A stretch of 64,000 bases of DNA from IMG/VR virus record IMGVR_UViG_3300035682_000025, positions 8,042-72,041 of that record. One strand, written 5' to 3'. This document shows positions 1 to 64,000 of this stretch, piece by piece. The first letter of the stretch is position 1. Each line of letters begins with the position of its first letter. The DNA is from a virus. The notes beneath the pieces were generated by a model, which saw only the letters and a list, made by a program, of their open reading frames with translations, was not told the origin of the DNA and searched no databases. A program made the position numbers and the translations under genes.

Positions 1-2466
1 AAATACAATACTAATGGAGCTGTTATATGGCAACGCTTAGTAGACAATACTACCTCTTGGACATTCGGCGGGGGATTCTGGTTCGGCTCTGATGGTGGCG
101 GCAGCAATATTGCTGTTCATAATGGTTATGTTGCTATAGCAGGCGCATTTGGTGACCCATTTGACAACCAACAGTCAACCGCAGTAGTGGTACAGATAGA
201 CACTGATGCTACGCCATTCTCAGTAGATAATTGGGACATTAAGACTGCCACATTCAGTGGGTTGTTTGACGGAACTGCTAGCGATATTACAGTAGTCAAT
301 GCTAACAAAGTACCAGGTTCGGCTGTACCGTCTGTTGACGTTTTGACAAGTAATGGAGACTTCACCGATTTCCTAACAATAACACAATATGGACTTGCTG
401 GTGGTAACGAGAGTTTAGTCAACGGTTCGTATTCGGTTAGCCTGGGAAATACTGGTACTTTAACATTACCTGCGGGTGGTACGATATCTGAAGGTTTTGT
501 AACCAGCAATCCTACTATACAAATTACACCAGCAACACCAACAGTGGCCAGCCAGAAGTTGGTGATCAAAGGTGGTAGCAATTATAATTTCACGGACAAC
601 GGCATAACCTTAAGTTATCAAGATAACACTGGGATATTTGGTGATACACTTGATTTTTATGTTAACAACGCAATCACTTATGCTAACCAAACACTCTACT
701 GGTGGATATATCCAGAGGCTGCTGGCCTAACAACCCCAAGTTCTGGCACAGTAGCACTAGATGCAAATGGTGGCGGCGGTCCTATCACTTTTACTGTAAA
801 CAACGACAACTTTGAGTTTACTGTACGCGTATCACCAGAAGAAGATAATTACGACCCTGCGAATGTGGGCGTTGAATCGGGTTTGATTAACCCTGACGAA
901 CCTGCTTTTGATGGTGACCATCACCTACACTTGACTACAGGCGACTTGACAGAGACCAGTATCTTCTTGGGCACTGACAATCACAATGTTCGCACTACAG
1001 CTGATGGTGGAATACAAGTAACTACGGAAACAACAACAGTACAATCGCCATTTACCATAACGATCACGGGTGCTGATGTTAGCGCTGTGAATTTAACCTA
1101 CACTAGAGATCCTGAGCAAGCAACTCCAACTTGGACTTCGCCTGTGGCCAATACAGCCACTGACCCGTATATAGTGTTTGTGGAAGGCGAGTATGGAATC
1201 ATTGCTCCTGACTATGATCCAGTTACACCACTTTATGTCAACACAGGAACACTGACAGTACCATTAGCACAGTGGGCTACTAATCCTCCTTATGGAAGCG
1301 TTGCTCCTCTTGGTGTCTACACATACCCTACTCCAGATGTTCACGCTTGGGCATTTGGTCCAGATGGTACTACCACATTCCCAACATTAACAGTTCCTAT
1401 CAGTGACAATGCTACACCAACTGGCACTGGGCAGATTATAAAATTTGGCGACACTACACAGCAGGCAATCATATTCGGGCCCGAATCAACAGTAAGTACT
1501 ATCAGTGCTGAACGAGTTATCATCCAAGGTGCTCCCGGATATACAGGAACTGATGGCGAAGGTGGTGACGTTTATGTATGGGCAGGACCAGGAGGAAGCC
1601 TTAACGGGTTTGGTGGTGATATTAAAGTTCGCGCTGGTCGAGGCAATGGCACGGGCGCCGGCGGATACTTAAATCTACAAGCAGGCGACAGTGGCACAAG
1701 CGCAGGCGGATACATCAATATTGAAAGTGGAGAAACGAGTACATACGGCGACGGTGGTGACATTACAGTCCAGGCCCGTAGTGGCGGCCGCATAGTATTC
1801 CGTACATACAACTCAGAAGGCAGTAGCAGAGATCTAGAATTAAACAACGCTGGTACAACAACATTCCCGGGTGCTGTAGTCAAAAGTACAGTGGCTAAAA
1901 CTGGTGCGAACCCAGCAGATATTGGTAAAGGTGAGGCCGAAACTATTACGGTATCACCTAGCAACAATACTAATCTTACCGTAGGCACAGTAAACGGCAT
2001 AGCATTTGACGCAGGGTTTACTCTTGATATCACGATTTCGGCCAACGGTGATATCAGTACCGTAGTTACTGCTAGCGATCCCGATCTAAGCGTTGGGGAT
2101 TTTGGTGTTATTGACGGTGGCGGAATCTTAGGCGGAACACAAGGAGTTGATATCACTACCTTTACCGTGGACACATTGACCAACATCATCATATCAACAC
2201 CAATAGACCTAACCAAGTCTGTCAACAAACTAACCAACGGTAATTACACACTGGCTAACGGCGTTGAGGGTCAGATCCTGTACTTGGTTAGACAGAGCGA
2301 ATCAACATACAATTCTATTATGGTAAATGTTGCCAATGCTCGTGTTTACGGTATGTTAGAAACAACCATTGACTACTATCCTTTTGACAATGGTACTTCA
2401 TTAAACATCAGTACACTGATCTTTACAGACGGTGCTTGGCAATCAGATGTCGGGTCGTGGGATTAA
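1..2466 (+). CDS. Tail fiber / adhesin protein, 5-prime partial (gene continues upstream of window)
   Basis: Frame 1 is open from nt 1 into the track ORF 187..2466 with no stop. Gly/Thr/Asn/Ser-rich, beta-rich repetitive sequence of at least 821 aa. It lies immediately upstream of the gp15-gp23 module, as for tail fiber genes in T4-like phages. Confidence 0.65.
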   Translation, partial: KYNTNGAVIWQRLVDNTTSWTFGGGFWFGSDGGGSNIAVHNGYVAIAGAFGDPFDNQQSTAVVVQIDTDATPFSVDNWDIKTATFSGLFDGTASDITVVNANKVPGSAVPSVDVLTSNGDFTDFLTITQYGLAGGNESLVNGSYSVSLGNTGTLTLPAGGTISEGFVTSNPTIQITPATPTVASQKLVIKGGSNYNFTDNGITLSYQDNTGIFGDTLDFYVNNAITYANQTLYWWIYPEAAGLTTPSSGTVALDANGGGGPITFTVNNDNFEFTVRVSPEEDNYDPANVGVESGLINPDEPAFDGDHHLHLTTGDLTETSIFLGTDNHNVRTTADGGIQVTTETTTVQSPFTITITGADVSAVNLTYTRDPEQATPTWTSPVANTATDPYIVFVEGEYGIIAPDYDPVTPLYVNTGTLTVPLAQWATNPPYGSVAPLGVYTYPTPDVHAWAFGPDGTTTFPTLTVPISDNATPTGTGQIIKFGDTTQQAIIFGPESTVSTISAERVIIQGAPGYTGTDGEGGDVYVWAGPGGSLNGFGGDIKVRAGRGNGTGAGGYLNLQAGDSGTSAGGYINIESGETSTYGDGGDITVQARSGGRIVFRTYNSEGSSRDLELNNAGTTTFPGAVVKSTVAKTGANPADIGKGEAETITVSPSNNTNLTVGTVNGIAFDAGFTLDITISANGDISTVVTASDPDLSVGDFGVIDGGGILGGTQGVDITTFTVDTLTNIIISTPIDLTKSVNKLTNGNYTLANGVEGQILYLVRQSESTYNSIMVNVANARVYGMLETTIDYYPFDNGTSLNISTLIFTDGAWQSDVGSWD

Positions 2467-2487
2467 CGGACAAGAGAACAATTTATT

Positions 2488-3243
2488 ATGAAATATCATA
2501 GAGATCAATATCTATTATTTGTATATCAAGTAATTGCCCACATTGGACTATTGCTATTACTATTTTATGGAACATGGTTACAATTACTGATATCTTTTAC
2601 GATTTATTATGTTTTAGGTACGGTAGGTGCAAGTATGACTTATCACAGATTACTCACTCATAGGTCATACACTCCGCCTAGATGGTTTGAACTACTAGGT
2701 AGTGTTGTTGGTGCATTATGTTTGATAGGAAGTCCTGTTAGTTGGGTTGCCATGCACAAACAGCACCATAGATACAGCGATCAGGAGCTGGACCCGCACA
2801 GTCCAGTTCATCACAGTTTTATTCATGTGATGTGCTTTGAAATGTTTAGTGAAGTTAATTTACGTTACGCTGCAAGTATGCTACGAGATCCAATTCAATT
2901 GTTTCTACACAAATACTACTTCTTAATACACGCTTCTATTTTTACAACATTAATAGTCGTCAATCCTTGGAGTGTAGTTTACTTATATCTAGCACCTGTT
3001 GCATTTGTTTGGACATTAGGAAACTGCGTCAATTATTTTAATCATACATCAGGGTATAGAAATCACGAAACAAAAGACAACAGCAGGAACAATCCAATAC
3101 TCGCTATACTATTTGGCGGAGAAGGATGGCATAACAATCACCACGCTAATCCTGCTAAATATTATTATGGCGAGAAGTGGTGGGAATTTGATCTAGCTGG
3201 TTTCCTGATTAAAACATTTTTAGATCGTCGGATAGATGAATAG
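2488..3243 (+). CDS. Membrane fatty-acid desaturase, delta-9 acyl-CoA/acyl-lipid type
   Basis: Three canonical His boxes (HRLLTH, HKQHH, HNNHH) spaced as in stearoyl-CoA/DesC desaturases. Four hydrophobic segments are present. RBS-like gagaac upstream. Confidence 0.75.
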   Translation: MKYHRDQYLLFVYQVIAHIGLLLLLFYGTWLQLLISFTIYYVLGTVGASMTYHRLLTHRSYTPPRWFELLGSVVGALCLIGSPVSWVAMHKQHHRYSDQELDPHSPVHHSFIHVMCFEMFSEVNLRYAASMLRDPIQLFLHKYYFLIHASIFTTLIVVNPWSVVYLYLAPVAFVWTLGNCVNYFNHTSGYRNHETKDNSRNNPILAILFGGEGWHNNHHANPAKYYYGEKWWEFDLAGFLIKTFLDRRIDE

Positions 3244-3269
3244 TTATTTCTAATATATAATAGAGATAG

Positions 3270-3279
3270 CCATAAATAT
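3270..3279 (+). promoter_or_regulatory. T4-type late promoter (CCATAAATAT) upstream of gp15
   Basis: ATAAATA core sits 20 nt upstream of the AGGAG RBS of the gp15 homolog. The same motif precedes gp18, gp19, gp21, gp22, gp23 and all three HEGs. Confidence 0.55.
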
Positions 3280-3297
3280 ATCGAATTAGGAGAATAA

Positions 3298-4098
3298 ATG
3301 CCAATTGTAAATCACTTTTATAATGGAACAACGCGGCGCTACATCGCGTTGTTCGGTTCACTATTCAATAAGATGAGTCTGACTCGTGACGATAACGCAG
3401 GCAATGAAATACAGAGAATGGTCGTTCCTATTTCATACGGACCATTTCAGAAGTTCTTGGCAAAGCTTATTCAAGATCCAGATTTGTCAAAAATTTCAGC
3501 TGTCACTCTTCCAAGAATGTCATTTGAAATTGTGTCAATGTCTTATGATGGCCCAAGAAAGACAAACAGCCGCAATACGATATCAACCAATGACGGCGCT
3601 TCTGTATTCTCTCCTGCTCCATACAATATAGAGTTTAGTCTGTATATCATGACAAAATATGCAGAAGATGGAACTAAGATTATAGAGCAAATTATCCCAT
3701 TCTTCAAGCCAGAATATACATATAGCGCTTATGTTCTTGATAATGCGCCTGCTATGGATATTCCATTGGTGCTAAATAGTGTTAGTATAGAAGATTTATA
3801 CGAAGGTGACTTTGAGACTCGCCGAACTATGATGTGGACATTAACATTCACGATGAAAGCTTGGTATTTTGGCCCAGTTCGGGAAAAGAAGCATATCAAA
3901 TTTGTAGATGTTCGATCATATACACAAATGGAACAGGGTGGCGGTTCTATTATTACGGTTCAGCCTGGATTGACCGTGAATGGCGATCCAACTAATGATA
4001 TAACTGAAACAATACCATTCCAAGAAATTGAGATTGATGATGATTGGGGTGTAATCACAATAGTAGAGGATTTAGAATATGACGGCAATCAGCAATGA
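3298..4098 (+). CDS. gp15: Tail sheath stabilizer / tail completion protein (T4 gp15 homolog)
   Basis: Blocks conserved with T4 gp15: FYNGTTRRYIALFGSLF, TLPRMSFEIVSMSYD, KIIEQIIPFFKPEY. 266 aa. Confidence 0.85.
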   Translation: MPIVNHFYNGTTRRYIALFGSLFNKMSLTRDDNAGNEIQRMVVPISYGPFQKFLAKLIQDPDLSKISAVTLPRMSFEIVSMSYDGPRKTNSRNTISTNDGASVFSPAPYNIEFSLYIMTKYAEDGTKIIEQIIPFFKPEYTYSAYVLDNAPAMDIPLVLNSVSIEDLYEGDFETRRTMMWTLTFTMKAWYFGPVREKKHIKFVDVRSYTQMEQGGGSIITVQPGLTVNGDPTNDITETIPFQEIEIDDDWGVITIVEDLEYDGNQQ

Positions 4099-4561
4099 TC
4101 CGATTGAAATGGCTCTTGGATTGAGACCCGTTGAAGATGCTATTGAATATACCGACTATAGCAATGCGTCAGCTAGCGATACAGCGGGCTCCATATCCGT
4201 CACTACTGCCACCATGCCAGCGTTGATTGCCGCTAATGCTGACGAAGATGACACGGTACAGGACATTGAACTTGCTAGGTCTAATATAAAGAACATCATA
4301 GAGCAGGGAGATGATGCGCTCAAAGAGATGATCAATCTTGCAAAGCAGTCAGAAAGCCCAAGAGCCTATGAAGTTGCCTCAACCCTGATGAAGACGCTTC
4401 TTGATGCAAACAAAGACTTTGTGGAAATGTCTACGAAGAAAAAGTATGCCAAAGAAGAAATACTTCACCCGAAAGACGAAGCAGCTACGACGAATGTTAC
4501 CAATAATAACCTGATTCTGTCAACCGCAGATTTGTTGAAGATGCTAAAGGGTGATGAATGA
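4079..4561 (+). CDS. gp16: Terminase small subunit (T4 gp16-like)
   Basis: 160 aa ORF between gp15 and gp17 homologs, overlapping both (ATGA overlap with TerL), acidic, size matches T4 gp16. RBS GAGGA upstream. Confidence 0.6.
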   Translation: MTAISNDPIEMALGLRPVEDAIEYTDYSNASASDTAGSISVTTATMPALIAANADEDDTVQDIELARSNIKNIIEQGDDALKEMINLAKQSESPRAYEVASTLMKTLLDANKDFVEMSTKKKYAKEEILHPKDEAATTNVTNNNLILSTADLLKMLKGDE

Positions 4562-6156
4562 ATATCGGGTACAACGGCAATTCAAATCTAAAAAAATCGG
4601 ACACACCTGTTGAGTGGACTCAAGAGCTTATTCAAGAATTTGCAAAGTGTGCAGCTGATCCGGTCTACTTTGCAAAGACATATATCAAGATTGTTCATGT
4701 TGACAGAGGGCTTATCCCGTTTGATATGTATGACTATCAAGAAGAAATTGTTGAGAAAATTACAAACAATCGCCGTGTTGCTGTTCTCACTGCTAGACAG
4801 TCTGGCAAGACCACCACAGCAGTTGCTGTCATTCTGCACTACATCCTATTCAATGAGTTCAAGACAGTTGCTATTCTTGCTAACAAGGGTGATGCTGCGA
4901 CCGAAGTTCTTAGCCGAATCAAACTTGCTTATGAGGCACTTCCTGCTTGGCTTCAACAGGGAGTCGAAGAATGGAACAAGACCTATATCACACTTGAAAA
5001 TGGATGCAAGATCTATGCAGGAACAACATCATCTTCTGCTATTCGTGGTAAGGCTGTAAGCTTCCTCTACCTAGACGAAGTTGCGTTCATTGAAGGGTAT
5101 GATGAATTCTTCGCATCTGTCTATCCTACCATATCATCTGGTGAGACTACCAAACTTCTCATGACATCTACCCCTAACGGGATGAATCATTTTTGGAAAA
5201 CATGTAAGGGTGCTGAAGAGGGAACGAATGGATACAAGTTTGTTCGGGTCATGTGGTATGATGTTCCGGGTCGTGGTGAAGCATGGCAACAGGAGACTAT
5301 AGAAGCACTCGACCATGACCAAGAAAAGTTCAATCAAGAATATTGCTGTCAATTTATCGGCAGTTCTGGAACCCTTATCTCTGGCCACAAGCTAAAAGAA
5401 CTTTCTCCATTTAGGCCAATTGCTCAGAGTGATGGACTACTACAATACGAGCGACCAGAAGCCGACAACACCTATGCCATTATCGTTGATGTGTCAAGAG
5501 GAAAGGGATTAGACTATTCCGCATTCTCTGTTATTGACATTACAAAAATGCCATATAAACAGGTATGTACATTTAGAGATAACATGATTGGCGTTGTGGA
5601 TTATTCTTCTGTGGTTCACAATATTGCTAAACTTTACAATGAAGCATATCTACTAATAGAAATAAATGATATTGGCGGCCAAATAGCAGATATATTGTAT
5701 TTAGATTATGGATATGAAAACATGGTATTTACTGAGAATGCTGGGCGAACCGGAAAAAGGGTTTCCGGCGGCTTTGGGAAAAATGTTGACAGGGGTATCC
5801 GTACAACTAAATCAGTGAAGTCGGTTGGGTGTTCCGTATTGAAGATGCTAATTGAACAGAACCAATTGATTGTCACTGACTTCAACACAATACAGGAGCT
5901 ATCTAGGTTTTCTCGTAAGGCGCTGTCATATGAAGCCGAATCTGGCGCTACCGATGACTTGGTAATGGGACTAGTTCTTTTTGCCTGGTTAAGCGATCAG
6001 TCTTACTTTAGAGACTTGACTGATATCAATACAATGGCAGCTCTGAGAGAGAAAACAGAAGAAGAAATCGAGAGCGACTTATTGCCCTTTGGATTCATAA
6101 ACAATGGCATTGACGATGATGATGCACCCGTAGTTCGACATGCAAACTGGCTTTGA
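4558..6156 (+). CDS. gp17: Terminase large subunit (T4 gp17 homolog)
   Basis: Walker A VLTARQSGKTT, Walker B LYLDE, C-terminal nuclease region. 532 aa, T4-like synteny. Confidence 0.9.
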   Translation: MNIGYNGNSNLKKSDTPVEWTQELIQEFAKCAADPVYFAKTYIKIVHVDRGLIPFDMYDYQEEIVEKITNNRRVAVLTARQSGKTTTAVAVILHYILFNEFKTVAILANKGDAATEVLSRIKLAYEALPAWLQQGVEEWNKTYITLENGCKIYAGTTSSSAIRGKAVSFLYLDEVAFIEGYDEFFASVYPTISSGETTKLLMTSTPNGMNHFWKTCKGAEEGTNGYKFVRVMWYDVPGRGEAWQQETIEALDHDQEKFNQEYCCQFIGSSGTLISGHKLKELSPFRPIAQSDGLLQYERPEADNTYAIIVDVSRGKGLDYSAFSVIDITKMPYKQVCTFRDNMIGVVDYSSVVHNIAKLYNEAYLLIEINDIGGQIADILYLDYGYENMVFTENAGRTGKRVSGGFGKNVDRGIRTTKSVKSVGCSVLKMLIEQNQLIVTDFNTIQELSRFSRKALSYEAESGATDDLVMGLVLFAWLSDQSYFRDLTDINTMAALREKTEEEIESDLLPFGFINNGIDDDDAPVVRHANWL

Positions 6157-6188
6157 TTGCCAGAGAAGCTTGACTCAAAGCGAGAAAA

Positions 6189-6198
6189 TCATAAATAA
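6189..6198 (+). promoter_or_regulatory. T4-type late promoter (TCATAAATAA) upstream of gp18
   Basis: ATAAATA core about 50 nt upstream of the sheath gene start. Confidence 0.5.
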
Positions 6199-6249
6199 CT
6201 AAAAGAAGATTGAGCAATCAAAACAACCCGTCAAAAGGAGACAAAACAC

Positions 6250-8130
6250 ATGGTTTTTTCCGTTAGTCCATCCATTACAGTAAGAGAAGTTGACCTTACT
6301 ACTACCGTTCCTGCTATTACAACTCCGCCTGCTGCTATTGCTGGCGTGTTCAATTGGGGGCCAGTCAATGAAAGAGTTTTGATTTCTTCTGAAATTGAGC
6401 TCGCAAATATATTCGGAAAGCCAACAGACGATAATTATGAAACATTTTTCTCGGCTGCTGACTTTCTATCATATTCTAACGCATTGTATGTCACCCGCGT
6501 TGTTTCTGATACCGCAAATACAGCAAGTTCAACTTACTTTGAAGCAAAATATCCAGGTGAGCTTGGTAATTCTTTAGCAGTATCTGTCGTCACTGCTGCC
6601 AATGATGATATAGAAGACCCGATTGCTTTTAGTGCTCCTGCTTGGACCGCAACTAAAGTTGTTGGGACGGTATCGGAGCTTCAGACAAACCCCGCAGACG
6701 AGGTCGCTGGAATGGCGTTTGGAACAACAGTTCTATATGTTACGACCTTAGCAGCAACACTAGATATCAAATCTGATGATGTTATCCACATATCTTCCGA
6801 CATATATGGCGCACAGGAAATTTCTGTATCCAATTTTGACGATAATATCACAAATGCAAACACAACTCCATACATTCATAAGATTACGCTATCTGGAAAA
6901 TATACACTACCAGAAACCGATCCAACTGATTTGACTTTCAGCCGCAGATGGGGATTTTCTAGTGCAGTTGGTGCAGCTCCTTCTGCTGGTCGTATGCATA
7001 TTATAGTGTATGATAACGATGGTAATATTACAGGTACTGCTGGCCAGATCATTGAAAAGTATGAAAATGTTTCGGCCGAACCTACTTCTAAACTAGCAGA
7101 CGGCACGAACAACTACTATAAGGATGTTCTCAGCACAAAATCATCTTATATCGTCGCTTTGGATTCAACCTCAATTGATACTGAAGACCAATTGCGTCAA
7201 GGCGACGTGCTCGCATCTGGCGCGAATGGTGAAAGCGAAAGCGAGATTGTTCTTGGCAAAATTGCGCAGGGATATGACCTATATAAAGAAGCTAACGAGG
7301 TTGATGTTTCATTTGCAATTCAAGGAAGACCATCTCTGAATCTTGCGAATTATCTGATTTCAAATCTGGCTGAATATCGCAAGGATTGTATGGTATTTGT
7401 TTCTCCAACTAAAGCTGATGTTGTTGATGTTGCATCACCACAGACACAGTTGACGAATATTCTTGCTTATCGCGCCGACCTTCAGAATTCTTCCTATTGG
7501 TTCATGGATTCTGGTTACAAGTATCGCTATGACAAGTACAATGATGTATTTCGTTGGGTTCCTCTGAATGGGGATATGGCTGGTCTTGCCTCACTTGTTC
7601 AGCCATGGGAGTCGCCAGCTGGTTATAGAAAGGGTCGCGTTCGTAATGTGATCAAACTCGCATTCAATCCAAATAAGGCTCAGCGCGATCAGCTATATGG
7701 AAAAGATGTCAACCCAGTCATTACACAATCTGGCCAGGGAACAATTCTTTTTGGTGACAAGACTGGATTTGGCACCGCAACCGGAAGCGCGTTTACTCGC
7801 ATCAATGTCCGTCGCTTGTTCATCACGGTGGAAAAGGCAATTGCTACAATATCTGCTCAACTATTGTTTGAATTCAATGACGAATTCACGCAAAATCAGT
7901 TTCGTCAGATTGTTGACCCATTCCTTCGTGACATTCAGGGTCGCCGTGGTATTATTGACTTCCGTGTTGTTTCGGATGCAACCGTGAACACCCCACAGAT
8001 AATCGATATGAACACTTTCCGTGCAAACATCTTTATCAAACCTTCACGTTCCATAAATTACATCGAATTGACTTTTGTGGCAACCAGAACTGGCGTTGAA
8101 TTTGAAGAGATTGTCGGCCAACAGTTCTGA
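6250..8130 (+). CDS. gp18: Tail sheath protein (T4 gp18 homolog)
   Basis: Strong conservation with T4 gp18, e.g. YRYDKYNDVFRWVPLNGDMAGL, SPAGYRKGRVRNVIKLA, AQRDQLYGKDVNPV, TRINVRRLF, INYIELTFVATRTGVEFEE. Confidence 0.9.
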   Translation: MVFSVSPSITVREVDLTTTVPAITTPPAAIAGVFNWGPVNERVLISSEIELANIFGKPTDDNYETFFSAADFLSYSNALYVTRVVSDTANTASSTYFEAKYPGELGNSLAVSVVTAANDDIEDPIAFSAPAWTATKVVGTVSELQTNPADEVAGMAFGTTVLYVTTLAATLDIKSDDVIHISSDIYGAQEISVSNFDDNITNANTTPYIHKITLSGKYTLPETDPTDLTFSRRWGFSSAVGAAPSAGRMHIIVYDNDGNITGTAGQIIEKYENVSAEPTSKLADGTNNYYKDVLSTKSSYIVALDSTSIDTEDQLRQGDVLASGANGESESEIVLGKIAQGYDLYKEANEVDVSFAIQGRPSLNLANYLISNLAEYRKDCMVFVSPTKADVVDVASPQTQLTNILAYRADLQNSSYWFMDSGYKYRYDKYNDVFRWVPLNGDMAGLASLVQPWESPAGYRKGRVRNVIKLAFNPNKAQRDQLYGKDVNPVITQSGQGTILFGDKTGFGTATGSAFTRINVRRLFITVEKAIATISAQLLFEFNDEFTQNQFRQIVDPFLRDIQGRRGIIDFRVVSDATVNTPQIIDMNTFRANIFIKPSRSINYIELTFVATRTGVEFEEIVGQQF

Positions 8131-8141
8131 GAATAAATATA
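8131..8141 (+). promoter_or_regulatory. T4-type late promoter (GAATAAATATA) upstream of gp19
   Basis: ATAAATA core 24 nt upstream of the gp19 start, followed by RBS AGGAG. Confidence 0.5.
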
Positions 8142-8163
8142 GCAAACAACAGGAGATAACGAT

Positions 8164-8700
8164 ATGAGCTTCTCAATAAATCAATTTAAGTCTGAACTAG
8201 TGGGGGGTGGTGCGCGCCCCTCACTCTTCCAAGTTCAAATCACAAACCCAATTCTTGGTGTCGCTGACTTCAAAGTTCCATTCATGGTAAAAGCAGCTGC
8301 GCTTCCTGCTTCTACTCTTGGAACTTATGTCGTGCCATATTTTGGCCGTGACATCAAATACGCTGGAGACAGAACTTTCGAAGATTGGGAAGTGACGATA
8401 ATCAACGATGAAGACTTCTCAATTCGCAATGCTATGGAAGCATGGTCAAACGCAATCAATTCGCACATTTCAAATACGAGAGCACTTCCACAGCAGTATA
8501 AATCTGACGCCATCATTACACAATATGGCAAAGACGGGCAGACTCTTCGCATCTATAACTTCCAAGGCATACATCCACTAACTATAGGTAGTATTGCGAT
8601 GCAATGGGATACAAAAGATACTATTGAAGAATTTACCGTATCATTCCAGTACGATCTTTGGAATATTGTTGGTGGAACCACCGGAAATCCTATAACCTGA
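8164..8700 (+). CDS. gp19: Tail tube protein (T4 gp19 homolog)
   Basis: ARPSLFQV, AAALPAS, AGDRTFEDWEVTIINDED, SDAIITQYGKDG and EEFTVSFQYDLW blocks match T4 gp19. Confidence 0.9.
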   Translation: MSFSINQFKSELVGGGARPSLFQVQITNPILGVADFKVPFMVKAAALPASTLGTYVVPYFGRDIKYAGDRTFEDWEVTIINDEDFSIRNAMEAWSNAINSHISNTRALPQQYKSDAIITQYGKDGQTLRIYNFQGIHPLTIGSIAMQWDTKDTIEEFTVSFQYDLWNIVGGTTGNPIT

Positions 8701-8719
8701 TATAAGAGGTCTATATAAT

Positions 8720-10384
8720 ATGCAACTTTTTGGCTACGAGATCCTCAGAAAACGGGATAAAGAAGAACAACCAAAATCCTTTGCGCCGCCGTTGAATGAC
8801 GACGGCGCAGTAAACGTAGAATCCACCGCTGTTGGTGGAGCCTACGGCTACTTTCTGGACATTGAAGGATCTGCAAAAACAGAATCCGAGTTAGTTACGC
8901 GCTATAGGTCTATGGCACTTCAGCCAGAAATCCAGCAGGCAGTTGATGAAATTGTCAACGAGGCTATCAACATTGATTATAATGAAAGAGCTGCCGAGAT
9001 TGTGTTGGAAGAGACTGAGCTTCCTTCTAAAGTCAAGGAAGTCATAGCTGAAGAATTTGATAATATTCTTCGTCTGCTGGACTTTTCAAATCAAGGCTAT
9101 GAAATATTCCAAAGATTCTTCGTTGATGGTCGTATCAACTATCATGTTATCATAGATGAGAAAAATGTCAACAAAGGAGTTGTCGAACTTCGGTATCTTG
9201 ACCCAAGAAAAATTCGACTCATTCGTGAAAGTGATTCCACCGAAAGAGATAAGAATACTGGTGTTCCTTTCCGCAAGATAAAAAAGGAATACTACATGTA
9301 TTCCGAAACTGGGTTTGGATCAGCTACGAGCCGGGCTGGCGGAGATATGCAATCCATTACTGGATTTCGTATCGCCAAAGACTCTATTGCTCGCGTTACA
9401 TCTGGATTGATGAATGAGACCCAGACGCTTGTGCTATCTCACTTACATAGAGCAATCAAACCACTAAACCAGCTTCGAGTTCTAGAAGATGCGACGATCA
9501 TCTATACTCTAACAAGAGCACCAGAGCGGCGCGTTTTCTATGTTGACGTTGGTAACTTGCCAAAGGCGAAGGCAGAGCAATATCTCGCTGACATGATGGC
9601 TCGTCACAAGAACAAACTAAACTATAACTCGGCAACTGGCGAAGTTGGTGACACTCGTAAATTCATGACTATGACGGAAGATTTTTGGTTCCCTCGCCGT
9701 GAAGGAAACAGATCAACCGAAGTTGATACCCTACCTGGTGGTGGAGCTGCCTTTGGTGACAACGATAACCTTGCTTATTTTCAGAAGAAACTATATAAAT
9801 CACTTGGCGTTCCGGTATCACGACTTGAACCAGAGACTATGTATTCATTTGGTCGTGTTTCTGAAATGACTAGAGATGAACTTCGCTTCTCAAAGTTTAT
9901 TCGCCGTTTGCGTGTCCGATTCTCTATCCTATTTGATACTATTCTAGAAAAGCAGCTTATTCTAAAGGGCATTCTAACGCCAGAAGAATGGCTTGAAATC
10001 AAGGATAAAATACGCTACGATTTTATGAAAGACAATTATTTTGAAGAACTAAAACAGATGGAAATTCTTCGCGAGAAAGTTTCCATGCTTCGTGATATTG
10101 ATGATAATGTTGGTAAATACTTCTCTCGTAACTGGGTGCAAAAACATGTGCTGTTTATGAATGACGAAACCATTGAAGAAATGACAGCCGAAATAGATGC
10201 CGAACGCGCTGCTGGGATCTATCGCGACCCAGATGAGCCACCTCCAGAAGATGCTCTACCACCAGAGGATGATGGTGCTGGCGAGGCACCTCCAGAGGAT
10301 GAGCCAACAGAAGAGCAGAACAATTTATTGATAAATAGCACAAAGTTTGACAAATATAAACAAAGTCGGAGAAAATTCAGATGA
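8720..10384 (+). CDS. gp20: Portal vertex protein (T4 gp20-like)
   Basis: 554 aa ORF at the gp20 position between tail tube and prohead protease. Acidic Pro/Glu-rich C-terminus. Confidence 0.75.
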   Translation: MQLFGYEILRKRDKEEQPKSFAPPLNDDGAVNVESTAVGGAYGYFLDIEGSAKTESELVTRYRSMALQPEIQQAVDEIVNEAINIDYNERAAEIVLEETELPSKVKEVIAEEFDNILRLLDFSNQGYEIFQRFFVDGRINYHVIIDEKNVNKGVVELRYLDPRKIRLIRESDSTERDKNTGVPFRKIKKEYYMYSETGFGSATSRAGGDMQSITGFRIAKDSIARVTSGLMNETQTLVLSHLHRAIKPLNQLRVLEDATIIYTLTRAPERRVFYVDVGNLPKAKAEQYLADMMARHKNKLNYNSATGEVGDTRKFMTMTEDFWFPRREGNRSTEVDTLPGGGAAFGDNDNLAYFQKKLYKSLGVPVSRLEPETMYSFGRVSEMTRDELRFSKFIRRLRVRFSILFDTILEKQLILKGILTPEEWLEIKDKIRYDFMKDNYFEELKQMEILREKVSMLRDIDDNVGKYFSRNWVQKHVLFMNDETIEEMTAEIDAERAAGIYRDPDEPPPEDALPPEDDGAGEAPPEDEPTEEQNNLLINSTKFDKYKQSRRKFR

Positions 10385-11850
10385 AGACATTCAAGCAGTT
10401 GATTGCAGAAGTCGCTCAGCCAAATAACGATGATGAGCTCAATTTCAAAGAAAAGCATACCATCGAAGTTATTGACAACGATAAACCATTTCCTACAGTG
10501 AAGAGAAGCCCACGTCGCAGAGCAGATTACGACGAAGGCGAGGATGAAGTAGTATATGAAGCATCGAAGCTTGACCCTGTTGGAAAGGCTGATGCTGATA
10601 TTGACAATGATGGCGATACAGACAATTCGGATGAGTTTCTACATGCTCGTCGCAAGGCAATCGCTAAAGCAATGAAGAAAGAAGCCCTTGATCTAAGAGA
10701 GAAGGCAGTTTCGCAGGCGCAACAGCAAGCCGCTGGTGTAGCGCTAGCTGTGAAGCGCGGAGACAAGCCAAAGTCTGCTCTCATTGGTGCATCCAAAGAG
10801 ATGTATAAAATGTCTGAGAAAGACTTGGAAGATTTTGCAAAAACGAAGCACAAGGGTCTTCCAGAAAAGATTACAGAAGCTAGTGATAGCAAAATCATCG
10901 CTTCGATCAATGCTGGTGATTCCATTGATGTTACGGTTCAAAAGAACCTGAACCGCAAAGGTGACAACAAAGACGAAATTCTCAAAGTCATTCGCGACTA
11001 CAATTGGAAGAAGCGTATGAAGAAAGAAGAAGTCGGTCAGATCGATGAAGCTGTTGCTGGTCCACAAGACTGCTGGCCCGGTTACAGAAAAGTCGGTACT
11101 AAAATGGGTACAGGCAGAAATACCGGCAATAGAGTGAACGATTGCGAAAAACTTGACGAAGATGCAACACTTGACCAAATCCGTGCTATTCTAACAAAAA
11201 AGAATGACGGAACAAAAGTAGTCAAGGATAAGTCTGGATACTTTCATATCAAAACAGCAAACTCCCACAAGGGACCATTTCATACAATGAAAGATGTTCT
11301 CAAAGATTTGAGTGAAAGCACAAAAAACCTTGGCGAGGCACTTCCAGCACATCTTGTTCGTGGTGATAGCTATGTTGGTATTCCAGATGGAATCGTTGCT
11401 CAGGCAAAAGAAAGAGTTAGACGTCTGAAACCAGCTACATCAAGTGAACATTATGAACAGATGCATAAAGCACTTTCTGACCTTGGTTGGGAGATGACTG
11501 TAGGTGGTAAGTATGTAAGAGAGGGAGCTTTTGTTGCAAAAGCAGCTAGTGCATATGTCGCAGGAAAGAAGAAATTCAAACTTGATGATGAAGAATTTCC
11601 AGTAACGATAAAGCCATCTACTGCTAAGAAGATAGTCAAAGAAAATGCAACCCTCACTGAAACTTTCAAAGTTGGTGCTGTCAAACTGAATGACGGTTCT
11701 TCTATCATCATCAAAGAGCAAGATGCAAAAATATTGAACCAACTGGTCAAAGAACTAAGTGGGCCAAATCGCGAAGCAATGATGACCGCTGCGATGAAGG
11801 ATAAGACTGGTTTCAATGAAATTCTAGGATTTGCGAAGGAGGCATTGTGA
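10381..11850 (+). CDS. Hypothetical head-morphogenesis cluster protein (possible prohead core/internal protein)
   Basis: 489 aa, highly charged (K/E/D), DADIDNDGDTDNSDE acidic cluster. ATGA overlap with portal gene. Occupies the gp67/gp68 position. Confidence 0.6.
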   Translation: MKTFKQLIAEVAQPNNDDELNFKEKHTIEVIDNDKPFPTVKRSPRRRADYDEGEDEVVYEASKLDPVGKADADIDNDGDTDNSDEFLHARRKAIAKAMKKEALDLREKAVSQAQQQAAGVALAVKRGDKPKSALIGASKEMYKMSEKDLEDFAKTKHKGLPEKITEASDSKIIASINAGDSIDVTVQKNLNRKGDNKDEILKVIRDYNWKKRMKKEEVGQIDEAVAGPQDCWPGYRKVGTKMGTGRNTGNRVNDCEKLDEDATLDQIRAILTKKNDGTKVVKDKSGYFHIKTANSHKGPFHTMKDVLKDLSESTKNLGEALPAHLVRGDSYVGIPDGIVAQAKERVRRLKPATSSEHYEQMHKALSDLGWEMTVGGKYVREGAFVAKAASAYVAGKKKFKLDDEEFPVTIKPSTAKKIVKENATLTETFKVGAVKLNDGSSIIIKEQDAKILNQLVKELSGPNREAMMTAAMKDKTGFNEILGFAKEAL

Positions 11851-12098
11851 TGATGATAATCAAGCCACTAGACGAAGAAACTTCCATAACAACAGCTGAT
11901 GATATGAATGGTGCTCGCCTTGTTCGTGTATACGCTGCAGCAGTCTCAAAAGTTACAATAGAAAATCCAGCAGCAAACACTGTCGTTGGCTCATTCACCG
12001 TTCCTGCTGGATCTACTACAATTGTGGAAAAGAATGGGACAGACACTATCGCCGGTTCTACTACGCTTCTTTGTACAGCTGTATCGTACAAGTCATAA
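11847..12098 (+). CDS. Small hypothetical protein in head module (possible prohead core component)
   Basis: 83 aa, ATGA-coupled to upstream gene, located between portal and prohead protease. Confidence 0.5.
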   Translation: MMMIIKPLDEETSITTADDMNGARLVRVYAAAVSKVTIENPAANTVVGSFTVPAGSTTIVEKNGTDTIAGSTTLLCTAVSYKS

Positions 12099-12101
12099 GA
12101 A

Positions 12102-12112
12102 TCATAAATAAA
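12102..12112 (+). promoter_or_regulatory. T4-type late promoter (TCATAAATAAA) upstream of gp21
   Basis: ATAAATA core 25 nt upstream of the gp21 start. Confidence 0.5.
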
Positions 12113-12135
12113 AGAAAACAACCGGAGAAACCATA

Positions 12136-12912
12136 ATGGCATTGCTGATTACAGAAGTATTCAACGAAGATTGCGAAGTGCTTGTTGAAGCAAATGAGAA
12201 CGGCTCTAAGTCGCATTACATCAATGGTATCTTCATGCAGGGTGATATCAAGAACCGTAATGGTCGTGTATATCCTTCTGATATGCTTGAGAAAGAGATG
12301 AAAAGATACAATGAGCAGTTCGTCAAGACGAAAAGAGCTCTTGGCGAACTAGGTCATCCAGATGGCCCACAAATCAATGGTGATCGTGTTTCACATCTAA
12401 TCACTGAAATGAAAAGAGACGGTTCCAATTTCGTTGGTAAGGCAAAGATCCTTTCTACACCAATGGGAAACATTGTCAAGACATTTATTGATGAGGGTGT
12501 AAAAATTGGAGTATCTACTCGTGGTCTTGGTTCTGTCAAGACCACAAAAGAAGGAATTATGGAAGTTCAAAATGACTTCCATCTTGCAACCGTTGATATT
12601 GTTACTGACCCAAGTGGTCCAGACTGCTTTGTTCAGGGAATAATGGAAAACACCCAATACTACTTTGATATTGCTACTGCATCTTGGAGACAATCCGCTG
12701 ATACCATAGTAGCAGAAGCAACTGAGATGGGCGCTAGTTCTATGGATGCTTGCGTATCACCCGATCAGTTCAACGAGGCTATGGATCGTATCCAGATGCT
12801 TGAAGACACTATTCGTTCTATCAAAGAGTCATTTAGCAAACCGTCAAAGAAAATTGATGAAGCTAAAGCTCTACAGATCTTTGAAACGTATATGTCAACA
12901 CTGAAAAACTGA
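12136..12912 (+). CDS. gp21: Prohead core protease (T4 gp21 homolog)
   Basis: INGIFMQGDIKNRNGRVYP, ALGELGHP and GVSTRGLGS match T4 gp21. Confidence 0.85.
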   Translation: MALLITEVFNEDCEVLVEANENGSKSHYINGIFMQGDIKNRNGRVYPSDMLEKEMKRYNEQFVKTKRALGELGHPDGPQINGDRVSHLITEMKRDGSNFVGKAKILSTPMGNIVKTFIDEGVKIGVSTRGLGSVKTTKEGIMEVQNDFHLATVDIVTDPSGPDCFVQGIMENTQYYFDIATASWRQSADTIVAEATEMGASSMDACVSPDQFNEAMDRIQMLEDTIRSIKESFSKPSKKIDEAKALQIFETYMSTLKN

Positions 12913-12915
12913 ATA

Positions 12916-12926
12916 TAATAAATAGT
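12916..12926 (+). promoter_or_regulatory. T4-type late promoter (TAATAAATAG) upstream of gp22
   Basis: ATAAATA core about 35 nt upstream of the scaffold gene. Confidence 0.5.
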
Positions 12927-12960
12927 TATGAAATCGCAAAAAACAAGAAGGAGTTTCTAA

Positions 12961-13923
12961 ATGGCAGAAAACCTAGAAGAAAAGAAGATGTCCGCTGATG
13001 GCCAATCTTCCGTTGAAGATCCAGTGAGCCCTGCTGGTGGTGAACCAAAGCAGAGCCCAACTGGTGCTGATACAAAGAAAAAGGTTGATCCAAACGCTGA
13101 CACAGTTGCTGATGGCGTTACAAAAGTTACCAAGAACGCTGAAAAAGCTGTTGAATTCGCAGAAGAAGTCGAGCTAGAAGAGCATGTCGGTATCTCTGGT
13201 CTATTTGAAGGTCTTGACCTTTCGGAAGACTTCAAAGCAAGAGCAGAGCTCGTATTCGAAGCTGCTGTCAATGAAGCTGCTACCGTCAAAGCAAAATCAA
13301 TTGTTGAATCTGTTGAGGCTGATCTACAGGAACAGTTTAGCAATTCTCTGAATGAGTCTCTAGAAGAAATCGTTGAAAATCTAGATTCATACCTTGACTA
13401 TGTTGTTCAAGAGTGGATGTCAGAAAATGAAGTTGCTATTGAAGCTGGCATCAAAGTAGAGATGGCTGAATCCTTCATGGATGGGCTAAAGGAACTCTTC
13501 TATGAGCATAATGTCAAGATTGATGAAGATACGATTGACGTGGTTGCTGAACTCGAAGAAGAAGTTGCAGCTGCTAAAGAAGCTGCAAATCGCGCTATCA
13601 TCGAAAGCATCGGCATCAACGAAGAACTACAAACTCTTCGTGCTGAGCGCGAATTTTCTAACATGACTGAAGGACTTTCACAGTCTCAAGTTGAACGTTT
13701 TCGTGTTCTATCAGAGAAACTGAATAGTTCAGATATCGCTTCCTACAAGCAAGACCTTGCTACTATCAAGGAATCTTTCTTCAAGAAAACAAACAGTGCG
13801 ACAGCCGTCAAGGATCTTGATGAAGCTGCTGGTGAGTTTATCATTGAAGAAGTTATTCCAGTCAAGAAATCCGGCGATGCTTCCATTAATGCTTATGCTG
13901 AATTTCTGAATAACATGAAATAA
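12961..13923 (+). CDS. gp22: Prohead scaffold protein (T4 gp22-like)
   Basis: 320 aa, very acidic and alpha-helical, at the gp22 position between protease and major capsid protein. Confidence 0.7.
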   Translation: MAENLEEKKMSADGQSSVEDPVSPAGGEPKQSPTGADTKKKVDPNADTVADGVTKVTKNAEKAVEFAEEVELEEHVGISGLFEGLDLSEDFKARAELVFEAAVNEAATVKAKSIVESVEADLQEQFSNSLNESLEEIVENLDSYLDYVVQEWMSENEVAIEAGIKVEMAESFMDGLKELFYEHNVKIDEDTIDVVAELEEEVAAAKEAANRAIIESIGINEELQTLRAEREFSNMTEGLSQSQVERFRVLSEKLNSSDIASYKQDLATIKESFFKKTNSATAVKDLDEAAGEFIIEEVIPVKKSGDASINAYAEFLNNMK

Positions 13924-13931
13924 TAAATAAC
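13921..13931 (+). promoter_or_regulatory. T4-type late promoter (TAATAAATAA) upstream of gp23
   Basis: ATAAATA core 38 nt upstream of the major capsid protein start, RBS AAGGAGA. Confidence 0.55.
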
Positions 13932-13966
13932 TAAGTAAACACAAACCATCAAGGAGAGACAAAGAA

Positions 13967-15286
13967 ATGAGTCAAAACAATCGTTTCCTAGTAGAAAAGT
14001 GGAAGCCAGTTCTGGACCACGAAAAATTCGGCCGTATCGGTGATGATTATCGCCGTGGCGTTACTGCAACAATTCTAGAGAACACACAGAACGCTCTGCG
14101 CGAAGACCGCACCGCAGTTTCTATGACGTCTCTCTTGAGCGAAACAACAAACAACACCTACGGCGCTGGCGCTGGTGCTGCTGGATTTAGTTCTGGTGCA
14201 GAGGCTAGCGGTCCAACCGCTGGTTATGACCCAATCCTAATCAGCTTGGTTCGTCGTTCCATGCCTAACCTGATTGCTTACGATATCGCTGGTGTTCAGC
14301 CGATGACTGGTCCAACCGGACTTATCTTCGCGATGCGCTCCAAGTATACTGCAATGGCTGGTAACACTTCAACAGAAGCTTTCTACGGCGAAGCAAACAC
14401 CGCGTTCTCTGGAACCGGAACACCAAACTCCGCTGGTCTTCCAACCAACGCAAACTTCGGTACTGCTATGAGAACTGAAGTAGGCGAAACTCTTGGTACT
14501 GGCGGCAACCCATTCGGCGAAATGGCTTTCTCAATCGAAAAAGTCGCTGTCGAAGCAAAGACCCGCGCATTGAAAGCAGAATACACCACTGAACTTGCAC
14601 AAGACCTCAAGGCAGTTCATGGTCTGGACGCTGAGACAGAACTTGCAAACATCCTTTCTTCTGAAATCCTTGTTGAAATCAACAGAGAAGTTGTTCGTAC
14701 AATCTATAGTTCTGCTGTTCAGGGTTCTCAGGGAACCGCTGTAAACGGTACATTCGATCTTGACGTTGACGCAAATGGCCGTTGGTCAGTTGAGAAGTTC
14801 AAGGGTCTGATGTTCCAGATTGAGAAAGAAGCTAACGCAATTGCTAAGGCAACTCGTCGCGGCAAGGGTAACATCGTTATCTGTTCTTCTGATGTTGCTT
14901 CTGCACTTCAGATGGCTGGTATCCTTGATTACACTCCTGCTCTAAACTCTAACAATCTACAGGTAGATGATACCGGCAATACTTTCGCTGGTGTTCTGAA
15001 CGGCCGCTTCCGCGTATACATCGACCCATACGCTGGTTCAAACTACCTGGTTGTTGGTTACAAGGGCTCATCCGCGTTTGACGCTGGTATTTTCTACTGC
15101 CCATACGTTCCACTACAGATGGTTCGTGCTATCGGCGAAGATACCTTCCAGCCAAAAATTGGCTTCAAGACCCGCTACGGCATGGTCGCGAACCCATTCG
15201 CTGGTGGCGCTACTCAAGGTATGGGTGCTATCTCTGCTGCATCAAACGTGTACTACAGAAAAGTTATTGTATCAAATCTGTTCTGA
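13967..15286 (+). CDS. gp23: Major capsid protein (T4 gp23 homolog)
   Basis: AYDIAGVQPMTGPTGLIFAM and other blocks characteristic of the T4 gp23 family. 439 aa. Confidence 0.9.
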   Translation: MSQNNRFLVEKWKPVLDHEKFGRIGDDYRRGVTATILENTQNALREDRTAVSMTSLLSETTNNTYGAGAGAAGFSSGAEASGPTAGYDPILISLVRRSMPNLIAYDIAGVQPMTGPTGLIFAMRSKYTAMAGNTSTEAFYGEANTAFSGTGTPNSAGLPTNANFGTAMRTEVGETLGTGGNPFGEMAFSIEKVAVEAKTRALKAEYTTELAQDLKAVHGLDAETELANILSSEILVEINREVVRTIYSSAVQGSQGTAVNGTFDLDVDANGRWSVEKFKGLMFQIEKEANAIAKATRRGKGNIVICSSDVASALQMAGILDYTPALNSNNLQVDDTGNTFAGVLNGRFRVYIDPYAGSNYLVVGYKGSSAFDAGIFYCPYVPLQMVRAIGEDTFQPKIGFKTRYGMVANPFAGGATQGMGAISAASNVYYRKVIVSNLF

Positions 15287-15321
15287 TAAAAGAACTCGGA
15301 AACAACCGAGTCAAACTAAAG

Positions 15322-15349
15322 GGGCGGAACTTCGGTTCCGCCTTTTTTT
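15322..15349 (+). terminator. Rho-independent terminator after the major capsid gene
   Basis: GGCGGAAC-TTCG-GTTCCGCC stem-loop followed by T7 run. Confidence 0.8.
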
Positions 15350-15404
15350 ATTGCTAAGTCAAAAACTATTTTCAGTTTCTTCTTATCGTAAGCAACTTAC
15401 TCTA

Positions 15405-15480
15405 ATAAATAGAAGTATAGGTCGCGGAGGTCGAGTCCCACCTATTCTAGAACTATCATTTTTTGGAAGGAGTCCCAGCA
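15405..15480 (+). promoter_or_regulatory. HEG-associated late promoter plus conserved leader (copy A)
   Basis: ATAAATAGAAGT...TCGCGG...CTCTAGAACT...AAGGAG, conserved with copies upstream of the HNH (29687-29765) and second GIY-YIG (62183-62267) genes. Confidence 0.6.
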
Positions 15481-16302
15481 ATGTCTATTTATACTGGTTT
15501 TGTTTACATTTGGTTTGATCGCAAAAAGAAGTGGTTTTGTATTGGTTCTCACATGGGTAGTTTGGATGATGGTTATACCTCATCAACTGGTTTCATGAAA
15601 AAGGCATACAAAAAGCGACCAAATGACTTTAGACGAAAAATACTTGAGTTTTACTATGGAAACGACAGCAGAGAACTATTCTCTATTGAACAAAAGTATC
15701 TTGACATGATAAAGGATGCAGAACTTTGTCTTGGTGAAAATAAGACAAATGGAACCATAAGATATTACAATGTAAAGAAGAAAGCATTAGGAATTTCTGG
15801 TATAGCCGCTTCTGTTATAAAGAAAAGCTATTGGAATAGTGAAATTGGTAGAAAAAAGAAGATGGAAATGAGTGAAAACATGAAGAAAAATAATCCATCA
15901 AAAAAGGGCGCGGTTCCTTGGAATAAAGGAAAGCGTTGTCCGTCAATTTCAATTGCAAAACTTGGAAAATCTATGAACTATACAGAAGAACAACGAAATC
16001 GTAGATCGGAAAGGTCCAAAGAGTTATGGGCCGATCCAGAATATCTAGAAAAAATGCGCAACCGCAAAAGCCCAGACTATGAAAAAATAGCAGACAAAAT
16101 GCGCGGCCGAAATCACGACGAAGATACTAAGGCTCGCATATCAGAATCTTTGCTGGGAAAACAAAAGACAGAAGAACACAAACTGGCAATGAAAGTATCT
16201 GCTAAAACAAGAAACCCATTTACATGCCCGCATTGTGGATTTCAAGGAAGGGGTGGTCATCGCTATCACTTCAATAACTGCAAATCTTTTCCCAAAGAAT
16301 AA
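15481..16302 (+). CDS. GIY-YIG homing endonuclease (Seg-like) with NUMOD-type DNA-binding repeats and C-terminal Zn finger
   Basis: N-terminal GFVYIWFDR...KWFCIGS GIY-YIG motif. Repeated NPSKKGAVPWNKGK / HDEDTKARISES NUMOD3-like motifs. CPHCG...HRYHFNNC at C-terminus. True start is ATG 15481 with RBS GGAAGGAG (the track start is a TTG). Confidence 0.8.
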   Translation: MSIYTGFVYIWFDRKKKWFCIGSHMGSLDDGYTSSTGFMKKAYKKRPNDFRRKILEFYYGNDSRELFSIEQKYLDMIKDAELCLGENKTNGTIRYYNVKKKALGISGIAASVIKKSYWNSEIGRKKKMEMSENMKKNNPSKKGAVPWNKGKRCPSISIAKLGKSMNYTEEQRNRRSERSKELWADPEYLEKMRNRKSPDYEKIADKMRGRNHDEDTKARISESLLGKQKTEEHKLAMKVSAKTRNPFTCPHCGFQGRGGHRYHFNNCKSFPKE

Positions 16303-16304
16303 AA

Positions 16305-16333
16305 GAGGCGGGCTTTATGCCCGCCTTTTTTTA
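16305..16333. terminator. Bidirectional rho-independent terminator
   Basis: AGGCGGGC-TTTAT-GCCCGCCT flanked by T runs on both strands. Sits between convergent genes. Confidence 0.75.
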
Positions 16334-16663
16334 TCCCAAAATGCTGAACAAATATAGCTTTGCTGGTTCGTGTTCTGTCCAGTCTAGCAACTCTTCTGAT
16401 GTCACATCACGAAAGGCAGTTGCAAGCTTATCATAGTCTTCTAGATACATGATAGTATCTTCTACCTTCATCTCAAGCAGATCGAATCCGGTGATGCTGT
16501 CGCTTACTTTCAGTATCTTGCCATAGACAGCAAACTCTTCGCTGTCTGGCGAAAAATAGCTGTCAATCGTCTCAAATTGCAAATCATCAATAAAATCTGC
16601 ATCAAGAATCTCTTCTTTTAGCTTCCATCCGAGCACAAGATAATCATATCTATACACCCCCAT
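16331..16663 (-). CDS. Hypothetical protein
   Basis: 110 aa acidic ORF, first gene of the leftward block. Confidence 0.5.
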   Translation of the reverse strand: MGVYRYDYLVLGWKLKEEILDADFIDDLQFETIDSYFSPDSEEFAVYGKILKVSDSITGFDLLEMKVEDTIMYLEDYDKLATAFRDVTSEELLDWTEHEPAKLYLFSILG

Positions 16664-16682
16664 TGTTCAGTCCTTTCTTTGG

Positions 16683-17837
16683 TTATGCTTTCACCTTTGC
16701 GCGGGTCAGAACCGTCTGTTTGGTTCCTTTGTAGAGTTTATGTTCTTTCACAGTCGCATCAACTTTGAGGTTGGTGCCTTCGGCGGATTCGACCTTGTTT
16801 CCGGTGATCCACGAGAAGGCATTGCCATCGGCATCTTTCAGCAGGTGGAGATAGGAAGGCCCGAAGGAGCCAGAACCGAGATAGATGATCCGTTCCAGCA
16901 ACAGAGAGACATCTTTCAGACGACCCTTGACTTCGCCAACGAAGTTGCTTTCCTTGACCGCAGCCTTCGGAGCGAGTTCCCGCTGCGCGGTGATGACAGC
17001 ACTAGAAATCAGGGCGACATGTTCTTTCTTGATAATGTCCTGCTTCGTCAGCACCCGAATGTTATCCATGTAATCATTGCCGAACGAAACATCCCGCCGA
17101 AAGAAGCCAACCGTTTTTTCGGCCCACTCGCGGTCAATCTCGGTGGGTTCAATCTTGTAGGCAGGAACCCCAGCGATTCCCCACATCACCATCTCGCCGG
17201 TCGTCGGGTCACCAGTTTCAGTCTGCCGTGCCTTGGAGACATAACCATGTTTCCGAATATTGGCAGCAGCTGCAACCAGAACCTCGTTCAAGCCGTAGTA
17301 GCCGAAAGAACCGAAGTTGCCGAGATCATCTTCATCCGACATATCTTTCAGTTCTTCAAAGAACTGAGCACGAGCGACAATCGATTTCGGGTCATCGATG
17401 CCGAGAAATTCCCGCAGGCACTGCCGACCGACAGCGATCTGCTTTTCGTCATTGGCGAGAACGAACACATCATTCCGCCGACGAGCAGAGTTGCAGTGGT
17501 CGCAGAAACCGTCATGCGACCGAAAACGCTCTTCCAGTGTTTTGGTCGTGCCGGGAACCCGATGGACCAGGTTCTCTTCACCGAGAAGTTCGATCCGAGC
17601 GAGGAAATCCCAACCCGAAATCCGCGGTGCTTCACCAGAGACAGTCACATCTACGAAGTCAATGACCATCTTGCCGTATTCGGTGTCCACCTCGCGAGAG
17701 ACGACTTCACCGAACGAAAAGGCGATGTCGGGATTGCCGTTCTTGACGGCTTTTTTCGCGAGCTTCACAAGCCGCGCCTCGATGGTGGTCTTACGGAAGG
17801 CGGGAATCGAGAAAGTGGTGAGTTCCATGATGAGCAT
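16683..17837 (-). CDS. Hypothetical 384-aa protein with Cys/His cluster (FCDHCNSARRRND), in GC-rich island
   Basis: Long ORF in a region of about 52-55 percent GC versus about 42 percent elsewhere. The antisense 374-aa ORF is a GC shadow. No recognisable family. Confidence 0.6.
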   Translation of the reverse strand: MLIMELTTFSIPAFRKTTIEARLVKLAKKAVKNGNPDIAFSFGEVVSREVDTEYGKMVIDFVDVTVSGEAPRISGWDFLARIELLGEENLVHRVPGTTKTLEERFRSHDGFCDHCNSARRRNDVFVLANDEKQIAVGRQCLREFLGIDDPKSIVARAQFFEELKDMSDEDDLGNFGSFGYYGLNEVLVAAAANIRKHGYVSKARQTETGDPTTGEMVMWGIAGVPAYKIEPTEIDREWAEKTVGFFRRDVSFGNDYMDNIRVLTKQDIIKKEHVALISSAVITAQRELAPKAAVKESNFVGEVKGRLKDVSLLLERIIYLGSGSFGPSYLHLLKDADGNAFSWITGNKVESAEGTNLKVDATVKEHKLYKGTKQTVLTRAKVKA

Positions 17838-17882
17838 CTCCTCTGGGTTACAGCTACACTCTAGGCCGAATCGATGTCCAAG

Positions 17883-18206
17883 TCAAGCGGCTTGTTCGCC
17901 AAGAACCTGAAAAAGATTGACGCAAGAGTGTTTTTCGATCCAATCATATACATATTCTCGTGGCGCGGTATCCATGTCATAAAGATGCTGCTCTGCCCCT
18001 TTCCAATCTCCATCTGCCAATAATACAGCAGCATCGATACCGCTCGAAGCATCCATAAGGACCATAGAAAGCATAGAGGCGTCATCTTCCCACATCACGA
18101 GATCATTTTTCAGTTTGGTCATGACCTCATTCTTTACAGCTTTAGCGAGAGCATCCCAATCTACTTTCACGACTTTGACTACCGTCTCGGTGATTACTAC
18201 AGTCAT
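17883..18206 (-). CDS. Hypothetical protein
   Basis: Track ORF trimmed to the internal ATG at 18206 (RBS AAAGGAA), which abuts the stop of the upstream gene. GC-rich island. Confidence 0.4.
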   Translation of the reverse strand: MTVVITETVVKVVKVDWDALAKAVKNEVMTKLKNDLVMWEDDASMLSMVLMDASSGIDAAVLLADGDWKGAEQHLYDMDTAPREYVYDWIEKHSCVNLFQVLGEQAA

Positions 18207-18219
18207 TTCGATTCCTTTC

Positions 18220-18528
18220 TTAAGCAGCGAGTTTCTTAGCCATCCAAGCTTCCACAACATCAGCAATCCGTTCACTTTCGTCGCCTTCTGTGTAGTAGAT
18301 TGTGAATTCGCCAACGCGGTTCGTGCTCTCTTTGGATACATACTCAAAACCGCCATAATATTCCAGAGAACCACGATTGGGTTCTTCTACGATAACAGCA
18401 TCTTCTGTGACCCAGATAGAGCCGCACCGATAGTCAAGACCAACAAGACTCGCATTCAGGCATTCGCCATTCTCTTCTAGCCACTCACGAACCCGCTCTT
18501 CAGCGTCACTTACGATATCATAAAGCAT
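18220..18528 (-). CDS. Hypothetical protein
   Basis: 102 aa, ATG start, GC-rich island. Confidence 0.45.
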   Translation of the reverse strand: MLYDIVSDAEERVREWLEENGECLNASLVGLDYRCGSIWVTEDAVIVEEPNRGSLEYYGGFEYVSKESTNRVGEFTIYYTEGDESERIADVVEAWMAKKLAA

Positions 18529-18541
18529 GGTATGTTTCCTT

Positions 18542-18853
18542 TCAACCAGCGATTTTTTTCAGAGCATTCAGAACGCGAACCGACCCGCCACTTTTATTCA
18601 TCTTGAACACACGAGAACTCATAGCGGACAGAGCCCCAATACCCCCACCATCCGTGCCCCAAATACTGCCGGGGCTGGTCGAGGGCAGAAGACCGAGAAT
18701 ACTGAAGTATTCCATGTCAGCCCGAACAAAGTCATCAGTCGAGTTGATGCCCGACTTGGTGATGGTCAGGATGGAACCGCGAACGGTCACCTCCCAGCCA
18801 TACTCATTAGCGACAGCGAGAATCTTCGCGGCGGTTTCTGTAGCAGCACTCAT
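18542..18853 (-). CDS. Hypothetical protein
   Basis: Track start 18868 is a TTG. ATG at 18853 is preceded by GAAGGAG. Confidence 0.45.
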   Translation of the reverse strand: MSAATETAAKILAVANEYGWEVTVRGSILTITKSGINSTDDFVRADMEYFSILGLLPSTSPGSIWGTDGGGIGALSAMSSRVFKMNKSGGSVRVLNALKKIAG

Positions 18854-18888
18854 GGCGATCTCCTTCAAAGCAGCGATTACTTTTTGAC

Positions 18889-18915
18889 AGTATAGTGATT
18901 CGGATTTATTGTCAA
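18889..18915 (-). promoter_or_regulatory. Conserved early promoter P1 (TTGACA-N15-TATACT with CGAATC spacer)
   Basis: Reverse complement reads TTGACAataaatccgaatcacTATACT. Confidence 0.55.
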
Positions 18916-19295
18916 GCGGCGATAAGCATCTCTACCGCTTCAAATGGAATATTGTCAGCTTTGTATTTCCACACAGAGACGAACCATGCCTCACCGTCCC
19001 ACAGGTAGAGGTACTGAGCTCCAGCATATTCAAAGCCTTCAGCGAAGTAATCTTCGACCGAAGCGAAAGTGACAGCCTTGTCCGAATGAACAGCGCTATT
19101 CCGCGACTCTTCGTAGTCCTTCGTCAGTGACGACAGATAACCACCAGTCGCAACAATCCAAGCATCCAATGAACTGTTGTAGGATTCCGTAAGCAACGCG
19201 CCCACCCCTTCGACATAACCATCATAATGAACATAGGAAGCAGTGACTTCGTTGGTCTCTTCGTCCCAAATACCGATCATAGCATGAGTACCCAT
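18912..19295 (-). CDS. Hypothetical protein
   Basis: 127 aa, ATG with RBS AAGGAG. Confidence 0.5.
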   Translation of the reverse strand: MGTHAMIGIWDEETNEVTASYVHYDGYVEGVGALLTESYNSSLDAWIVATGGYLSSLTKDYEESRNSAVHSDKAVTFASVEDYFAEGFEYAGAQYLYLWDGEAWFVSVWKYKADNIPFEAVEMLIAA

Positions 19296-19338
19296 TGCGA
19301 TTCTCCTTGTCTCGCGATTACTTCTTGACGGTATACCG

Positions 19339-19365
19339 ATTCGTCTCTCTTGTCAAGCAAGTATT
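19339..19365 (-). promoter_or_regulatory. Conserved early promoter P2
   Basis: Reverse complement reads TTGACAagagagacgaatcggTATACC. Confidence 0.5.
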
Positions 19366-19393
19366 CGTGTTGCTATAGCATTTATCATAAATA

Positions 19394-20770
19394 TCACGCG
19401 CCAGACATAATAATTTGTTTTGCTAGTTTTTCTTCTTCTAGCGTTAGATGTCTGATCTCTGTTTTTCCATCTTTTATTCCAAAAAGTGTTGCTGTTTCTC
19501 CGATACCAAGTAGTTTTCTTTCAATTCTGTATGCGCGTTCGGCTCGATTCCATAGAACTTCGTTCAGGGTAAAATCTGTCTGTGATACCACCTTTTTTAT
19601 GCGACGGTCTACGGAAATATCATTTGATACACCAAACTTCCAAATATTTGGATTTTCGATGGTGTTCCACATATAAACCACGTCAACGCGCCGCAAACCA
19701 ACAAGCATATGACGACAAATTTCATCCAACCAGTCGTTGATGCGCGCCGCATGATATGCACCACCCGCTGCTACAAAAAACTCTTTCCTAGTATTGTATT
19801 TTCTTGCTTCTTCTGCACAGTTTTCATATGACCAATGATTTGGATTTGCTGTAATTTTTGGAGACATGTGACCATGCGCTTCATCCAGCCAACCATTTCT
19901 CTTTGCGGCAGAGTAAGCACCACAATTGGATTTTCTAAAGTCTTCTCTCGATTCATATTGTCTCGATTGTTTTAGGCATAGCTCTTTTGTCCAATATCCA
20001 CTTGGTTTTTTTGAAGTATCATACAAATGGCGAATCAATTCAACCCAGTTGTTTCTTTTGATTGCGTTGTATAGATTCTTATTGCAATTTAGCATTTCGG
20101 AAAGGGTTTTATATTTAGAAACTTCCTGTTTGCATTTTTCATATGTCCAATACTCGTATACATCTTTCATACCATCAAATAGTTCTGTCCATCCACTGGT
20201 ATGAATTTTGTAATATGCTGATGGGCTAGACAATCTCATTTCTAGTTTTGATTTATACAACATGGCTTCTTTTTTGCAAGATTCGTATGTCCATTTTGTT
20301 CTTAGTTTGTGTCCATTTGTCATATGTGAACAAATTTCATCGAACCATCCTTCCTTTACGCTTTTTCTATGAAATGACGGTGACGCTTTTTTGAAGTCGC
20401 TTTTGGTTTGATATTTGAGTGCTTCTTGTTTGCAATCTTCATATGACAAATTAGGAGTGGTGTTCATGTGATTACAAATTTCTGGCAACCACCCATAAGA
20501 TTTTGCAAACCTATACACTTCCACATTTTCTTTCTCAAATTGCTTGTGTGTTTTGTACACGGAGGCAACTTCTTTACAATGTTCGTATGAAAACTTTTCT
20601 GTTTTCGGCTTCTCCATGTGCTTACATAATTCATCCAGCCATCCGTTTTTTCTGGCTGCTTCATATGCCCTACCAGAGCCTTTCTTGAAACTTACTCTAT
20701 TTGTATATTTTGATGCTTCATCAGCGACTTGCTCTTTTGTTCGCCAGTATCTATATTTTTTCGTATTCAT
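19394..20770 (-). CDS. Tandem-repeat protein with C-terminal T5orf172/GIY-YIG-like domain
   Basis: Seven imperfect 45-50 aa repeats (W..E.C..EA.KY....F.K....AY.AA.KNGWLDE.C.HM) are followed by VYMWNT..NPNIWKFGVSNDISVDRRIKK..., matching the T5orf172 / GIY-YIG-like fold. Confidence 0.6.
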   Translation of the reverse strand: MNTKKYRYWRTKEQVADEASKYTNRVSFKKGSGRAYEAARKNGWLDELCKHMEKPKTEKFSYEHCKEVASVYKTHKQFEKENVEVYRFAKSYGWLPEICNHMNTTPNLSYEDCKQEALKYQTKSDFKKASPSFHRKSVKEGWFDEICSHMTNGHKLRTKWTYESCKKEAMLYKSKLEMRLSSPSAYYKIHTSGWTELFDGMKDVYEYWTYEKCKQEVSKYKTLSEMLNCNKNLYNAIKRNNWVELIRHLYDTSKKPSGYWTKELCLKQSRQYESREDFRKSNCGAYSAAKRNGWLDEAHGHMSPKITANPNHWSYENCAEEARKYNTRKEFFVAAGGAYHAARINDWLDEICRHMLVGLRRVDVVYMWNTIENPNIWKFGVSNDISVDRRIKKVVSQTDFTLNEVLWNRAERAYRIERKLLGIGETATLFGIKDGKTEIRHLTLEEEKLAKQIIMSGA

Positions 20771-20797
20771 TTTTGCTCCAAGTTTTAGTTTTCTTTG

Positions 20798-21331
20798 TCA
20801 AGCAAGTATTTGCATGGTCATGAAAGAAGCGAAGTCGTCATAGCCATTTTTGAGGTTGAACACTGGTATTTTGTAGTGGGTTGCTATCCTGATTGCCTGG
20901 CCCGTACCACCACTTGCTTTGCCGTCTTTTGTCCAGCATAGAACAAAGTCAACTGGGCTTTTCAGATCAGACCCTAGAACTTGATATGAGTTTCTTGACA
21001 TAAATTTCCAACCAGCATCTGATAGTGCATCTGGCTTCGGATGATATTTTCGAACAAGGTCGGGATTGAATGGCGGAACGATGTAACTACCTTCGCCGTG
21101 AAGTTTGATCAGCGGTTCTATGTTCCGTTTATTGAACCCATCCCAAGGAAGGAATATTTGTCGATTGATAACTGCGCCCCACTCGAAGGCAGTATCAGCT
21201 CCATCAGCCCCACCGGAATTGCAAGTATAGCCAAGAGACGCTAATCTCTTGGCTATTGCTGTCATATGTAGACATACTTCTGGTGGTGTTCTTCTTGAAC
21301 CGATTCCGGCGTATGCCCTAACGCTTTGCAT
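20798..21331 (-). CDS. DprA/Smf-like Rossmann-fold (SLOG) protein
   Basis: AGIGSRRTP...SGGADGAD...GA and RNSYQVLG motifs match the DprA Rossmann domain. 177 aa standalone. Confidence 0.55.
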   Translation of the reverse strand: MQSVRAYAGIGSRRTPPEVCLHMTAIAKRLASLGYTCNSGGADGADTAFEWGAVINRQIFLPWDGFNKRNIEPLIKLHGEGSYIVPPFNPDLVRKYHPKPDALSDAGWKFMSRNSYQVLGSDLKSPVDFVLCWTKDGKASGGTGQAIRIATHYKIPVFNLKNGYDDFASFMTMQILA

Positions 21332-21566
21332 CTTCTAGCATAGCTAAACACATCCTGAAATTTCCAATCACATCATCAAGTTCATATGAAAGTTCTTCAT
21401 AAACCTTTCCGTCTTCATCGGAGACGACACCTTCAAGAAACCGTTCTACGAGATCCATATGCGAATAGATGATTGATGGTGTACCGGCATTCCCAAGGTA
21501 TAGGTTCAATCCAGAACCATCTACCATCAGAGAAATATCAATATTTGCTGAAATTGATTTGATCAT
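21318..21566 (-). CDS. Hypothetical protein
   Basis: 82 aa, overlaps neighbours by short coupling overlaps. Confidence 0.4.
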   Translation of the reverse strand: MIKSISANIDISLMVDGSGLNLYLGNAGTPSIIYSHMDLVERFLEGVVSDEDGKVYEELSYELDDVIGNFRMCLAMLEDAKR

Positions 21567-21817
21567 TTCATCCCCAGCGCGGCTTTATACATTTCCATGA
21601 TCGCTTCTTCCTCGGCAATCTCATCCGGCTTGCGCTTGCGCAGCGCAATCACTTTTTTCACGATCTTGCCATCATATCCGCGGCCCTTAAGTTCCGACAT
21701 GAGTTCTTTTTGATTCTCGGTCACATCTTTTTTCTCTGCTTCTAGCTGCTCGTAGCGTTCAATGAACTGGCGTAGTTCATCAGCAGTAACATTGTAGGCT
21801 TCATTCGTATCGCTCAT
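21563..21817 (-). CDS. gapR: GapR-like nucleoid-associated DNA-binding protein (DUF2312)
   Basis: LRQFIERYEQLEAEKKDV...KGRGYDGKIVKKVIALRKRKPDEIAEEEAIMEMYKAALGM matches the GapR/DUF2312 family. Start re-assigned to ATG 21817 with RBS AAGGAG. Confidence 0.75.
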   Translation of the reverse strand: MSDTNEAYNVTADELRQFIERYEQLEAEKKDVTENQKELMSELKGRGYDGKIVKKVIALRKRKPDEIAEEEAIMEMYKAALGMK

Positions 21818-21992
21818 TTTGTAGCTCCTTGAGTTTGATTGTAAGTTCAACAGCAGCGTCAAGTTCTTCTCTTGTTGAAGATAGAACCACGCAGCTCCAT
21901 AATTCTTGAAAGCCGAGACCACTGAAATAGGCATTTCCAATGGAGCTTCCAATGTAGTCGTAGTCCGAAATGTCAGGGTCGTTTTGGATCAT
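21801..21992 (-). CDS. Hypothetical protein
   Basis: 63 aa ORF with RBS GAGGAA. Its start is ATGA-coupled to the upstream small hydrophobic ORF. Confidence 0.35.
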   Translation of the reverse strand: MIQNDPDISDYDYIGSSIGNAYFSGLGFQELWSCVVLSSTREELDAAVELTIKLKELQNERYE

Positions 21993-22120
21993 TTATGTTC
22001 CTCTGCGATTCTGATTAGTTCTGCAATCAGCAGAAGCCCTGCTGATGTTGTTGCAACTGTAAGCCCAAAAGCTAATCCACCGAATGCGACAATCCTAAGC
22101 AGGCTTTTGGAATATGACAA
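21989..22120 (-). CDS. Possible small single-TM hydrophobic peptide (about 43 aa, TTG start; start uncertain)
   Basis: Open frame encoding ...RIVAFGGLAFGLTVATTSAGLLLIAELIRIAEEHK. Its stop overlaps the ATG of the next gene (ATGA). Not in the track because it is under 60 aa. Confidence 0.25.
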   Translation of the reverse strand: MSYSKSLLRIVAFGGLAFGLTVATTSAGLLLIAELIRIAEEHK

Positions 22121-22137
22121 ATACAGTTTGTGGTTTT

Positions 22138-22581
22138 TCATGGATGAAGCGAGAACTTTTTCAGAATAGTACTCGCAAATTTGTCATTTTCTTTGTTGGG
22201 CACAAATACATATGCGCAGGTATCCAGCGGAATGTGATGGACAACCTCGCCGTCAAGAATTGGATAGGTCGGATCATGAACCACATCAGCAATGTATTCC
22301 ATGCCCCGGAAAATGTCAACTGTTGCTTTGATGTCCGGCATTTTTCCAGCAAGAACAAGTACAGTGCCGAAGAATTGAGAAGTCGAGTTTTCCCATTCAG
22401 CAAAACCAGTCATGGTCGAGGTTTGCATCTCACTGTACATTGGCTTCGAGTTATACTCTTGAGCATAACCATGAAAATGTCCGACAAATGCGTTAGACGC
22501 GTGACTTGCCTGAGCCATTGCCTTTCCGGCATTAAGCGAGGCAAGGTCATTCCGAACGATGATATATAATACTGCTGTCAT
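22138..22581 (-). CDS. Peptidyl-tRNA hydrolase, PTH2 family-like
   Basis: N-terminal LYIIVRNDLASLNAGKAMAQASHAS resembles the PTH2 signature (hhVVRxDLxMxxGKxxAQxxHA). Confidence 0.5.
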   Translation of the reverse strand: MTAVLYIIVRNDLASLNAGKAMAQASHASNAFVGHFHGYAQEYNSKPMYSEMQTSTMTGFAEWENSTSQFFGTVLVLAGKMPDIKATVDIFRGMEYIADVVHDPTYPILDGEVVHHIPLDTCAYVFVPNKENDKFASTILKKFSLHP

Positions 22582-22603
22582 ATGGGTTCCCTTGTTTGAT
22601 TCG

Positions 22604-22912
22604 TCAGTGAAAAGTATATGTCAACATTGGAAGATTGTCAATCATATTTTCGGTGTGTTTTGTATGACCAGACTTTATGATATCAATGACATTAACATAG
22701 TTGTCAGTTGAATTTGTTTCTATAGCTATAGCTGATAGTTCAGCTGACATCTTCGGAAGTGCCTTTCCAAAAAATGTATGAATATCTGTTTCGGTGCCAA
22801 ATCTAATAGCTTTACATGAAAGTGCGATTGGGCTACTACTGAATAGGTGGTTGCCTAAATATATGCCCAGATAGATTCCTCGGTCTTCATGAAATGCAAT
22901 GTATGACTTCAT
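22604..22912 (-). CDS. Hypothetical protein
   Basis: 102 aa ORF. Confidence 0.4.
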   Translation of the reverse strand: MKSYIAFHEDRGIYLGIYLGNHLFSSSPIALSCKAIRFGTETDIHTFFGKALPKMSAELSAIAIETNSTDNYVNVIDIIKSGHTKHTENMIDNLPMLTYTFH

Positions 22913-23289
22913 TCTTTCCTTTCCTCCATCATATCGATTGAACGGAACACCAGAATCAAAATAGAGATGACGACAGTAGTAACAGTGATGCCCGCAAAAA
23001 GCACATACCCAAGCGTATAGAGATGCCAGACTCCAAGTAGTAGAAGAATTCGAATAATAATAAGCGTTCTAGCATCAGACCTTTCGGTAAATGCTTTGAG
23101 CTCTTCGATTCTCTTTTCTGGATTCTTAAGCAGAGTCTTCTGAAATCCTATAACAATTGCGATTGAGTATAGTACCAAAAATACATTAAGACAGAGAATG
23201 CCGATGATGATGTTGGTCGCCCAGAGGGCTCCACCCATAGACATATAGAGTGAACCAGCGATCACAGATGCTACGATTATATAAATCAT
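22909..23289 (-). CDS. Integral membrane protein (4 predicted TM helices)
   Basis: Start re-assigned to ATG 23289, which is ATGA-coupled to the upstream gene. Four long hydrophobic stretches. Confidence 0.5.
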   Translation of the reverse strand: MIYIIVASVIAGSLYMSMGGALWATNIIIGILCLNVFLVLYSIAIVIGFQKTLLKNPEKRIEELKAFTERSDARTLIIIRILLLLGVWHLYTLGYVLFAGITVTTVVISILILVFRSIDMMEERKE

Positions 23290-23852
23290 CCAATTTCCTT
23301 TGATTTGAACCATTCTGGAATTTCGCGATTGGTCCATGCCATCTTGAATCGTTCTTGTTTTGTTTGATAGAAGGCACGATAGGAACGAACTGGGTCGTTA
23401 TGAAACATGCATTCTGGGTTAGATTTCATGGCGAGTGCAAATGGCGTCATTGGACCATACTTGATGTTTTTTGGCATCAAGGATAGTTTTTCGCGCAAAA
23501 CTTTATCAGTCAGATGTACCTTGCCGTAGCGATGCGTATACTCGTCACACAGCGCGATGAAATGAGCGTAGTGCCAACCATAGTTCATTGCAGATGCCAT
23601 TGTCCAAGCCGTGCAGGGATGAGCGCTGTGGACGGCTTTATACAGAATATGATTCATATATGGATCAGGATGTAGCCATACTTTGACTTGCGATTTTCCC
23701 GACTTGGACGCTGCTTTGATAGAGTGTCCATCAAGGATGCGGTGTGCTGTTGAGAGCATTTGTGCGCTCTCAATTACCATTTTTGGAATGTGTTTATTGC
23801 ACTGCAGTTGTGCAGCCTTTACTGGCTCCAAATCAAGAATGAACAGATTCAT
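23286..23852 (-). CDS. Hypothetical protein (His/Trp-rich, 188 aa)
   Basis: Well-formed ORF, no confident family assignment. Confidence 0.5.
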   Translation of the reverse strand: MNLFILDLEPVKAAQLQCNKHIPKMVIESAQMLSTAHRILDGHSIKAASKSGKSQVKVWLHPDPYMNHILYKAVHSAHPCTAWTMASAMNYGWHYAHFIALCDEYTHRYGKVHLTDKVLREKLSLMPKNIKYGPMTPFALAMKSNPECMFHNDPVRSYRAFYQTKQERFKMAWTNREIPEWFKSKEIG

Positions 23853-24284
23853 TTAGTCAATCCGAGAACCAGCACTTGCATTGATGCCGTTCTCACGAAG
23901 AACCTTGGAGAAGGCACGAGCAAATGCTTCTTTCTTCTGCATAGACTGGTTGAATTCGCTCACCCAGCGCTGATAGTTCTTTTCATATTCGTTCTTACTG
24001 AACCCAGCAGCTTCAAGCACTTTGCGCTCTTCTTTGCCGAGTTTGGTGCTTCCCTTGAATTCAGGATAGACATTGATCCAAGCAAATCCACAAACCCCAT
24101 CGGCAACATACTCGGTGGGTTTGGAGTAGTCAATTTCGTTGGAGAACAAACCCTTCGCAGAGCCGACGACCATCGGAATAACCTTAGCCTTCGTCACAGC
24201 TTCATTGCCAGCAGCGTCTGCTTTGGTGATGATTTCTTTGAGAACGGAAAGAGTCGGAATCATAGTGTATCTCCTTTTGAACAC
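23853..24284 (-). CDS. Hypothetical protein
   Basis: 143 aa, abuts the downstream gene. Driven by promoter P3. Confidence 0.5.
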   Translation of the reverse strand: MFKRRYTMIPTLSVLKEIITKADAAGNEAVTKAKVIPMVVGSAKGLFSNEIDYSKPTEYVADGVCGFAWINVYPEFKGSTKLGKEERKVLEAAGFSKNEYEKNYQRWVSEFNQSMQKKEAFARAFSKVLRENGINASAGSRID

Positions 24285-24291
24285 TAGTGCA

Positions 24292-24319
24292 GATTACGGC
24301 GATTCGGATGTATTGTCAA
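24292..24319 (-). promoter_or_regulatory. Conserved early promoter P3
   Basis: Reverse complement reads TTGACAatacatccgaatcgccgTAATCT. Confidence 0.55.
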
Positions 24320-24570
24320 GCCAGAGAAACGCGCCGTTCGTAAGTCTTCCGCCGAGGTTTTTCGACACCGGTCGTTTTCGGTTTCGCGTTCACAGCGTAC
24401 CGAATGAGCCGCTGATCCACATCAGACAGAGCATGACCCCTGCTCGAAGGGGTCTCGAACCGAACAGCGAGCGCAGACGCTGCATTCGCGATCACATCAT
24501 TCTTATCTTTCTCTGCGGTGTAGTAGAGGGTCTGCAGGAAAGACTTGGCACGAAGGTCATTGATGATCAT
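24316..24570 (-). CDS. Hypothetical basic protein
   Basis: 84 aa. Confidence 0.4.
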   Translation of the reverse strand: MIINDLRAKSFLQTLYYTAEKDKNDVIANAASALAVRFETPSSRGHALSDVDQRLIRYAVNAKPKTTGVEKPRRKTYERRVSLA

Positions 24571-24603
24571 AGTGATTCCTTTTTTGTTTCCGTCACAAGT
24601 ATG

Positions 24604-24632
24604 GTTATAGACCGATTCGACTCACTAGTCAA
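24604..24632 (-). promoter_or_regulatory. Conserved early promoter P4
   Basis: Reverse complement reads TTGACTagtgagtcgaatcggtcTATAAC. Confidence 0.55.
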
Positions 24633-25036
24633 GCCATAATAGTTTCCAGTTTGGAGATCATGCCCTTCAGTTCTTCAATCCGTTCTTTGGTTGCAATCCA
24701 GTCACCGCTGTAGCTCCAACCGGACTTCATTGTACCTTCGATTTCCTTAGCAATTTTGGCGCGAGCTTCCCGGTCATTATCCCGAGCCAGTTCTTCGCGA
24801 AGTTTGTCAGCGTTTCCAATGCTCGGACCCCACTCATTTTTGTAGGAGTCTCCACTTTTGTTGAAACGGTATTCCTTGGGACCACAGCTGTGGTCACCAC
24901 AGGTGACAAAGATATGACCATGACCGTTGATCTTGGTAACAGTACCAAATTCAGCAATGGAAAGCCCACCATAGCGGGTGCGCTTGACAACAGCAACTTC
25001 TTTACCGACATGGGCATCAAAGATTCCGAAAGACAT
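24629..25036 (-). CDS. Hypothetical protein
   Basis: 135 aa, RBS GGAGAA. Confidence 0.45.
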   Translation of the reverse strand: MSFGIFDAHVGKEVAVVKRTRYGGLSIAEFGTVTKINGHGHIFVTCGDHSCGPKEYRFNKSGDSYKNEWGPSIGNADKLREELARDNDREARAKIAKEIEGTMKSGWSYSGDWIATKERIEELKGMISKLETIMA

Positions 25037-25065
25037 GTAGTGTTCTCCTCTTGTCTACAAGTATG

Positions 25066-25094
25066 GTTATATACCGAATCATCTTACTAGTCAA
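25066..25094 (-). promoter_or_regulatory. Conserved early promoter P5
   Basis: Reverse complement reads TTGACTagtaagatgattcggtaTATAAC. Confidence 0.55.
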
Positions 25095-25101
25095 CCCGGT
25101 G

Positions 25102-25413
25102 TCAAGTATGTTCTACGATTTTTATTCCAGAAGCTTCGATTGCTCCCCTACAGATTGGGCAGGGTTTTGCCACCTTCTCTTCTCCATCTTTGCCAAACCG
25201 AGTCACCACAATTTTGTGTGCCCTGTCGAGTCTACGACACCGCAAAATTGCGTGAATTTCAGCATGAAGAAATTGTTTATCTGGCAACCCAACTTTCTCA
25301 GCGCACTTTGCTTGGTATGGGTGGGTTTTCACATAGCTGTTTTTGCCGATGGATAAAACTTTGCCGCGTTTGTCATAGATGATGGCAGTGATATCGAACC
25401 GCGCTTTCGTCAT
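25102..25413 (-). CDS. Cytidine/deoxycytidylate deaminase-family zinc enzyme
   Basis: HAEIHAI ... PCPICRGAI zinc-binding motifs of the CDA fold. Start re-assigned to ATG 25413, directly after the stop of the upstream gene. Confidence 0.65.
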   Translation of the reverse strand: MTKARFDITAIIYDKRGKVLSIGKNSYVKTHPYQAKCAEKVGLPDKQFLHAEIHAILRCRRLDRAHKIVVTRFGKDGEEKVAKPCPICRGAIEASGIKIVEHT

Positions 25414-25414
25414 A

Positions 25415-25657
25415 TCAGAGCAGACGAAACTTTTTGGAAAGAGTCTTGAATACCTTTTCCCAACCAAACTTCTCATAGAGCGACTTGAGTTCAGCGTCAG
25501 CCTCGGCATAGCCGTTCATCGTCAGACGGTTTGCATCAAGGACGAGTTCCAGAGCGATGGAGTTGTCACCATCGCACATGTCGTAAGCATCTGAGGCGAT
25601 GTAATCCCATGTTGCATAGATTGCGTTTTCAGTAGCACGGCTAATTGTAAGCATCAC
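25415..25657 (-). CDS. Hypothetical protein
   Basis: 80 aa. Confidence 0.4.
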   Translation of the reverse strand: MMLTISRATENAIYATWDYIASDAYDMCDGDNSIALELVLDANRLTMNGYAEADAELKSLYEKFGWEKVFKTLSKKFRLL

Positions 25658-25875
25658 TTGATTTCCTTGCCAGTTGTGATTTCGTAGATAGCTGCTTCGG
25701 CGAGTTTGATGAACATGTTCTTGATGCCTTCATCAAGGATGTCCCAATTATTATGGCTATTGGGATTTTCGACAAAGGATTTCTTCGCAAGGTCGAGAGC
25801 ATCTTCATAGGCATTCATCTTGGCGAACTCTTTCACTGTGTCGATGGCAGCACGAATCATTTCTTTGTCTGTCAT
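25654..25875 (-). CDS. Hypothetical protein
   Basis: 73 aa, ATGA-coupled. Confidence 0.4.
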   Translation of the reverse strand: MTDKEMIRAAIDTVKEFAKMNAYEDALDLAKKSFVENPNSHNNWDILDEGIKNMFIKLAEAAIYEITTGKEIK

Positions 25876-25899
25876 GTCTTATCTCCCGATTACTCTTGT

Positions 25900-25928
25900 A
25901 AGATAGACGATTCGTAATCAGATGTCAA
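25900..25928 (-). promoter_or_regulatory. Conserved early promoter P6
   Basis: Reverse complement reads TTGACAtctgattacgaatcgtcTATCTT. Confidence 0.5.
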
Positions 25929-26416
25929 CCTGGCTGATAAGCTTTCTTCAAATCTTCTTCGTGATAAAGCGATTTGTAGCACTTGTAGGCTACATCTATG
26001 CTGTCTCTAATTCGCTCTGCGCTCTGTTTCGGAAATCCATTTGCTCTAAGAAGTGCAAGAGAGCGCGTCTGCCATTCTTCGATTCCTATGGTTTGACAAC
26101 CAACAACTATGAAATCATGGGCAATAACGATTTCTTGCTCAAAGCCATGAATTGTTATTGGAGTCTTCGTCAATGTTACATTTCCATGAATCGTAGTCGC
26201 ATTCAAGAAAGCATTTCCACCAACCTTTGCGCCATCTTCCACAACTGATTTGTTTTGAAGAACCGCATTTCCAAAAATAGTTGAGCCTGTTGCCACTGTG
26301 CAGTTCTCTCCAATAACAGCATTATCAAGGATCTCGCAATCGTAGCCGACAAAAGCAGTTGGATGAACAGATGCCGTCTCGGCGACAAGTCCACCGCCAA
26401 TAGGATGCTTTATCAT
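25925..26416 (-). CDS. Hexapeptide-repeat (left-handed beta-helix) protein, acyltransferase/gamma-carbonic-anhydrase-like
   Basis: Repeated [LIV]G.N..[IV] hexapeptides (VGYDCEILDNAVIGENCTVATGSTIFGNAVLQNKSVVEDGAKVGGNAFL). Confidence 0.6.
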   Translation of the reverse strand: MIKHPIGGGLVAETASVHPTAFVGYDCEILDNAVIGENCTVATGSTIFGNAVLQNKSVVEDGAKVGGNAFLNATTIHGNVTLTKTPITIHGFEQEIVIAHDFIVVGCQTIGIEEWQTRSLALLRANGFPKQSAERIRDSIDVAYKCYKSLYHEEDLKKAYQPG

Positions 26417-27090
26417 AGTTTTACCTTCTCTCTTATTTCAATGAATTTTTCTATCCAGTCTTTTGACCGCTCGATGAACACAAGTGGCTCTCCATCATCA
26501 ACCATCATCAAAATGACGATTTTCTTTGGAAGCATTCCGGTTCGCTCAAATGTCATGTAGGAATAAGCTGAAGTTTGTGTAAAATATCCATCAATGTCTT
26601 CTCGCTTTTTCTCTCGCTTACTCGTCTTGAAATCTATAATGGATAGTTCGCCGTCCCACTCAGCGAGGCAATCTACCCGTCCAGCAACGCGCAGCTTGTC
26701 CGAATAGAGGGGTACTTCAAGTCCATAGACCTTAGAGACATGCTTGTCAAGGATGGGTCGTATCTGTCCAAATGACGCTATATTGACGGGCATATGACCC
26801 TTGGTATATGCTGGATTGTTTTTTAGATATTCTTCTGCAAGCTCATGAACAGCAGTTCCTCGCCGGGATGCCTGCTCTGTTACTTTGCGAGCTGCTTCTT
26901 CGCCAACCCTGGCCTTCCAACCATCTAGCCAAGATTTGTCAGACCCAGCGCCGATTACGGTCGTGACAGAAGGATATCTGTTGCCTTCTGGAGTGGTATA
27001 GATGCGACCAACACCTTCTACAATTTCATCCGTCAGTTGCGGAAAGACGGTCCAAATATCATGCTCAAATTTTCTCGTTGATGTCTTCAA
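26413..27090 (-). CDS. PD-(D/E)XK family nuclease (RecB/Cas4-like core, no Cys cluster)
   Basis: GRVDCLAEWDGELSIIDFKTSK carries the D...E.K catalytic triad arrangement. Confidence 0.6.
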   Translation of the reverse strand: MKTSTRKFEHDIWTVFPQLTDEIVEGVGRIYTTPEGNRYPSVTTVIGAGSDKSWLDGWKARVGEEAARKVTEQASRRGTAVHELAEEYLKNNPAYTKGHMPVNIASFGQIRPILDKHVSKVYGLEVPLYSDKLRVAGRVDCLAEWDGELSIIDFKTSKREKKREDIDGYFTQTSAYSYMTFERTGMLPKKIVILMMVDDGEPLVFIERSKDWIEKFIEIREKVKL

Positions 27091-27562
27091 TTTTCAAATA
27101 TCCAAATTTCATTCTAAAATCGGGAAGTTTTATCCCGCTAAAATCATAGTCTTTTCTCACATAGGACAGTGAAATATGTGGTATGTAGTCTGGCCATTGA
27201 TCCATAAGACCACGCCCCGCAAAATTATCTCGTATTTCTGATATATCAGGCGAGGAAACTACAAGAACGGGTATGTCGCTATTATCCCCAAGCAGTTTGA
27301 ATCTAGAGGAGAGTGCTTCGCCTTGTGTGAGGCGAAGCACTTCATTCTCTATATTAGATTGGTTGATAGAATAGAATATGGTCGTATGAAATTCAAAGTC
27401 TTCTGGTGGGTTGTCATTTCCACTATATGACTTTGTTATATCAAATCCATTTTCTTGGCACCAATTACGAAGATTTTGTTGAGTCTCATCATCATATACT
27501 ATACAGACATATTTTCTATTCATATTCACTTTCTCACGAAACATTCTAAAAGTCTTTATCAT
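27065..27562 (-). CDS. 2H phosphoesterase superfamily protein (LigT / 2-prime,3-prime-cyclic phosphodiesterase-like)
   Basis: Two H-x-T/S-x motifs (FHTTIFY and PHISLSY) at the expected spacing. Alternative start ATG 27523. Confidence 0.55.
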   Translation of the reverse strand: MIKTFRMFREKVNMNRKYVCIVYDDETQQNLRNWCQENGFDITKSYSGNDNPPEDFEFHTTIFYSINQSNIENEVLRLTQGEALSSRFKLLGDNSDIPVLVVSSPDISEIRDNFAGRGLMDQWPDYIPHISLSYVRKDYDFSGIKLPDFRMKFGYLKIEDINEKI

Positions 27563-27563
27563 T

Positions 27564-27965
27564 TTATACTGCTACACTTGGACCACCAATTGATACTTTT
27601 TCGCTTCCAGTGAGTACCGTGTGATCAAATGTAGTTCCTTTGTTGAACTTACTTCCTACCCGGACAACCTTCTTGCCGCCTATCGATACACTACCAGCAC
27701 ACAATGATGCGGCTGGCGCATGATCTATAGCTTCTTCCGTACATGGAAGACCGTCTGGGTGCAAATCCATAGAGTCTCCTTCTACAGCAACTAGTTTTCC
27801 TTCCACATATACCTTTGTGTTGGTGGTTGCTCCCGTAACTTGTATCGATTCAACATCCCAATTCCACTTAGACGGTAATGAGCTGCATATAGCACCTCTA
27901 TTACCGTCAGTACATTCTATATCACTGAAACCATCAGCCCAAGCTATGCCATTAGACAAGTTCAA
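27564..27965 (-). CDS. PAAR-repeat-like protein (gp5.4-like spike-tip candidate)
   Basis: Three V.V.GK.V.RVG-type repeats with a PAAS motif (HAPAASLCAGSVSIGGKKVVRVG). Confidence 0.4.
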   Translation of the reverse strand: MNLSNGIAWADGFSDIECTDGNRGAICSSLPSKWNWDVESIQVTGATTNTKVYVEGKLVAVEGDSMDLHPDGLPCTEEAIDHAPAASLCAGSVSIGGKKVVRVGSKFNKGTTFDHTVLTGSEKVSIGGPSVAV

Positions 27966-28689
27966 GCTCTTCTTCTGCTATAATAAATTCCTTCACAAGC
28001 CCAGATCGCACAACATCATCTACTGTAAATTGGATTGTACTAAAGCATTCCATTCTGTCAAGGATTTGTTTGAACTTACGAAGTCCAGAAACATCCATGC
28101 GGTTCTTTGAGCAATCAAGGTCATCCTGCTTAGTATCACCGCAGAATATAATTTTTGAACCTTCGCCGACACGCGTGATAATTGTTCTTAATTCGTCAAG
28201 CCGCATGTTCTGACATTCATCTACTATAATCACAGCATTGTCAAATGTCAAGCCACGAATGAATGATGTGCTCATAAAACGAATCATTTTTTTCTGTTTC
28301 ATTATGTCATATCCGTCAGCACGCTCAAATAGGTCGTTCACAATATCAACATAGGGTGCTTCGAAGTTTGCCATTTTTTCCTGCGCGCCTCCGGGCATGT
28401 GTCCCTGTTCTCTTGATTGAACTGATGACCGGATGATGATAATCTCCTTATATTCGTTTCTGTCCATAACGTCTTTTAGTGCCAGATAGAGGGAAATGTA
28501 TGTCTTTCCTGTTCCTGCCGATCCAATTGCGAGAAGATTTTGACTATCACTATATTCTTGGAATAGAATGCGTTGATTTTTAGTCATTGGTTCAATTTTC
28601 TTCATTGCAAATTTTGTATTTAGCAGATGATTAGTCTCCTTTTCCACTCTAGCTTTGGTTCTCTTTGTAAGACGTCTGTTTGCTGACAT
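27952..28689 (-). CDS. phoH: PhoH-like ATPase
   Basis: Walker A GSAGTGKTY, Walker B IIVDECQN, PhoH-family length and motifs. Confidence 0.85.
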   Translation of the reverse strand: MSANRRLTKRTKARVEKETNHLLNTKFAMKKIEPMTKNQRILFQEYSDSQNLLAIGSAGTGKTYISLYLALKDVMDRNEYKEIIIIRSSVQSREQGHMPGGAQEKMANFEAPYVDIVNDLFERADGYDIMKQKKMIRFMSTSFIRGLTFDNAVIIVDECQNMRLDELRTIITRVGEGSKIIFCGDTKQDDLDCSKNRMDVSGLRKFKQILDRMECFSTIQFTVDDVVRSGLVKEFIIAEEELELV

Positions 28690-28734
28690 GTGAACTCCTA
28701 TGTTGAGTTTAGTTGATTTGCAAGACCGATCCTT

Positions 28735-28971
28735 TTACCACGTGTTGATAATGTTTTTTTTGTGATGGCCGGAGACGGTCTTGAGCACATCGCGGAACCC
28801 ATCATCGGGCCTCCGCTTTCCGAGACGCACGGAATCGCCGAGCGCAGGGAATCTGGTAAACACTTGTATTATGTTGGTGTTGTCATTGAGATACTGCTCA
28901 AATTCGGCGAACTTCATGTTCACCTCAAAGACTTCATCTGTGTCCTTGTTCATAGCGCTATAGATTGGCAT
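28735..28971 (-). CDS. Hypothetical protein
   Basis: 78 aa, RBS GGAGG, immediately downstream of a terminator hairpin. Confidence 0.4.
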   Translation of the reverse strand: MPIYSAMNKDTDEVFEVNMKFAEFEQYLNDNTNIIQVFTRFPALGDSVRLGKRRPDDGFRDVLKTVSGHHKKNIINTW

Positions 28972-28980
28972 CTATCCTCC

Positions 28981-29019
28981 AAAAAAATAGTGCGGTGTCC
29001 GAGTAACAGACACCGCACT
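28981..29019 (-). terminator. Rho-independent terminator (minus strand)
   Basis: GTGCGGTGTC...GACACCGCAC 10-bp stem followed by a T7 run on the minus strand. Confidence 0.7.
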
Positions 29020-29081
29020 TTGCTTTCATTACAAATCGACTGTTACAACTGTATTTATGCTTACAGTTGTCTCAGTCTAGG

Positions 29082-29669
29082 TCAATTTCCGGTTATCAAC
29101 TCATATATTTCTTTCCAGTTTGTCACACGTCTCACATCTTCATGATGATCATCAATATTATAATGATGAGACATCAAAATGGGCTTCATACCATGACCCA
29201 AACCCATCAAGGCATTTTTCATCAAATCTTCAATCCAAAAGCACCCAGTTCCTTCATATTCTTTCAGTAGTTCTTTTTTGTTCGATGAACTGCCACATAG
29301 GGTCAAGCGCTCAAATGCTGTCTTACCAAAGAGGTTGTGAATGTTTTCCATTCTGGCATCATACATATCGCGTGTATTTGGAATTGCGCTGATGCAATGG
29401 AACACATAGCCATGATCTTCGTGAAGTTTGCGGATGTATTTGATGGCGTCTTTGAATGGAGGCAAACTCCGCATGGCAGCACTTTCATTGAAAGCAGCTG
29501 CCAGCTCATCGCCTTCTTCTTTCGAGATGCCATATTTGTCTTCGATGCTGTAGAATCCGTTTATGGTTTCTTTGTACCCCTTGGACACCATTGACATGTG
29601 GAAACCGTGTTCCCAATACCCAATAACCCCATCGAAATCTGTGACAATCACATTGTCATAAGCAATCAT
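29082..29669 (-). CDS. HAD-superfamily phosphatase, 5-prime(3-prime)-deoxyribonucleotidase-like
   Basis: N-terminal motif I VIVTDFDGVI (DxDGV), 195 aa. Confidence 0.55.
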   Translation of the reverse strand: MIAYDNVIVTDFDGVIGYWEHGFHMSMVSKGYKETINGFYSIEDKYGISKEEGDELAAAFNESAAMRSLPPFKDAIKYIRKLHEDHGYVFHCISAIPNTRDMYDARMENIHNLFGKTAFERLTLCGSSSNKKELLKEYEGTGCFWIEDLMKNALMGLGHGMKPILMSHHYNIDDHHEDVRRVTNWKEIYELITGN

Positions 29670-29670
29670 T
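29641..29670. repeat. 30-bp perfect direct repeat, copy 1 (first 10 codons of HAD gene 29082..29669)
   Basis: gtgacaatcacattgtcataagcaatcatt is identical to 30710-30739. Confidence 0.9.
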
Positions 29671-29686
29671 CAATATCTCCATAATG

Positions 29687-29765
29687 ATAAATAGAAGTGT
29701 CAATCGCGGTAGTGCAAATACCCACTGACTCTAGAACTTGTCACCTAAAAGAAGGAGCTCCAGCA
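29687..29765 (+). promoter_or_regulatory. HEG-associated late promoter plus conserved leader (copy B)
   Basis: GATAAATAGAAGTGTCAATCGCGG...CTCTAGAACT...AAGGAGCTCCAGCAATG. Conserved with copies A and C. Confidence 0.6.
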
Positions 29766-30710
29766 ATGGATATTTATCCGATTCTAGCATCAAAGCCTCA
29801 TAGCGAACATCATCTCAATAGATATATCAGGTTTATTGAGCAATGTCAACAGAATAACAAAAAGTCTTCCATAAAAACACATAGGCATCATATTTGCCCA
29901 AGAGCAAAAGATATGTTTCCAGAATATGAGTCGTTCGCCAAGAACAAATGGAATATGGCACGACTGACGCCACGACAGCATTTCATCGCCCACATAATGT
30001 TGTGGAAAGTATATCCAAACATTTCTTCGCAGTTCAATGCTGTTTGGCAAATGAAACACAGAAATAACGAACAAATGAATTCGCGACTATATGAAAGCGT
30101 TCTATTAGAGCATAGCAGAGTAACCTCAGCTAGACTAAAAAATACGGTTTCTGTATATGATGCAAATGGTTTATTTCATCGTATTCCAGTAAGTGAATAT
30201 GACGAAAGTAAGCATACACCCATTTCTGCAAATAGAGTAGTAGCAAAAATGGATAGCGGTGATTATGTTGTGGTTTCTGTAGATGAGTTTCGTTCTAGAA
30301 CTGATTTACACGGAACAACAAAAAATACGAAAGCATGGAATGATGGAAATACTGTTATGTATTCTTACAAAAATCCTGGCCCTGGTTTTACGAGGGGTCA
30401 TTTACCCCTCTCGGATGAGCAGAAGAAAATTCGTAATGAAAAGACTCGACAGACTATATCAAAAAGAACATCAGAAGAAAATAAACTAATCAGTATAAAG
30501 AGCTCTCAAGCTAAAAGAGAGTATTATGCCAATCTCTCACCAGAAGAAAGAAAAAAGCCGCAAGAGTTCAAAGACAAGTTGTCGGAAATCAGGAAAGAAA
30601 GCAATCCGGGTTTCAGAGCAACTCACGCCTGCCCTACTTGCGGCAAAGAAGGTCAGAAAGCTAATATTTCAAAGCATCACGGTCTCAATGGCGAAAAGTG
30701 TAGATGGTAG
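29766..30710 (+). CDS. HNH homing endonuclease (free-standing, Mob-like)
   Basis: HHICPRA ... NMARLTPRQHFIAHIMLW HNH motif. Lys/Glu-rich C-terminal DNA-binding tail with CPTCG. Antisense to the surrounding operon. ATG 29766 with RBS AAGGAG. Confidence 0.8.
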   Translation: MDIYPILASKPHSEHHLNRYIRFIEQCQQNNKKSSIKTHRHHICPRAKDMFPEYESFAKNKWNMARLTPRQHFIAHIMLWKVYPNISSQFNAVWQMKHRNNEQMNSRLYESVLLEHSRVTSARLKNTVSVYDANGLFHRIPVSEYDESKHTPISANRVVAKMDSGDYVVVSVDEFRSRTDLHGTTKNTKAWNDGNTVMYSYKNPGPGFTRGHLPLSDEQKKIRNEKTRQTISKRTSEENKLISIKSSQAKREYYANLSPEERKKPQEFKDKLSEIRKESNPGFRATHACPTCGKEGQKANISKHHGLNGEKCRW

Positions 30711-30739
30711 TGACAATCACATTGTCATAAGCAATCATT
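30710..30739. repeat. 30-bp perfect direct repeat, copy 2 (pseudo-start MIAYDNVIVT after NT5C stop)
   Basis: Identical to 29641-29670. On the minus strand it reads TAA-A-ATGATTGCTTATGACAATGTGATTGTCAC, then runs into the HNH gene 3-prime end. Confidence 0.9.
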
Positions 30740-31210
30740 TTACAATCCCGTAATCTTGAAGATTTCCCGCAGTGTGTCAGCGGTGTTCTTGTGAACAATT
30801 GCGATGCCGCCGAGCTCTTTCCATGCCTTGCAGTTTTTTTCGAAGTCATCAATCAGAATGTCGCCAGGTTCGTGCATGAACAATGCTTTGTTCACTCCGC
30901 CCATCATCGGAATGACAGTAATGTCTTTGGATAGATGTTCCCGCACCCAAGCCCGTTTTTGAATAGCAGCATTTTTGTAGTTCGACTTTGGGCAAGCAGA
31001 CAGAATGGTAACATCAAAATTGTCAACCAATATGTTGAACATCCCCTTTGCATCTTTCATAAGCGGAAGGTTAGCGTAGAAGTCGTGGTAGCCGTTGATC
31101 ATCTTCCACATCACATCGTCGTCAAGCGTTTGTGGGTCAACGCCGAATTTTTCAACAAAGTGGGTGTCGAAGTCCGCCATCACGCCATCGAGGTCTAGGT
31201 AGATACGCAT
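30740..31210 (-). CDS. 5-prime(3-prime)-deoxyribonucleotidase (NT5C family, HAD superfamily)
   Basis: N-terminal IYLDLDGVMADFD is the NT5C signature, 156 aa. Confidence 0.65.
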   Translation of the reverse strand: MRIYLDLDGVMADFDTHFVEKFGVDPQTLDDDVMWKMINGYHDFYANLPLMKDAKGMFNILVDNFDVTILSACPKSNYKNAAIQKRAWVREHLSKDITVIPMMGGVNKALFMHEPGDILIDDFEKNCKAWKELGGIAIVHKNTADTLREIFKITGL

Positions 31211-31241
31211 TATTTTTCTTTCATTATTACCATTACAGAAT

Positions 31242-31270
31242 CATCATAGGGCATATGTAGCTATGTGTCA
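31242..31270 (-). promoter_or_regulatory. Early promoter P7 (TTGACA-N17-TATGAT)
   Basis: Reverse complement reads TTGACAcatagctacatatgcccTATGATgattctgtaa. Shares the GATTCTGTAA downstream box with P11/P12. Confidence 0.5.
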
Positions 31271-31443
31271 AGCGCTATTCGTCGTCTTTCCCATCATATG
31301 ATGACATTTTTTCATTATTCTTTTGCCGCTGCTTCATTTTTCGCTCTTTCAGCCTGTCTTGTTTATTACGAATTTCATCGTCATCATTGATCCATTCGCC
31401 TTCGTATTGGTCTTCGCGAAAGTGACGAAACGACTTAGCCATT

Positions 31444-31893
31444 TTAGTTAGCTCCTTCTGGGCTGCTAGTGTTATCTTCGATAGAAATTAGGTCGGGAAA
31501 TGCTTCAGCAACAACAGCTCTAGACAGCCCCTTGAGTGGCTTCTGAGCAATCATTTTGCATAGCAGTTCAGCATCTTTGTCATCAATATCTTCTAGCAAA
31601 GAGATGAACAGCTGTTCTCGCTTCACTTTGTCGAGTTGATCATATCCGCCACCCTTGATGAAGATACGAAGTCTACGAGTTTCTTTGTAGAGCATCCCTT
31701 CTACGCCGATGTAGCCGTTCTTTTTCCATGGCGGAGGTACTGATGGAATCAGAAATTCCACCGTAGGGTCATACATGTATTTTAGAACTGTTTTTAGTGG
31801 AACGCCGTCACACTGTCGAAGCCAAGCAATTTTTTCTTCCTTGGTCTTGAGTTCAGTTGCTTTATTGACGATTTCGGAAAGAGAGTTTAGCAT
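31444..31893 (-). CDS. Hypothetical protein
   Basis: 149 aa. Its ATG shares one nt with the RNase H stop (TAATG). Confidence 0.5.
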   Translation of the reverse strand: MLNSLSEIVNKATELKTKEEKIAWLRQCDGVPLKTVLKYMYDPTVEFLIPSVPPPWKKNGYIGVEGMLYKETRRLRIFIKGGGYDQLDKVKREQLFISLLEDIDDKDAELLCKMIAQKPLKGLSRAVVAEAFPDLISIEDNTSSPEGAN

Positions 31894-32753
31894 TAAAAGT
31901 CACCAATGTCTGTCATGAGGTTTTTGAGTTTCTTCTGAATGAAGTAGTTGAGTAGTTTGGTTCGGCCGATAGTCTTTTCTTGGTTGTATGCTTCGAGTAT
32001 CTGGGTCTTGTATACAACAGGTGTATCAGATAAGTCAATCAACATTTTGTTGCGATGATATCTAATTTTGGTCGTCTCATCCATGCTGTTCATAGAAGAG
32101 CGAAACATTTCCATCTTCTTGGCAGTCATCGGCTTTTGACGCTCCCCAATCACAAGACAATTGTCGGGCGAAAGAATGTTTGGAATTCCATCACCAGTGT
32201 CGCCTTTGAGAATATGCTCCACAAGAAATTCATCTGGATTTTCGTGACGAATCCACTTTTTGCGCACCGGGTCATACTGATCGATGTTCGCATAGCGTTG
32301 AAGTTGAATGTAATCTTTGTCGCCGGATAGCACCAAGAATTTCTCTGACCCCGTATTGAGTTCTGTTCCAAATTCATGAGAAACAACACCGATGATATCA
32401 TCTGCTTCACACCTATCGATTTGAATCACTTTATAGGGAAAATGCTCAGCAATCTCTTCGCGGATATCAGACATGATTCGAAATAGTTCATTCCAATCAA
32501 GCTCTGACTTTTCGCGGCTAGTACGCCGACTTGCTTTGTAGTATGGAAATGCTTCTCGCCGCCATGAGTTTTTTCCATCACAACAGAGTACAATGTCTCC
32601 ATAGGTGTCTTTGAATTTTGTACGATTATACTTCAAAGACATCAGAAACATATGTCGAATCACATCATCAGACATTTCAACATTTGTATGATTTCCGATA
32701 TTGGCGAATAGTGTAGCAAGCATCACTTGGCTATAATCAACTAGTATGGGCAT
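31893..32753 (-). CDS. rnh: RNase H / 5-prime-3-prime flap exonuclease (T4 rnh homolog)
   Basis: LSGDKDYIQL and ILKGDTGDGIPNI motifs of the T4 RNase H/FEN family. 286 aa. Confidence 0.85.
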   Translation of the reverse strand: MPILVDYSQVMLATLFANIGNHTNVEMSDDVIRHMFLMSLKYNRTKFKDTYGDIVLCCDGKNSWRREAFPYYKASRRTSREKSELDWNELFRIMSDIREEIAEHFPYKVIQIDRCEADDIIGVVSHEFGTELNTGSEKFLVLSGDKDYIQLQRYANIDQYDPVRKKWIRHENPDEFLVEHILKGDTGDGIPNILSPDNCLVIGERQKPMTAKKMEMFRSSMNSMDETTKIRYHRNKMLIDLSDTPVVYKTQILEAYNQEKTIGRTKLLNYFIQKKLKNLMTDIGDF

Positions 32754-32755
32754 TC

Positions 32756-33091
32756 TTAAGATTCCTCATTATCCACATTGTCACCAATATAACCCTCTTC
32801 GTCTTCAATGTCAACTCCAAAAATATCTTTTGCGATATCTTGGAATGGATGGTCGTCGTATCCTTGTGATAGCAAGTACATAGCAGAAATAACTTCCTCA
32901 AGGCAAAGGGCTATTGGCATGAATTCATCATCTGTAAAGATGCAGTCGCCGGTTTTATCGTGTAGCGCGTTATGGATGATTTCAATAATTTCAGATGCAA
33001 ACTCATTCGCATCTTCTTCCACTGCCATCCTATCTTTGATCTCAATTACCTCTTCCTTTGGCTTCGGAAACGGAATCACATTATTTTTCAT
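32756..33091 (-). CDS. Hypothetical acidic protein
   Basis: Start re-assigned to ATG 33091, ATGA-coupled to the upstream gene. Confidence 0.45.
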   Translation of the reverse strand: MKNNVIPFPKPKEEVIEIKDRMAVEEDANEFASEIIEIIHNALHDKTGDCIFTDDEFMPIALCLEEVISAMYLLSQGYDDHPFQDIAKDIFGVDIEDEEGYIGDNVDNEES

Positions 33092-34020
33092 TGTATCTCT
33101 TTCAGTAGGTTTGTCCACTTGTCAGCAAACATTGTTATATTATGTCTTGGACTACTATTTATGGTCTTGGATTTTCTAAGGTCATGCGATAGAACAGCTG
33201 ACATCACCTGATAAAACTTTTTGGCGTGCTCGTTTTGGTTTTCTGTATAGTCATACATAAATGTGTTCTGTCCAGCTGTTTCTGGAAGCGCAGCTAGGTT
33301 TGGATGGACAGTTAATACTTTATGCTCAATCGCCTCTATTAGAGCTATACATGAAGTCTCTTTCCATGTACAAGGATATGGAAAGTAATGAGCCCTTGAC
33401 AGATAGTCGCGAACAACGCTATTTGGTTGAGCTCCATGATATGTTACATTTGGATTTTTCCGCAACTGATCAAACACAGGTTTATATCCCTTGTCCCGCT
33501 CTCCCCATCCATAGACCCCAAATGACGAAAATACATCTAAGTGAAGTCGGTCTGGGTATTGTGGTTTTTTTGTGAGCTCATCAAATACGGAAGCGAGAAT
33601 GTGTAGACCTCTATGTGGAGTCGTATGATAGATCAGCCGTATCGTACCGTCAGTTTCTTTGTTGAGTTCCCCAGCAGGCTCAATCGCATTCTCTATGACG
33701 CGGCACATAGAATGTGGAATTCCAAACCGAGCAATGTATGCGTCTCTCTGCCAACATGTAACGAATACAAACATCCTAAACTGTTTCCATCCGCCATTTT
33801 CAAGAATTTTTGTCTCTGGATCTTCTGGTAAGTCGTGGGCGAAAAATATGTTGGGAACTCCGGCATATACTTGACGGACTCTTGCGAAGTGTATTGCAAC
33901 ATTTTTTAGCAGCGACGGATCTATATATTTCAGAAGTCGATCTCGCATTTGTTCTGTCCCGCCCATTGCTGAGCGAGACAGATTTGTATCAATGACTTCA
34001 CCTTTATAGATGACAGACAT
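33088..34020 (-). CDS. Glycosyltransferase-like protein (GT-B fold, GT1/GT4-like E-x7-E region)
   Basis: TWKETSCIALIEAIEHKVLTVHP resembles the EX7E motif of retaining GT4 enzymes. 310 aa. Confidence 0.4.
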   Translation of the reverse strand: MSVIYKGEVIDTNLSRSAMGGTEQMRDRLLKYIDPSLLKNVAIHFARVRQVYAGVPNIFFAHDLPEDPETKILENGGWKQFRMFVFVTCWQRDAYIARFGIPHSMCRVIENAIEPAGELNKETDGTIRLIYHTTPHRGLHILASVFDELTKKPQYPDRLHLDVFSSFGVYGWGERDKGYKPVFDQLRKNPNVTYHGAQPNSVVRDYLSRAHYFPYPCTWKETSCIALIEAIEHKVLTVHPNLAALPETAGQNTFMYDYTENQNEHAKKFYQVMSAVLSHDLRKSKTINSSPRHNITMFADKWTNLLKEIQ

Positions 34021-34283
34021 TAGACAGTAGCTTCTGCGTTGATATGATTTACAGAATCATATCGGAAGCTTCGCCATGCTGACTTATCCAAGTCCCATAC
34101 AGCCTGGACATCTGGGTTTTCTTTCTTTGGGGTCTTTCCTTCAACAATCGGGGTCGATGGAATCATATCCGAGCGAAGTGTACAGCGCATTTCGCGTACC
34201 TCTCCATTTGCCTTCGTGAAGGATACGATAGCTACACCACTATGCAGGGCATTTTTCACATCTTGTACATTCATAGTATTCAT
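34020..34283 (-). CDS. Hypothetical protein
   Basis: Track ORF trimmed to the internal ATG (MNTMNVQ...) to avoid a 110-nt overlap with the upstream gene. Confidence 0.4.
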   Translation of the reverse strand: MNTMNVQDVKNALHSGVAIVSFTKANGEVREMRCTLRSDMIPSTPIVEGKTPKKENPDVQAVWDLDKSAWRSFRYDSVNHINAEATV

Positions 34284-34293
34284 AATTTTTCCC

Positions 34294-34545
34294 TTACGAA
34301 ATGATAAAACGTTGTTTTTCGCGCTCTTTGGGATTGCCCCAAAGTATATTCGACCTAACTCGAATCTTAGTCTTTTTGGTTTCATTCTTGTTCGGATTAT
34401 CAATAGTCACCCACGGATTTTGGCCAAGCCAATATGCTCTTTGAATATTCCTGACCTTCTCAGCCGGGTCATTCACCCTCGTGCTCATAGAGCTTGCACG
34501 TTCCCCCTTGGAGGTGGAGTGCTTTCCAGATGCTTTACTTCCCAT
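34294..34545 (-). CDS. Hypothetical basic protein
   Basis: 83 aa. Confidence 0.4.
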   Translation of the reverse strand: MGSKASGKHSTSKGERASSMSTRVNDPAEKVRNIQRAYWLGQNPWVTIDNPNKNETKKTKIRVRSNILWGNPKEREKQRFIIS

Positions 34546-34563
34546 AATGTAGTCTCCTTCATA

Positions 34564-34797
34564 TCAAGTTTTAGCTGGTTCAAGTTTTAGTAATTTTAGG
34601 TCCATCAGTATACGATAACTGATGTTCACAATGTCACCATCCGAATCAATCCGAAGCGTTGCTAACAGTTTGTCCAGAAAGACGAGTTCTTTGTTTTGTG
34701 CTTTAGCAATCTTCATGCAATCCATTACGCATTGAACGTCATATGGATTTTCAACGAAGATTTGCAACCTTTGAGTTGGCATTAGCTTCCTTTCCAA
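34564..34797 (-). CDS. Hypothetical protein
   Basis: 77 aa. Confidence 0.35.
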   Translation of the reverse strand: MERKLMPTQRLQIFVENPYDVQCVMDCMKIAKAQNKELVFLDKLLATLRIDSDGDIVNISYRILMDLKLLKLEPAKT

Positions 34798-35419
34798 GTA
34801 TTTTTCTTATCATTTGATGGAAGTCGCTAACAGATGTGTTGTTATAGATCCGATACATACGGATTGGTATCTGTGGCTCTGATTTTTGAATTGAGCTTTC
34901 GGAATCTTTGGTTCCTAGTTCTTCTATCAAAATGCCGTTTATGTAGTTCCGAGAATCAGAAGAAAACGAGCATCCGGTGCGATATATTTGAACGATGCAA
35001 ACTTTGTCATGTCCAACTCTATTTATTACAGGAGTAATTTCTTCTACGAAGCCGCCGTCACTGAAGCAATAGTTACGAGATGGGTCAACTTTCTCTGATG
35101 TTTTTACACCAAAATAGTCTTTACCATGCCGTGGTTTGATAATTTCTTCTGATACGAAGATCATAGCTTCTCTTCTAGAAAATCCATCGAGCCTATGTTC
35201 GCCTCGTTCTTTTATGATCCTATCGTTATAATTTTCCATAAACCAGTCTAAGGATACATCATAATACTGTGCAGTAGCACGAAATAGTTCTTGCTTGAAC
35301 TCTAGATGGGCGTAACCATAGTTTACTTTTAGGAAGTGGCACGCCTCATCCTTTCCAGAACCAGGCGGGCCATTGAAAATAAAGTTCAAGCTTCGATATC
35401 CGCGAATGCAGAATCCCAC
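34751..35419 (-). CDS. P-loop nucleotide kinase (T4 gp1 dNMP-kinase-like)
   Basis: IFNGPPGSGKDE P-loop with the SGKD signature seen in gp1-type dNMP kinases. 222 aa. Confidence 0.45.
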   Translation of the reverse strand: MGFCIRGYRSLNFIFNGPPGSGKDEACHFLKVNYGYAHLEFKQELFRATAQYYDVSLDWFMENYNDRIIKERGEHRLDGFSRREAMIFVSEEIIKPRHGKDYFGVKTSEKVDPSRNYCFSDGGFVEEITPVINRVGHDKVCIVQIYRTGCSFSSDSRNYINGILIEELGTKDSESSIQKSEPQIPIRMYRIYNNTSVSDFHQMIRKILGKEANANSKVANLR

Positions 35420-35592
35420 TCATCTGCTGTGATACCCGATAGGATAAACTCGCGGTCATTCATAGACAGGTATGGCATCAGGTCTTGGATGTTTCCGTGT
35501 CCAGCCTGCCAAGCCATGAAGTCTTCAGGATTTACCGGAATGTCCATAGTGCGTTGGATTCCAGAAATAACGCTCTTGCGTGTGATTTGCAT
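35386..35592 (-). CDS. Hypothetical protein
   Basis: 68 aa, downstream of promoter P8. Confidence 0.35.
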   Translation of the reverse strand: MQITRKSVISGIQRTMDIPVNPEDFMAWQAGHGNIQDLMPYLSMNDREFILSGITADEWDSAFADIEA

Positions 35593-35626
35593 GTTCTCGT
35601 CTCCATTGTGTTTCTTCGTGTATGTT

Positions 35627-35655
35627 CAATTTATCCCATTTGTACGAGATTGTCA
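35627..35655 (-). promoter_or_regulatory. Early promoter P8 (TTGACA-N17-TAAATT)
   Basis: Reverse complement reads TTGACAatctcgtacaaatgggaTAAATT. Confidence 0.45.
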
Positions 35656-36213
35656 AGCAGTATTTCCACCGTGAAATCGGTATTTGCACATGTAGTAGGC
35701 GTCAAACATATCGCTTACTGGGTTCCATGCCTTGGCTACCTCTTGTCCGATAAGATGAAAGAGGTTCAGTTGTGTCTCTTCTATGAAGGCTTCCCAAACT
35801 TTTTCCTTGTTGGCATTGCCCTTTCCACAAGCAAACTTCTTTACAGAGGTAGGTGCGTATACTTCAAAGTCTATGCCAGCTTGCCACATTTTATGTTTGA
35901 GCAATCCGGTATTCTCTCCAATTTCAAAAAGACGGCTTCCGGTGCTGCCATATGAGTAACCTTCAAGGCCTACTACCGCTGCTTTATGTGAATTGAGAAT
36001 ATTTAGAGCCCAGTTAGATAGATTGTCAAACCGCTGTTGTTGCGATTCAAACTCTTCGTAAAGAGATCCGCGAACCTGGTCAGTATGTATAAGAAGCTTG
36101 TTCTTTTGTGTGAGATAGTAGAATGTGCAGTTGTTTATTGACCACTCTTCTCCGTCATGGATACAAACCGCCGGCGAAGTCATTGACCAATCAATTCCTG
36201 CAATAATAGTCAT
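35653..36213 (-). CDS. RuvC/YqgF-like RNase-H-fold nuclease (putative junction resolvase)
   Basis: N-terminal IIAGIDWS (Asp in the first beta strand), GLEGYSYG, and C-terminal SDMFDAYY acidic motif. Confidence 0.4.
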   Translation of the reverse strand: MTIIAGIDWSMTSPAVCIHDGEEWSINNCTFYYLTQKNKLLIHTDQVRGSLYEEFESQQQRFDNLSNWALNILNSHKAAVVGLEGYSYGSTGSRLFEIGENTGLLKHKMWQAGIDFEVYAPTSVKKFACGKGNANKEKVWEAFIEETQLNLFHLIGQEVAKAWNPVSDMFDAYYMCKYRFHGGNTA

Positions 36214-36251
36214 AATATAGCTCCTCTTTGAAGCTATTTATGACTTTTTTG

Positions 36252-36572
36252 TTAGTTTCGGCGCATTTGTGCTGAGTCAATCGCAGCTTGCGGATTATCT
36301 TTGCGGATAGGCATTAGATTTGACTTGTGCATAGTCACAATACCAAGAATTTCTGTACCGGAGTATGAATTTTCTCTGATTTTGCTTCCGTTGCCCGGAA
36401 TAGCATTGGATGTTATACGATAGTTATTTGTGCTGTAATCTGGAATTTCATTCACAGATTTCTTTGAAGCAGTTCCTTTATAGCCTACGCGACGAAGGAA
36501 CTGTTCATGTTCTTTATGTTGAGAAACCTGTCGTTCAGCCTTTGTCGGACCTCTTGGTTTTACTTTCGCCAT
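36252..36572 (-). CDS. Hypothetical basic protein
   Basis: 106 aa. Confidence 0.45.
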   Translation of the reverse strand: MAKVKPRGPTKAERQVSQHKEHEQFLRRVGYKGTASKKSVNEIPDYSTNNYRITSNAIPGNGSKIRENSYSGTEILGIVTMHKSNLMPIRKDNPQAAIDSAQMRRN

Positions 36573-36828
36573 TACATGTCAACCTTGTCAATTGAAAATC
36601 TGGAGTTTGGCCAGTATAGACCATCATGATTGTTTGAACTTTGTCTAAATCATACAATCGTTCTTCCAAAAAGTCAACCACATCAAATACGCTATCTGCA
36701 TCAACCTCATGATAAGAAAACATATAATCAAGAGCTTCCCGCATAGTGCATTTTTCATTCACCATGATGTCTACGACTTCTTTTTCAAAGCTCATGGTGT
36801 AATCAGAAAGGTGAATCACCGAAGCCAC
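36535..36828 (-). CDS. Hypothetical protein
   Basis: 97 aa (start may be the internal ATG at 36795). Confidence 0.35.
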   Translation of the reverse strand: MASVIHLSDYTMSFEKEVVDIMVNEKCTMREALDYMFSYHEVDADSVFDVVDFLEERLYDLDKVQTIMMVYTGQTPDFQLTRLTCNGESKTKRSDKG

Positions 36829-37069
36829 CCATCACATTAGTTATTTCATCAGCAAAATCTTCATATCCGCCTATGTAGCGATCATACCACCAAATTTGTG
36901 GAATACTAGACCGCTGAACTGGAATAATCGTTTTCAACTCATTCAGATTTGCATCATCATCTGTGTCCTTGAACACATAAGGTAGATTATATTGAGTCGC
37001 CAGTCTCTTTGCTCTGATGCAATAGCTGCATGTCTCATTTCCGTAAATTGTTATCATTTGGGCCTCCAT
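36803..37069 (-). CDS. Glutaredoxin (NrdH/Grx-like)
   Basis: CSYC active site, IPQIWWYDRYIGGYEDF glutaredoxin C-terminal motif. Confidence 0.7.
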   Translation of the reverse strand: MEAQMITIYGNETCSYCIRAKRLATQYNLPYVFKDTDDDANLNELKTIIPVQRSSIPQIWWYDRYIGGYEDFADEITNVMGGFGDSPF

Positions 37070-37131
37070 AAATGCTGATGTTGATTATTTATGTCAGGTC
37101 CGATAGACAGAACACAATACCACGGCAGTAT

Positions 37132-37156
37132 GCGAGGGTGAAGTTCCCACCCTCGC
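37132..37156. other. Stable 9-bp-stem hairpin in intergenic region (no T-run)
   Basis: GCGAGGGTG-aagttcc-CACCCTCGC. Confidence 0.5.
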
Positions 37157-37201
37157 TTCCGTATTGAATACCATTCAGTTTGTCAGCAACTTCCTGAATG
37201 T

Positions 37202-37690
37202 TCATGCCTTGAAATCCACCGGAACGCAGACACCAGATTTCCAAGAAGAATACTTCGCACCTGCAAGACTGGTTTCAGTTTCGCCCTCGTAGAGAATCTT
37301 GTCAAGCTTAACTCTCTTGCGGTCATCCAACCATCCAGCGAGAGCAATAGTTCCTACAGTGAGTATGATAAGACCAATCACACCTCCGGCGCCAAGAAGA
37401 AAGTCTGTCGTATGATATACCATGGCGTAACCCATAAGGTAGATCACAAATATGCTAAGGGAAGCCAGACCAATAAGGAATGCAGCCGTAACAGCGACCT
37501 TGAACATGCTCCACAGCGTCATTTGCCAATAGGAGCAAAGGTTGTCCCTGCTTTGAACAAATTTTTCTGCGTTATCGTTTCTGTTTAGGCGTTCGTTTGT
37601 TTTTACCATCCTGACATTCAGCTTGTAGTGCCAAGAGTTTTTGTTGACAGAAAAAGTTTTCATTTTAGACCCCATAAATTTCGGTTGCAA
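37202..37690 (-). CDS. Membrane protein (2-3 TM helices)
   Basis: Hydrophobic core VAVTAAFLIGLASLSIFVIYLMGYAMV and GAGGVIGLIILTVGTIALAGWL. Confidence 0.45.
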   Translation of the reverse strand: MQPKFMGSKMKTFSVNKNSWHYKLNVRMVKTNERLNRNDNAEKFVQSRDNLCSYWQMTLWSMFKVAVTAAFLIGLASLSIFVIYLMGYAMVYHTTDFLLGAGGVIGLIILTVGTIALAGWLDDRKRVKLDKILYEGETETSLAGAKYSSWKSGVCVPVDFKA

Positions 37691-38105
37691 TTTGTCCGGC
37701 GCGCTTCATGTCAGCAAGCGCACCAAAATGATCACGAAGCGCTTTCATGATATCACCCTTCTTTGGTACAGGACCCATTTTACTGCGCCCAGTCATGAAT
37801 GCGCTAAGAAATGCAGCAATTTCTTGATCAGAAGCCATCTGTGGAAGCACACTAACAAGAATTGATTTCTCGTCTTCCATATCTTTGCGCTGCCCGTCTC
37901 CAATGTGCAGTTTAAGAAGTTCGTCAATCGTAGCGACCAACTTTTGGACAACCTTGATTGCTTCGTCATCGGTAGTTGCGCGGTTGCCGTTGTTCTTACC
38001 GACCTTCTCAACCTCGCTAAGAGCGAAGACGATTTTAGAAGCAACAGGGTTTCGCTCTTTACGAAGCCGGAGCGACTCAGCTTTCAGTTTTTCAATAATA
38101 CTCAT
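37665..38105 (-). CDS. GatB/YqeY-domain protein
   Basis: MSIIEKLKAESLRLRKERN...VLPQMASDQEIAAFLSAFM...MGPVPKKGDIMKALRDHFGALADMKRAGQI matches the YqeY/GatB C-terminal domain. Start re-assigned to ATG 38105. Confidence 0.6.
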   Translation of the reverse strand: MSIIEKLKAESLRLRKERNPVASKIVFALSEVEKVGKNNGNRATTDDEAIKVVQKLVATIDELLKLHIGDGQRKDMEDEKSILVSVLPQMASDQEIAAFLSAFMTGRSKMGPVPKKGDIMKALRDHFGALADMKRAGQIATEIYGV

Positions 38106-38139
38106 TTCGATTCTCTCGTTTGTGTTTGTGCTTCTAACA

Positions 38140-38448
38140 CTACTCCGAATTTTCATCATTGTCAACCGGATTCGCATAGTAAAGATAGCTTCGGTGTGTT
38201 CTATTTTTCCATGCGAGCGACTCTGACATAAGCTTGTCCAAATGTTCGGTCGAGTGTTCAACTAGGTCGCGCTGCATTGCATCAGCATACCAATCATGTT
38301 CTCGGTCATACGCTGCTGCAACTCCATCAGCTGCTTCATCTAGTGTATTGTCGCTATGACCACAATCCCCTAGAATACGGCAGAAGTGCTGCTCTACTGT
38401 AATTTCATCTGGGTAGTAGGCAATGTCCCAACCCTTGCAGTTACACAT
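38140..38448 (-). CDS. Hypothetical acidic protein
   Basis: 102 aa. Confidence 0.4.
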   Translation of the reverse strand: MCNCKGWDIAYYPDEITVEQHFCRILGDCGHSDNTLDEAADGVAAAYDREHDWYADAMQRDLVEHSTEHLDKLMSESLAWKNRTHRSYLYYANPVDNDENSE

Positions 38449-38828
38449 TAACCTGCCACCTTATATGCTACGATATCCCATCGATTCATTGGGTCGCTTG
38501 CGCTACGATGTCTCCAAGTAATCTGTGGCCAGTGTTTAGCAGCGATAGGAGAACGAGGAATTCTGCCGCGCACTTTGACAGCAACAACAGTTTCGCCATC
38601 AACGGGACGGTCTCCGCCTTCCCATATAATGAAACCATCCCCATCAATTGCAACACTTTCAGAGCAAAGATTGCCAGATGGGTTCTTTGCTGGCTGATAA
38701 TCATTCTCTACAATTGTCAATGCGTTTCTGGCTCGTTCCCTGCACCAATGCCCGCCGCGTTCTTCGCCCCAGCTTGCAATTTCTTGTAAAGCATTCTGTA
38801 GTGATTCATGGGTTTTCATATCAATCAC
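38448..38828 (-). CDS. Hypothetical protein
   Basis: 126 aa. Confidence 0.4.
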   Translation of the reverse strand: MIDMKTHESLQNALQEIASWGEERGGHWCRERARNALTIVENDYQPAKNPSGNLCSESVAIDGDGFIIWEGGDRPVDGETVVAVKVRGRIPRSPIAAKHWPQITWRHRSASDPMNRWDIVAYKVAG

Positions 38829-39963
38829 CGCCTTTCAGCAAAAACGAGTTGGAAATTGTCTTGAAGCTGAAACTCGGGTCTTCATTGCACTTCCACACAA
38901 GACCTTCACGGATTTTGTGATTGATGCTCGGACCTTCTGCAAGAGCAAGACCTTCTTCAACACTGTTGGGTGCTTTCCAGTTAGAGCCGTGTAGTGGAAC
39001 ATGCTCAAGACCAAGCAACTGACAATTTACGCGACGGTCGCCCGGAGAGACATACTCGTGCTTCTGAATGTCGAACATATCGAAGACAAAGAAACGGTGT
39101 TCTTTGAACCCTTCACGGTTACCCTGAATCGACGGGCCGCACACTTCCCCCTGAAATGCATATCCATCTGGAATTTTATCACCAATCTTGAGAGCCATAG
39201 CAACAAAGGTATTGTCCTTGTTCTCGTCATTGATTTTCAGTTCAAGGTTCCGGCTTGCAACACGAAGTTCACCTTCCCATCGGAAGATAGTGCAGCTAGA
39301 ACCGTCCAGCTTCAGAGTGACTTCGTAGGTTGGCTCTTGGAAGTCAGCAGGAAGAACTACTGGCCGTTGATCAAGGCGTTGAAGCTCAGCATCCCAAACA
39401 GTTTCAGTTGCAAGTCGCTTGGCTTTCTTTTGAATATCGCCAAAGCAGTTTTGAATGCGCTCTTGATCGGTCTTCGGGATCAGCGATGTTGGGAAAGTAC
39501 CTTTTGCTTGACCTTGCAATTGCGCAGGAAGAGGTGCTTCCCACTTTTGAATGTTGAGGAATTCGGTCAGGTCAGTACCTTCTTTGATTTCAGGTCGCTC
39601 TGGTAGATTTACAGGAATGTCACCACCGTCACTGTTACACCAAATATTGATATAATCTTCTGCAACGCAAATTGGCAGCAAAAGCCCCTGAGAAACCTGC
39701 CCCCTAAGTTTGATTGTCCGCAGACGTTCACCCTTCACACCATTGTATTCGCGGGGTTCATTTCCTTTGCTCAAGAATGCTGCGAGTTCATGCGGAACCC
39801 AAGAGTCAATTTCGAGGTATACAGCAAGGTCGTTCACAGCGAATTCGCCGCGCTTTACGACGACCTTCCATCCGTCAATAGTAGCCACTTCGACGGCATC
39901 AGCACCTTCGATGGGTCGAATGTCGGCAATGCGCCGAATAGAAGCAAGTTTACGCTCAGTCAT
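38821..39963 (-). CDS. ATP-dependent RNA ligase-like nucleotidyltransferase with N-terminal putative tRNA-binding OB-fold domain
   Basis: Motif I KLDGSS (Rnl1-like KxDGS), motif IV-like EGLVWK, C-terminal K-rich motif V. The N-terminal 60 aa (IRRIADIRPIEGADAVEVATIDGWKVVV) resemble the Trbp111/EMAP-type tRNA-binding domain. Confidence 0.55.
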   Translation of the reverse strand: MTERKLASIRRIADIRPIEGADAVEVATIDGWKVVVKRGEFAVNDLAVYLEIDSWVPHELAAFLSKGNEPREYNGVKGERLRTIKLRGQVSQGLLLPICVAEDYINIWCNSDGGDIPVNLPERPEIKEGTDLTEFLNIQKWEAPLPAQLQGQAKGTFPTSLIPKTDQERIQNCFGDIQKKAKRLATETVWDAELQRLDQRPVVLPADFQEPTYEVTLKLDGSSCTIFRWEGELRVASRNLELKINDENKDNTFVAMALKIGDKIPDGYAFQGEVCGPSIQGNREGFKEHRFFVFDMFDIQKHEYVSPGDRRVNCQLLGLEHVPLHGSNWKAPNSVEEGLALAEGPSINHKIREGLVWKCNEDPSFSFKTISNSFLLKGGD

Positions 39964-40400
39964 CTATTATCTCCATAATAAGTGTGTCCTGTCCAGTTGC
40001 AAAGAACTTTGCCGATTGCATCATAGACAGGACTCACAGCACAGTCGGTAGTTGGCTCATACATGGCCGCATAGTCATACAAAGCAGGAAACAAGTAAAC
40101 ACAAAGAATATGGATATTCTTAGGCATTTCACTAACCTGTTCTTTTTCAGTCCAACGGATCAATTGTTCAAGCTGTTCTTTCCGTTCTTGATCCCGAATA
40201 ATAGACTTCATTGCTCGAGCAGTAAGCTGAGAATGTTCTTTCATTTCTCGAGCAATACTGGCTTCTACACCAGAAAGAGACTTTTTCAGGTGGTCGATGA
40301 TCGGTGTGAGATCAAGCGCATTCTTTTTGTCATGTTCTTCTTGTGCTTGTTTTGCATATTTTGCAAGCAGCCGAGCTTTGGTTTCGGCAATATCAGTCAT
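39960..40400 (-). CDS. Hypothetical protein
   Basis: 146 aa, promoter P9 upstream. Confidence 0.45.
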   Translation of the reverse strand: MTDIAETKARLLAKYAKQAQEEHDKKNALDLTPIIDHLKKSLSGVEASIAREMKEHSQLTARAMKSIIRDQERKEQLEQLIRWTEKEQVSEMPKNIHILCVYLFPALYDYAAMYEPTTDCAVSPVYDAIGKVLCNWTGHTYYGDNR

Positions 40401-40431
40401 GTCATTTTTCCCACATTTGTATCACAGAACC

Positions 40432-40460
40432 ACCATAGGCGATTCTCTAGTATTTGTCAA
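40432..40460 (-). promoter_or_regulatory. Early promoter P9 (TTGACA-N17-TATGGT)
   Basis: Reverse complement reads TTGACAaatactagagaatcgccTATGGT. Confidence 0.5.
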
Positions 40461-40496
40461 CCGCTCTTCGTTTGTCTCCAAGAAACATAATCCGCA

Positions 40497-40700
40497 TCAT
40501 TTCCCTTCACATCGAACAAATGTAAGAGTTTCTGGGTCAATTCGTGGGGCCATCATTTGAAAATATGTATCTTCTCCATCGACCCAATATGCAACACCAT
40601 CCAAACATACTGTAATCATATCACTGGTTTGATCGGTATTGTTTTTTTCTTCACATCCTGCAAGAGATAGAAGTACAGCGGCAATAACAAGATATTTCAT
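40497..40700 (-). CDS. Small lipoprotein
   Basis: Signal peptide with lipobox LLSLAGC. 67 aa. ATGA-coupled to the upstream ORF. Confidence 0.55.
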   Translation of the reverse strand: MKYLVIAAVLLSLAGCEEKNNTDQTSDMITVCLDGVAYWVDGEDTYFQMMAPRIDPETLTFVRCEGK

Positions 40701-40876
40701 TGAGCTCGCTCCATTTGGATTTCTTTGATGACTTCAATCATCTGATTTTCATCAGCTTCAGCAAATTCATCTACATAAGCTTGAATTTCCCAAGCAAGTT
40801 CTTGGGCATCCCAATTCCATACTGGTTGCCCATTATCAGCAGTAGTCTGCATCAGTTCAAGCAATTGCTCTTTCAT
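40697..40876 (-). CDS. Small acidic cytoplasmic protein (59 aa), not in track
   Basis: MKEQLLELMQTTADNGQPVWNWDAQELAWEIQAYVDEFAEADENQMIEVIKEIQMERAQ. ATGA overlaps at both ends link it to the two lipoprotein genes. Confidence 0.45.
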   Translation of the reverse strand: MKEQLLELMQTTADNGQPVWNWDAQELAWEIQAYVDEFAEADENQMIEVIKEIQMERAQ

Positions 40877-41229
40877 TTCATTTCCTCAGTAGCATCAGGA
40901 ATAGTATATTCTACGCCGATTCTACGGCTAATGTCAATCACATACTGCTCACGAGATTCCCTGACTGCTTCGCGAATGCCTTCACTGACTTCATTAGCAA
41001 GCTCTCGCGGAACTAATGGGCGATTGCTATCAAAGCATCTACGGCCGAGGCATGGCTCATCGAACCAAACAGGATACCCATTCTTCAAGATAGTTACACC
41101 ATCTTGACTGAGTGTGTACCCCTTCTCTTCCATGTAAGGGTTTAGCTCAGGAGGCCAGACTGCTGGACTTGGCTCGATATTACACGCAGCAACGAAAAGG
41201 ATGGTGCATAGAAGGAGTGATTTTCTCAT
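40873..41229 (-). CDS. Lipoprotein
   Basis: Signal peptide with lipobox LFVAAC. 118 aa. Confidence 0.55.
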   Translation of the reverse strand: MRKSLLLCTILFVAACNIEPSPAVWPPELNPYMEEKGYTLSQDGVTILKNGYPVWFDEPCLGRRCFDSNRPLVPRELANEVSEGIREAVRESREQYVIDISRRIGVEYTIPDATEEMK

Positions 41230-41435
41230 TCCGCATCGCCTCCCGTTAGCACATTACTGGGGTGAATGGACCGCTCCGATTCATCATCCCATCGGACACG
41301 AAGAATGGCTTCTAAACCATTGCTGGAAAATCCGATTACATGACCAAACATGGGTCGTGCTTCTAGTCCTCTATATATACCACCATGAGAACCATCTTTC
41401 TCGCGAACAACAGTTCCAATCTTGTATTTCCACAT
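41226..41435 (-). CDS. Hypothetical protein
   Basis: 69 aa, ATGA-coupled. Confidence 0.4.
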   Translation of the reverse strand: MWKYKIGTVVREKDGSHGGIYRGLEARPMFGHVIGFSSNGLEAILRVRWDDESERSIHPSNVLTGGDAE

Positions 41436-41440
41436 TTTGC

Positions 41441-41698
41441 TTATTTCCTATGTTCAAGCGCCGCAGAGACGCGGGCAAAGTGATCTGCTTCCGCAGCACG
41501 GAATTTTGTATTGTAGAATTCCCGAGCAGATTCGATTGTATCTTGGTTCAGCGCCTGCATAGCAATGCTATTTGTGATTGATCGCATGGTCGAATTTGCA
41601 TCATAGAGATTTGCATACAGTTGCAAATCTCCACCACTGATGAAATTCGCAAGCTTCGTGCGAAGAACATAAGCCCACATAAGAACAGGGTCTTTCAT
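41441..41698 (-). CDS. Hypothetical protein
   Basis: 85 aa. Confidence 0.4.
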   Translation of the reverse strand: MKDPVLMWAYVLRTKLANFISGGDLQLYANLYDANSTMRSITNSIAMQALNQDTIESAREFYNTKFRAAEADHFARVSAALEHRK

Positions 41699-41699
41699 T

Positions 41700-41957
41700 T
41701 CAAGCAGCCTTGTATTCGAGGTTTCCAGCTTTCGCCAACCGCAAGATCACATACCCCATGTTCAGGGGATACCAGTTGACAAATTCGTCGGTAGACACTT
41801 CAGCACTCGTTTTCAGAACACCCTTGGCAGCATACCGCAGAATGTCATATCCGCATTCAAGACCGTTCGTTTCTTTGAATTTTGCGAGGGCTGCATTGAC
41901 GAGAACTTCTTTATTCAGTTCCCAAGGAGATGCGTATTTCATGAAGTGTCCTTTCAT
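41700..41957 (-). CDS. Hypothetical protein
   Basis: 85 aa, first gene after promoter P10. Confidence 0.4.
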   Translation of the reverse strand: MKGHFMKYASPWELNKEVLVNAALAKFKETNGLECGYDILRYAAKGVLKTSAEVSTDEFVNWYPLNMGYVILRLAKAGNLEYKAA

Positions 41958-41968
41958 CTGACTTCATC

Positions 41969-41997
41969 AATCTACACCGATTCGATGCTCGTGTCAA
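41969..41997 (-). promoter_or_regulatory. Conserved early promoter P10
   Basis: Reverse complement reads TTGACAcgagcatcgaatcggtgTAGATT. Confidence 0.6.
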
Positions 41998-42248
41998 GCA
42001 TCTTTCTCATGGAATATCTCATTTTCGCCGATCATATCTAAAATAAGTTGAGCAGAAATAAGAACGATAGAGCTCTCTCGCGAACCCTCGTCATTCTTTC
42101 GTAAGATGTGAAATACAACGCTCCTATCGTTTGGTTGGTGCAATTCAACTCCGGTGCAAACGAGGTCTTGGATCTTAGGTTTCAGTTGCCGAAGAAATTC
42201 GGTAATATAATCTAGGTCATCACTTAACAATTCTGAGCGCATAGACAT
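41994..42248 (-). CDS. Hypothetical protein
   Basis: 84 aa. Confidence 0.4.
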   Translation of the reverse strand: MSMRSELLSDDLDYITEFLRQLKPKIQDLVCTGVELHQPNDRSVVFHILRKNDEGSRESSIVLISAQLILDMIGENEIFHEKDA

Positions 42249-42249
42249 C

Positions 42250-43371
42250 CTATGCCTCCAACCAGTTCATCATTGCTTCATACTTCGGACCGTTACCGAC
42301 GGAATCCTTGATCTTCTTGATAACGAGAGGGCGAAGTTCCTTGCCATCAAGAGCCGAGAAGATGAAAGAAGCATCTTCCTTGTTGATCAGATTCGGGACG
42401 AAGTTGATAGCAACATCCTTCTTCACTCCACCATGCAGGACACGAGCAAGAGTAACCAACCCCTCCAGCCGCCCAAGAGCGTTCTCCAGCGCAGCGTCAA
42501 AGCGGCGTTCATAAGCACGAACGGTTGCCAGGTCAGTCGCATCAAGCAACGGGAGAACATCATCCAGCTGCTCGTTGATGATAATGTCAGCGATGTTTCG
42601 GTCAGAGCGAACCAAGTCTTTGGTTTTATGAATACGGACATACCAGTCGTTCTTGATCTTCAACATGTGGCCATCAGCGAACCGAATGATATCACCTTCA
42701 CGGCCAGACATCTCGCGAGCACGAGCAATGTATTCCGACAGACCACCCTCTACAGAACCATACTGCTGAACAACCTCGAAAGGAGCCGAGTGTGGCATAT
42801 AGTAGTTGCCAGTGAAGTTGTTGCGCATGGCCAGAAGAACGAGCTTCGGCTCAGCATACTCAATCACGATTTTGTTGGTCGGAGCAATATATTCAAAGAT
42901 AGGAGTTACATCGGAAAGCACCAGCTGCTCAAGCCACTCGTATTGTTCAGCAGTAAGCAGTTTTTCAGCTTCAATAGCGATGTCAGTCACGCCCATCTTG
43001 GTTGCAAGACGAACCATTCCGTTCAGGCAAATCGGCCGGATCATCGACCCATCCATCTTTTCCATGATGACATGGGGCTTGGTCATATCAATTGCATGAA
43101 TTTGCGTTTCTTCTTTTTCAAGGGCATTGAAAAATTTGTGGAAGGGGCGCGACATGATATAGCCCTCAAGGTCAAAGATCAAGCCGCGGCATTCACGCCG
43201 AATAGCACCACCAAGGTCATCCGGGCCAGTCATATCAAAGGTATCAGCCATCGCAACAACATAGTTGATAACAGTACCAAACTCGCGCTCAGCAACAATA
43301 AATTCGGAGCGACCTTCAATGTGAGGAAGCACATCGTTGATGGTGCGGATTTCAGGGAATTGATAGTTCAT
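42250..43371 (-). CDS. rnlA: RNA ligase 1 (T4 RnlA homolog)
   Basis: ECRGLIFD, motif I EKMDGSM, FEYIAPTNKIV, EGDIIRFADGHMLKIKNDWYVRIH all match T4 Rnl1. 373 aa. Confidence 0.85.
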   Translation of the reverse strand: MNYQFPEIRTINDVLPHIEGRSEFIVAEREFGTVINYVVAMADTFDMTGPDDLGGAIRRECRGLIFDLEGYIMSRPFHKFFNALEKEETQIHAIDMTKPHVIMEKMDGSMIRPICLNGMVRLATKMGVTDIAIEAEKLLTAEQYEWLEQLVLSDVTPIFEYIAPTNKIVIEYAEPKLVLLAMRNNFTGNYYMPHSAPFEVVQQYGSVEGGLSEYIARAREMSGREGDIIRFADGHMLKIKNDWYVRIHKTKDLVRSDRNIADIIINEQLDDVLPLLDATDLATVRAYERRFDAALENALGRLEGLVTLARVLHGGVKKDVAINFVPNLINKEDASFIFSALDGKELRPLVIKKIKDSVGNGPKYEAMMNWLEA

Positions 43372-43553
43372 TATTCACTCTTTTCTTCAGCTGCCAACCG
43401 CGCATCGCGGATTTTCCTAAGTTGATGAATTGCCAACTTCGCCTTGTTATTTTCTCTGATCATGCGGTCTCTTTGAGCTTTAAGTTTTTCTAGAGCACGA
43501 GCAGTTTCTCTGATCTTTTCGTCAAGTTCAGCAATAGATTCTTTGGTGTTCAT
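43371..43553 (-). CDS. Hypothetical coiled-coil protein
   Basis: 60 aa, Lys/Arg/Glu-rich helix. Confidence 0.4.
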   Translation of the reverse strand: MNTKESIAELDEKIRETARALEKLKAQRDRMIRENNKAKLAIHQLRKIRDARLAAEEKSE

Positions 43554-43560
43554 GCTATAG

Positions 43561-43612
43561 TCCTTCTTTACCTTACAGAATCAACATACATCGATTCGCA
43601 TTCTATGTCAAC
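43561..43612. repeat. 52-bp duplicated promoter/5-prime-UTR cassette, copy 1
   Basis: Identical to 44038-44089 apart from 2 mismatches. Confidence 0.85.
43583..43611 (-). promoter_or_regulatory. Early promoter P11 (part of 52-bp duplicated promoter/leader, copy 1)
   Basis: Reverse complement reads TTGACAtagaatgcgaatcgatgTATGTTgattctgtaaggtaaagaagga. Confidence 0.55.
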
Positions 43613-43712
43613 AGTTAATTTCTGCTGCAGTGCCTTCTTCCATCAAATTAGCCATTTCGTTTGCTCCTTGTTTCCGTGTAGCACGCCTAGCACTCGGCTG
43701 CCGAGTCAGCCA

Positions 43713-44030
43713 TCAAAATGGATGACCGTTTGCCATTTGAATGGTAAGTGGCCCAATGAACCGCTCCCGACGCGCTTGGTTTTCTGCATTGCGCCGCAGG
43801 TTATAAATACGACCCTCCAACAGACTAACAGCGGTTGCGCGGCGCTGAACGAGAACTTCCCGACGGCCGCCCAGGCGAACGCGGAAATATTGCAGCATGA
43901 TCTGATCCAACTGGGTATGACTGGCTTTTGTAACGGTGGCGAGAATAGACCGAGCCTCAATTTCCCACTTGGTGGGCGGCTGCGGCTCAACATCGATGTT
44001 GTCGATTCGATAGTAGCACATCTGGTGCAT
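43713..44030 (-). CDS. Hypothetical Arg-rich protein
   Basis: 105 aa, driven by promoter P12 (duplicated cassette). Confidence 0.4.
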   Translation of the reverse strand: MHQMCYYRIDNIDVEPQPPTKWEIEARSILATVTKASHTQLDQIMLQYFRVRLGGRREVLVQRRATAVSLLEGRIYNLRRNAENQARRERFIGPLTIQMANGHPF

Positions 44031-44037
44031 TGTCGTT

Positions 44038-44089
44038 TCCTTCTTTACCTTACAGAATCAACATACATCGATTCGAATGCTATGTCAAC
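44038..44089. repeat. 52-bp duplicated promoter/5-prime-UTR cassette, copy 2
   Basis: tccttctttaccttacagaatcaacatacatcgattcgaatgctatgtcaac versus copy 1 ...cgcattctatg... Confidence 0.85.
44060..44088 (-). promoter_or_regulatory. Early promoter P12 (copy 2 of duplicated cassette)
   Basis: Reverse complement reads TTGACAtagcattcgaatcgatgTATGTT. Confidence 0.55.
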
Positions 44090-44318
44090 CAACAATCGTC
44101 CCAATTCTTCGCAAAGAAACGCCACTTACACCCATTGTATCCTCGCTAATGGTTACAAAGGAGTTGGCGAACTTACCACGGCCATCATGTGTGTAGGTTC
44201 CTTGCATGATGACCGTATCCGTTCCGCCACCGTGCCAGTAAACCTCAATATCAAGAATGCCAGTCAGCTTTTTGTCGGTGTAGTTCCAATCTTCCCAGAC
44301 AATATGTTCAATTTGCAT
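44085..44318 (-). CDS. Hypothetical protein
   Basis: Start re-assigned to the internal ATG, ATGA-coupled to the upstream gene. Confidence 0.35.
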   Translation of the reverse strand: MQIEHIVWEDWNYTDKKLTGILDIEVYWHGGGTDTVIMQGTYTHDGRGKFANSFVTISEDTMGVSGVSLRRIGTIVG

Positions 44319-44319
44319 G

Positions 44320-44628
44320 TTAGATTCCTCCGTTCTGATTCCAATAATCTTCGTTCTCTTTTTCGATTTGTTCCCACTCGTCAATGAGAGATACTACATG
44401 CTCAGTATCAGCCAAGTAAGGTTCTTCCCATTCTGGGTCATTCATCGAAGAATAGACAGAATGGCCACCGTGCTGGACATAGAACATGTCAGCAAGGTCG
44501 CTGTCTACATAGATGCGACAGCCTCCCCATTCTTCGTATGAATGCCAGTTGTATTCATGGGCCAGTTGCTTGCCGACTAGATAGGAGTCTTTGTCAATTT
44601 CAGGATCATGGGTCTTCATCGAATTCAT
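44320..44628 (-). CDS. Hypothetical acidic protein
   Basis: 102 aa. Confidence 0.4.
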   Translation of the reverse strand: MNSMKTHDPEIDKDSYLVGKQLAHEYNWHSYEEWGGCRIYVDSDLADMFYVQHGGHSVYSSMNDPEWEEPYLADTEHVVSLIDEWEQIEKENEDYWNQNGGI

Positions 44629-44806
44629 CCTTTTCTATATATAGAACAGTTCCATCGGAAATCCAGTCGCCACGGTGATTATCAACATAAGCCGCTGCTT
44701 CAAAAACATCCTCTTCGGTTGCTTCAAGATCATCTGGAAGCTCAAATCGAACGGTGAGAGTAGTCGTGTATTGAATTTCGGCGTAGTACACAGCCATCAG
44801 AACCAT
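44606..44806 (-). CDS. Hypothetical protein
   Basis: 66 aa. Confidence 0.35.
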   Translation of the reverse strand: MVLMAVYYAEIQYTTTLTVRFELPDDLEATEEDVFEAAAYVDNHRGDWISDGTVLYIEKDEFDEDP

Positions 44807-44985
44807 CCAAAGAGATAGACACCGGGGATAAGCAGAACTGCAAGGCTCAAAATAAGATCTCTAATATCACTGCGCGTCCATGTGAGTTGCCCCTTATCCA
44901 TGATATCTGTAAAGACAATAATAAACAACAAGAAGTTCCAGCAGATGGCAGGAATGAAGGTCAACCAGGCAAGAATAGTAAGCAT
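44797..44985 (-). CDS. Small membrane protein (2 TM)
   Basis: 62 aa, hydrophobic. Confidence 0.35.
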   Translation of the reverse strand: MLTILAWLTFIPAICWNFLLFIIVFTDIMDKGQLTWTRSDIRDLILSLAVLLIPGVYLFGWF

Positions 44986-44997
44986 TTTGTGTATCCT

Positions 44998-45204
44998 TTA
45001 CACAGAGAGGGTTGATTCTTTGCGAGCACGACACTCGCGAATTTGATCAATCAGCTGGTCACGGTCTTCATCTGTGAAACGGCTTCCGTAGGAATATGCA
45101 GAGTGAAGCCATCCAAGGGCATAATCTCGCCCCCGAACATCAATGATTGTATCAACAAGCAGTTTGCGAAGCTCAATGAGCGACATATTTTCAAACTCTT
45201 CCAT
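44998..45204 (-). CDS. Hypothetical protein
   Basis: 68 aa, after promoter P13. Confidence 0.4.
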   Translation of the reverse strand: MEEFENMSLIELRKLLVDTIIDVRGRDYALGWLHSAYSYGSRFTDEDRDQLIDQIRECRARKESTLSV

Positions 45205-45231
45205 GTCAGTTCTCCTCTTGATTACAGATTG

Positions 45232-45260
45232 ACACTACACCGATTCGGTTTGATTGTCAA
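45232..45260 (-). promoter_or_regulatory. Conserved early promoter P13
   Basis: Reverse complement reads TTGACAatcaaaccgaatcggtgTAGTGTcaat. Confidence 0.6.
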
Positions 45261-45544
45261 CCCATCAATTCATTCATAGCGCGTTTCCAGTTGTATTCTT
45301 CAACGACTCGTTCTCCGGGTACCTTGGCGTACATGCCCATTGTTCCGACACTGTATACCTTGACAAACTCAGCAAGACCATCACCACCAGTGCGGGTGCG
45401 TTCAAGAGCCATAGCGACCGCATCATTTGGGCAAGTCGTTATGCCGAACACACTATCCCAATCTACAATGGCATATCCGACAAAGTTGGTGTTGGCAGCG
45501 AGGGCGAGAACTTCATTATTCATAGGCGATTCCTTTTCTGACAT
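45257..45544 (-). CDS. Hypothetical protein
   Basis: 95 aa. Confidence 0.4.
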   Translation of the reverse strand: MSEKESPMNNEVLALAANTNFVGYAIVDWDSVFGITTCPNDAVAMALERTRTGGDGLAEFVKVYSVGTMGMYAKVPGERVVEEYNWKRAMNELMG

Positions 45545-45549
45545 GTATA

Positions 45550-45578
45550 GTTATAGACGATTCGATGGGAGCAGTCAA
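45550..45578 (-). promoter_or_regulatory. Conserved early promoter P14
   Basis: Reverse complement reads TTGACTgctcccatcgaatcgtcTATAAC. Confidence 0.55.
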
Positions 45579-45949
45579 CCCCTCATCATCATAACACTGG
45601 TGTACTTTTTGACAAACTCATAGAGACTATCGAAATGAGAAACAACTTCCTCAAGACCACCACTATGTCCACGCTCGTATGCTTCGCTCCAGATCACCTC
45701 AAATTCACCCTCTGACATCGCATAGTCAGACCTAAGCTTTTCCTCAAACTCACGACAAAGTGATGACATTTGAGAATGATAGTAGCTCTTATCTTCTTTA
45801 TATCCGTCGAGCTCGCGATCATAGTATTCAAGAGCATCAGCATAGGCGCGTGCTTCAATCGCAGATGGGCTACGGCCAAGAGTTGGTTTAGTGGGCTTGG
45901 CCGGATACTTCAAGTGACGGCCACTGTAGTAGTCAAAATCATAGCTCAT
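45575..45949 (-). CDS. Hypothetical protein
   Basis: 124 aa. Confidence 0.45.
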   Translation of the reverse strand: MSYDFDYYSGRHLKYPAKPTKPTLGRSPSAIEARAYADALEYYDRELDGYKEDKSYYHSQMSSLCREFEEKLRSDYAMSEGEFEVIWSEAYERGHSGGLEEVVSHFDSLYEFVKKYTSVMMMRG

Positions 45950-45990
45950 TGCGTTTTCCTTAGCCAGAAGTTTAGTTCCATTACAAAGTC

Positions 45991-46019
45991 AATCTACACC
46001 AATTCGGTCTTCATGTCAA
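45991..46019 (-). promoter_or_regulatory. Conserved early promoter P15
   Basis: Reverse complement reads TTGACAtgaagaccgaattggtgTAGATT. Confidence 0.55.
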
Positions 46020-46034
46020 TCGGTATTTTCAATT

Positions 46035-46232
46035 CTACCATCTATATGTAATAACATCTTTGCCGCAATTCGCACAGGTGAATCCTTTCGCCCCATCTGG
46101 CCCACCACCGTAATCAGTACCAGACCAAAGAGTGCGAACATCTTTCGGCACATATTCATTGATAGCACCACACTCTTGGCATGTTGCTTGTTTTACTGTC
46201 TTAGGGTCAAACCCAACTACCTTTGGCATCAC
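46035..46232 (-). CDS. Small zinc-ribbon protein
   Basis: CQEC...CANCG paired CxxC motifs, 65 aa. Confidence 0.4.
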   Translation of the reverse strand: MMPKVVGFDPKTVKQATCQECGAINEYVPKDVRTLWSGTDYGGGPDGAKGFTCANCGKDVITYRW

Positions 46233-46612
46233 TTTTCTCCAAACTGCGCCTTCAGGCGCTCATATTCTTTTCTCTCACGCTCTTCTTTAGCTGACTTTTG
46301 CGTGTCTTCTTGTTTCAGTCGGAACTGATATTCCAGATCAGTCTCATACCGTTCCCCATACAGAACATATGACGGAGAACACGAGCATTCACAAGGACAA
46401 CCACAGTCATTCTTTTCTTCGAATCGCATATTTTGGTATCTGTCTCTGTGTTTCTTTTGCATCTGTTGAAGATGAGAAATAAGCTCGGTCAATTTACCAG
46501 ACGGATAAAGAGTTTCCTTTACCCACCCATAATCAATATATTCGGTATTGCCGTGACGGTACTTGGAAAGTTTTGGTTCAGCACCCACCGGAACGCTAAT
46601 CATCTTTTTCAT
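46229..46612 (-). CDS. Hypothetical Cys-rich protein
   Basis: 127 aa, CGCPCECSC cluster, ATGA-coupled. Confidence 0.45.
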   Translation of the reverse strand: MKKMISVPVGAEPKLSKYRHGNTEYIDYGWVKETLYPSGKLTELISHLQQMQKKHRDRYQNMRFEEKNDCGCPCECSCSPSYVLYGERYETDLEYQFRLKQEDTQKSAKEERERKEYERLKAQFGEK

Positions 46613-47058
46613 TCATCGATTTCCTTATCCAGTTCGCGAACCTTTTGTTGAACTATCCCGGCGATAACTTTACTCCAACGGTTCGCATATGGCAGGTTGA
46701 AGTGATACGCTACATAATCAGCGCCATAATGATAGTCGTTCAGACTAAAGTTCTCGCCCTCTAGTATCCAACGAATAGCAGTTTCTTCGTCCGCAGCACC
46801 AAGGTCAGTTGCAGCATTGATGCGAGCTGAAAATTTCACGACAGCTTCTTCATGCGCTTTGCGATCTTCTTTGATGGAAGCCTCTAGAGCGTCAAGGGCA
46901 TCATCCCAAATGACCTGCTTACGGTCGGCTGATGCCTCATAGAACTCGCAACCGGCCCGAGGGCGGAAGCCGTAAGCATCCTTATGCAGGTCGGAGAACA
47001 TTTCAACCGAAAAGTAATGGATGGTCGTCGTCATGGAGAGTTCCTTTTCATTCCTCAC
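46609..47058 (-). CDS. Hypothetical protein
   Basis: 149 aa, after promoter P16. Confidence 0.45.
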   Translation of the reverse strand: MRNEKELSMTTTIHYFSVEMFSDLHKDAYGFRPRAGCEFYEASADRKQVIWDDALDALEASIKEDRKAHEEAVVKFSARINAATDLGAADEETAIRWILEGENFSLNDYHYGADYVAYHFNLPYANRWSKVIAGIVQQKVRELDKEIDE

Positions 47059-47064
47059 TTTGTC

Positions 47065-47093
47065 AATCTACACCGATTCGGGCTTTATGTCAA
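47065..47093 (-). promoter_or_regulatory. Conserved early promoter P16
   Basis: Reverse complement reads TTGACAtaaagcccgaatcggtgTAGATT. Confidence 0.6.
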
Positions 47094-47156
47094 TAGAAAA
47101 AAGGCGGAAGATTTCTCTCCCGCCCATAATTTTTTCGGTAGTAGTTCCAATAATGA

Positions 47157-48020
47157 TTACTGGTTGACTCCGCCCATATTCATGAATGGAACAGTTTGAC
47201 CGGGAATCATAGTGGTTGGAAGAGCACCGTTCCAGCGTTCAGCCTGCACAAGATCAATGAGCGCCGGGTTGTCACGAAGCGCATCTCCACGAGCACGAAT
47301 GGCACTTGCTTCTGCATCACCAGTCAATGTGATTGCTTCTGCCTCTGCGGTCGCCTGAGCAACACGAGCATCAGCTTCTGCTTGTGCCTGAATCACTTTG
47401 ATTTCGGCCTGAACTTTTTCCCGCTCAGCATTTTGTCGAACTTTCTGAACTTCAACTTCGGCAAGCATTCTTGCTTCAATTGAATTTTCATATGCATCAG
47501 AGAAGTCGATGTTTTCAATCTGAACGGATTCTACAATGATGGGGCCAACAACAGCCTTTTGGATTGCCATCTGGACTTCTGCTGCAAGCCGTTCGCGTTC
47601 CTGAATTGCTGTTGCAGCATTGAATTTACCAAAGACATTTTTTACTTCTTCAAGAACTTGTCGGTCAAGAAGACGAGAGACAACGCCAGCCTCACCACCA
47701 TATTCGCGATAGATAGTCTCAACTTGATCAGCGGGCAGACGATAGTTTACAGACATATTCAGACCTGCTGTCTGTTGGTCCCGCGAATAAGCAAGAATAT
47801 TTTCATACATCTGAGCCTGTGACTGCACAGAAATATCAACAACAGAATCAACGATTGGTAGTTTGAAACCAAGACCCGGTTCAGCTGTTCCGATCACAGC
47901 ACCATTCCGTAGTGCAACACCACGATACCCTTCGTTTACGGTATACCATGACCCACCAAGAATAGTTAGCGCGACAATACCAACAACGACGGCACCACCA
48001 ATTCCAACAACTACATTCAT
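47157..48020 (-). CDS. SPFH/band-7 (prohibitin/HflKC-like) membrane protein
   Basis: N-terminal TM anchor, SPFH domain, Ala/Glu/Gln-rich coiled-coil tail. Start re-assigned to the ATG at 48020 (MNVVVGIGG), RBS GAAAGGAAG. Confidence 0.75.
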   Translation of the reverse strand: MNVVVGIGGAVVVGIVALTILGGSWYTVNEGYRGVALRNGAVIGTAEPGLGFKLPIVDSVVDISVQSQAQMYENILAYSRDQQTAGLNMSVNYRLPADQVETIYREYGGEAGVVSRLLDRQVLEEVKNVFGKFNAATAIQERERLAAEVQMAIQKAVVGPIIVESVQIENIDFSDAYENSIEARMLAEVEVQKVRQNAEREKVQAEIKVIQAQAEADARVAQATAEAEAITLTGDAEASAIRARGDALRDNPALIDLVQAERWNGALPTTMIPGQTVPFMNMGGVNQ

Positions 48021-48102
48021 AACTTTCTTCCTTTCATAATTTTTATATTCGTTCATATCGTTTTGATAATCGAGACTATTTCTATAGTTGGTTCGATCTG
48101 GT

Positions 48103-48288
48103 TTACGCATCTTCATCATCCTCTAGGTCAACAACCTTTGTGATTTCATTTCCGTTTTCGTCTTTTGTCTTGACATAGCGGTACCTACCAGTAGTTCGCT
48201 TGAATGTCAAGTTTTTCATAATCACAAAAGCACCAACTCCAATGAGTGCTGCAATGATGATAATTCCGACAAGTGATAGTGGCATCAT
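48103..48288 (-). CDS. Small single-TM membrane protein (possible SPFH partner)
   Basis: 61 aa, N-terminal TM helix and acidic C-terminus, immediately upstream of the SPFH gene. Confidence 0.45.
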   Translation of the reverse strand: MMPLSLVGIIIIAALIGVGAFVIMKNLTFKRTTGRYRYVKTKDENGNEITKVVDLEDDEDA

Positions 48289-48299
48289 TTTATTTTTCC

Positions 48300-48545
48300 T
48301 TAGATTTCAGTTGCTGGCTCGAATTCGGTTCGAGCAGTTTCAGGAGTACCATAGTATACCCGCCATTTCATGCGGAACTTTTTTCCATTCTCATGTAGGA
48401 AATCTCTTACGAAGAGGCCACAGTCTTCTTGACTCTCAAGCATTTCTTCATCCGATATCGGTTTGAATAATGGATGAGTTTCATCGATAATCTGGTGTAG
48501 ATATGCATCAATTTGTTCAGCAGCAGATGTCATTGTTTTATTCAC
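48300..48545 (-). CDS. Hypothetical protein
   Basis: 81 aa. Confidence 0.4.
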   Translation of the reverse strand: MNKTMTSAAEQIDAYLHQIIDETHPLFKPISDEEMLESQEDCGLFVRDFLHENGKKFRMKWRVYYGTPETARTEFEPATEI

Positions 48546-48579
48546 TGTTGTCGCCTTCTATCAGTTTCATGTTTTTGTA

Positions 48580-48873
48580 TCACGGCATAGCCACGATATT
48601 GTGGTCCCGAAAACGAGAAACGAGGACCACCTCATATCCCTTCAATTCCGGGTGTTTCCGCAGATGCCGAAGGAACGCCCTATACGAGCGACAATCAGCA
48701 TGGGAAGACCCACCGTCTGTCAGGAACTCGCTAGTGACCCACTTCTTTGTCTTGCGGCACAACCAAAGCGATGGATTTCCATCAATACTAAAAGTTGTGA
48801 TTCCCATGAACCAGTGCCGGAGAAATCGGTGACCTTTTGGTGCTTCGAATGTGATATTCATATCAGACCTCAA
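48580..48873 (-). CDS. Hypothetical protein
   Basis: 97 aa. Confidence 0.4.
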   Translation of the reverse strand: MRSDMNITFEAPKGHRFLRHWFMGITTFSIDGNPSLWLCRKTKKWVTSEFLTDGGSSHADCRSYRAFLRHLRKHPELKGYEVVLVSRFRDHNIVAMP

Positions 48874-49279
48874 TCTGGCTTTCCAGCCATTCTACATAGT
48901 TCGTTGCGCCACTTTCTTTGAACCGAGCAATAAGCGCATTCGATTTTTCACCAAGAACAGTGAAGTAGTTTTCGAAGGGCCACAGCGTAGGCGACCCGAA
49001 GTAGATTAGCTCTTGCTTTTTGTACATGTTAGCCTCACGAGCAGTCAAGCAGGCAACACCATCTTTGTTGTAATAGTTGGGGGCTTCGAGCGCAGCGTTG
49101 AATTCGTCAAAATCGGAGTAGTCAAATGTGATTTTGTACATATGTTCATGAACATCAGCATTATCGGTATCTTTTTCTACAATGCTGACAATCCGAGCGC
49201 GCATGGAGTTCTCTGGATAAGCCTCCATCTCTTCAATCTTCGAGGTGAACTGGACATTCTTACCGATGAGGTGTTGCAT
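48863..49279 (-). CDS. Hypothetical protein
   Basis: 138 aa, after promoter P17. Confidence 0.45.
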   Translation of the reverse strand: MQHLIGKNVQFTSKIEEMEAYPENSMRARIVSIVEKDTDNADVHEHMYKITFDYSDFDEFNAALEAPNYYNKDGVACLTAREANMYKKQELIYFGSPTLWPFENYFTVLGEKSNALIARFKESGATNYVEWLESQIEV

Positions 49280-49309
49280 CTGATGTTTCCTTTTCTCTAC
49301 TACATGATC

Positions 49310-49338
49310 AATCTATACCGATTCGGGCATCATGTCAA
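49310..49338 (-). promoter_or_regulatory. Conserved early promoter P17
   Basis: Reverse complement reads TTGACAtgatgcccgaatcggtaTAGATT. Confidence 0.6.
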
Positions 49339-49372
49339 GAAGAAAAATCGATATAATTTATACATTTTCTTC

Positions 49373-49400
49373 TTGACAAATTTTTCATGCCTGGTATAAT
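49373..49400 (+). promoter_or_regulatory. Orphan perfect-consensus sigma70 promoter on the + strand (TTGACA-N16-TATAAT)
   Basis: TTGACAaatttttcatgcctggTATAAT. No + strand ORF downstream. A 14-nt perfect palindrome gcagcttaagctgc (49436-49449) lies 35-50 nt downstream. Confidence 0.5.
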
Positions 49401-49448
49401 TGGATTATCATCCATAAACCAGAAAAGAAGCTGCTGCAGCTTAAGCTG

Positions 49449-49655
49449 CTATTCGAATGTACATTTGCCGCTAAGTGTGATTTCGCCTTTTTGTGCAATA
49501 CATGCTTTCTCTACCTCAGCGTGAGCATTCACCCTTTGCCGACTATCTTCAACAGTACAGTATGCGAGTGGCACTGCCAGTAGAGCAAGTGCCAGTATAG
49601 TTTTCCATTCCATGTTTATTCTCCTATCAAATGTTGCTGAACAGGTCAGCTGCAA
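49449..49655 (-). CDS. Small secreted/lipoprotein-like protein
   Basis: Signal-peptide-like ILALALLAVPLAYC. Likely start is the internal ATG (MEWKTIL). Confidence 0.4.
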   Translation of the reverse strand: MQLTCSATFDRRINMEWKTILALALLAVPLAYCTVEDSRQRVNAHAEVEKACIAQKGEITLSGKCTFE

Positions 49656-49845
49656 AACTTCCCATTTCTTTCAAGCCTGCTTCGTATCCAGCAAGCCAGC
49701 ATTTGTATACCAGCTCCTCTTGATCGCCGCGCAGAAGAGATTCCAGTTCTTCTCGGTTATCTTCAAACCATTCGTCATAAGTCATCAGAACATTCCCTTG
49801 AATAGTTCGTTCACAGTTGCTTTCGCCTCTTGATAGCGAAGCCAT
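49627..49845 (-). CDS. Hypothetical protein (alternative: two coupled sub-60-aa ORFs)
   Basis: 72 aa track ORF. An alternative parse gives a 49-aa ORF plus the MTYDEWFEDN... ORF joined by a TGATG overlap. Confidence 0.3.
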   Translation of the reverse strand: MASLSRGESNCERTIQGNVLMTYDEWFEDNREELESLLRGDQEELVYKCWLAGYEAGLKEMGSFAADLFSNI

Positions 49846-49930
49846 TTGTCAACATCTTCCTTCGTGATCAGACCCATTGCAATGAGGTCATTCAGAGAGA
49901 AGACTTTTCGGTTCGCAAGTTCACTGTTGA

Positions 49931-50182
49931 TCATTTTACTTCAACCTCTCGGTATTGGACTTCAACGACTTCGTAGGCGTGCATGGCACTCTTTGGAAAC
50001 CACTTGCCCTTTAGATAAGCAGATTCTACGGCATGATTTGGAAGATCACAGTATGCTTCATCCATTGTTGGCCACTTAGCAAGAATCGTTACGCCGTCTC
50101 TTCGTGGGCTCCAATCGTCATTCACTTGTTGAATGACGACTTGCCATTCGCAGCGAAAGGTCTTGAATTTGAATTCGCTCAT
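49931..50182 (-). CDS. Hypothetical protein
   Basis: 83 aa, RBS GGAAGTGA. Confidence 0.4.
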   Translation of the reverse strand: MSEFKFKTFRCEWQVVIQQVNDDWSPRRDGVTILAKWPTMDEAYCDLPNHAVESAYLKGKWFPKSAMHAYEVVEVQYREVEVK

Positions 50183-50183
50183 T

Positions 50184-50327
50184 TCACTTCCTCAATTTCA
50201 GCTCAACAAAGAATGTCTTGGTGCGTTTTGCCCAAGCACGAACAGCTTTTTCGTTTTCCGCATGTCGTAGTGTCGTGTGCTTCCGACCAAGATGGTCAGT
50301 CACGAAAGTAACGAGAAAGGTTTTCAT
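50184..50327 (-). CDS. Small basic protein (47 aa), not in track
   Basis: MKTFLVTFVTDHLGRKHTTLRHAENEKAVRAWAKRTKTFFVELKLRK. ATGA-coupled to the upstream gene. Confidence 0.3.
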   Translation of the reverse strand: MKTFLVTFVTDHLGRKHTTLRHAENEKAVRAWAKRTKTFFVELKLRK

Positions 50328-50524
50328 TCCAGCTCCATTTGTGTTCCAGCAAGAACAACGGCATGAACATGCTCAAGTTCTTTGATGAATTGCAAAGCTT
50401 TTGGGTGGCCCTCTGCGGCAAGTCGGTCGATATCATCAAGCATCATTCGAATTTTGATGAAGTTGATGCCGCCGTTGTCATTGATCATTGCGTGAATGTT
50501 CATCAGTTTGTCGATTGATTTCAT
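50324..50524 (-). CDS. Hypothetical protein
   Basis: Start re-assigned to the internal ATG 50524 (ATGA coupling). Confidence 0.35.
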   Translation of the reverse strand: MKSIDKLMNIHAMINDNGGINFIKIRMMLDDIDRLAAEGHPKALQFIKELEHVHAVVLAGTQMELE

Positions 50525-50706
50525 TTTACATTCACCGCAACCACATGGAAGGAATCCCAACGCATTTTCCATTCCTTGTTCAGTTTCATTTCTTCGATTT
50601 CTGCTTCTGCCTTTTCAACAGTAGAGAAGAGGCCGAGGCGTGTCTCTGTGCCACGAGAACCCCAGTCGATCCAGGCACCGGTGCCAATCAATTCAAATAC
50701 AATCAT
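50521..50706 (-). CDS. Hypothetical protein
   Basis: 61 aa. Confidence 0.35.
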   Translation of the reverse strand: MIVFELIGTGAWIDWGSRGTETRLGLFSTVEKAEAEIEEMKLNKEWKMRWDSFHVVAVNVK

Positions 50707-50876
50707 ATCCAGTCTCCGCTACTCGTTGTGCGTACCGCATCCATTTTGTAACCATATAACTCTGATGCTTCAATGAGACTTTCCATAGTATCTACGGCGA
50801 GCTGTTCACTGGTAAACACATTGTAAACCGAGACGACTCCGGTTTTGAGGTATTTCTCAAGAATTATATAGTACAT
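50703..50876 (-). CDS. Small protein (57 aa), not in track
   Basis: MYYIILEKYLKTGVVSVYNVFTSEQLAVDTMESLIEASELYGYKMDAVRTTSSGDWI. RBS GAGGAA. First ORF after promoter P18. ATGA-coupled downstream. Confidence 0.35.
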   Translation of the reverse strand: MYYIILEKYLKTGVVSVYNVFTSEQLAVDTMESLIEASELYGYKMDAVRTTSSGDWI

Positions 50877-50904
50877 GGAAGATTCCTCTTGTTCCTACAA
50901 ATTG

Positions 50905-50933
50905 ACACTACACCGATTCGGAAACATTGTCAA
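50905..50933 (-). promoter_or_regulatory. Conserved early promoter P18
   Basis: Reverse complement reads TTGACAatgtttccgaatcggtgTAGTGTcaat. Confidence 0.6.
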
Positions 50934-50936
50934 CCA

Positions 50937-51509
50937 TCAAAAGCCGTGTTGCTCTTTATACTTCTTGAGCCACACCAGCGCATCTTCTCTCTCTTTTTTC
51001 CATCGCGGAATGTGTTCATCCCATCCGACTTGGCTCGGCCATGTATCTGGCTTGATGTATTCATTGTCTGCTTCTAGCATAGCAATGGCTTCATCGATAG
51101 TTTTGTTGCCTTCTTTGCCGAACGACCCTAGTACTTTAGCAGCTTGATGTTTACCGAGTCCTTTGAGTGTGTCTATACCTAGCCAAGATTCAATATAACA
51201 ACGCATACATGTACAAGGAAAACAGGTGCAATCGCCGCCATGTTGGTCATCAATATAACTGATGTAATCCTGAATTTCTTCGGACTCCACTTCAAGATTA
51301 TAAATTGCAGCCCATTTGCCAGCTATTTTTTTGATTTCCTCTGTGTCAGTAAGGGGAGGGTCAGAGAAATCTCCATTTAGTCGCATATTGAGATTACAAA
51401 GAAGATCGCTATACTGCTCATTCTGATAAGCAGCAAGTATCATCTGTTTATCCCGATCATCAAGTTCGACGGTGGTCCAAAATGGATTTTGATTCCAGTT
51501 GATTTTCAT
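50937..51509 (-). CDS. Hypothetical protein (Cys-rich CTCFPCTCMRC segment)
   Basis: 190 aa. Confidence 0.5.
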   Translation of the reverse strand: MKINWNQNPFWTTVELDDRDKQMILAAYQNEQYSDLLCNLNMRLNGDFSDPPLTDTEEIKKIAGKWAAIYNLEVESEEIQDYISYIDDQHGGDCTCFPCTCMRCYIESWLGIDTLKGLGKHQAAKVLGSFGKEGNKTIDEAIAMLEADNEYIKPDTWPSQVGWDEHIPRWKKEREDALVWLKKYKEQHGF

Positions 51510-51703
51510 TCATCTTGCTCCTCGTAAATATAATCGACTTCATGGCCCTGCAGTTCTTCTAGAATGTAGCGATAAGCATCAGCAGTATTCATAAAGCGCC
51601 GGTCTTCCACTTCTTTGCCGTCAATATAAAGGATAGTTCCATACTCCGTGCAGCAGCCAGGTTCACCACAAGTCCAGTAATAGTCTTTTGTTTCAATTTT
51701 CAT
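51506..51703 (-). CDS. Hypothetical protein
   Basis: 65 aa, ATGA-coupled. Confidence 0.4.
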   Translation of the reverse strand: MKIETKDYYWTCGEPGCCTEYGTILYIDGKEVEDRRFMNTADAYRYILEELQGHEVDYIYEEQDE

Positions 51704-51716
51704 CGATTATTATCCT

Positions 51717-52079
51717 TCAATATGGAATATCGTCTTCATAGTCTTCTTTGACTTGTTTCTTTGGTGGAGCAAGAACCAAGTTTGACTCTTCTCCAGCTTC
51801 ATATCGGACCCTTGCATCTTCAATAACTGCGTTATAATCAAAAATAGACTTGAATGGATCACAAGCCCATGTTAGTACACTTTCTATAATTGTGACTGGA
51901 TTTTTTGTAGATCTTGCATCTTTACATGCTTTGATAATATTATTATTTTCGTCAAAATGTAAAAACCATTCACCGTTCCTTACCCATCCAGTCCAGATTC
52001 CATTTTTATGGTTTACATCATAGCAGTATAGCCATGAATTCGTGCCAAATAAAAATACTTTAGTAGCCACGAGTGTCAC
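51717..52079 (-). CDS. Hypothetical protein
   Basis: 120 aa. Confidence 0.45.
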   Translation of the reverse strand: MTLVATKVFLFGTNSWLYCYDVNHKNGIWTGWVRNGEWFLHFDENNNIIKACKDARSTKNPVTIIESVLTWACDPFKSIFDYNAVIEDARVRYEAGEESNLVLAPPKKQVKEDYEDDIPY

Positions 52080-52335
52080 CTAAGCCCTGATCGCCATTCA
52101 TAATAGTACCGCTCTGTAGCCGAATGGCTCCGTTTGTGGGTAAATCTCTAAATGTAGTTTTCGATTTGACTTTTATATTCAGCTCGACCCTGACTTCATC
52201 GCCAATTTGAAACAACTTGTCGCCGCTATCTTCCCTGAATTGCCCGCTCTTGTAAAGTTCAAGCGGATCTTCAATAATAGAAAGAGCTGTCTCTCCATTT
52301 CCATCCTTTTTCATCAGTAGATATTTCATAACCAA
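52060..52335 (-). CDS. Hypothetical protein
   Basis: 91 aa. Confidence 0.4.
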   Translation of the reverse strand: MVMKYLLMKKDGNGETALSIIEDPLELYKSGQFREDSGDKLFQIGDEVRVELNIKVKSKTTFRDLPTNGAIRLQSGTIMNGDQGLGDTRGY

Positions 52336-52682
52336 TCTCTCCCTATCTTTTTCTCTGGAACATTTGCATCATCAATTGAAATTTCTTCGATATAGAATTC
52401 GTGTTTCAATCCATTGTCATCATCATCTTCGTGATACCATTCAGACCAATAATCATAAACAACACGAAATGATTTGCCATCCTCAAACACAAAATCATGT
52501 GTTTCACTACCACCGCTGTCATAATCCCAATGTCTGATGTGAGCATAAAAGTAATTGCTAATTGAATTTTGATACACATCGCCATGGTCTTCATAATTTT
52601 TATCTGTATACTCAATCCAAGCTTTGGGTATATTACCAATACCAGTTCTATAACGGGTATTCATTGTTGTTGTAAATTTCAT
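52326..52682 (-). CDS. Hypothetical acidic protein
   Basis: 118 aa. Confidence 0.4.
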   Translation of the reverse strand: MKFTTTMNTRYRTGIGNIPKAWIEYTDKNYEDHGDVYQNSISNYFYAHIRHWDYDSGGSETHDFVFEDGKSFRVVYDYWSEWYHEDDDDNGLKHEFYIEEISIDDANVPEKKIGRDWL

Positions 52683-52915
52683 TTTGCATATCTTTGATCA
52701 GTTTCAAGAATTTCAGTTTCGCAAGTAGCAACAAATTGATTTGTTGGAAACACTGAAGCAGCTAAATCATCAATCATTGTTGGATCATTATATGACTGCT
52801 CAATATCCATCATCATCGTTTTTGTCAACACTTCACAATCGTTTAGTGTCTGGCCCTCATATCCAATCTGTAATACCACTGCACCAGCATACCACAATGT
52901 TGCCAAGAATGTCAA
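52679..52915 (-). CDS. Hypothetical protein
   Basis: 78 aa. Confidence 0.35.
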   Translation of the reverse strand: MTFLATLWYAGAVVLQIGYEGQTLNDCEVLTKTMMMDIEQSYNDPTMIDDLAASVFPTNQFVATCETEILETDQRYAK

Positions 52916-52916
52916 G

Positions 52917-53138
52917 TCAATTACTCCTCTTGAATGGTCTAGCCATGCGCATTTGAATCAGCTCATTGGTGATTTCTTTGATACGTGCTTTTGCACTATC
53001 ATCGCCATTTGCCAACTTGGATATAAGTATTTGTCTTTCTCTCTGCAAATCGCCATTCTTAGAGCCAATCCAAAGACCAGGCGCAACTTGATATTGACTA
53101 TTTGTCATTGGTTCGGACTCCTCATTTCTTTCCACCAA
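52917..53138 (-). CDS. Hypothetical protein
   Basis: 73 aa. Confidence 0.35.
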   Translation of the reverse strand: MVERNEESEPMTNSQYQVAPGLWIGSKNGDLQRERQILISKLANGDDSAKARIKEITNELIQMRMARPFKRSN

Positions 53139-53476
53139 GATTCTGCATGTTCTTTATCGTGCCACATAGGATTGTTTGTAAATTCGTCTACATATTCTCT
53201 ACGAGCCTGAACATGACTTACGACTCTTCCGCCAATGACATTAGCAGAAGACCCCGGCTCTTCGTCTGGGCCATACCATCCACACTTCCGTTCTATTTCA
53301 GAAAGTTCTCGGTCTTTATCGTATGGACCTATCTCGGATGCTCTACAATTGTCGCAATGGTATGGTCCACATTGAATCATACCAACACCAATATCAACGA
53401 AGTCAGCTCTACAAACGGTGCCACAATATGGGCACCGTTCTGTTGGTTCATGCTCTCCGTATGTATATCCACTCAT
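53105..53476 (-). CDS. Cys-rich zinc-finger protein
   Basis: CPYCG...C...C..C..CDNC arrangement. Confidence 0.45.
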   Translation of the reverse strand: MSGYTYGEHEPTERCPYCGTVCRADFVDIGVGMIQCGPYHCDNCRASEIGPYDKDRELSEIERKCGWYGPDEEPGSSANVIGGRVVSHVQARREYVDEFTNNPMWHDKEHAESWWKEMRSPNQ

Positions 53477-53715
53477 GATTTCAATTCATCGCAATCATAA
53501 AATTCTTCAACTTCTTTTTGGTAGAAGATATATGTTTTATCTATCCATTCCAGCCATAGAGGAATACCTAAGAAATGCACCCGATTCTGAGCATAATCAT
53601 ATTTGCAGTAGTTCCACCTTGTGTTATCAATAATGGTTTTTGTCTTGCATTTTCCGGTGAGATGCAGACGCTTGATTGACCCATACCGTGACTCGTATGC
53701 AATCATATCAGACAT
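53473..53715 (-). CDS. Hypothetical protein
   Basis: 80 aa. Confidence 0.4.
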   Translation of the reverse strand: MSDMIAYESRYGSIKRLHLTGKCKTKTIIDNTRWNYCKYDYAQNRVHFLGIPLWLEWIDKTYIFYQKEVEEFYDCDELKS

Positions 53716-54823
53716 CGCGTTTTCCTTTCCAGAATGCTACAGCAACAGGAAAGCGGAGCTTCCCGTCAGAGGTTTTATTTTGATATCGGACGGTCACTTG
53801 GGTTCCCACCAATGAGTCGCGTTCTTCGAGCAGTCGTTTTGCAAACTCTTGACTGCCGCGCATACCCGACTGCTGAACTTCTCCATCTGGTAGACGGATG
53901 GTAACGCTTTTTGCATAACCCTGCCAGTTGCCAAGACCCTCGACCACTTCTACGATTTCAAATTCATCATCTTCAAAAGTCTTATGCTTGAGCAGTGACT
54001 TTGAGCGTTTATGCTCATAGGGTGCATTCCGGTCACGAAGCATCTGCCCCTCATATCCACTCTCTAGATACTCGCCAAGTTTCGTGTCAATTTCATCAGC
54101 AGAGTGAACAAGAACAGCAGGAACAGCAACGACCATAGGGAACCGCCCAGCGATGTTGACTTGAATGAACTTGAAGCGTTCTGCATAGGTCAAGTCTTCG
54201 CCGGGAATAATGACATCATAGACATGGTATTCAATCATCTTAGCAGACTCATAAATGTCTTCTGATGTCGGCTTTGTCTTACGAGCCAATGAAATTAGTT
54301 TTTCAAAATCATCTTTCAGCTCATGATTATAGAGTTCGCCATCAACAACCGCATCAGGGAATTCGTCAAATAGCGGCTGTAGAGCAGCTCTAATATGCGG
54401 GGATGATAGTAGTGGCTTTCCATTACGAGACTGTAGACCCGCTTCTGATGTGATACAGCGCACTCCATCCAACTTTGGTTGCGACCAATAGGGGAATGCT
54501 TTATTCTTCTTTGCATCATAAGCTGCTGCAAGCATACATTCAACGAACTTTGCGCCCTTACGAGCCTCTTCAATCGTATCAGCGTATTTGCCTTGATATG
54601 TTTGATGCTCATATTTGGATTTGACTTCCGATAGCACCTGTTCGGTGACGGAAGTAGCATTTACTTTGCCGACATTTTTCTCTGTCGGATATTGCCAACC
54701 AGATACGACAATCTTTCCGGTTTCTAACCCAGAATGAGTTCTATAGGCTTCGTCATTTGATTCAATCCACCAAGTTCGAACTCGGCCGGTGCTATCAATT
54801 TTATATAGTGTAGGATGGTTCAT
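53708..54823 (-). CDS. ATP-dependent DNA ligase
   Basis: Motif I QPKLDGVRC, motif III/IV region, EGQMLR, LLKHK motif V/VI. 371 aa, similar in size to T7-type phage ligases. Confidence 0.85.
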   Translation of the reverse strand: MNHPTLYKIDSTGRVRTWWIESNDEAYRTHSGLETGKIVVSGWQYPTEKNVGKVNATSVTEQVLSEVKSKYEHQTYQGKYADTIEEARKGAKFVECMLAAAYDAKKNKAFPYWSQPKLDGVRCITSEAGLQSRNGKPLLSSPHIRAALQPLFDEFPDAVVDGELYNHELKDDFEKLISLARKTKPTSEDIYESAKMIEYHVYDVIIPGEDLTYAERFKFIQVNIAGRFPMVVAVPAVLVHSADEIDTKLGEYLESGYEGQMLRDRNAPYEHKRSKSLLKHKTFEDDEFEIVEVVEGLGNWQGYAKSVTIRLPDGEVQQSGMRGSQEFAKRLLEERDSLVGTQVTVRYQNKTSDGKLRFPVAVAFWKGKRDV

Positions 54824-54839
54824 GCAATTCCTTTCATTA

Positions 54840-55151
54840 TCATGCAGCCCAAGGGGATTTCTTTTTCGGGGCGACCTTCTCAGCGAGTTTTACGAGATAG
54901 GTGCCGATTGGACCGATATTCGTGTCAACAGAAAAGAGCTGCGATACGGTCCGAACTGCAGTTCCATCTTCTTCGTCTGGCATTTCAACAATCAGATGAG
55001 CGATAGCCGGAAAGAATTTTGTTGCGGGCATCACGCGATGGCCGACAACTACGCCTTCCACTTCGGGGTAGTAAGCACCGCAACGCGAAAGAACGACCGT
55101 CCCAACGGGAAAGTCGTTCATATTTTCGGGAGTGATTTTGATCAGCGTCAT
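54840..55151 (-). CDS. Hypothetical protein
   Basis: 103 aa, after promoter P19. Confidence 0.4.
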   Translation of the reverse strand: MTLIKITPENMNDFPVGTVVLSRCGAYYPEVEGVVVGHRVMPATKFFPAIAHLIVEMPDEEDGTAVRTVSQLFSVDTNIGPIGTYLVKLAEKVAPKKKSPWAA

Positions 55152-55176
55152 GTGAATGTCTCCTTATCACAGTTAC

Positions 55177-55205
55177 AACATACAGTGATTCGGGTCCATT
55201 GTCAA
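55177..55205 (-). promoter_or_regulatory. Conserved early promoter P19
   Basis: Reverse complement reads TTGACAatggacccgaatcactgTATGTT. Confidence 0.5.
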
Positions 55206-55209
55206 GCGG

Positions 55210-55446
55210 TTATTCGTAGTCTTCTTCGTCTAAATCGCTATAGTTATCTGATGGATAGAGTTCTTCCCATACCTCATCAAACACTTCATCATTTCCGACA
55301 CATTCGTCAAGTGTGTCACAATCAAACTCTTCGAAGGCATAGATCATCTGTTCATAGAATGATGTTCGTTCGACCTCATTTGTGATTGTTGCCTTGGCGG
55401 CGTCAATTAGTTCTGTAGCCAGTCTGCTTCCGCTTCCCCAACCCAT
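55210..55446 (-). CDS. Hypothetical acidic protein
   Basis: 78 aa. Confidence 0.4.
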   Translation of the reverse strand: MGWGSGSRLATELIDAAKATITNEVERTSFYEQMIYAFEEFDCDTLDECVGNDEVFDEVWEELYPSDNYSDLDEEDYE

Positions 55447-55471
55447 GTGTTAGCTCCTTTTACTGTGATTG

Positions 55472-55915
55472 TTATTGATATTTTTCGCTTTGCTTTTTGC
55501 TTGCGAGATTTCTTTCAGCAAGGTCTTTCGTAAAGACCTCTAAATTTTTACCTCTGCGATCTACTTTATAACACAATTGCCCGCCAAAGTAAACCAAAAA
55601 CTCTTGTGTAGCTGGACATTCTAGAACAATCGTGTAAGCAGTCGTCATCGATGCTCCACCCATTCCACCATGGCCAAGTGCAGTACTTCCCCATGTTTGG
55701 GGAAACATTGCATAGACCCAGAAGTCTCGGCCACTCCACGGTCGCCGAGATTTGGGTATCTTCTTCTCTCGTGCAGCAATACGCTCTTCTGTTGTCTTTG
55801 CTTTCTGGGAAGCTTCTAGATCAATGCTGTCATATTCAATATCACTGACACCTTCGTACTGAGCATGAGCTAGCGCTTCATGCAGGTCACGCAATGGATT
55901 GTCAATGCAGTTCAT
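55472..55915 (-). CDS. Hypothetical protein
   Basis: 147 aa. Confidence 0.45.
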   Translation of the reverse strand: MNCIDNPLRDLHEALAHAQYEGVSDIEYDSIDLEASQKAKTTEERIAAREKKIPKSRRPWSGRDFWVYAMFPQTWGSTALGHGGMGGASMTTAYTIVLECPATQEFLVYFGGQLCYKVDRRGKNLEVFTKDLAERNLASKKQSEKYQ

Positions 55916-56223
55916 TCGTCTTCATCTTCATCTTCCATTCGCTCTTGGATGATTTCATCAAAGTATTCAAAGTCAAACGGACCGGAAAGCACTTGCCCGA
56001 GTTTTTCGTAAAGAGTGGTGACAACATCTTCCGGCAATTCGATCACTCCAAGCGTTTCATCAGAGAAGTTGAAGTGGCCTTCGCTGTGTTTTCCAAGAAG
56101 CTCATCCCAATAAAGATACCCTGTATATTCTTTATATTTCTCTACTTCTTCATCTGTCAGAAAGAACAGACCTTCAATCGCGCCCATGCGCCCATAGTCT
56201 TCGTAGTATTTGTATAGTTTCAT
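55912..56223 (-). CDS. Hypothetical acidic protein
   Basis: 103 aa, ATGA-coupled. Confidence 0.4.
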   Translation of the reverse strand: MKLYKYYEDYGRMGAIEGLFFLTDEEVEKYKEYTGYLYWDELLGKHSEGHFNFSDETLGVIELPEDVVTTLYEKLGQVLSGPFDFEYFDEIIQERMEDEDEDE

Positions 56224-56483
56224 TCTTCATCATCCTCCACAATTGTAAATGATCTCATTACGCGTTCCTGCACCATCATGCTATTATCGCAATTCGGGCA
56301 GCAGTATTCTTTTGGTCCATCATCACCCCAATAGGTGATATGATATTGTGCATAATCGCAGTCACTCAAATCCTGCTCATGCGAACATTTTGGGCAAGTA
56401 ATCATTGTACTGTCCCATAGAGCATGGATACGCTCTATACCTTCAAGTGTCATCATTTTAGATAGACTCCCTTTTGGCCCCAA
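56220..56483 (-). CDS. Small zinc-ribbon protein
   Basis: CPKC...CPNC paired CxxC. Confidence 0.4.
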   Translation of the reverse strand: MGPKGSLSKMMTLEGIERIHALWDSTMITCPKCSHEQDLSDCDYAQYHITYWGDDGPKEYCCPNCDNSMMVQERVMRSFTIVEDDEE

Positions 56484-56598
56484 ATAACGGTGTACTCAGC
56501 CTTACGCACTTCCACCCAATCGTCTTTGTGTTCGGCCTCATAATATACTTTTGTGTCCGGTGGGAATTGTTGCAATAAAGCGATAAGGTGCTCAACTT

Positions 56599-56784
56599 TC
56601 ATTCTGCGATCTTTTTCATATATGAATTGATTATTTCCATTGATAATTTATAAGATTGAACTGCAACTCGCAACTCGAACTCGCTTTCTGTAATATCAGA
56701 TGTATTTACTGCTAAAAAGAAATCGCGGTAATCCGAATGATTTGAGATTTCACTGTTATCGTAGCCTTCAACTAATTGTTTCAT
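56599..56784 (-). CDS. Hypothetical protein
   Basis: 61 aa. An additional coupled sub-60-aa ORF lies at about 56458-56602. Confidence 0.35.
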   Translation of the reverse strand: MKQLVEGYDNSEISNHSDYRDFFLAVNTSDITESEFELRVAVQSYKLSMEIINSYMKKIAE

Positions 56785-56999
56785 TCTACACAGCTTCCAC
56801 TTACATATTGTTTACCAGATTCGACGCAGGCATTGAATTGTCGTTCTGTTTTAGCCATATCACTACTAATAAGCTTTCCGATTCCTAAAACAATAAGGAT
56901 AACGACGATGAAGAATAAGATAGCATCTAGATGCCAGCGGAGAATATCAGATAGAGAGTTCATGCTTTGGTTTCCATAATTTTGCGAATTTGAGTACAT
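56781..56999 (-). CDS. Small membrane protein
   Basis: 72 aa with a central hydrophobic helix. Confidence 0.35.
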   Translation of the reverse strand: MYSNSQNYGNQSMNSLSDILRWHLDAILFFIVVILIVLGIGKLISSDMAKTERQFNACVESGKQYVSGSCVE

Positions 57000-57300
57000 T
57001 CGGGGTTTCTAGTCTAGGACAGACGACAGCACAGGCTTTTCGTCCTTCAAGTGTAGTATTTTCGTGCCCAAGATAAACATCAGGTAGTGCTGCAATCTTG
57101 TCAAACTCTTTCTGGTTCACTCGCACCACACACTTGCGAAATGAGTCTTTAAGCCATGTCATATATTCTGGGTAGAACGGTAGACCGTATGATGGCCCTA
57201 CATATGTAAACTCTAAGTGAGCTCCTAACATGCTGTGTGCCACAAGAGTCGGTGTCATATAGTCAGGGAATTCGTCAAGTACTGCTATGTATAGTTTCAT
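56947..57300 (-). CDS. Hypothetical protein (weak PTH2-like N-terminal pattern)
   Basis: 117 aa. KLYIAVLDEF...TLVAHSMLGAH loosely resembles the PTH2 signature. Confidence 0.4.
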   Translation of the reverse strand: MKLYIAVLDEFPDYMTPTLVAHSMLGAHLEFTYVGPSYGLPFYPEYMTWLKDSFRKCVVRVNQKEFDKIAALPDVYLGHENTTLEGRKACAVVCPRLETPNVLKFAKLWKPKHELSI

Positions 57301-57467
57301 TGGTGTTTCTTTCCGCAGATGGGGCAGCTTCCTTGCTCGACAAAACTAACAGTCGTGAAGTTTGATGAGGTTCCACTGTAGTAACCTCTATCCCAAGAAA
57401 GGGTCTTGTCGTATAGTGCAGCGCAGCCGCTGCATCTAATAAGATTTGAAGCATTGGCAATGTTCAT
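57297..57467 (-). CDS. Small zinc-ribbon protein (56 aa), not in track
   Basis: MNIANASNLIRCSGC...CPICGKKHQ. ATGA-coupled at both ends. It replaces the overlapping track ORF 57275..57460 in another frame. Confidence 0.4.
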   Translation of the reverse strand: MNIANASNLIRCSGCAALYDKTLSWDRGYYSGTSSNFTTVSFVEQGSCPICGKKHQ

Positions 57468-57709
57468 TTTTCCAAATACTTTTCGCCATTGTTTTTCTGA
57501 TATTCTTTGAGTCCAATATTTAGCATACGCTCAATATGCACCAAATCACAGTTTAGCGCCGGATCATGCAATTCAACTAGGTTGTAGCCATGTCTATGAT
57601 TGCACCTACCATAATATAATACATGAAACTCATTATTAGCACCATGAGGTCTAATTGTGTATTTCATTTCACATGTACAGTTGTTGAATATATCTAAGTC
57701 ACTCATCAA
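57464..57709 (-). CDS. Hypothetical protein
   Basis: 81 aa. Confidence 0.4.
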   Translation of the reverse strand: MMSDLDIFNNCTCEMKYTIRPHGANNEFHVLYYGRCNHRHGYNLVELHDPALNCDLVHIERMLNIGLKEYQKNNGEKYLEK

Positions 57710-58299
57710 ATCATTCCAATACTTTGAAAAAGTTGCTTATCAATCGCCCATCTGTTTTCGCGATAGTTCTTCGCTTCCAGAGCAAGGTCTTCGATATTGA
57801 CCGGCGTGTAGTTTCGCATTTCTACACAGACAGAAGTGTATGGACCGATCTTCGGAGAACCCATTGTGTGGCTGTGGCCATGGACCTGAAATAGAGGGCA
57901 TTCAATACTTGTGCCCCGAAACAGCGCCATTAGATTCAATGGAACATGATGAAAAATAAGACCATGTTCAGTGAACATACGCCAGAACAGAGTTTTCTTG
58001 AAGAATGCTCCGTTTGCGAGAAATTGAATATCGTCATGGTTGCCGACAATTAGTCGCTTTGAACCATTGAACTTTGGCCAATCTCTCTTGAATGTTTCCT
58101 TGTCACCAAAGAATGTATCACCCAAAGTATAGACGATATCGCCAGGCTTCACAACAGAATTCCATCGATCAAGCAAGCACTCGTTCATTTGCTCTACAGT
58201 ATCAAAATCGCGAGTTCGGTTGCCTTGATAGTCAATAAAGCTCAGGATGTTGGCATGATTGTAGTGTAGGTCTGAAATGACCCAAATATCTTTAGCCAT
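57706..58299 (-). CDS. Calcineurin-like metallophosphoesterase (Ser/Thr phosphatase / diadenosine tetraphosphatase family)
   Basis: ISDLHYNH, GDxxxG, GNHD, HGHSH motifs. Confidence 0.75.
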   Translation of the reverse strand: MAKDIWVISDLHYNHANILSFIDYQGNRTRDFDTVEQMNECLLDRWNSVVKPGDIVYTLGDTFFGDKETFKRDWPKFNGSKRLIVGNHDDIQFLANGAFFKKTLFWRMFTEHGLIFHHVPLNLMALFRGTSIECPLFQVHGHSHTMGSPKIGPYTSVCVEMRNYTPVNIEDLALEAKNYRENRWAIDKQLFQSIGMI

Positions 58300-58316
58300 T
58301 TTAAATTTTCCTTATA

Positions 58317-58634
58317 TTAGGCTGCAGCCTTGACGAATTCTCGCAAGAGTTGGCCAGAATAGATGCCGATGCGGCTCTTGCCTGACTTATCTTTGACGCG
58401 CCAGTAGTTGATTTGTTTCGGCGAAAGATAACCAGCCTTCTGGTAGAACTTCGCCATTGAGGTTCCCATTTTTGCATGGCATGGACGGAAGCCTCGACCG
58501 TTTTTGTATTTAGTATCTTCGCTGTCGAGCTCATCAGCTGTCTGCAACTCAGCAAGACGAAGAAGCGCACGACCAACAGCCTTGTCGTTGGTCTCGAGCA
58601 GAGTTGCGATTTTTTCTTTGGTCCATTCAGTCAT
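58317..58634 (-). CDS. Hypothetical protein
   Basis: 105 aa. Preferred over the overlapping 58301..58576 frame. Confidence 0.4.
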   Translation of the reverse strand: MTEWTKEKIATLLETNDKAVGRALLRLAELQTADELDSEDTKYKNGRGFRPCHAKMGTSMAKFYQKAGYLSPKQINYWRVKDKSGKSRIGIYSGQLLREFVKAAA

Positions 58635-58905
58635 TGAAGATCACCACTTTCAGATTGGTCATACCGGGAGTAACAGAAACGAAGTTGATTGAGATTAGGT
58701 CCCCCTCGTTATCAAGAGTATCTTCCATTTGCACAAACACAACACAATTTCCAGTTTTTTCAGAAATGATTGTGAACCCCATGTCATCAGCATCATCATA
58801 GATGCGACCAAGTTTCAAATCTTTCAGTTCCGAAGCTTCAGCGGAAAACACGCCATTCTTGAATGCAAACTTGGAAGAACTAATCGGCGCAGGTTTCAGA
58901 AGCAT
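58627..58905 (-). CDS. Hypothetical protein
   Basis: 92 aa, after promoter P20. Confidence 0.4.
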   Translation of the reverse strand: MLLKPAPISSSKFAFKNGVFSAEASELKDLKLGRIYDDADDMGFTIISEKTGNCVVFVQMEDTLDNEGDLISINFVSVTPGMTNLKVVIFND

Positions 58906-58932
58906 GTTTCCCTCTTTTCTGACTACTCTTAG

Positions 58933-58961
58933 ACACTACACCGATTCGATATGTTTGTCAA
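58933..58961 (-). promoter_or_regulatory. Conserved early promoter P20
   Basis: Reverse complement reads TTGACAaacatatcgaatcggtgTAGTGT. Confidence 0.6.
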
Positions 58962-60136
58962 TACATTTTTTCAATGACCATAACTTTTTTTACGGTTGTC
59001 TCGCTGATGGCCATAGTCACAATATCAGATAGCAGAAATCCGACCTTGTACCTTTTTCCGCTGTAGCATTGTTTTGGGTCTGTGTGAACATAGATGTGCG
59101 GTGATACTGGTTCTTGAACCCAGTCGCCGATAGAGTATCGAATTTTCTTGCTATGAATGCAGTTTTCTAGCGTACCATCGGGCATTTCTTTGAATGATTT
59201 GTATCCGTATATCATCATATCGTCTGGCGCAATTTCGAACGGCTCTTTCTTGAGAATCTCTCGTAGACGAATTGCATTTGCCCCATCGGGCCTAATGCGA
59301 CCATCAGCCATCACAATTGCGTATCTGTCATTACTGCCGCCACAAACACTAAAACTAAACAACTTGTTGTTCTCGGGCATCTTGTAAGCATAGACCTTTT
59401 CTGTCGTGAATGCCAATTCAAAGTCGTCAGCGGTGAAATTACTATAGTCTGTAGAAGCGTCTGGAAACAGCAAGTCAACATTCAGGTCATCAAACAAGTC
59501 GATTGCAGCCTGAATAGAAAACTCTTTTCCTTCGGTATGAAGTTTTACCTGATGACCATAGGTTCCACCGATAACAGCTTCAAGCTCATCCCAACTAGTC
59601 GGAAGCGCGCTTTGCATGAGTGTTAGTGACATGCGAACCATTTCAGAAGTTGGAAGCGTGTACCCCTTCGCACGATACTTAGACAATCGCATCATGCTGT
59701 TGAGCGGATAGCGAGTCTTCGGGTTGAAACGAATGGTCTTTCCTGCGACATCCAGCCAGAAGTCTTTATGGAAATGATATTCTTTTGTATCACAATCGAA
59801 TGCAGCCATACATACAGTGAAGTCAAAGAATTCAAAGATTCGATCAGCTGTCGCGAATTCGTCAAACATCATGACCTGAACAATAACTCGCTCGTCTTTG
59901 TCATTTTTGATATCGTTTGATTTTAGCGTGATAGCACGGTCAGAGATGTTGACAATGAAGCAACCTTCTTCTTCCATCAAATAGTAGATGGTTTCGATTG
60001 CTGCTTCTGTTGATTTCGGATAAATGTCATAGTCAGAGATTTCGCTCTTTGTAACAGCAGAGAGGATTGCTCCACCAGCAACAAAACACTTGTCTAGACT
60101 ACCAAATGGGTGCGGGCGAATAGGAAGACGATTCAT
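58958..60136 (-). CDS. Pol-beta-superfamily nucleotidyltransferase, class II CCA-adding/poly(A) polymerase head-domain-like
   Basis: FVAGGAILSAVTKSEISDYDIY (GG-x11-DxD) and downstream FFDFTVCMAAFD (compare RRDFT[IV]NA motif B). 392 aa. Confidence 0.45.
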   Translation of the reverse strand: MNRLPIRPHPFGSLDKCFVAGGAILSAVTKSEISDYDIYPKSTEAAIETIYYLMEEEGCFIVNISDRAITLKSNDIKNDKDERVIVQVMMFDEFATADRIFEFFDFTVCMAAFDCDTKEYHFHKDFWLDVAGKTIRFNPKTRYPLNSMMRLSKYRAKGYTLPTSEMVRMSLTLMQSALPTSWDELEAVIGGTYGHQVKLHTEGKEFSIQAAIDLFDDLNVDLLFPDASTDYSNFTADDFELAFTTEKVYAYKMPENNKLFSFSVCGGSNDRYAIVMADGRIRPDGANAIRLREILKKEPFEIAPDDMMIYGYKSFKEMPDGTLENCIHSKKIRYSIGDWVQEPVSPHIYVHTDPKQCYSGKRYKVGFLLSDIVTMAISETTVKKVMVIEKMY

Positions 60137-60160
60137 AATATATGTCCTTAGTTGAATTTA

Positions 60161-61273
60161 TTAGTTGACGACCAATGTGATTTTTTCGGAGGCACGAGTA
60201 ACTGCAGTATAAGCCCATTTCCATCGGTCCTCACGAAAACACCAGCTTTCGTCCATAATGAAGGTCGATGACCATTGAGAACCTTGTGACTTATGTGTGG
60301 TGATGGCATAACCCCAACAAAACTGTTGACTTCCCTTTAACTCTTTCCAATGTGGCGTAGGCACATCTTCAAAAAAGAAGCTCTTGTGGGCACGGCTCAG
60401 AAATGGCAGTCGTTCATCATCCTGTGATTGAAGTCGCATTGTCAGAAAGTTTGTCTTGGCTATTTTTGGTTTGAGAACTTCTTCAACGTCAAACATTCCG
60501 CCATTGAAGATACCCAAGTCACGATCATTCTGTAGACAGATTAACTTGTCACCAATAACAGGAGTGTCTGGGTCAAGTCCCTTGAGTTTGCGTATTTTTG
60601 CGTTGAAGGATTCTCTTGTTGCATTTCTACCAACCAACACTTGATCTGCATCAATCAAGTCAGCTGTCGTCATTTTGTTCATGATACGGCTCTCACCGTA
60701 ACTACCCAACTTCGGCATCTGTTCATTCCGAATCATTGTGGCTAGGTGAATGATTGGATTGTCTTTTGCCTGCCGATGAATTTCGGTCAACATCACATCT
60801 GGTTCTTTTTCTGTAAAGTAACCAGCACCACTTACGGGTGGCAACTGACCAGGATCGCCAAGAACAAGAACTGGTTTTCTGAATGACAGAAGATCTTTCG
60901 CAAGTGCTTCATCTACCATTGAACACTCGTCAATAATAATCAGACTCACCTCATTCAAGCTAGATTGTCGATTTAGGTGCCAAGTGAGCTCGCCCGTCTT
61001 CGGGTCTTGTTCTGCCTTATAAATCAGACTATGAATAGTCCTAGCGTTTACACAACCATTCTTGCGCATCACCAAAGATGCTTTTCCAGTGAATGCTGCG
61101 AATTGGGTTTCACCATCAACATTTTCAGCGAAATGGCGTGCTAGAGTGGTCTTTCCTGTGCCCGCGTAACCAGCCACATAAAATACTTGCTTACTAGATT
61201 TACGCGAATTGGTATATTCATAGAACCATTTATCGACCGCCTTCAAGGCGTCTTGTTGTTTGTCAGTCCACAT
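60161..61273 (-). CDS. dda: Dda-like SF1B DNA helicase (RecD-like)
   Basis: GYAGTGKTT, IIDECSMV, GDPGQLPPV, YAITTHKSQGS, YTAVTRA motifs. Confidence 0.85.
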   Translation of the reverse strand: MWTDKQQDALKAVDKWFYEYTNSRKSSKQVFYVAGYAGTGKTTLARHFAENVDGETQFAAFTGKASLVMRKNGCVNARTIHSLIYKAEQDPKTGELTWHLNRQSSLNEVSLIIIDECSMVDEALAKDLLSFRKPVLVLGDPGQLPPVSGAGYFTEKEPDVMLTEIHRQAKDNPIIHLATMIRNEQMPKLGSYGESRIMNKMTTADLIDADQVLVGRNATRESFNAKIRKLKGLDPDTPVIGDKLICLQNDRDLGIFNGGMFDVEEVLKPKIAKTNFLTMRLQSQDDERLPFLSRAHKSFFFEDVPTPHWKELKGSQQFCWGYAITTHKSQGSQWSSTFIMDESWCFREDRWKWAYTAVTRASEKITLVVN

Positions 61274-61288
61274 ATCAATCCCTTTTCT

Positions 61289-61738
61289 CTAGAGTTTGGA
61301 GATAACCCAAGCCCCAGTAACATATTTTTTCAGGTGCGGAAATTGTGGAATCGGCACCGGTTTCATGGTGTGGTTGTCTGCCGCAAATCCAAAATGACTT
61401 ACGACCATGTGGCAGAACTTTTTGGAATCTTCAATCTGAATCATGAGCGGCATACATTTCTCATACGAGGTGCGCTCATCCAAAAATTTTTTCAGAAGAG
61501 GAGCATCAGAGTAGCGAGAGGATAGGTCAATTTGAATTCCCTTGTATCCTTGCTCACGAAGCATCAGAAGTGCTTCAGAAGCATACACACCTTCAACATC
61601 TTTCAGGCGCTTGTCCTGAATGAACGCAGCGCGAGAGTGAGAATGAAACAGTGGAATGCCGGTCAGGAAGGATATTGAGGTTGGAACACACCACGCGGTG
61701 TTTGCTTCCCAACCACGAGTTTCTACAGCATGAAGCAT
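61289..61738 (-). CDS. Hypothetical protein
   Basis: 149 aa. Confidence 0.45.
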   Translation of the reverse strand: MLHAVETRGWEANTAWCVPTSISFLTGIPLFHSHSRAAFIQDKRLKDVEGVYASEALLMLREQGYKGIQIDLSSRYSDAPLLKKFLDERTSYEKCMPLMIQIEDSKKFCHMVVSHFGFAADNHTMKPVPIPQFPHLKKYVTGAWVISKL

Positions 61739-61756
61739 GACAGATTTCCCTATGTC

Positions 61757-61966
61757 TTATACTTTGACTTTAGTCGATTCTTCTTCTAATGTCAAGATAT
61801 TCCGCATATCTCTGTCGGCATCTCGCTTCATTTCTTTGATGAAGGTCTGCCAGTGCGCCTCAATCGTATCTGGTGGACACTCCATACCTTCGTACCACCA
61901 ATAATTTACATTCGATTGTGCTTCACACAAATTTTTTGGTGTTTTGGTGTAACGAAACGGATTCAT
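61757..61966 (-). CDS. Hypothetical protein
   Basis: 69 aa. Confidence 0.4.
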   Translation of the reverse strand: MNPFRYTKTPKNLCEAQSNVNYWWYEGMECPPDTIEAHWQTFIKEMKRDADRDMRNILTLEEESTKVKV

Positions 61967-62182
61967 ACTTCGATTCTCCTAGCAATTGATATATCTTACC
62001 ATACATCACCCAGAAAATTTCGTCAATGATTCTTTTGTGTATATTTCCTTAGCCAACTCTTCTACGGGTCTGTTTTGAGCATAGCCCCGCTCAATCAGAT
62101 ACTCGGCTTTGTCTTTGTAGACTTTCTGCTGTTCATAGGTAAGTTTTTGCCAATCTTTTCTCATGCTGAGTTTCCTCTATTC

Positions 62183-62267
62183 ATAAATAGTAGTGTCAAT
62201 CGCGGGAGACCTGGCAGAATCCCCATTGACTCTATGTTTGACAACCTAATGAAAGGAAACACAGCTC
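62183..62267 (+). promoter_or_regulatory. HEG-associated late promoter plus conserved leader (copy C)
   Basis: CATAAATAGTAGTGTCAATCGCGGGAGACC...CCCATTGACTCTATG...AAAGGAAACACAGCTCATG. Confidence 0.55.
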
Positions 62268-63233
62268 ATGGCTATTTATCAACCGTATTTCTACATCATC
62301 CAAGATAAGCGCAACGGCATCTACTATGCCGGCGTCAAATGGGGGAAAGATGCAAACCCATCTACTTTTATGGCAGAAGGTGGCTACACGACTTCATCAA
62401 ATACAATCAACGACCTCATTAGACAGTATGACTTGAGCACCTTTATCATCCGCAAGATCAGAACTTTTGAAACTGCTGAAGAAGCTCAAGATTACGAAAC
62501 CAGGTTTCTTCAAAAGGTGGATGCCAAGAATCATCCAAGATTCTATAATGGCCACAATAACGATTGGATTCTATCCCCGAAAAAACTAAAACTTCTTATG
62601 ATAGAAAGGTATGGGGTCTCATATGCGTTACAAAATAACGAAACGAGAGAAAAAAGGTTTAATACCATTGAAGAAAGATATGGCGTAAGACATCCAATTC
62701 AGTCTGATATCATCAAGAGTAAAATGACCAATACCATGCGCGAAAGATATGAAGTGAGCTGGGCTTCACAGTGTCAAGAAATCAGAAATAAAATGACCGA
62801 AACTACAAAAGAGAGATATGGCGTAGAGTATCCAGCACAATCTATAGAAATTAGAAACAAAATGAAAAAAACAAACCTAGAAATAAGAGGCGTTGAATAC
62901 CCAACACAATCAGAAGAAGTTATGAATAAACTAAGAGAAACCAATTTTGAAAAATATGGTGTGGGAAATGTATTTCAAGCAGATGAAATAAAAGAAAAAA
63001 TAAGAAACAAAAATCTAGAAACTATGGGAGTCGAAAACCCATTCCAATCAGAAGAAATAAAAAGTAATATACGAGCTATAATGACTGCTAGGCACAATCG
63101 AGTGGAAGTTCAAGAAATAAAAAAATATGTAAAAAAGTTCAAGATAAAACTCCAAAGAAGCTGGAACAAAAAGCCTGATGAGTTTATTCAAAACCTACTT
63201 AGTAACCTAAAAAAAGAATACGGCGAAATATAA
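62268..63233 (+). CDS. GIY-YIG homing endonuclease with tandem ERYGVxYPxQSxEI repeats
   Basis: N-terminal YFYIIQDKRNGIYYAGVKWG GIY-YIG motif. At least seven repeats of about 20 aa ([EK][RK]YGV[EN].P.QS.EI.NK). Confidence 0.7.
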   Translation: MAIYQPYFYIIQDKRNGIYYAGVKWGKDANPSTFMAEGGYTTSSNTINDLIRQYDLSTFIIRKIRTFETAEEAQDYETRFLQKVDAKNHPRFYNGHNNDWILSPKKLKLLMIERYGVSYALQNNETREKRFNTIEERYGVRHPIQSDIIKSKMTNTMRERYEVSWASQCQEIRNKMTETTKERYGVEYPAQSIEIRNKMKKTNLEIRGVEYPTQSEEVMNKLRETNFEKYGVGNVFQADEIKEKIRNKNLETMGVENPFQSEEIKSNIRAIMTARHNRVEVQEIKKYVKKFKIKLQRSWNKKPDEFIQNLLSNLKKEYGEI

Positions 63234-63302
63234 GCTTCAAAGAGTGTAACTGGATTCTTTGTGTAGGGAAAGGTGTTCATGCCTGTCTCTCCAAAAGAAG
63301 AA

Positions 63303-63326
63303 AGGCTCTCAAGCGAGAGCCTTTTG
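63303..63326 (+). terminator. Rho-independent terminator after the second GIY-YIG gene
   Basis: AGGCTCTC-aagc-GAGAGCCT followed by TTTT. Overlaps the last codons of the convergent minus-strand gene. Confidence 0.65.
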
Positions 63327-63995
63327 CGAGGTGCGCGAGATTGCGCGACCCAAGTTCACTCGGTCGCCAGCGGCGCTCCCAGCACCGAAAGCGTTCCAAT
63401 TGGAAGACCGAATAACCGTCTTCACAGTACGAACGCGTGGGTGTGCCTTGTTGAATTCCGCATTGACCTCTTTTGCCTTTTGTTCAGCAATTTCGGAGAC
63501 AACGAGAGCGGTGGAAGAAGCGGTGGAGCCATTCTCGATCCGCAACCGTTCAGCATCACGCTTCTGGGTCTTACGGTCATTGTCGCGCTCATTAGCCATC
63601 TCATAGAGACGATTTGACACGCGGGTCGCCATCGCATTCTGGAACGAAGTTTTTGCACCGTAGCCAAGACGACCACTTTCAACTCGCTTGTAGTTCTCGA
63701 ATTCACGGTCCAGAGCATCCTTGATGACACCGACAAGGAATTCGGACAATTCGATGTCAGGGCGGTGACCAGTGAAAGTGACTTCACCAGAATACTTGTT
63801 ATAGATACACTTGGTTTCGGTGAACTTCGCGATGCCAGTCAAGCACAAGAGAACTTTGTGCATATGAGAGGTGCCCTTGAGAATTTTCGTATTAGCAACG
63901 CGGGTGATCACTTCAAGTTTGATCTCACCGGAAGCTTCCGCAATCGCCAGTTCAGCCTCTTCGATATTGTAAGCATCCATCAGCTTCATCGCCAT
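63309..63995 (-). CDS. Hypothetical protein (GC-rich)
   Basis: 228 aa ORF with a start 5 nt from the window edge (true start may lie beyond). Lys/Arg/Ala-rich helical C-terminal half. Confidence 0.5.
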   Translation of the reverse strand: MAMKLMDAYNIEEAELAIAEASGEIKLEVITRVANTKILKGTSHMHKVLLCLTGIAKFTETKCIYNKYSGEVTFTGHRPDIELSEFLVGVIKDALDREFENYKRVESGRLGYGAKTSFQNAMATRVSNRLYEMANERDNDRKTQKRDAERLRIENGSTASSTALVVSEIAEQKAKEVNAEFNKAHPRVRTVKTVIRSSNWNAFGAGSAAGDRVNLGRAISRTSQKALA

Positions 63996-64000
63996 CGTGA

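Follow-up and report, generated by a model that had tools for sequence, protein, structure and literature searches.

A T4-like phage gene joining a seven-unit helical repeat array to a putative T5orf172-branch nuclease domain, a probable homing-type insert beside a GapR/DprA-like gene pair

Zinc-finger DNA-binding domains of the DUF723, DUF4379 and CapR types occur in 87% of phage T5orf172 homing endonuclease genes, and phage T4 itself is without T5orf172 genes (PMC10448857). Odn of phage ICP1 is a T5orf172 chimera that is derived from a homing endonuclease and cuts the satellite of ICP1 (PMC8263062). Here we describe a phage gene that encodes a putative nuclease domain of this branch behind an array of helical repeats (the repeat-nuclease gene, in the following REP). 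It was found in a stretch of 64,000 nt (the window; IMG/VR virus record IMGVR_UViG_3300035682_000025, positions 8,042 to 72,041) in the following neighborhood:

21563..21817, minus strand: GapR-family nucleoid-associated protein, 84 aa (PF10073)
21318..21566, minus strand: 82-aa ORF between GapR and the DprA-like gene, overlapping both
20798..21331, minus strand: DprA-like protein of 177 aa with a Rossmann domain, directly 5' of REP
19394..20770, minus strand: REP, 458 aa (from the ORF list)
18912..19295, minus strand: g127, a conserved phage gene of 127 aa (phrog_1987), downstream of the insert

The source phage is a T4-like myovirus with a portal protein closest to those of Sinorhizobium phages phiM12, phiM7 and phiN3 (55-56%). 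A near-identity DNA search against the phage records of INPHARED gave no match, so the phage is not contained in that collection. The host is probably an alphaproteobacterium. Such a host had been proposed in the original prediction, and it appears plausible from the phages that bear GapR and from the Sinorhizobium-phage-like portal protein; GapR homologues are present in 149 phage records, among which Rhodobacter, Rhizobium, Ruegeria, Agrobacterium and Caulobacter phages prevail. Rhodobacterales or Rhizobiales are the candidate hosts on this basis. When the genome order was compared with that of Sinorhizobium phage phiM12, this phage was too distant to be informative about the insertion of REP.

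The 458-aa reading frame had been predicted correctly, on the minus strand. The DprA-like gene and GapR had been placed downstream of it, whereas both are located upstream: because all genes are encoded on the minus strand, GapR, the 82-aa ORF and the DprA-like gene lie 5' of REP. From GapR to REP the genes follow each other with a 4-nt overlap, a 14-nt overlap and then a 27-nt gap. The start codon of REP is preceded by GGAG 7 nt before the ATG, and a terminator scan around the locus found no terminator-like sites on the minus strand. REP had a GC content of 37.3% versus 45-50% in the flanking genes. Its protein belongs to phrog_20046 (3.8e-60), a family with no annotated function, and an identical protein was present on several independent metagenome contigs.

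Most of the protein is made up of repeats, which are encoded as follows:

19703..20752, minus strand: seven-unit helical repeat array, aa 7-356, about 48 aa per unit (unit HMM)
Units 1-4: aa 7-54, 57-104, 105-152 and 157-202 (unit HMM)
Units 5-7: aa 205-251, 258-303 and 311-356 (unit HMM)

The unit profile HMM found exactly seven units in REP, with a period of 48-53 aa and 21-46% pairwise identity. Their mean pairwise local score was 83 compared to 21.4 +/- 1.05 in 300 shuffles (z ~58), with the lowest observed unit-pair score (47) about equal to the highest shuffled one (48). The seven tandem repeats of the original prediction were thereby borne out, also by the internal repeat statistics that it had proposed as a test. 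Tandem Repeats Finder detected nothing in the REP DNA, and recurrence among units at the DNA level was confined to short motifs of 63-85% identity; the units are thus old and have diverged at this level. A recent internal duplication of units was rejected, as there was no tandem repeat at the DNA level. The unit profile found no further copies of the array elsewhere in the window. A set of conserved residues had been described for each unit, and this holds for the number of units, but not for every residue in every unit. The first W is missing from units 2 and 3, the first C from unit 1 and the second C from units 4, 5 and 6; unit 4 reads GM without the H, unit 5 reads HL without the M, and NGWLDE is confined to units 1 and 6. 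Units 4 and 5 scored 38-44 bits, the other five 52-74 bits. Each unit is predicted to form four short helices (AlphaFold2 pLDDT of 84.9 for unit 7 alone), and the array is basic, with a pI of 9.2 and a net charge of about +19.

Searches for known DNA-binding folds (helix-turn-helix and others) gave no significant structural or sequence match for the unit. A sequence-profile search of the PDB with the repeat alignment (A3) gave no meaningful match, and scans against Pfam, NCBIfam and PADLOC with one or two repeats or the whole protein found no relevant one. The family PF26058 is precomputed on many homologues of the repeat family; in the literature we found no paper on PF26058, DUF7667 or the motif NGWLDE. 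The repeat family is without a solved or described relative. It comprises more than 1,800 proteins from phages and bacteria, in which the array is nearly always coupled to a nuclease domain of the GIY-YIG superfamily, and single genomes of Vibrio and Rhizobium phages harbor homologues at as many as 7-9 places. In most of the best 120 homologues a canonical PF01541 domain is flanked by helical repeats; the layout of REP, an array followed by a terminal T5orf172-like domain, was seen in only 3 of these best 120 hits. The best reading of the array is a new DNA-targeting module of a homing-type nuclease. A more ambitious reading, which we regard as rather unlikely, is that the four-helix units of about 48 aa are modular repeats of a new class for nucleic-acid recognition, each reading a few bases. 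Recognition would then occur through the hypervariable exposed columns 20, 23, 25, 27, 31 and 34 on helices 2 and 3, and arrays of 7-13 units would provide GIY-YIG-type nucleases with long, evolvable target sites.

The array is followed by the C-terminal domain:

19397..19693, minus strand: putative T5orf172/MUG113-like (GIY-YIG superfamily) nuclease domain, aa 360-458, 99 aa

A T5orf172 or GIY-YIG-like C-terminus had been predicted, and aa 360-458 do contain the string IWKFGVSNDISVDRR. The direct profile test of this prediction failed: the REP C-terminus did not match PF10544, PF01541 or PF13455 even at E<=10, and scans of the protein against NCBIfam and PADLOC showed no nuclease or defence match. 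The prediction stood by way of the family and the fold. An exhaustive phmmer search gathered 36 representatives of the C-terminal family among 1.84 billion proteins. In their alignment (A1, 35 members) Y7, W9, K19, G21, R31, E58, G76 and E79 are invariant, and all eight are retained in REP (Y366, W368, K378, G380, R390, E417, G435 and E438). This invariant pattern matches the layout GIY / [YK]-x-G / R / E, which suggests Y366, K378-F-G380, R390 and E438 as the GIY-YIG motif residues, with putative catalytic roles assigned by position. At E<=1, MUG113 was matched by 19 of the 35 members, T5orf172 by 15 and Tox-URI2 by 7; P0139 (29.0), P0138 (27.1) and P0145 (23.5) scored above the MUG113 cutoff of 22.3 and P0152 (22.8) above the T5orf172 cutoff of 20. 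The AlphaFold2 model of units 6-7 with the domain, for which two GenBank phage sequences were left out of the input alignment, had a pLDDT of 91.7 and the three-stranded sheet flanked by helices (beta-beta-alpha-beta-alpha...) of the URI fold. Its best match among solved structures was the GIY-YIG nuclease SLX1, GIY-YIG nucleases were enriched among its fold matches, and Foldseek against predicted viral protein structures (BFVD) found T5orf172, CapR-homology and GIY-YIG phage proteins. Comparison of A1 by hhalign with the canonical GIY-YIG domains embedded in repeat homologues (A4) gave a probability of 3.9% and an E value of 0.011 with the correct register, and a PDB sequence-profile search with A1 gave no meaningful match. 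In other proteins the same C-terminal domain is fused to DUF723, DUF4379 or CapR zinc-finger repeats. Transitive homology and modelled fold point to a placement of the domain in the T5orf172/MUG113 branch, at the level of the wider family only.

As for the neighboring genes, the 84-aa protein is a GapR (DUF2312) homologue as originally called, with 98.4 bits to PF10073 (cutoff 22.6, E 1.7e-28), 94.8 bits to NF010247 (cutoff 94) and matches to solved structures (PDB 6cfy and 6cfx at E 8-9e-19, also Caulobacter GapR 6jyk and 6ozx); its score for the Caulobacter GapR equivalog NF052541 was 68.5 versus a cutoff of 140. The name DprA-like is justified by a match to the phage family phrog_768 ('DprA-like', 2.4e-53), with homologues in 1474 phage records. 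An assignment to DprA proper is not, with 19.2 bits to Pfam DprA PF02481 over aa 5-54 only (cutoff 29.6), 16.3 to TIGR00732 (cutoff 191) and E 0.17 to DprA in the PDB. For the 82-aa ORF no family match was found in Pfam, PHROG, NCBIfam or PADLOC; homologues with 26-48% identity were encoded on three related contigs (L005, L006 and L007).

On seven related viral contigs (L005-L010 and L015) GapR lay 5' of the DprA-like gene at a distance of no more than a few hundred bases, and none of them had REP within the stretch compared. The junction between the DprA-like gene and g127 could be compared in the two closest syntenic relatives, which keep both flanks (L005 and L034; DNA identity at the junction 78-81%), and REP had no counterpart there in either. 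On L005, where neighboring genes are 48-87% identical at the protein level, g127 directly follows the DprA-like gene; homology stops at window position 20796 and restarts at 19344. On L034 a paralogue of g127 occupies the same junction in place of REP. REP therefore shows a presence/absence polymorphism at one fixed position, with conserved genes on either side. REP homologues that share its architecture are found in unrelated contexts with no DprA-like or GapR neighbors. The GapR/DprA-like pair is a conserved unit to which REP does not belong, and judged from these sequences REP would be an optional gene inserted beside it.

The insert is bordered by a short repeat:

20795..20810, minus strand: left copy of the exact 16-nt direct repeat AATACTTGCTTGACAA
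19350..19365, minus strand: right copy of the 16-nt direct repeat, 28 nt past the REP stop
19328..19360, minus strand: complete promoter-like motif upstream of g127

The left copy overlaps the end of the DprA-like gene (its last codons and its stop) and is followed by no -10-like element, only by the ribosome-binding site of REP. The two copies are 1445 nt apart and are the only exact copies of the 16-mer in the window. A promoter-like motif recurs in the window and consists of TTGCTTGACA, 17 nt that include CGAATCGG, and then TAnnnT; the repeat corresponds to its -35 half. This motif, which was derived from the junction sequence itself, had 17 matches in the window versus 3.1 expected (none of 100 shuffles reached 17), and 15 of the 17 were on the minus strand. 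A generic sigma-70 scan at both junctions gave nothing useful. On L034 a different inserted gene has copies of this promoter-like cassette on both sides. The locus cleanly illustrates how a gene is gained or lost where a promoter-like cassette is duplicated, here in a variable region of a T4-like genome. Classical homing creates no flanking direct repeats. A deletion between the 16-mers would also yield the L005 arrangement, and insertion is one direction of two.

Based on the family of the nuclease domain, its modularity, the absence of the gene from the junction in relatives, the foreign GC content and the flanking repeat, we consider it likely that REP is a free-standing, horizontally acquired selfish nuclease gene of the homing-endonuclease type between two conserved early genes. 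The basic array might act as a 'beads-on-a-string' DNA-binding module that would guide the nuclease to a target site both long and degenerate. The enzyme would then cut genomes without REP at or near the junction of the DprA-like gene and g127, and recombinational repair during co-infection would copy REP into the cut genome. Repeated promoter cassettes might help this recombination in the manner of PeSL-type (promoter-early stem-loop) modular shuffling in T4-like phages, and the GapR/DprA-like pair would be the mere neighborhood of the landing site. Several points count against the homing reading: the REP sequence falls below every Pfam and NCBIfam nuclease model, the comparison of A1 with the canonical GIY-YIG profile was non-significant, flanking direct repeats are no product of classical homing, a deletion would account for the REP-less junction as well, and there were only two syntenic relatives.

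REP could also be a nuclease of homing-endonuclease origin that was domesticated as a weapon against competing phages, satellites or host DNA and is not primarily self-spreading. There is precedent for this in T5orf172 nucleases that had their DNA-binding modules exchanged and came to serve as weapons (PMC8263062, PMC10448857). REP itself is located among clustered early genes, has a ribosome-binding site and all invariant nuclease residues, and no terminator was predicted on the strand that encodes it. We nevertheless find such a role unlikely: REP has no DNA-binding domain derived from a satellite or a replication origin and no PADLOC defence match, its candidate DNA-binding part is a generic repeat common to more than 1,800 GIY-YIG proteins, and the presence/absence polymorphism and foreign GC content are just as compatible with a selfish element. 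A decaying or non-catalytic relic, either a DNA-binding or regulatory protein or a gene being lost, would be compatible with a domain too divergent for Pfam, with the degenerate units 4 and 5 and with the possibility of precise loss via the flanking 16-nt repeats, and I-TevI is also a repressor (PMC10448857). The intact ORF, the occurrence of the identical protein on several independent contigs, the eight family-invariant residues and the confident structure models make this improbable.

The array, for its part, might be a metal-binding (Cys/His) or a protein- or RNA-interaction scaffold instead of a DNA-binding module. A metal-binding role had been suggested in the original prediction, and no known DNA-binding fold was matched by the unit. 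When four conserved Cys/His ligands per unit were sought in an alignment of 898 units, C43 (87%) and H45 (97%) were consistent and C9 followed with 81%, which places all three among the most conserved positions. However, C9 is replaced by V, L or I in 17% of the units, as one would expect of a residue buried in the core, leaving at most 2-3 ligands per unit; with only C43 and H45 strongly conserved, metal binding is at most a candidate role. The array is also strongly basic and is coupled to two different DNA nuclease domains, and on helices 2 and 3 hypervariable positions alternate with the conserved core, as on an exposed recognition surface. A metal-binding or interaction scaffold is a distinctly improbable reading. 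Finally, the three-gene DNA-handling or nucleoid-manipulation module originally proposed for REP, the DprA-like gene and GapR, which are co-oriented, tightly packed with no minus-strand terminator-like site and plausibly DNA-acting in all three products, appears largely refuted by synteny and is highly improbable, with the pair kept without REP on seven contigs in the stretch compared, the junction REP-less in both relatives, the REP homologues lacking DprA-like or GapR neighbors and the base composition of REP differing.

With REP read as a probable homing-type gene, a nuclease of the T5orf172 branch is placed in a T4-like phage of a probably alphaproteobacterial host, and such nucleases would use at least one putative DNA-targeting module beyond the described zinc-finger repeats. 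The repeat family is large and is paired with two GIY-YIG-type domains, with the nuclease sometimes in mid-array, and it has no solved structure, named function or literature. Should the units bind DNA one by one, they might offer a new natural scaffold for sequence-specific nucleases; if the recognition-repeat reading were true, this would be a natural 'repeat-array nuclease' with a logic like that of TALE or zinc-finger nucleases, potentially decodable and reprogrammable. The tempting idea that the nuclease forms an operon module with GapR and the DprA-like gene is corrected.

Among known systems, the 84-aa neighbor is a bona fide member of the family of Caulobacter GapR (DUF2312/UPF0335; PDB 6cfx, 6ozx), but it is phage-encoded and not functionally tied to REP. 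A link to PeSL shuffling in T4-type phages (PMC2839356, PMC4122927) might be drawn by analogy: the insert is part of a variable region in a T4-like genome and is flanked by short promoter-like sequence copies that recur genome-wide, whereas its left flank duplicates the -35 half only. The same repeat of about 48 aa (consensus W-T-K-E-x-C-x-x-E-A-x-K-Y-x-T-R-x-E-F...A-Y...G-W-L-D-E-I-C-x-H-M) is found in 'GIY-YIG nuclease family proteins' such as those of Shewanella putrefaciens (P0005) and Vibrio alginolyticus (P0018; PHROG 20046), which differ in having 8-13 units and a canonical PF01541 domain of about 100 aa inside the array. Compared to the Seg proteins and I-TevI, which are canonical free-standing GIY-YIG homing endonucleases of T4-like phages (PMC2988022), the putative nuclease of REP is C-terminal instead of N-terminal and falls into the [WY]-K-[IFV]-G / T-E-F-R branch instead of the PF01541 type, and the candidate DNA-binding region is of neither the NUMOD nor the helix-turn-helix type. 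Close to REP are also the T5orf172 homing endonucleases of ICP1 and T5-like phages (Barth, Dunham & Seed 2023, PMC10448857) together with Odn. REP differs from these homing endonucleases in that its repeats are all-helical units of about 48 aa and not zinc fingers, in that its putative nuclease domain is below the Pfam T5orf172 threshold, and in that it resides in a T4-like genome, unlike in T4. It shares with them and with Odn the combination of a terminal T5orf172/MUG113-type domain with an array of small domains; like the T5orf172 genes it is free-standing between conserved phage genes, with modules swapped between proteins, and its domain subfamily is likewise fused to CapR, DUF723 and DUF4379 zinc-finger repeats.

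Positions 19394-21817 of the window carried four co-oriented genes in the ORF list, all on the minus strand, with the conserved phage gene g127 (phrog_1987) beyond them:

21563-21817, minus strand: GapR-family gene, 84 aa, first in transcription order
21318-21566, minus strand: 82-aa ORF, second
20798-21331, minus strand: DprA-like gene, 177 aa, third
19394-20770, minus strand: repeat-nuclease gene (REP), 458 aa, fourth, after a 27-nt gap
18912-19295, minus strand: g127, 127 aa, 98 nt beyond REP

The original prediction had the GapR and DprA-like genes downstream of REP; given minus-strand transcription, both lie upstream. With moderate confidence we read REP as a free-standing gene of the homing-endonuclease type, in which a basic seven-unit helical array would direct a GIY-YIG nuclease of the T5orf172 branch, and whose point of acquisition would be a promoter cassette flanked by two conserved early genes.

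The predicted T5orf172/GIY-YIG-like C-terminus was borne out by family members and not by the sequence of REP itself: at a threshold as loose as E≤10 the Pfam models T5orf172, GIY-YIG and MUG113 did not match it, and NCBIfam gave nothing either. Taken strictly, this is the outcome that the original prediction named as refuting it. Searched exhaustively by phmmer, a set of 1.84 billion representative proteins yielded a 36-protein family for this domain at E≤1e-3. When 35 members were scanned one by one, MUG113 matched in 19, T5orf172 in 15 and Tox-URI2 in 7, and four members exceeded the curated Pfam cutoffs. The family alignment had eight invariant columns (REP numbering Y366, W368, K378, G380, R390, E417, G435, E438) in the layout Y-x-W ... 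[WY]-K-[IFV]-G ... R ... E ... D-G-x-T-E-F-R. Predicted viral structures matching the domain included several 'T5 Orf172 domain' proteins, a CapR-homology and a GIY-YIG protein. Aligning the profile of the domain to that of the canonical GIY-YIG domains in the repeat family put GIY opposite VVY, YVG opposite KIG and R opposite R, but without significance. We conclude that the C-terminus falls, as a divergent member, within the T5orf172/MUG113 branch of the GIY-YIG superfamily, and regard it as a putative nuclease. Such a nuclease might alternatively have been co-opted against competitors; REP might also be an inactive relic or a regulator, a reading to be weighed against conserved residues that are intact.

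The prediction of seven tandem repeats proved correct. The anchor motif G-W-x-x-E gave seven units with a period of 48-53 aa, and a unit-derived profile found exactly seven (aa 7-54, 57-104, 105-152, 157-202, 205-251, 258-303, 311-356) and none outside REP in the six-frame translation of the window. Their mean pairwise local alignment score was 83, against 21.4 ± 1.05 in 300 shuffles of the same region (z about 58); pairwise identity was 21-46%, units 4 and 5 being the most degenerate. Tandem Repeats Finder found nothing for these repeats at the DNA level, where only short conserved motifs recurred, and the units are ancient at that level. AlphaFold2 modelled each unit as four short helices (pLDDT 84.9 for unit 7 alone, >90 within a two-unit model) with low confidence in the inter-unit linker, which fits 'beads on a string'.

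The full protein retrieved 1,816 proteins at E≤1e-5, many named 'GIY-YIG nuclease family protein', from Shewanella, Vibrio, Colwellia, Photobacterium and Desulfonatronovibrio as well as from phages. The phage collection contributed 26 matching records (Vibrio, Rhizobium and Burkholderia phages), with up to 7-9 places per genome. REP occurred in identical form on other metagenome contigs and belongs to phrog_20046, of unknown function. Many homologues (P0009, P0010, P0016 and others) carried the precomputed accession PF26058, possibly a new Pfam family describing the repeat itself. Over 898 units, numbered with W at position 4, conservation was highest at H45 (97%), A13 and F22 (93% each), M46 (91%) and W4 (89%), followed by C43 (87%), Y30 (86%), W38 (83%) and C9 (81%, with V, L or I instead in 17%). 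The conserved residues originally listed held across the family and not in each REP unit. In helices 2 (19-25) and 3 (27-35) a conserved core (F22, A29, Y30, A33) alternated with the most variable columns (20, 23, 25, 27, 31, 34).

Nearly all of the best 120 of the 1,816 homologues had 8-13 units and, set within the array, a stretch of about 100 aa without repeats (for example five units, 100 aa, eight units); this stretch is a canonical PF01541 GIY-YIG domain. Such a mid-array position, seen in most members (P0002-P0120), is unusual for a nuclease with a DNA-binding module. The C-terminal domain of the window type stood at the protein end in only three of these 120 (REP, P0013, P0074). The partner of the helical repeat is sometimes this domain and sometimes a canonical GIY-YIG domain, and the C-terminal subfamily of REP is elsewhere fused to DUF723, DUF4379 or CapR zinc-finger repeats (P0133, P0137, P0150). 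These DNA-binding domains, often repeated, occur in 87% of phage T5orf172 homing endonuclease genes (Barth et al., PMC10448857). The nuclease modules, like the repeat modules, come in two interchangeable kinds, which fits a substrate-targeting role for the helical repeat. The repeat might alternatively have a role other than DNA binding; the array of REP was basic (pI 9.2, net charge about +19). As a kind of gene, a homing-type nuclease is nothing unusual for a T4-like phage, and the interest lies in a widespread, wholly uncharacterised repeat accompanying GIY-YIG-type nucleases.

The window comes from a T4-like myovirus and encodes a large terminase, tail sheath, T4-type portal, scaffold, major head protein and RNA ligases. 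No close DNA match was found among phage records. The portal matched phrog_213 (1.6e-188), and its nearest relatives were those of the Sinorhizobium phages phiM12, phiM7 and phiN3 (55-56% identity). The GapR (DUF2312) assignment was upheld by PF10073 (98.4 bits) and solved GapR structures (E 8e-19). Its phage homologues came overwhelmingly from alphaproteobacterial phages, which together with the portal affinity supports the predicted alphaproteobacterial host. The DprA-like protein falls into phrog_768, a phage family that is very common (1,474 phage records), and passed none of the DprA models. Upstream of GapR, a 147-aa protein (22138-22581, minus strand), conserved in all close relatives, matched PTH2 peptidyl-tRNA hydrolase (25.4 bits, cutoff 23) over its N-terminal 45 aa only. 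A 188-aa protein (23286-23852, minus strand) matched phrog_624 ('DNA binding protein', 6e-50) and, weakly and below threshold, the Pfam pyrimidine-dimer DNA glycosylase. Two RNA-ligase-family genes (38821-39963 and 42250-43371, both minus strand; phrog_968, and phrog_562 'RNA ligase and tail fiber attachment catalyst') lie within 3.5 kb of one another.

Relatives were fetched via the DprA-like protein and via g127. In the viral contig L005, with neighbouring proteins 48-87% identical and the same gene order from g188 to g384, g127 directly followed the DprA-like gene and REP was absent; DNA homology ran to 20796, broke and restarted at 19344. In L034 a g127 paralogue occupied this junction. 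The DprA-like gene was followed in L006 by a 198-aa ORF without a Pfam match, and in L007 and L009 by a methyltransferase (Methyltransf_24, Pfam 6.6e-15, in L007; by similarity in L009). In L005-L010 and L015, GapR preceded the DprA-like gene by a few hundred bases or less, with no REP within the stretch examined of each. The GC content of REP was 37.3%, against 45.5% in the DprA-like gene, 48.4% in g127 and 47.1% in GapR. The nearest homologues with REP architecture sat in unrelated contexts: P0013 among small ORFs, and those of Vibrio phages pYD38-B and 1.210.O beside a helicase gene. In these two phages (L002:3887-6584 and L003:3818-6602) the REP-type gene overlapped the start of a gene of about 615 aa, annotated as helicase in 1.210.O and hypothetical in pYD38-B, which fits the reported tendency of such genes to neighbour essential replication genes. 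REP is optional at this locus and probably an insertion, and the proposed three-gene module with the DprA-like and GapR genes is largely refuted by synteny.

The region from the DprA-like gene to the convergent capsid module (window 16683-19295) was hypervariable among relatives (L005, L006, L007, L009, L034), its small ORFs differing. L006 also carried a 382-aa IMP dehydrogenase/GMP reductase family gene (593-1741; PF00478, 1.1e-67) between a 63-aa gene and GapR, with gaps matching it by size only in L007 (about 3374-4536) and L008 (about 638-1797). This gene was absent from the window and L005, and therefore represents an auxiliary metabolic gene indel in the early cluster.

REP was flanked by an exact 16-nt direct repeat, AATACTTGCTTGACAA (minus strand), whose two copies, 1445 nt apart, were the only exact ones in the window; L005 had a single diverged copy at the corresponding place. 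The right-hand copy begins a promoter-like motif: TTGCTTGACA, 17 nt including CGAATCGG, then TAnnnT. The motif has the general form GCTTGACA, about 7 nt, CCGAATCGGTGTA, then a TAnnnT-like element, and its spacer element CGAATCGG is unusually conserved. The two 16-nt copies and seven examples of the motif lie as follows:

20795-20810, minus strand: 16-nt copy, covering the last codons and stop of the DprA-like gene
19350-19365, minus strand: second 16-nt copy, 28 nt past the REP stop
18887-18919, minus strand: promoter-like motif
24291-24323, minus strand: promoter-like motif
41969-42001, minus strand: promoter-like motif
45232-45264, minus strand: promoter-like motif
49310-49342, minus strand: promoter-like motif
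50905-50937, minus strand: promoter-like motif
55177-55209, minus strand: promoter-like motif

The window held 17 matches against 3.1 expected, a number reached in 0 of 100 shuffles, and 15 of the 17 were on the minus strand; the motif is probably the early promoter consensus of this phage. In L034 the cassette was duplicated around its different inserted gene. Formally, REP may have been lost from L005 and not gained here, since a deletion between the 16-nt repeats would yield the gene order of L005; its foreign GC content speaks for an outside origin of REP at some stage. A target-site duplication was a less good fit to the 16-nt repeat, which recombination like that at promoter cassettes (PeSL) would better account for. 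In T4-type phages, PeSL recombination reshuffles the genes of variable regions (PMC2839356, PMC4122927), and the REP junctions with their duplicated promoter-like sequence resemble it.

Follow-up and report, generated by a model that had tools for sequence, protein, structure and literature searches.

The question raised by this stretch of phage DNA is whether its RNA-processing genes work together as one broadened tRNA-repair counter-defence, or whether they are separate genes that happen to share a genome. We believe the second answer is the better one, and put its probability at roughly 0.7: between 16.3 and 62.2 kb the minus strand of the window carries the early (non-structural) arm of the genome of an uncultured T4-like myovirus, and the genes in question are independent members of known families among about 100 genes. 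By the window we mean the whole stretch analysed, 64,000 nucleotides long. As far as about 16.3 kb, its plus strand carries a T4-like structural module with terminase, sheath, tube and portal (the segment queried was 4558-11850). Every open reading frame named in a preliminary description of this DNA is present on the minus strand where it was placed (Table 1). What we observe are family membership, folds and conserved catalytic residues.

Table 1. Genes of the early arm discussed in the text
Feature	Length (aa)	Coordinates	Strand	Remarks
Pth2-fold protein	147	22138..22581	-	divergent phage subfamily with extra helical insert
2H phosphoesterase, Acb1 (anti-CBASS) family	165	27065..27562	-	PF23474
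PhoH-like P-loop ATPase	245	27952..28689	-	PF02562 6e-48
HAD/NT5C-type 5'-nucleotidase	195	29082..29669	-	PF06941 3e-7; phrog_420 1.6e-29
HAD/NT5C-type 5'(3')-deoxyribonucleotidase	156	30740..31210	-	PF06941 5e-8; phrog_2643 '5'-3' deoxyribonucleotidase' 7.4e-46
P-loop deoxynucleoside-monophosphate kinase	222	34751..35419	-	phrog_139 1.6e-32; AAA_17 weak
YqeY/GatB-tail-like helical protein	146	37665..38105	-	PF09424 YqeY 1.5e-6; three genes after Rnl5
Rnl5-family nick-sealing RNA ligase	380	38821..39963	-	N-terminal OB and C-terminal nucleotidyltransferase domains
Rnl1-family ATP-dependent RNA ligase	373	42250..43371	-	divergent homolog of T4 gp63/RnlA
ATP-dependent DNA ligase	371	53708..54823	-	PF01068 1.5e-16; PF14743 5.6e-7; motif K117-LDG
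Protein of unknown function	117	56947..57300	-	phrog_5822 (unknown function) 1.6e-47
Calcineurin-type metallophosphoesterase	197	57706..58299	-	PF00149 22 bits (cut-off 21.5); phrog_547 5e-39
Gad2-family nucleotidyltransferase	392	58958..60136	-	CCA/poly(A)-polymerase-like head/neck, beta-rich C-terminal domain
Dda-like SF1 helicase	370	60161..61273	-	AAA_30 1.9e-24; UvrD_C_2; PIF1; directly upstream of Gad2

The claim that the phage encodes a homolog of T4 RnlA is borne out. The protein matches the Pfam family RNA_lig_T4_1 (PF09511, 4.4e-22), the structure of T4 Rnl1 (PDB 2c5u, 5.6e-24) and phrog_562 (7e-70, covering aa 56-368, nearly the full length), and its motif I reads K105-M-D-G. It scores 146 bits against TIGR02308, under the NCBI equivalog cut-off of 242, and its C-terminal domain matches PF20819 weakly. 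Such an enzyme would seal breaks in tRNA anticodon loops. T4 gp63 has a second, non-enzymatic activity in tail-fibre attachment, and it could be argued that the gene is kept mainly for this: its top PHROG match, placed in the category 'tail', is named 'RNA ligase and tail fiber protein attachment catalyst', and the phage is a T4-like myovirus. We give this argument very little credence. The active-site motif is intact, and Rnl1 homologs are operon-linked with a PNK-like kinase, directly beside them, in six phage genomes (RpAliso, DSS3P8, vB_RpoS-V10, Cr30 and the Synechococcus phages B23 and B3), an arrangement that makes sense for RNA end-joining alone. Two of the six, DSS3P8 and vB_RpoS-V10, are presumably siphoviruses.

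The second ligase had been described as a KxDG ligase fused to a tRNA-binding-like domain, a combination not previously seen described for phage ligases. The KxDG ligase and the N-terminal OB domain are both there, but the domain is not of the tRNA_bind family. It is the PHA02142 OB-fold (PF21189, aa 6-98, 8.7e-30) and gave no match to tRNA_bind in the Pfam search; PF09414 covers aa 212-368. The protein aligns end to end with the Naegleria RNA ligase NgrRnl (PDB 5cot, 1.4e-62), keeps its active-site residues R4, D53, K140, R169, K218 (the lysine of KxDG), D220, E273, E353 and K368, and scores 163.8 bits with the DraRnl equivalog model TIGR02306, whose cut-off is 151. Full-length homologs occur in 332 phage records. 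This is a textbook Rnl5 of the NgrRnl/DraRnl type, a family already described with its phage members; an N-terminal OB domain joined to a ligase is its defining architecture, and the role shown for that domain in NgrRnl is contact with the ATP gamma-phosphate during lysine adenylylation, and not tRNA binding (PMC4408790, PMC7261155). The matches to PF21189 and 5cot, with none to tRNA_bind, speak against a tRNA-binding role for the OB domain here. By homology the enzyme would seal 3'-OH/5'-PO4 nicks in duplex RNA.

It had also been suggested that a 2H enzyme replaces or augments the T4 kinase-phosphatase that heals RNA ends. Pnkp is indeed absent from the window, where tblastn with PNK kinase, the HAD-type Pnkp phosphatase and RlaP gave no matches. 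A contig (L002) that is 99.8% identical to window positions 56494-64000 extends about 6.1 kb beyond them, and this extension encodes an AAA_33 kinase (phrog_505 'polynucleotide kinase', 1.4e-9), some 3.5 kb past the end of the window, together with a further metallophosphoesterase. The kinases next to Rnl1 in the six genomes named above are homologs of this one. Because both exist in the same phage population, end healing has not been replaced by the 2H enzyme. The metallophosphoesterase inside the window, which two small genes separate from the preceding Gad2, shares 49% identity (E 9e-58) with gp389 of Sinorhizobium phage phiN3, where the order is PNK-like kinase, one gene, phosphoesterase; in other phages its homologs abut Gad2 or Pth2-like genes. 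It is a candidate 3'-end-healing enzyme. End healing would probably be carried out by the stand-alone PNK-like kinase and a metallophosphoesterase, either this one or its counterpart next to the kinase.

The two HAD/NT5C phosphatases, the metallophosphoesterase and the P-loop kinase that had been listed are all present, but none of them is a polynucleotide kinase. The smaller nucleotidase reaches the HAD 'polynucleotide kinase' family phrog_415 at 1e-4 only. By family, the P-loop proteins and HAD phosphatases of the window are of dNMP kinase, PhoH and deoxynucleotidase types.

The 2H protein is confirmed as such by two HxT/S motifs (H59-T-T and H129-I-S), but its family is Acb1. It matches the Acb1 profile PF23474 at 7.6e-13, with 48.9 bits where the cut-off is 27 and with profile positions 4-139 of 144 covered, and the precomputed Pfam label of the exact protein is also Acb1. 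Acb1 provides the only 2H enzymes among its PDB matches (9q2g and 7t26, E about 0.006-0.008), while the RNA-ligase-type 2H model gives 17 bits, under its own cut-off. Since it belongs to the Acb1 family, its substrates are likely to be cyclic oligonucleotides, and it most likely destroys CBASS signals. It is a divergent member: its tblastn matches come to only 14 phage records, and not one of them bears the name Acb1. For some of them the annotation reads RNA 2',3'-cyclic phosphodiesterase or RNA ligase, and on that account the protein may act on RNA ends.

The proposed CCA-adding-like enzyme presents a similar picture. Its catalytic half does resemble class II CCA/poly(A)-polymerases in fold, with head and neck at aa ~15-220. 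It is a homolog of Gad2, which has been validated as anti-Gabija (bioRxiv 10.1101/2023.05.01.538930), although only its N-terminal half aligns with the validated protein. Unlike class II CCA-adding enzymes it lacks motif D, the EDxxR nucleotide template, having R-Y-P-L-N in its place; the RR of motif B is missing, PF01743 does not match, and the tRNA-binding body and tail are absent. A CCA-adding role is not supported. Most likely it counters Gabija by an unspecified nucleotidyl transfer.

GajA is a DNA-nicking endonuclease, and one could propose that Gad2, the metallophosphoesterase and the ATP-dependent DNA ligase, perhaps with Dda, clean, extend and seal DNA ends to repair or cap GajA nicks, a functional analogue of the three activities of bacterial LigD. 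Gene order lends this some appeal. Here Dda is followed by Gad2, and after two small genes comes the metallophosphoesterase, 4.1 kb beyond which lies the DNA ligase; Dda, metallophosphoesterase, Gad2 and DNA ligase recur in that order in related T4-like contigs, and a metallophosphoesterase overlaps or adjoins Gad2 in T4-like relatives and in one further locus (L014). Among 65 loci, 19 have a DNA-ligase-like frame with a KxDG motif no more than 1.5 kb away from the Gad2 homolog, in four or more different arrangements, and the validated phage SPbetaL7 has a 270-aa ligase-like frame 1.1 kb from gad2. We nevertheless find the proposal improbable. After dereplication at 70% identity a ligase is near Gad2 in 10 of 45 clusters, which is not distinguishable from 6 of 43 in a control that took the Pth2-like gene as its anchor. 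The DNA ligase is the one that T4-like phages ordinarily use for replication, and the folds closest to the nucleotidyltransferase act on RNA 3' ends, not DNA. A Brevibacillus Gad2 homolog alone is reported to block Gabija in a heterologous host (bioRxiv 10.1101/2023.05.01.538930), which weakens the proposal.

One of the two suggested peptidyl-tRNA hydrolases is well founded, at least as a predicted fold. PF01981 reaches 25.4 bits over aa 4-46 only and phrog_1866 1.8e-19; most of the 715 homologs carry PF01981, and K20 and D103 are invariant. The AlphaFold model (pLDDT 91.8) has Pth2 structures as its best 8 Foldseek matches in the PDB (target-normalised TM 0.66-0.79), and the protein probably strips peptidyl or N-acyl groups off tRNA. 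The weaker candidate does not hold up: it has no Pfam or NCBIfam match, and when compared by hhalign with the Pth2-like profile it reaches a probability of 0.85%. The YqeY-like protein, whose gene call comes from a metagenome contig (L007), also matches phrog_1460 'tRNA amidotransferase' (6.9e-22) and may help tRNA binding.

Do these genes then form a single system? Under that scheme the job of the Pnkp phosphatase falls to the 2H enzyme, which opens 2',3'-cyclic phosphates; the nucleotidyltransferase restores the 3' ends of tRNA, which is bound by the OB domain of the second ligase and recycled by Pth2. The closest solved folds to the nucleotidyltransferase are A-, CC- and CCA-adding enzymes, and viral tRNA nucleotidyltransferases are among its BFVD matches. 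The Pth2-like genes of distant phages have as immediate neighbours a PNK-like kinase (146-441 bp), RlaP (271 bp), YqeY (5 bp) or a metallophosphoesterase (71-318 bp), with Rnl1 at a distance of 1.8-5 kb; in distant loci YqeY genes adjoin either a Pth2-like gene or Gad2, and in five loci (L012, L013, L024, L040, L076) Gad2 homologs have RNA ligases, YqeY and RlaP in their vicinity. These neighbourhoods give partial support to an RNA-repair theme. Against the scheme, the genes are spread across 38 kb, nothing has been replaced given the kinase and metallophosphoesterases, the 2H and nucleotidyltransferase proteins belong to Acb1 and Gad2, the OB domain is an adenylylation module, and the kinase and HAD enzymes in the window are of dNMP and deoxynucleotidase types. 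We consider the scheme unlikely, though its RNA-repair capacity (Rnl1 and a second nick-sealing ligase) and its Pth2 fold stand.

Our preferred reading, independent genes of known families, sorts them into three groups. The first is T4-type repair of RNA and tRNA breaks, with Rnl1, Rnl5, the probable end-healing enzymes, the Pth2-fold protein and the YqeY-like protein. The second consists of dedicated anti-defence enzymes, the Acb1-family and Gad2-family proteins. The third covers DNA and nucleotide metabolism of the kind usual in T4-like phages: DNA ligase, Dda helicase, RNase H, dCMP deaminase, dNMP kinase, two NT5C nucleotidases and PhoH. All the activities and targets assigned in this way are predictions from homology. 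A clean division between RNA repair and anti-Gabija functions may be artificial, because in other phages the neighbours of Gad2 homologs include ligases, metallophosphoesterases, YqeY and RlaP. Most of what the preliminary description observed stands, but its novelty claims do not. Nearly every gene it flagged is real and of an already described family, and the repertoire is well-stocked but ordinary and not a new system. The idea of a phage RNA-repair repertoire with ligases, PNK, HAD, 2H, nucleotidyltransferases and PTH2 has been published for jumbo phages (PMC7824862). The dNMP kinase is like T4 gp1, the DNA ligase has a role like that of T4 gp30, and Rnl5 would take the nick-sealing role that Rnl2 holds in T4.

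The genes that the preliminary description gathered into a dispersed RNA and tRNA repair toolkit, directed against host nucleases that target tRNA, are real and belong to known families. Other parts of that description are unsupported: the fusion of a ligase to a tRNA-binding domain, the replacement of Pnkp by a 2H enzyme, and the maturation of tRNA ends by CCA addition. The observation thus holds in part, and its interpretation is supported in part. Each gene adds one more member to a family already described. Mildly interesting, beyond this, are the fold of the Gad2 family, which is like that of CCA enzymes, and the repair genes that recur as its neighbours.

Since T4-like structural genes are joined here to a minus-strand block, the genes discussed below lie in the early, non-structural part of a T4-like myovirus that is not in culture. 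A plus-strand block fills the window to about 16.3 kb, and part of it has roughly 65-68% nucleotide identity to terminase, sheath, tube and portal genes of T4-like cyanomyoviruses. The minus-strand block runs from about 16.3 to 62.2 kb and holds roughly 100 genes, mostly small. A tRNA scan found no tRNA genes in the window. Among GenBank phages only distant T4-like structural similarity was found; megablast of the 38-44 kb region against them gave 0 matches and no close relative. Metagenome contigs in several samples match parts of the window at 99.8-100% identity. By protein similarity, the closest cultured relatives for many window genes are phages of Alphaproteobacteria: Sinorhizobium phages phiM12 and phiN3, Caulobacter phages Cr30 and CcrSC, and Ruegeria phages DSS3P8 and RpAliso.

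Features discussed in the text. Positions are those of the window unless a locus is named; L002 is a metagenome contig that overlaps the window end, and L001 is the gad2 locus of Bacillus phage SPbetaL7.
Feature	Position	Strand	Remarks
Structural genes	4558-11850	+	
458-aa protein	19394-20770	-	phrog_20046, 3.8e-60
GapR-like DNA-binding protein	21563-21952	-	5.8e-28
Pth2-fold protein	22138-22581	-	
ProQ C-terminal-like phage protein	24629-25036	-	
Acb1-family 2H enzyme	27065-27562	-	
PAAR-like ORF	27564-27965	-	133 aa; 26.8 bits, cut-off 27
NT5C-type phosphatase	29082-29669		
HNH homing-endonuclease-like ORF	29697-30710	+	phrog_655, 1.2e-24
NT5C-type phosphatase	30740-31210		
WYL_2 Sm-like protein	34020-34403	-	
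P-loop kinase	34751-35419		
YqeY/GatB-tail-like gene	37665-38105	-	
Rnl5-family ligase	38821-39963	-	380 aa
Rnl1-family ligase	42250-43371	-	373 aa
ORF adjoining Rnl1	43605-44387	+	260 aa; probably not a gene
SPFH/Band 7 protein	47157-48119	-	1.3e-30
Proposed second PTH2	56947-57300		
Metallophosphoesterase	57706-58299	-	
Gad2-family nucleotidyltransferase	58958-60136	-	392 aa
PNK-like AAA_33 kinase, stand-alone	L002:2138-2629	-	163 aa; ~3.5 kb beyond window position 64000; phrog_505, 1.4e-9
Metallophosphoesterase	L002:2901-3593	-	230 aa; ~2.5 kb beyond window position 64000; one small gene from kinase
DNA-ligase-like ORF	L001:1031-1843	-	270 aa; 1.1 kb from gad2

Several genes of the minus-strand block belong to families without a known RNA-repair role (the GapR-like, ProQ C-terminal-like, SPFH/Band 7 and WYL_2 Sm-like proteins). 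The sole match of the 458-aa protein is a PHROG with no assigned function, in four separate stretches, and internal repetition is suggested. When 44 small ORFs of roughly 60-105 aa were profile-scanned together, they gave one glutaredoxin and one YabA match, which we disregard as marginal (E 7.6e-4).

The identification of a T4 RnlA homolog is borne out. The Rnl1 protein matches Pfam RNA_lig_T4_1 at 4.4e-22 (79.5 bits, cut-off 28.3), the structure 2c5u at 5.6e-24, and the T4 gp63 PHROG at 7e-70 over residues 56-368. Its motif I lysine is intact, with K105-MDG aligning to T4 K99-EDG in 2c5u. In T4 the tRNA specificity comes from the Rnl1-specific C-terminal domain. The model for that domain, PF20819, scores 16.7 bits here against a cut-off of 27, and the phrog_562 alignment extends to residue 368 of 373. 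We class the protein as a divergent family member and not an equivalog because TIGR02308 gives it 146.2 bits, below the NCBI equivalog cut-off of 242.25. The ORF adjoining it has no Pfam or PHROG match, and we doubt it because gene callers put small minus-strand genes there on identical metagenome contigs. Elsewhere, the Rnl1 of Caulobacter phage Cr30 is likewise accompanied by another RNA ligase, 2.7 kb away, and a 367-aa neighbour in S-CREM1 was considered as an Rnl1 and rejected.

The second ligase had been presented as something new, an enzyme fused to a tRNA-binding domain of the Trbp111/EMAP type. That argument does not survive a profile search: the N-terminal OB domain is PF21189 (aa 6-98, 8.7e-30), tRNA_bind (PF01588) gives no match at E <= 0.01, and the C-terminal nucleotidyltransferase domain is PF09414 (aa 212-368). 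This is the architecture of the Rnl5 family, which is defined by its OB-then-nucleotidyltransferase order and was already noted in phages (PMC4408790). The protein aligns over its full length with the Naegleria gruberi RNA ligase 5cot (E 1.4e-62) and passes the DraRnl equivalog model TIGR02306 with 163.8 bits (cut-off 151.15). The active-site residues mapped in NgrRnl are R4, D53, K121, R149, K170, D172, E227, E312 and K326 (PMC7261155), and all of these are matched, as R4, D53, K140, R169, K218, D220, E273, E353 and K368. Like DraRnl from Deinococcus and NgrRnl from Naegleria it has no C-terminal appendage; unlike them it has a 20-residue insert (aa ~99-119) between the OB domain and the linker. 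The OB module of NgrRnl touches the ATP gamma-phosphate and aids lysine adenylylation (PMC7261155, PMC4408790). Rnl5 enzymes seal 3'-OH/5'-PO4 nicks in duplexes with RNA as the 3'-OH strand. Such a nick-sealing role is filled in T4 by Rnl2, beside Rnl1. We therefore have no new fusion to report but an Rnl5-family member, predicted to be a nick-sealing RNA ligase. Full-length homologs are found in 332 phage records, and the window protein is one more phage copy, of the kind listed but not characterised in PMC4408790.

What heals the ends that such ligases would seal? The T4 pathway of Rnl1 (gp63) and Pnkp, with Rnl2 as second ligase, counters the PrrC anticodon nuclease. A tblastn search found no Pnkp-like gene in the window, nor any that joins a P-loop kinase to a DxDxT phosphatase as the bifunctional T4-type Pnkp does. 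The P-loop kinase and the two HAD phosphatases had been counted as repair parts, but the former is of the dNMP-kinase type and both of the latter are NT5C deoxynucleotidase types. The HNH ORF, the sole convincing plus-strand gene within the minus-strand block, separates the two NT5C-type genes.

The preliminary description had the 2H enzyme replace or augment Pnkp. A short way past the window end, the contig L002 encodes a PNK-like kinase and a metallophosphoesterase; this contig is 99.8% identical to window positions 56494-64000 and runs about 6.1 kb further. The kinase aligns with the 'polynucleotide kinase' PHROG over the kinase half of that profile, and weakly with PNK-3'Pase and PSTK models; PDB sequence searches with it and with its neighbouring metallophosphoesterase gave 0 matches. 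Its homologs directly adjoin the closest homologs of the window Rnl1 in six phage genomes (RpAliso, DSS3P8, vB_RpoS-V10, Cr30, and Synechococcus phages B23 and B3). Sinorhizobium phage phiN3 has the order kinase, one gene, phosphoesterase, and this phosphoesterase (gp389) is 49% identical to the metallophosphoesterase inside the window; BLASTP rejected the one on L002 as its homolog. The L002 flank beyond the window also carries a NADAR-domain gene and a ClpP-like protease. From these sequences we infer a split healing system, in which a stand-alone 5'-kinase would work with a metallophosphoesterase. The Pnkp of Clostridium thermocellum is a kinase-plus-metallophosphatase arrangement, and the split system would resemble this and not the T4 kinase-HAD fusion. 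Since healing may be split in this way, the 2H enzyme need not replace anything. It is important to realize that a phage end-healing kinase can be a separate PNK-like protein with a metallophosphoesterase as its partner, and a phage that lacks a T4-type Pnkp need not lack healing.

The same 2H enzyme does have two catalytic motifs of the expected kind (H59-T-T and H129-I-S), so it was rightly called a 2H phosphoesterase. By profile its family is Acb1, and not the RNA-end type. PF23474 scores 48.9 bits (cut-off 27) with nearly the whole profile covered, whereas the RNA-type 2H profile PF13563 gives 17 bits (cut-off 27) and LigT_PEase gives no match. An identical metagenome protein carries the precomputed label PF23474:Acb1, and wherever a PDB match of the window protein is a 2H enzyme, it is an Acb1. 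Homologs in GenBank are few; the nearest have either no annotation or the name RNA ligase or cyclic phosphodiesterase. Like the Acb1 proteins of T4 (gp57B) and Erwinia phage FBB1 (PDB 7t26) it has both HxT/S motifs and matches PF23474; it differs from the solved Acb1 structures in being divergent, at pairwise E-values of ~0.006-0.008. Acb1 enzymes break down the cyclic-oligonucleotide signals of CBASS. We put the likelihood of an anti-CBASS role at roughly two-thirds. Immediately upstream of this gene, and overlapping the end of PhoH, is an ORF with a borderline PAAR motif, an odd site for a spike-tip-like protein.

The proposal of two PTH2 enzymes stands, as regards fold, for the first and not for the second. 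A Foldseek search with the model of the first (pLDDT 91.8) returned Pth2 structures for all of the top 8 PDB matches, with probability 1.00 and target-normalised TM of 0.66-0.79. Sequence similarity is slighter: PF01981 gives 25.4 bits (cut-off 23) over just 43 residues, and the NCBIfam Pth2 equivalog gives 17 bits against 126. At least 715 proteins make up its family, mostly about 147 residues long and mostly with PF01981, and the family profile matches Pth2 structures only (E 0.004-0.9). K20 in a G-K pair and D103 in a strand are invariant in 36 homologs, and their counterparts in Ta0108 and Bit1 are the G-K and D-x-G-Y-T positions; in Sulfolobus Pth2 a Lys and an Asp (K18, D86) are reported to be essential. 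With archaeal and eukaryotic Pth2 (Bit1) the protein shares the fold, the R-x-D-L...G-K...A-Q...H-A motif and the Asp of the D-x-x-Y-x strand, but it has a helical insert of ~30 residues, and D-P-T-Y-P for D-x-G-x-T. On this model we class it as a divergent protein of the Pth2 fold that carries a helical insert, and for which hydrolase activity is plausible. PTH2 has already been noted in jumbo phages (PMC7824862). The second candidate has no Pfam or NCBIfam match, and hhalign to the Pth2-like profile gives it a probability of 0.85%.

The protein described as CCA-like had no match in our local Pfam copy. Over its N-terminal 210 residues it shares 35% identity (E 5e-32) with the Gad2 of SPbetaL7, an identical metagenome protein is labelled PF26128:Gad2, and PF26128 is carried by 119 of the 120 homologs listed for it. 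SPbetaL7 requires gad2 to escape Gabija, one Gad2 homolog is sufficient to block Gabija, and a predicted nucleotidyltransferase domain is all that is given on mechanism (bioRxiv 10.1101/2023.05.01.538930). In the literature after that validation we found no later mechanistic work. The window protein is similar in length to SPbetaL7 Gad2 (400 aa) and of the same family; it differs in a C-terminal half that does not align, and in belonging to another phage lineage with another probable host. We assign it to the Gad2 family as a putative anti-Gabija protein.

As to the CCA claim, the class II head motifs are there and motif A (GGxVRD...DxD) is conserved in the Pol-beta head domain, but the identity as a CCA-adding enzyme is not. 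With E. coli Cca, hhalign gives a weak score (E 0.33) but an alignment of consistent register, which rests on a fold match. In it, RRDLTINA of motif B in Cca becomes FFDFTVCM, lacking the RR, and GEDPLR of motif D becomes TRYPLN, with R-Y-P-L-N in place of EDxxR. Because motifs B and D are not kept, the nucleotide-selecting template is absent. The tRNA-holding body and tail domains of class II CCA enzymes are absent too, the C-terminal half being a beta-rich domain, and there is no match to PolyA_pol (PF01743). The missing template, body and tail rule out a CCA-adding enzyme, and set the protein apart from class II CCA-adding enzymes and poly(A) polymerase alike. An identity as RlaP (PF10127) is also ruled out: the Gad2 protein has no profile or tblastn match to it, the scanned window ORFs gave 0 PF10127 matches, and tblastn with the RlaP of another phage locus (L013) found nothing credible in the window.

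Do these genes form one system? In the window the repair-type genes are scattered over 38 kb among unrelated genes, and therefore they do not form an operon. Linkage was tested in the neighbourhoods of Gad2 homologs (65 loci) and of Pth2-like homologs (80 loci), with our own ORF calls searched by iterated profiles. Near Pth2-like genes we find, in some lineages, a PNK-like kinase at 146-441 bp (L120, L121), RlaP at 271 bp (L151), YqeY at 5 bp (L126, L127), a metallophosphoesterase at 71-318 bp in five loci, and Rnl1 at 1.8-5 kb in six. A metallophosphoesterase abuts Gad2 homologs in T4-like relatives, and RNA ligases, YqeY or RlaP are near them in L012, L013, L024, L040 and L076. The window itself has a YqeY-like gene three genes after Rnl5, which the preliminary description omits, and YqeY is near Gad2 in distant phages (L013, L024). 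These data support a shared RNA and tRNA end theme that takes in Rnl1, kinase, metallophosphoesterases, Pth2 and YqeY, with Gad2 at its edge. In L013 and L014, both large phage contigs, distant Gad2 homologs are beside genes related to NAD and ADP-ribose (NAMPT, Macro, cREC_REC and an NMN transporter), which hints at anti-defence islands mixing NAD salvage with nucleic-acid repair.

A link between Gad2 and DNA ligase is a weak lead only. Of the 65 Gad2 loci, 19 have an ATP-dependent DNA-ligase-like ORF at a distance of no more than 1.5 kb; four arrangements occur, and the validated SPbetaL7 locus is among the 19. In the Pth2-anchored control the count is 7 of 80 (Fisher p = 0.002 on raw counts), but after dereplication at 70% identity it is 10 of 45 Gad2 clusters against 6 of 43 Pth2 clusters. 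We do not claim this linkage, since its statistical signal is lost after the Pth2 control and dereplication.

The sole lead of wider interest is the likeness of the Gad2 fold to CCA enzymes, taken with the repair genes around Gad2; it could guide experiments on mechanism. One reading is that the Gad2 family are enzymes of the class II CCA-adding/poly(A)-polymerase type, minus the CTP/ATP template and the tRNA-holding domains, which might belong to an end-repair pathway and alter the 3' end of a nucleic acid (of RNA, tRNA or nicked DNA), and would not bind Gabija. We entertain it because the CCA-type fold occurs with nucleic-acid ligase, small metallophosphoesterase, YqeY and RlaP neighbours in unrelated phages, and give it about one chance in five. 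If true, it ties an anti-defence protein to the proposed RNA-repair toolkit.

As an annotation result, a single T4-like phage, itself uncultured, brings together three or more distinct ways of countering defence, each from known families: repair of RNA breaks, destruction of the CBASS signal and inhibition of Gabija, all predicted. Before 2H and Pol-beta enzymes in the early regions of phages are read as RNA repair, they should be compared with the Acb1 and Gad2 models. As in T4 tRNA repair, a T4-like early region holds an Rnl1 with an intact KxDG and a second, putative nick-sealing RNA ligase. Unlike in T4, that ligase is Rnl5 and not Rnl2, the window is without a bifunctional Pnkp, the kinase is a stand-alone PNK-like protein outside it, and 3'-end healing is probably by a metallophosphoesterase and not a HAD domain. 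Phage RNA-repair repertoires were surveyed by comparative genomics by Iyer, Anantharaman, Krishnan, Burroughs and Aravind in 2021 (PMC7824862), who published the repair idea for jumbo phages and counted PTH2, 2H enzymes and Pol-beta nucleotidyltransferases in it. The repertoire here is like theirs in its Rnl1/Rnl2-type ligases, PNK, phosphoesterases, 2H and Pol-beta enzymes and PTH2, and they, like the preliminary description, see in it a counter to nucleases that target tRNA. The differences are that our phage is T4-like and known from 64 kb, that its genes are dispersed, and that Gad2 is its Pol-beta nucleotidyltransferase, where RlaP or a true CCA enzyme might have stood.
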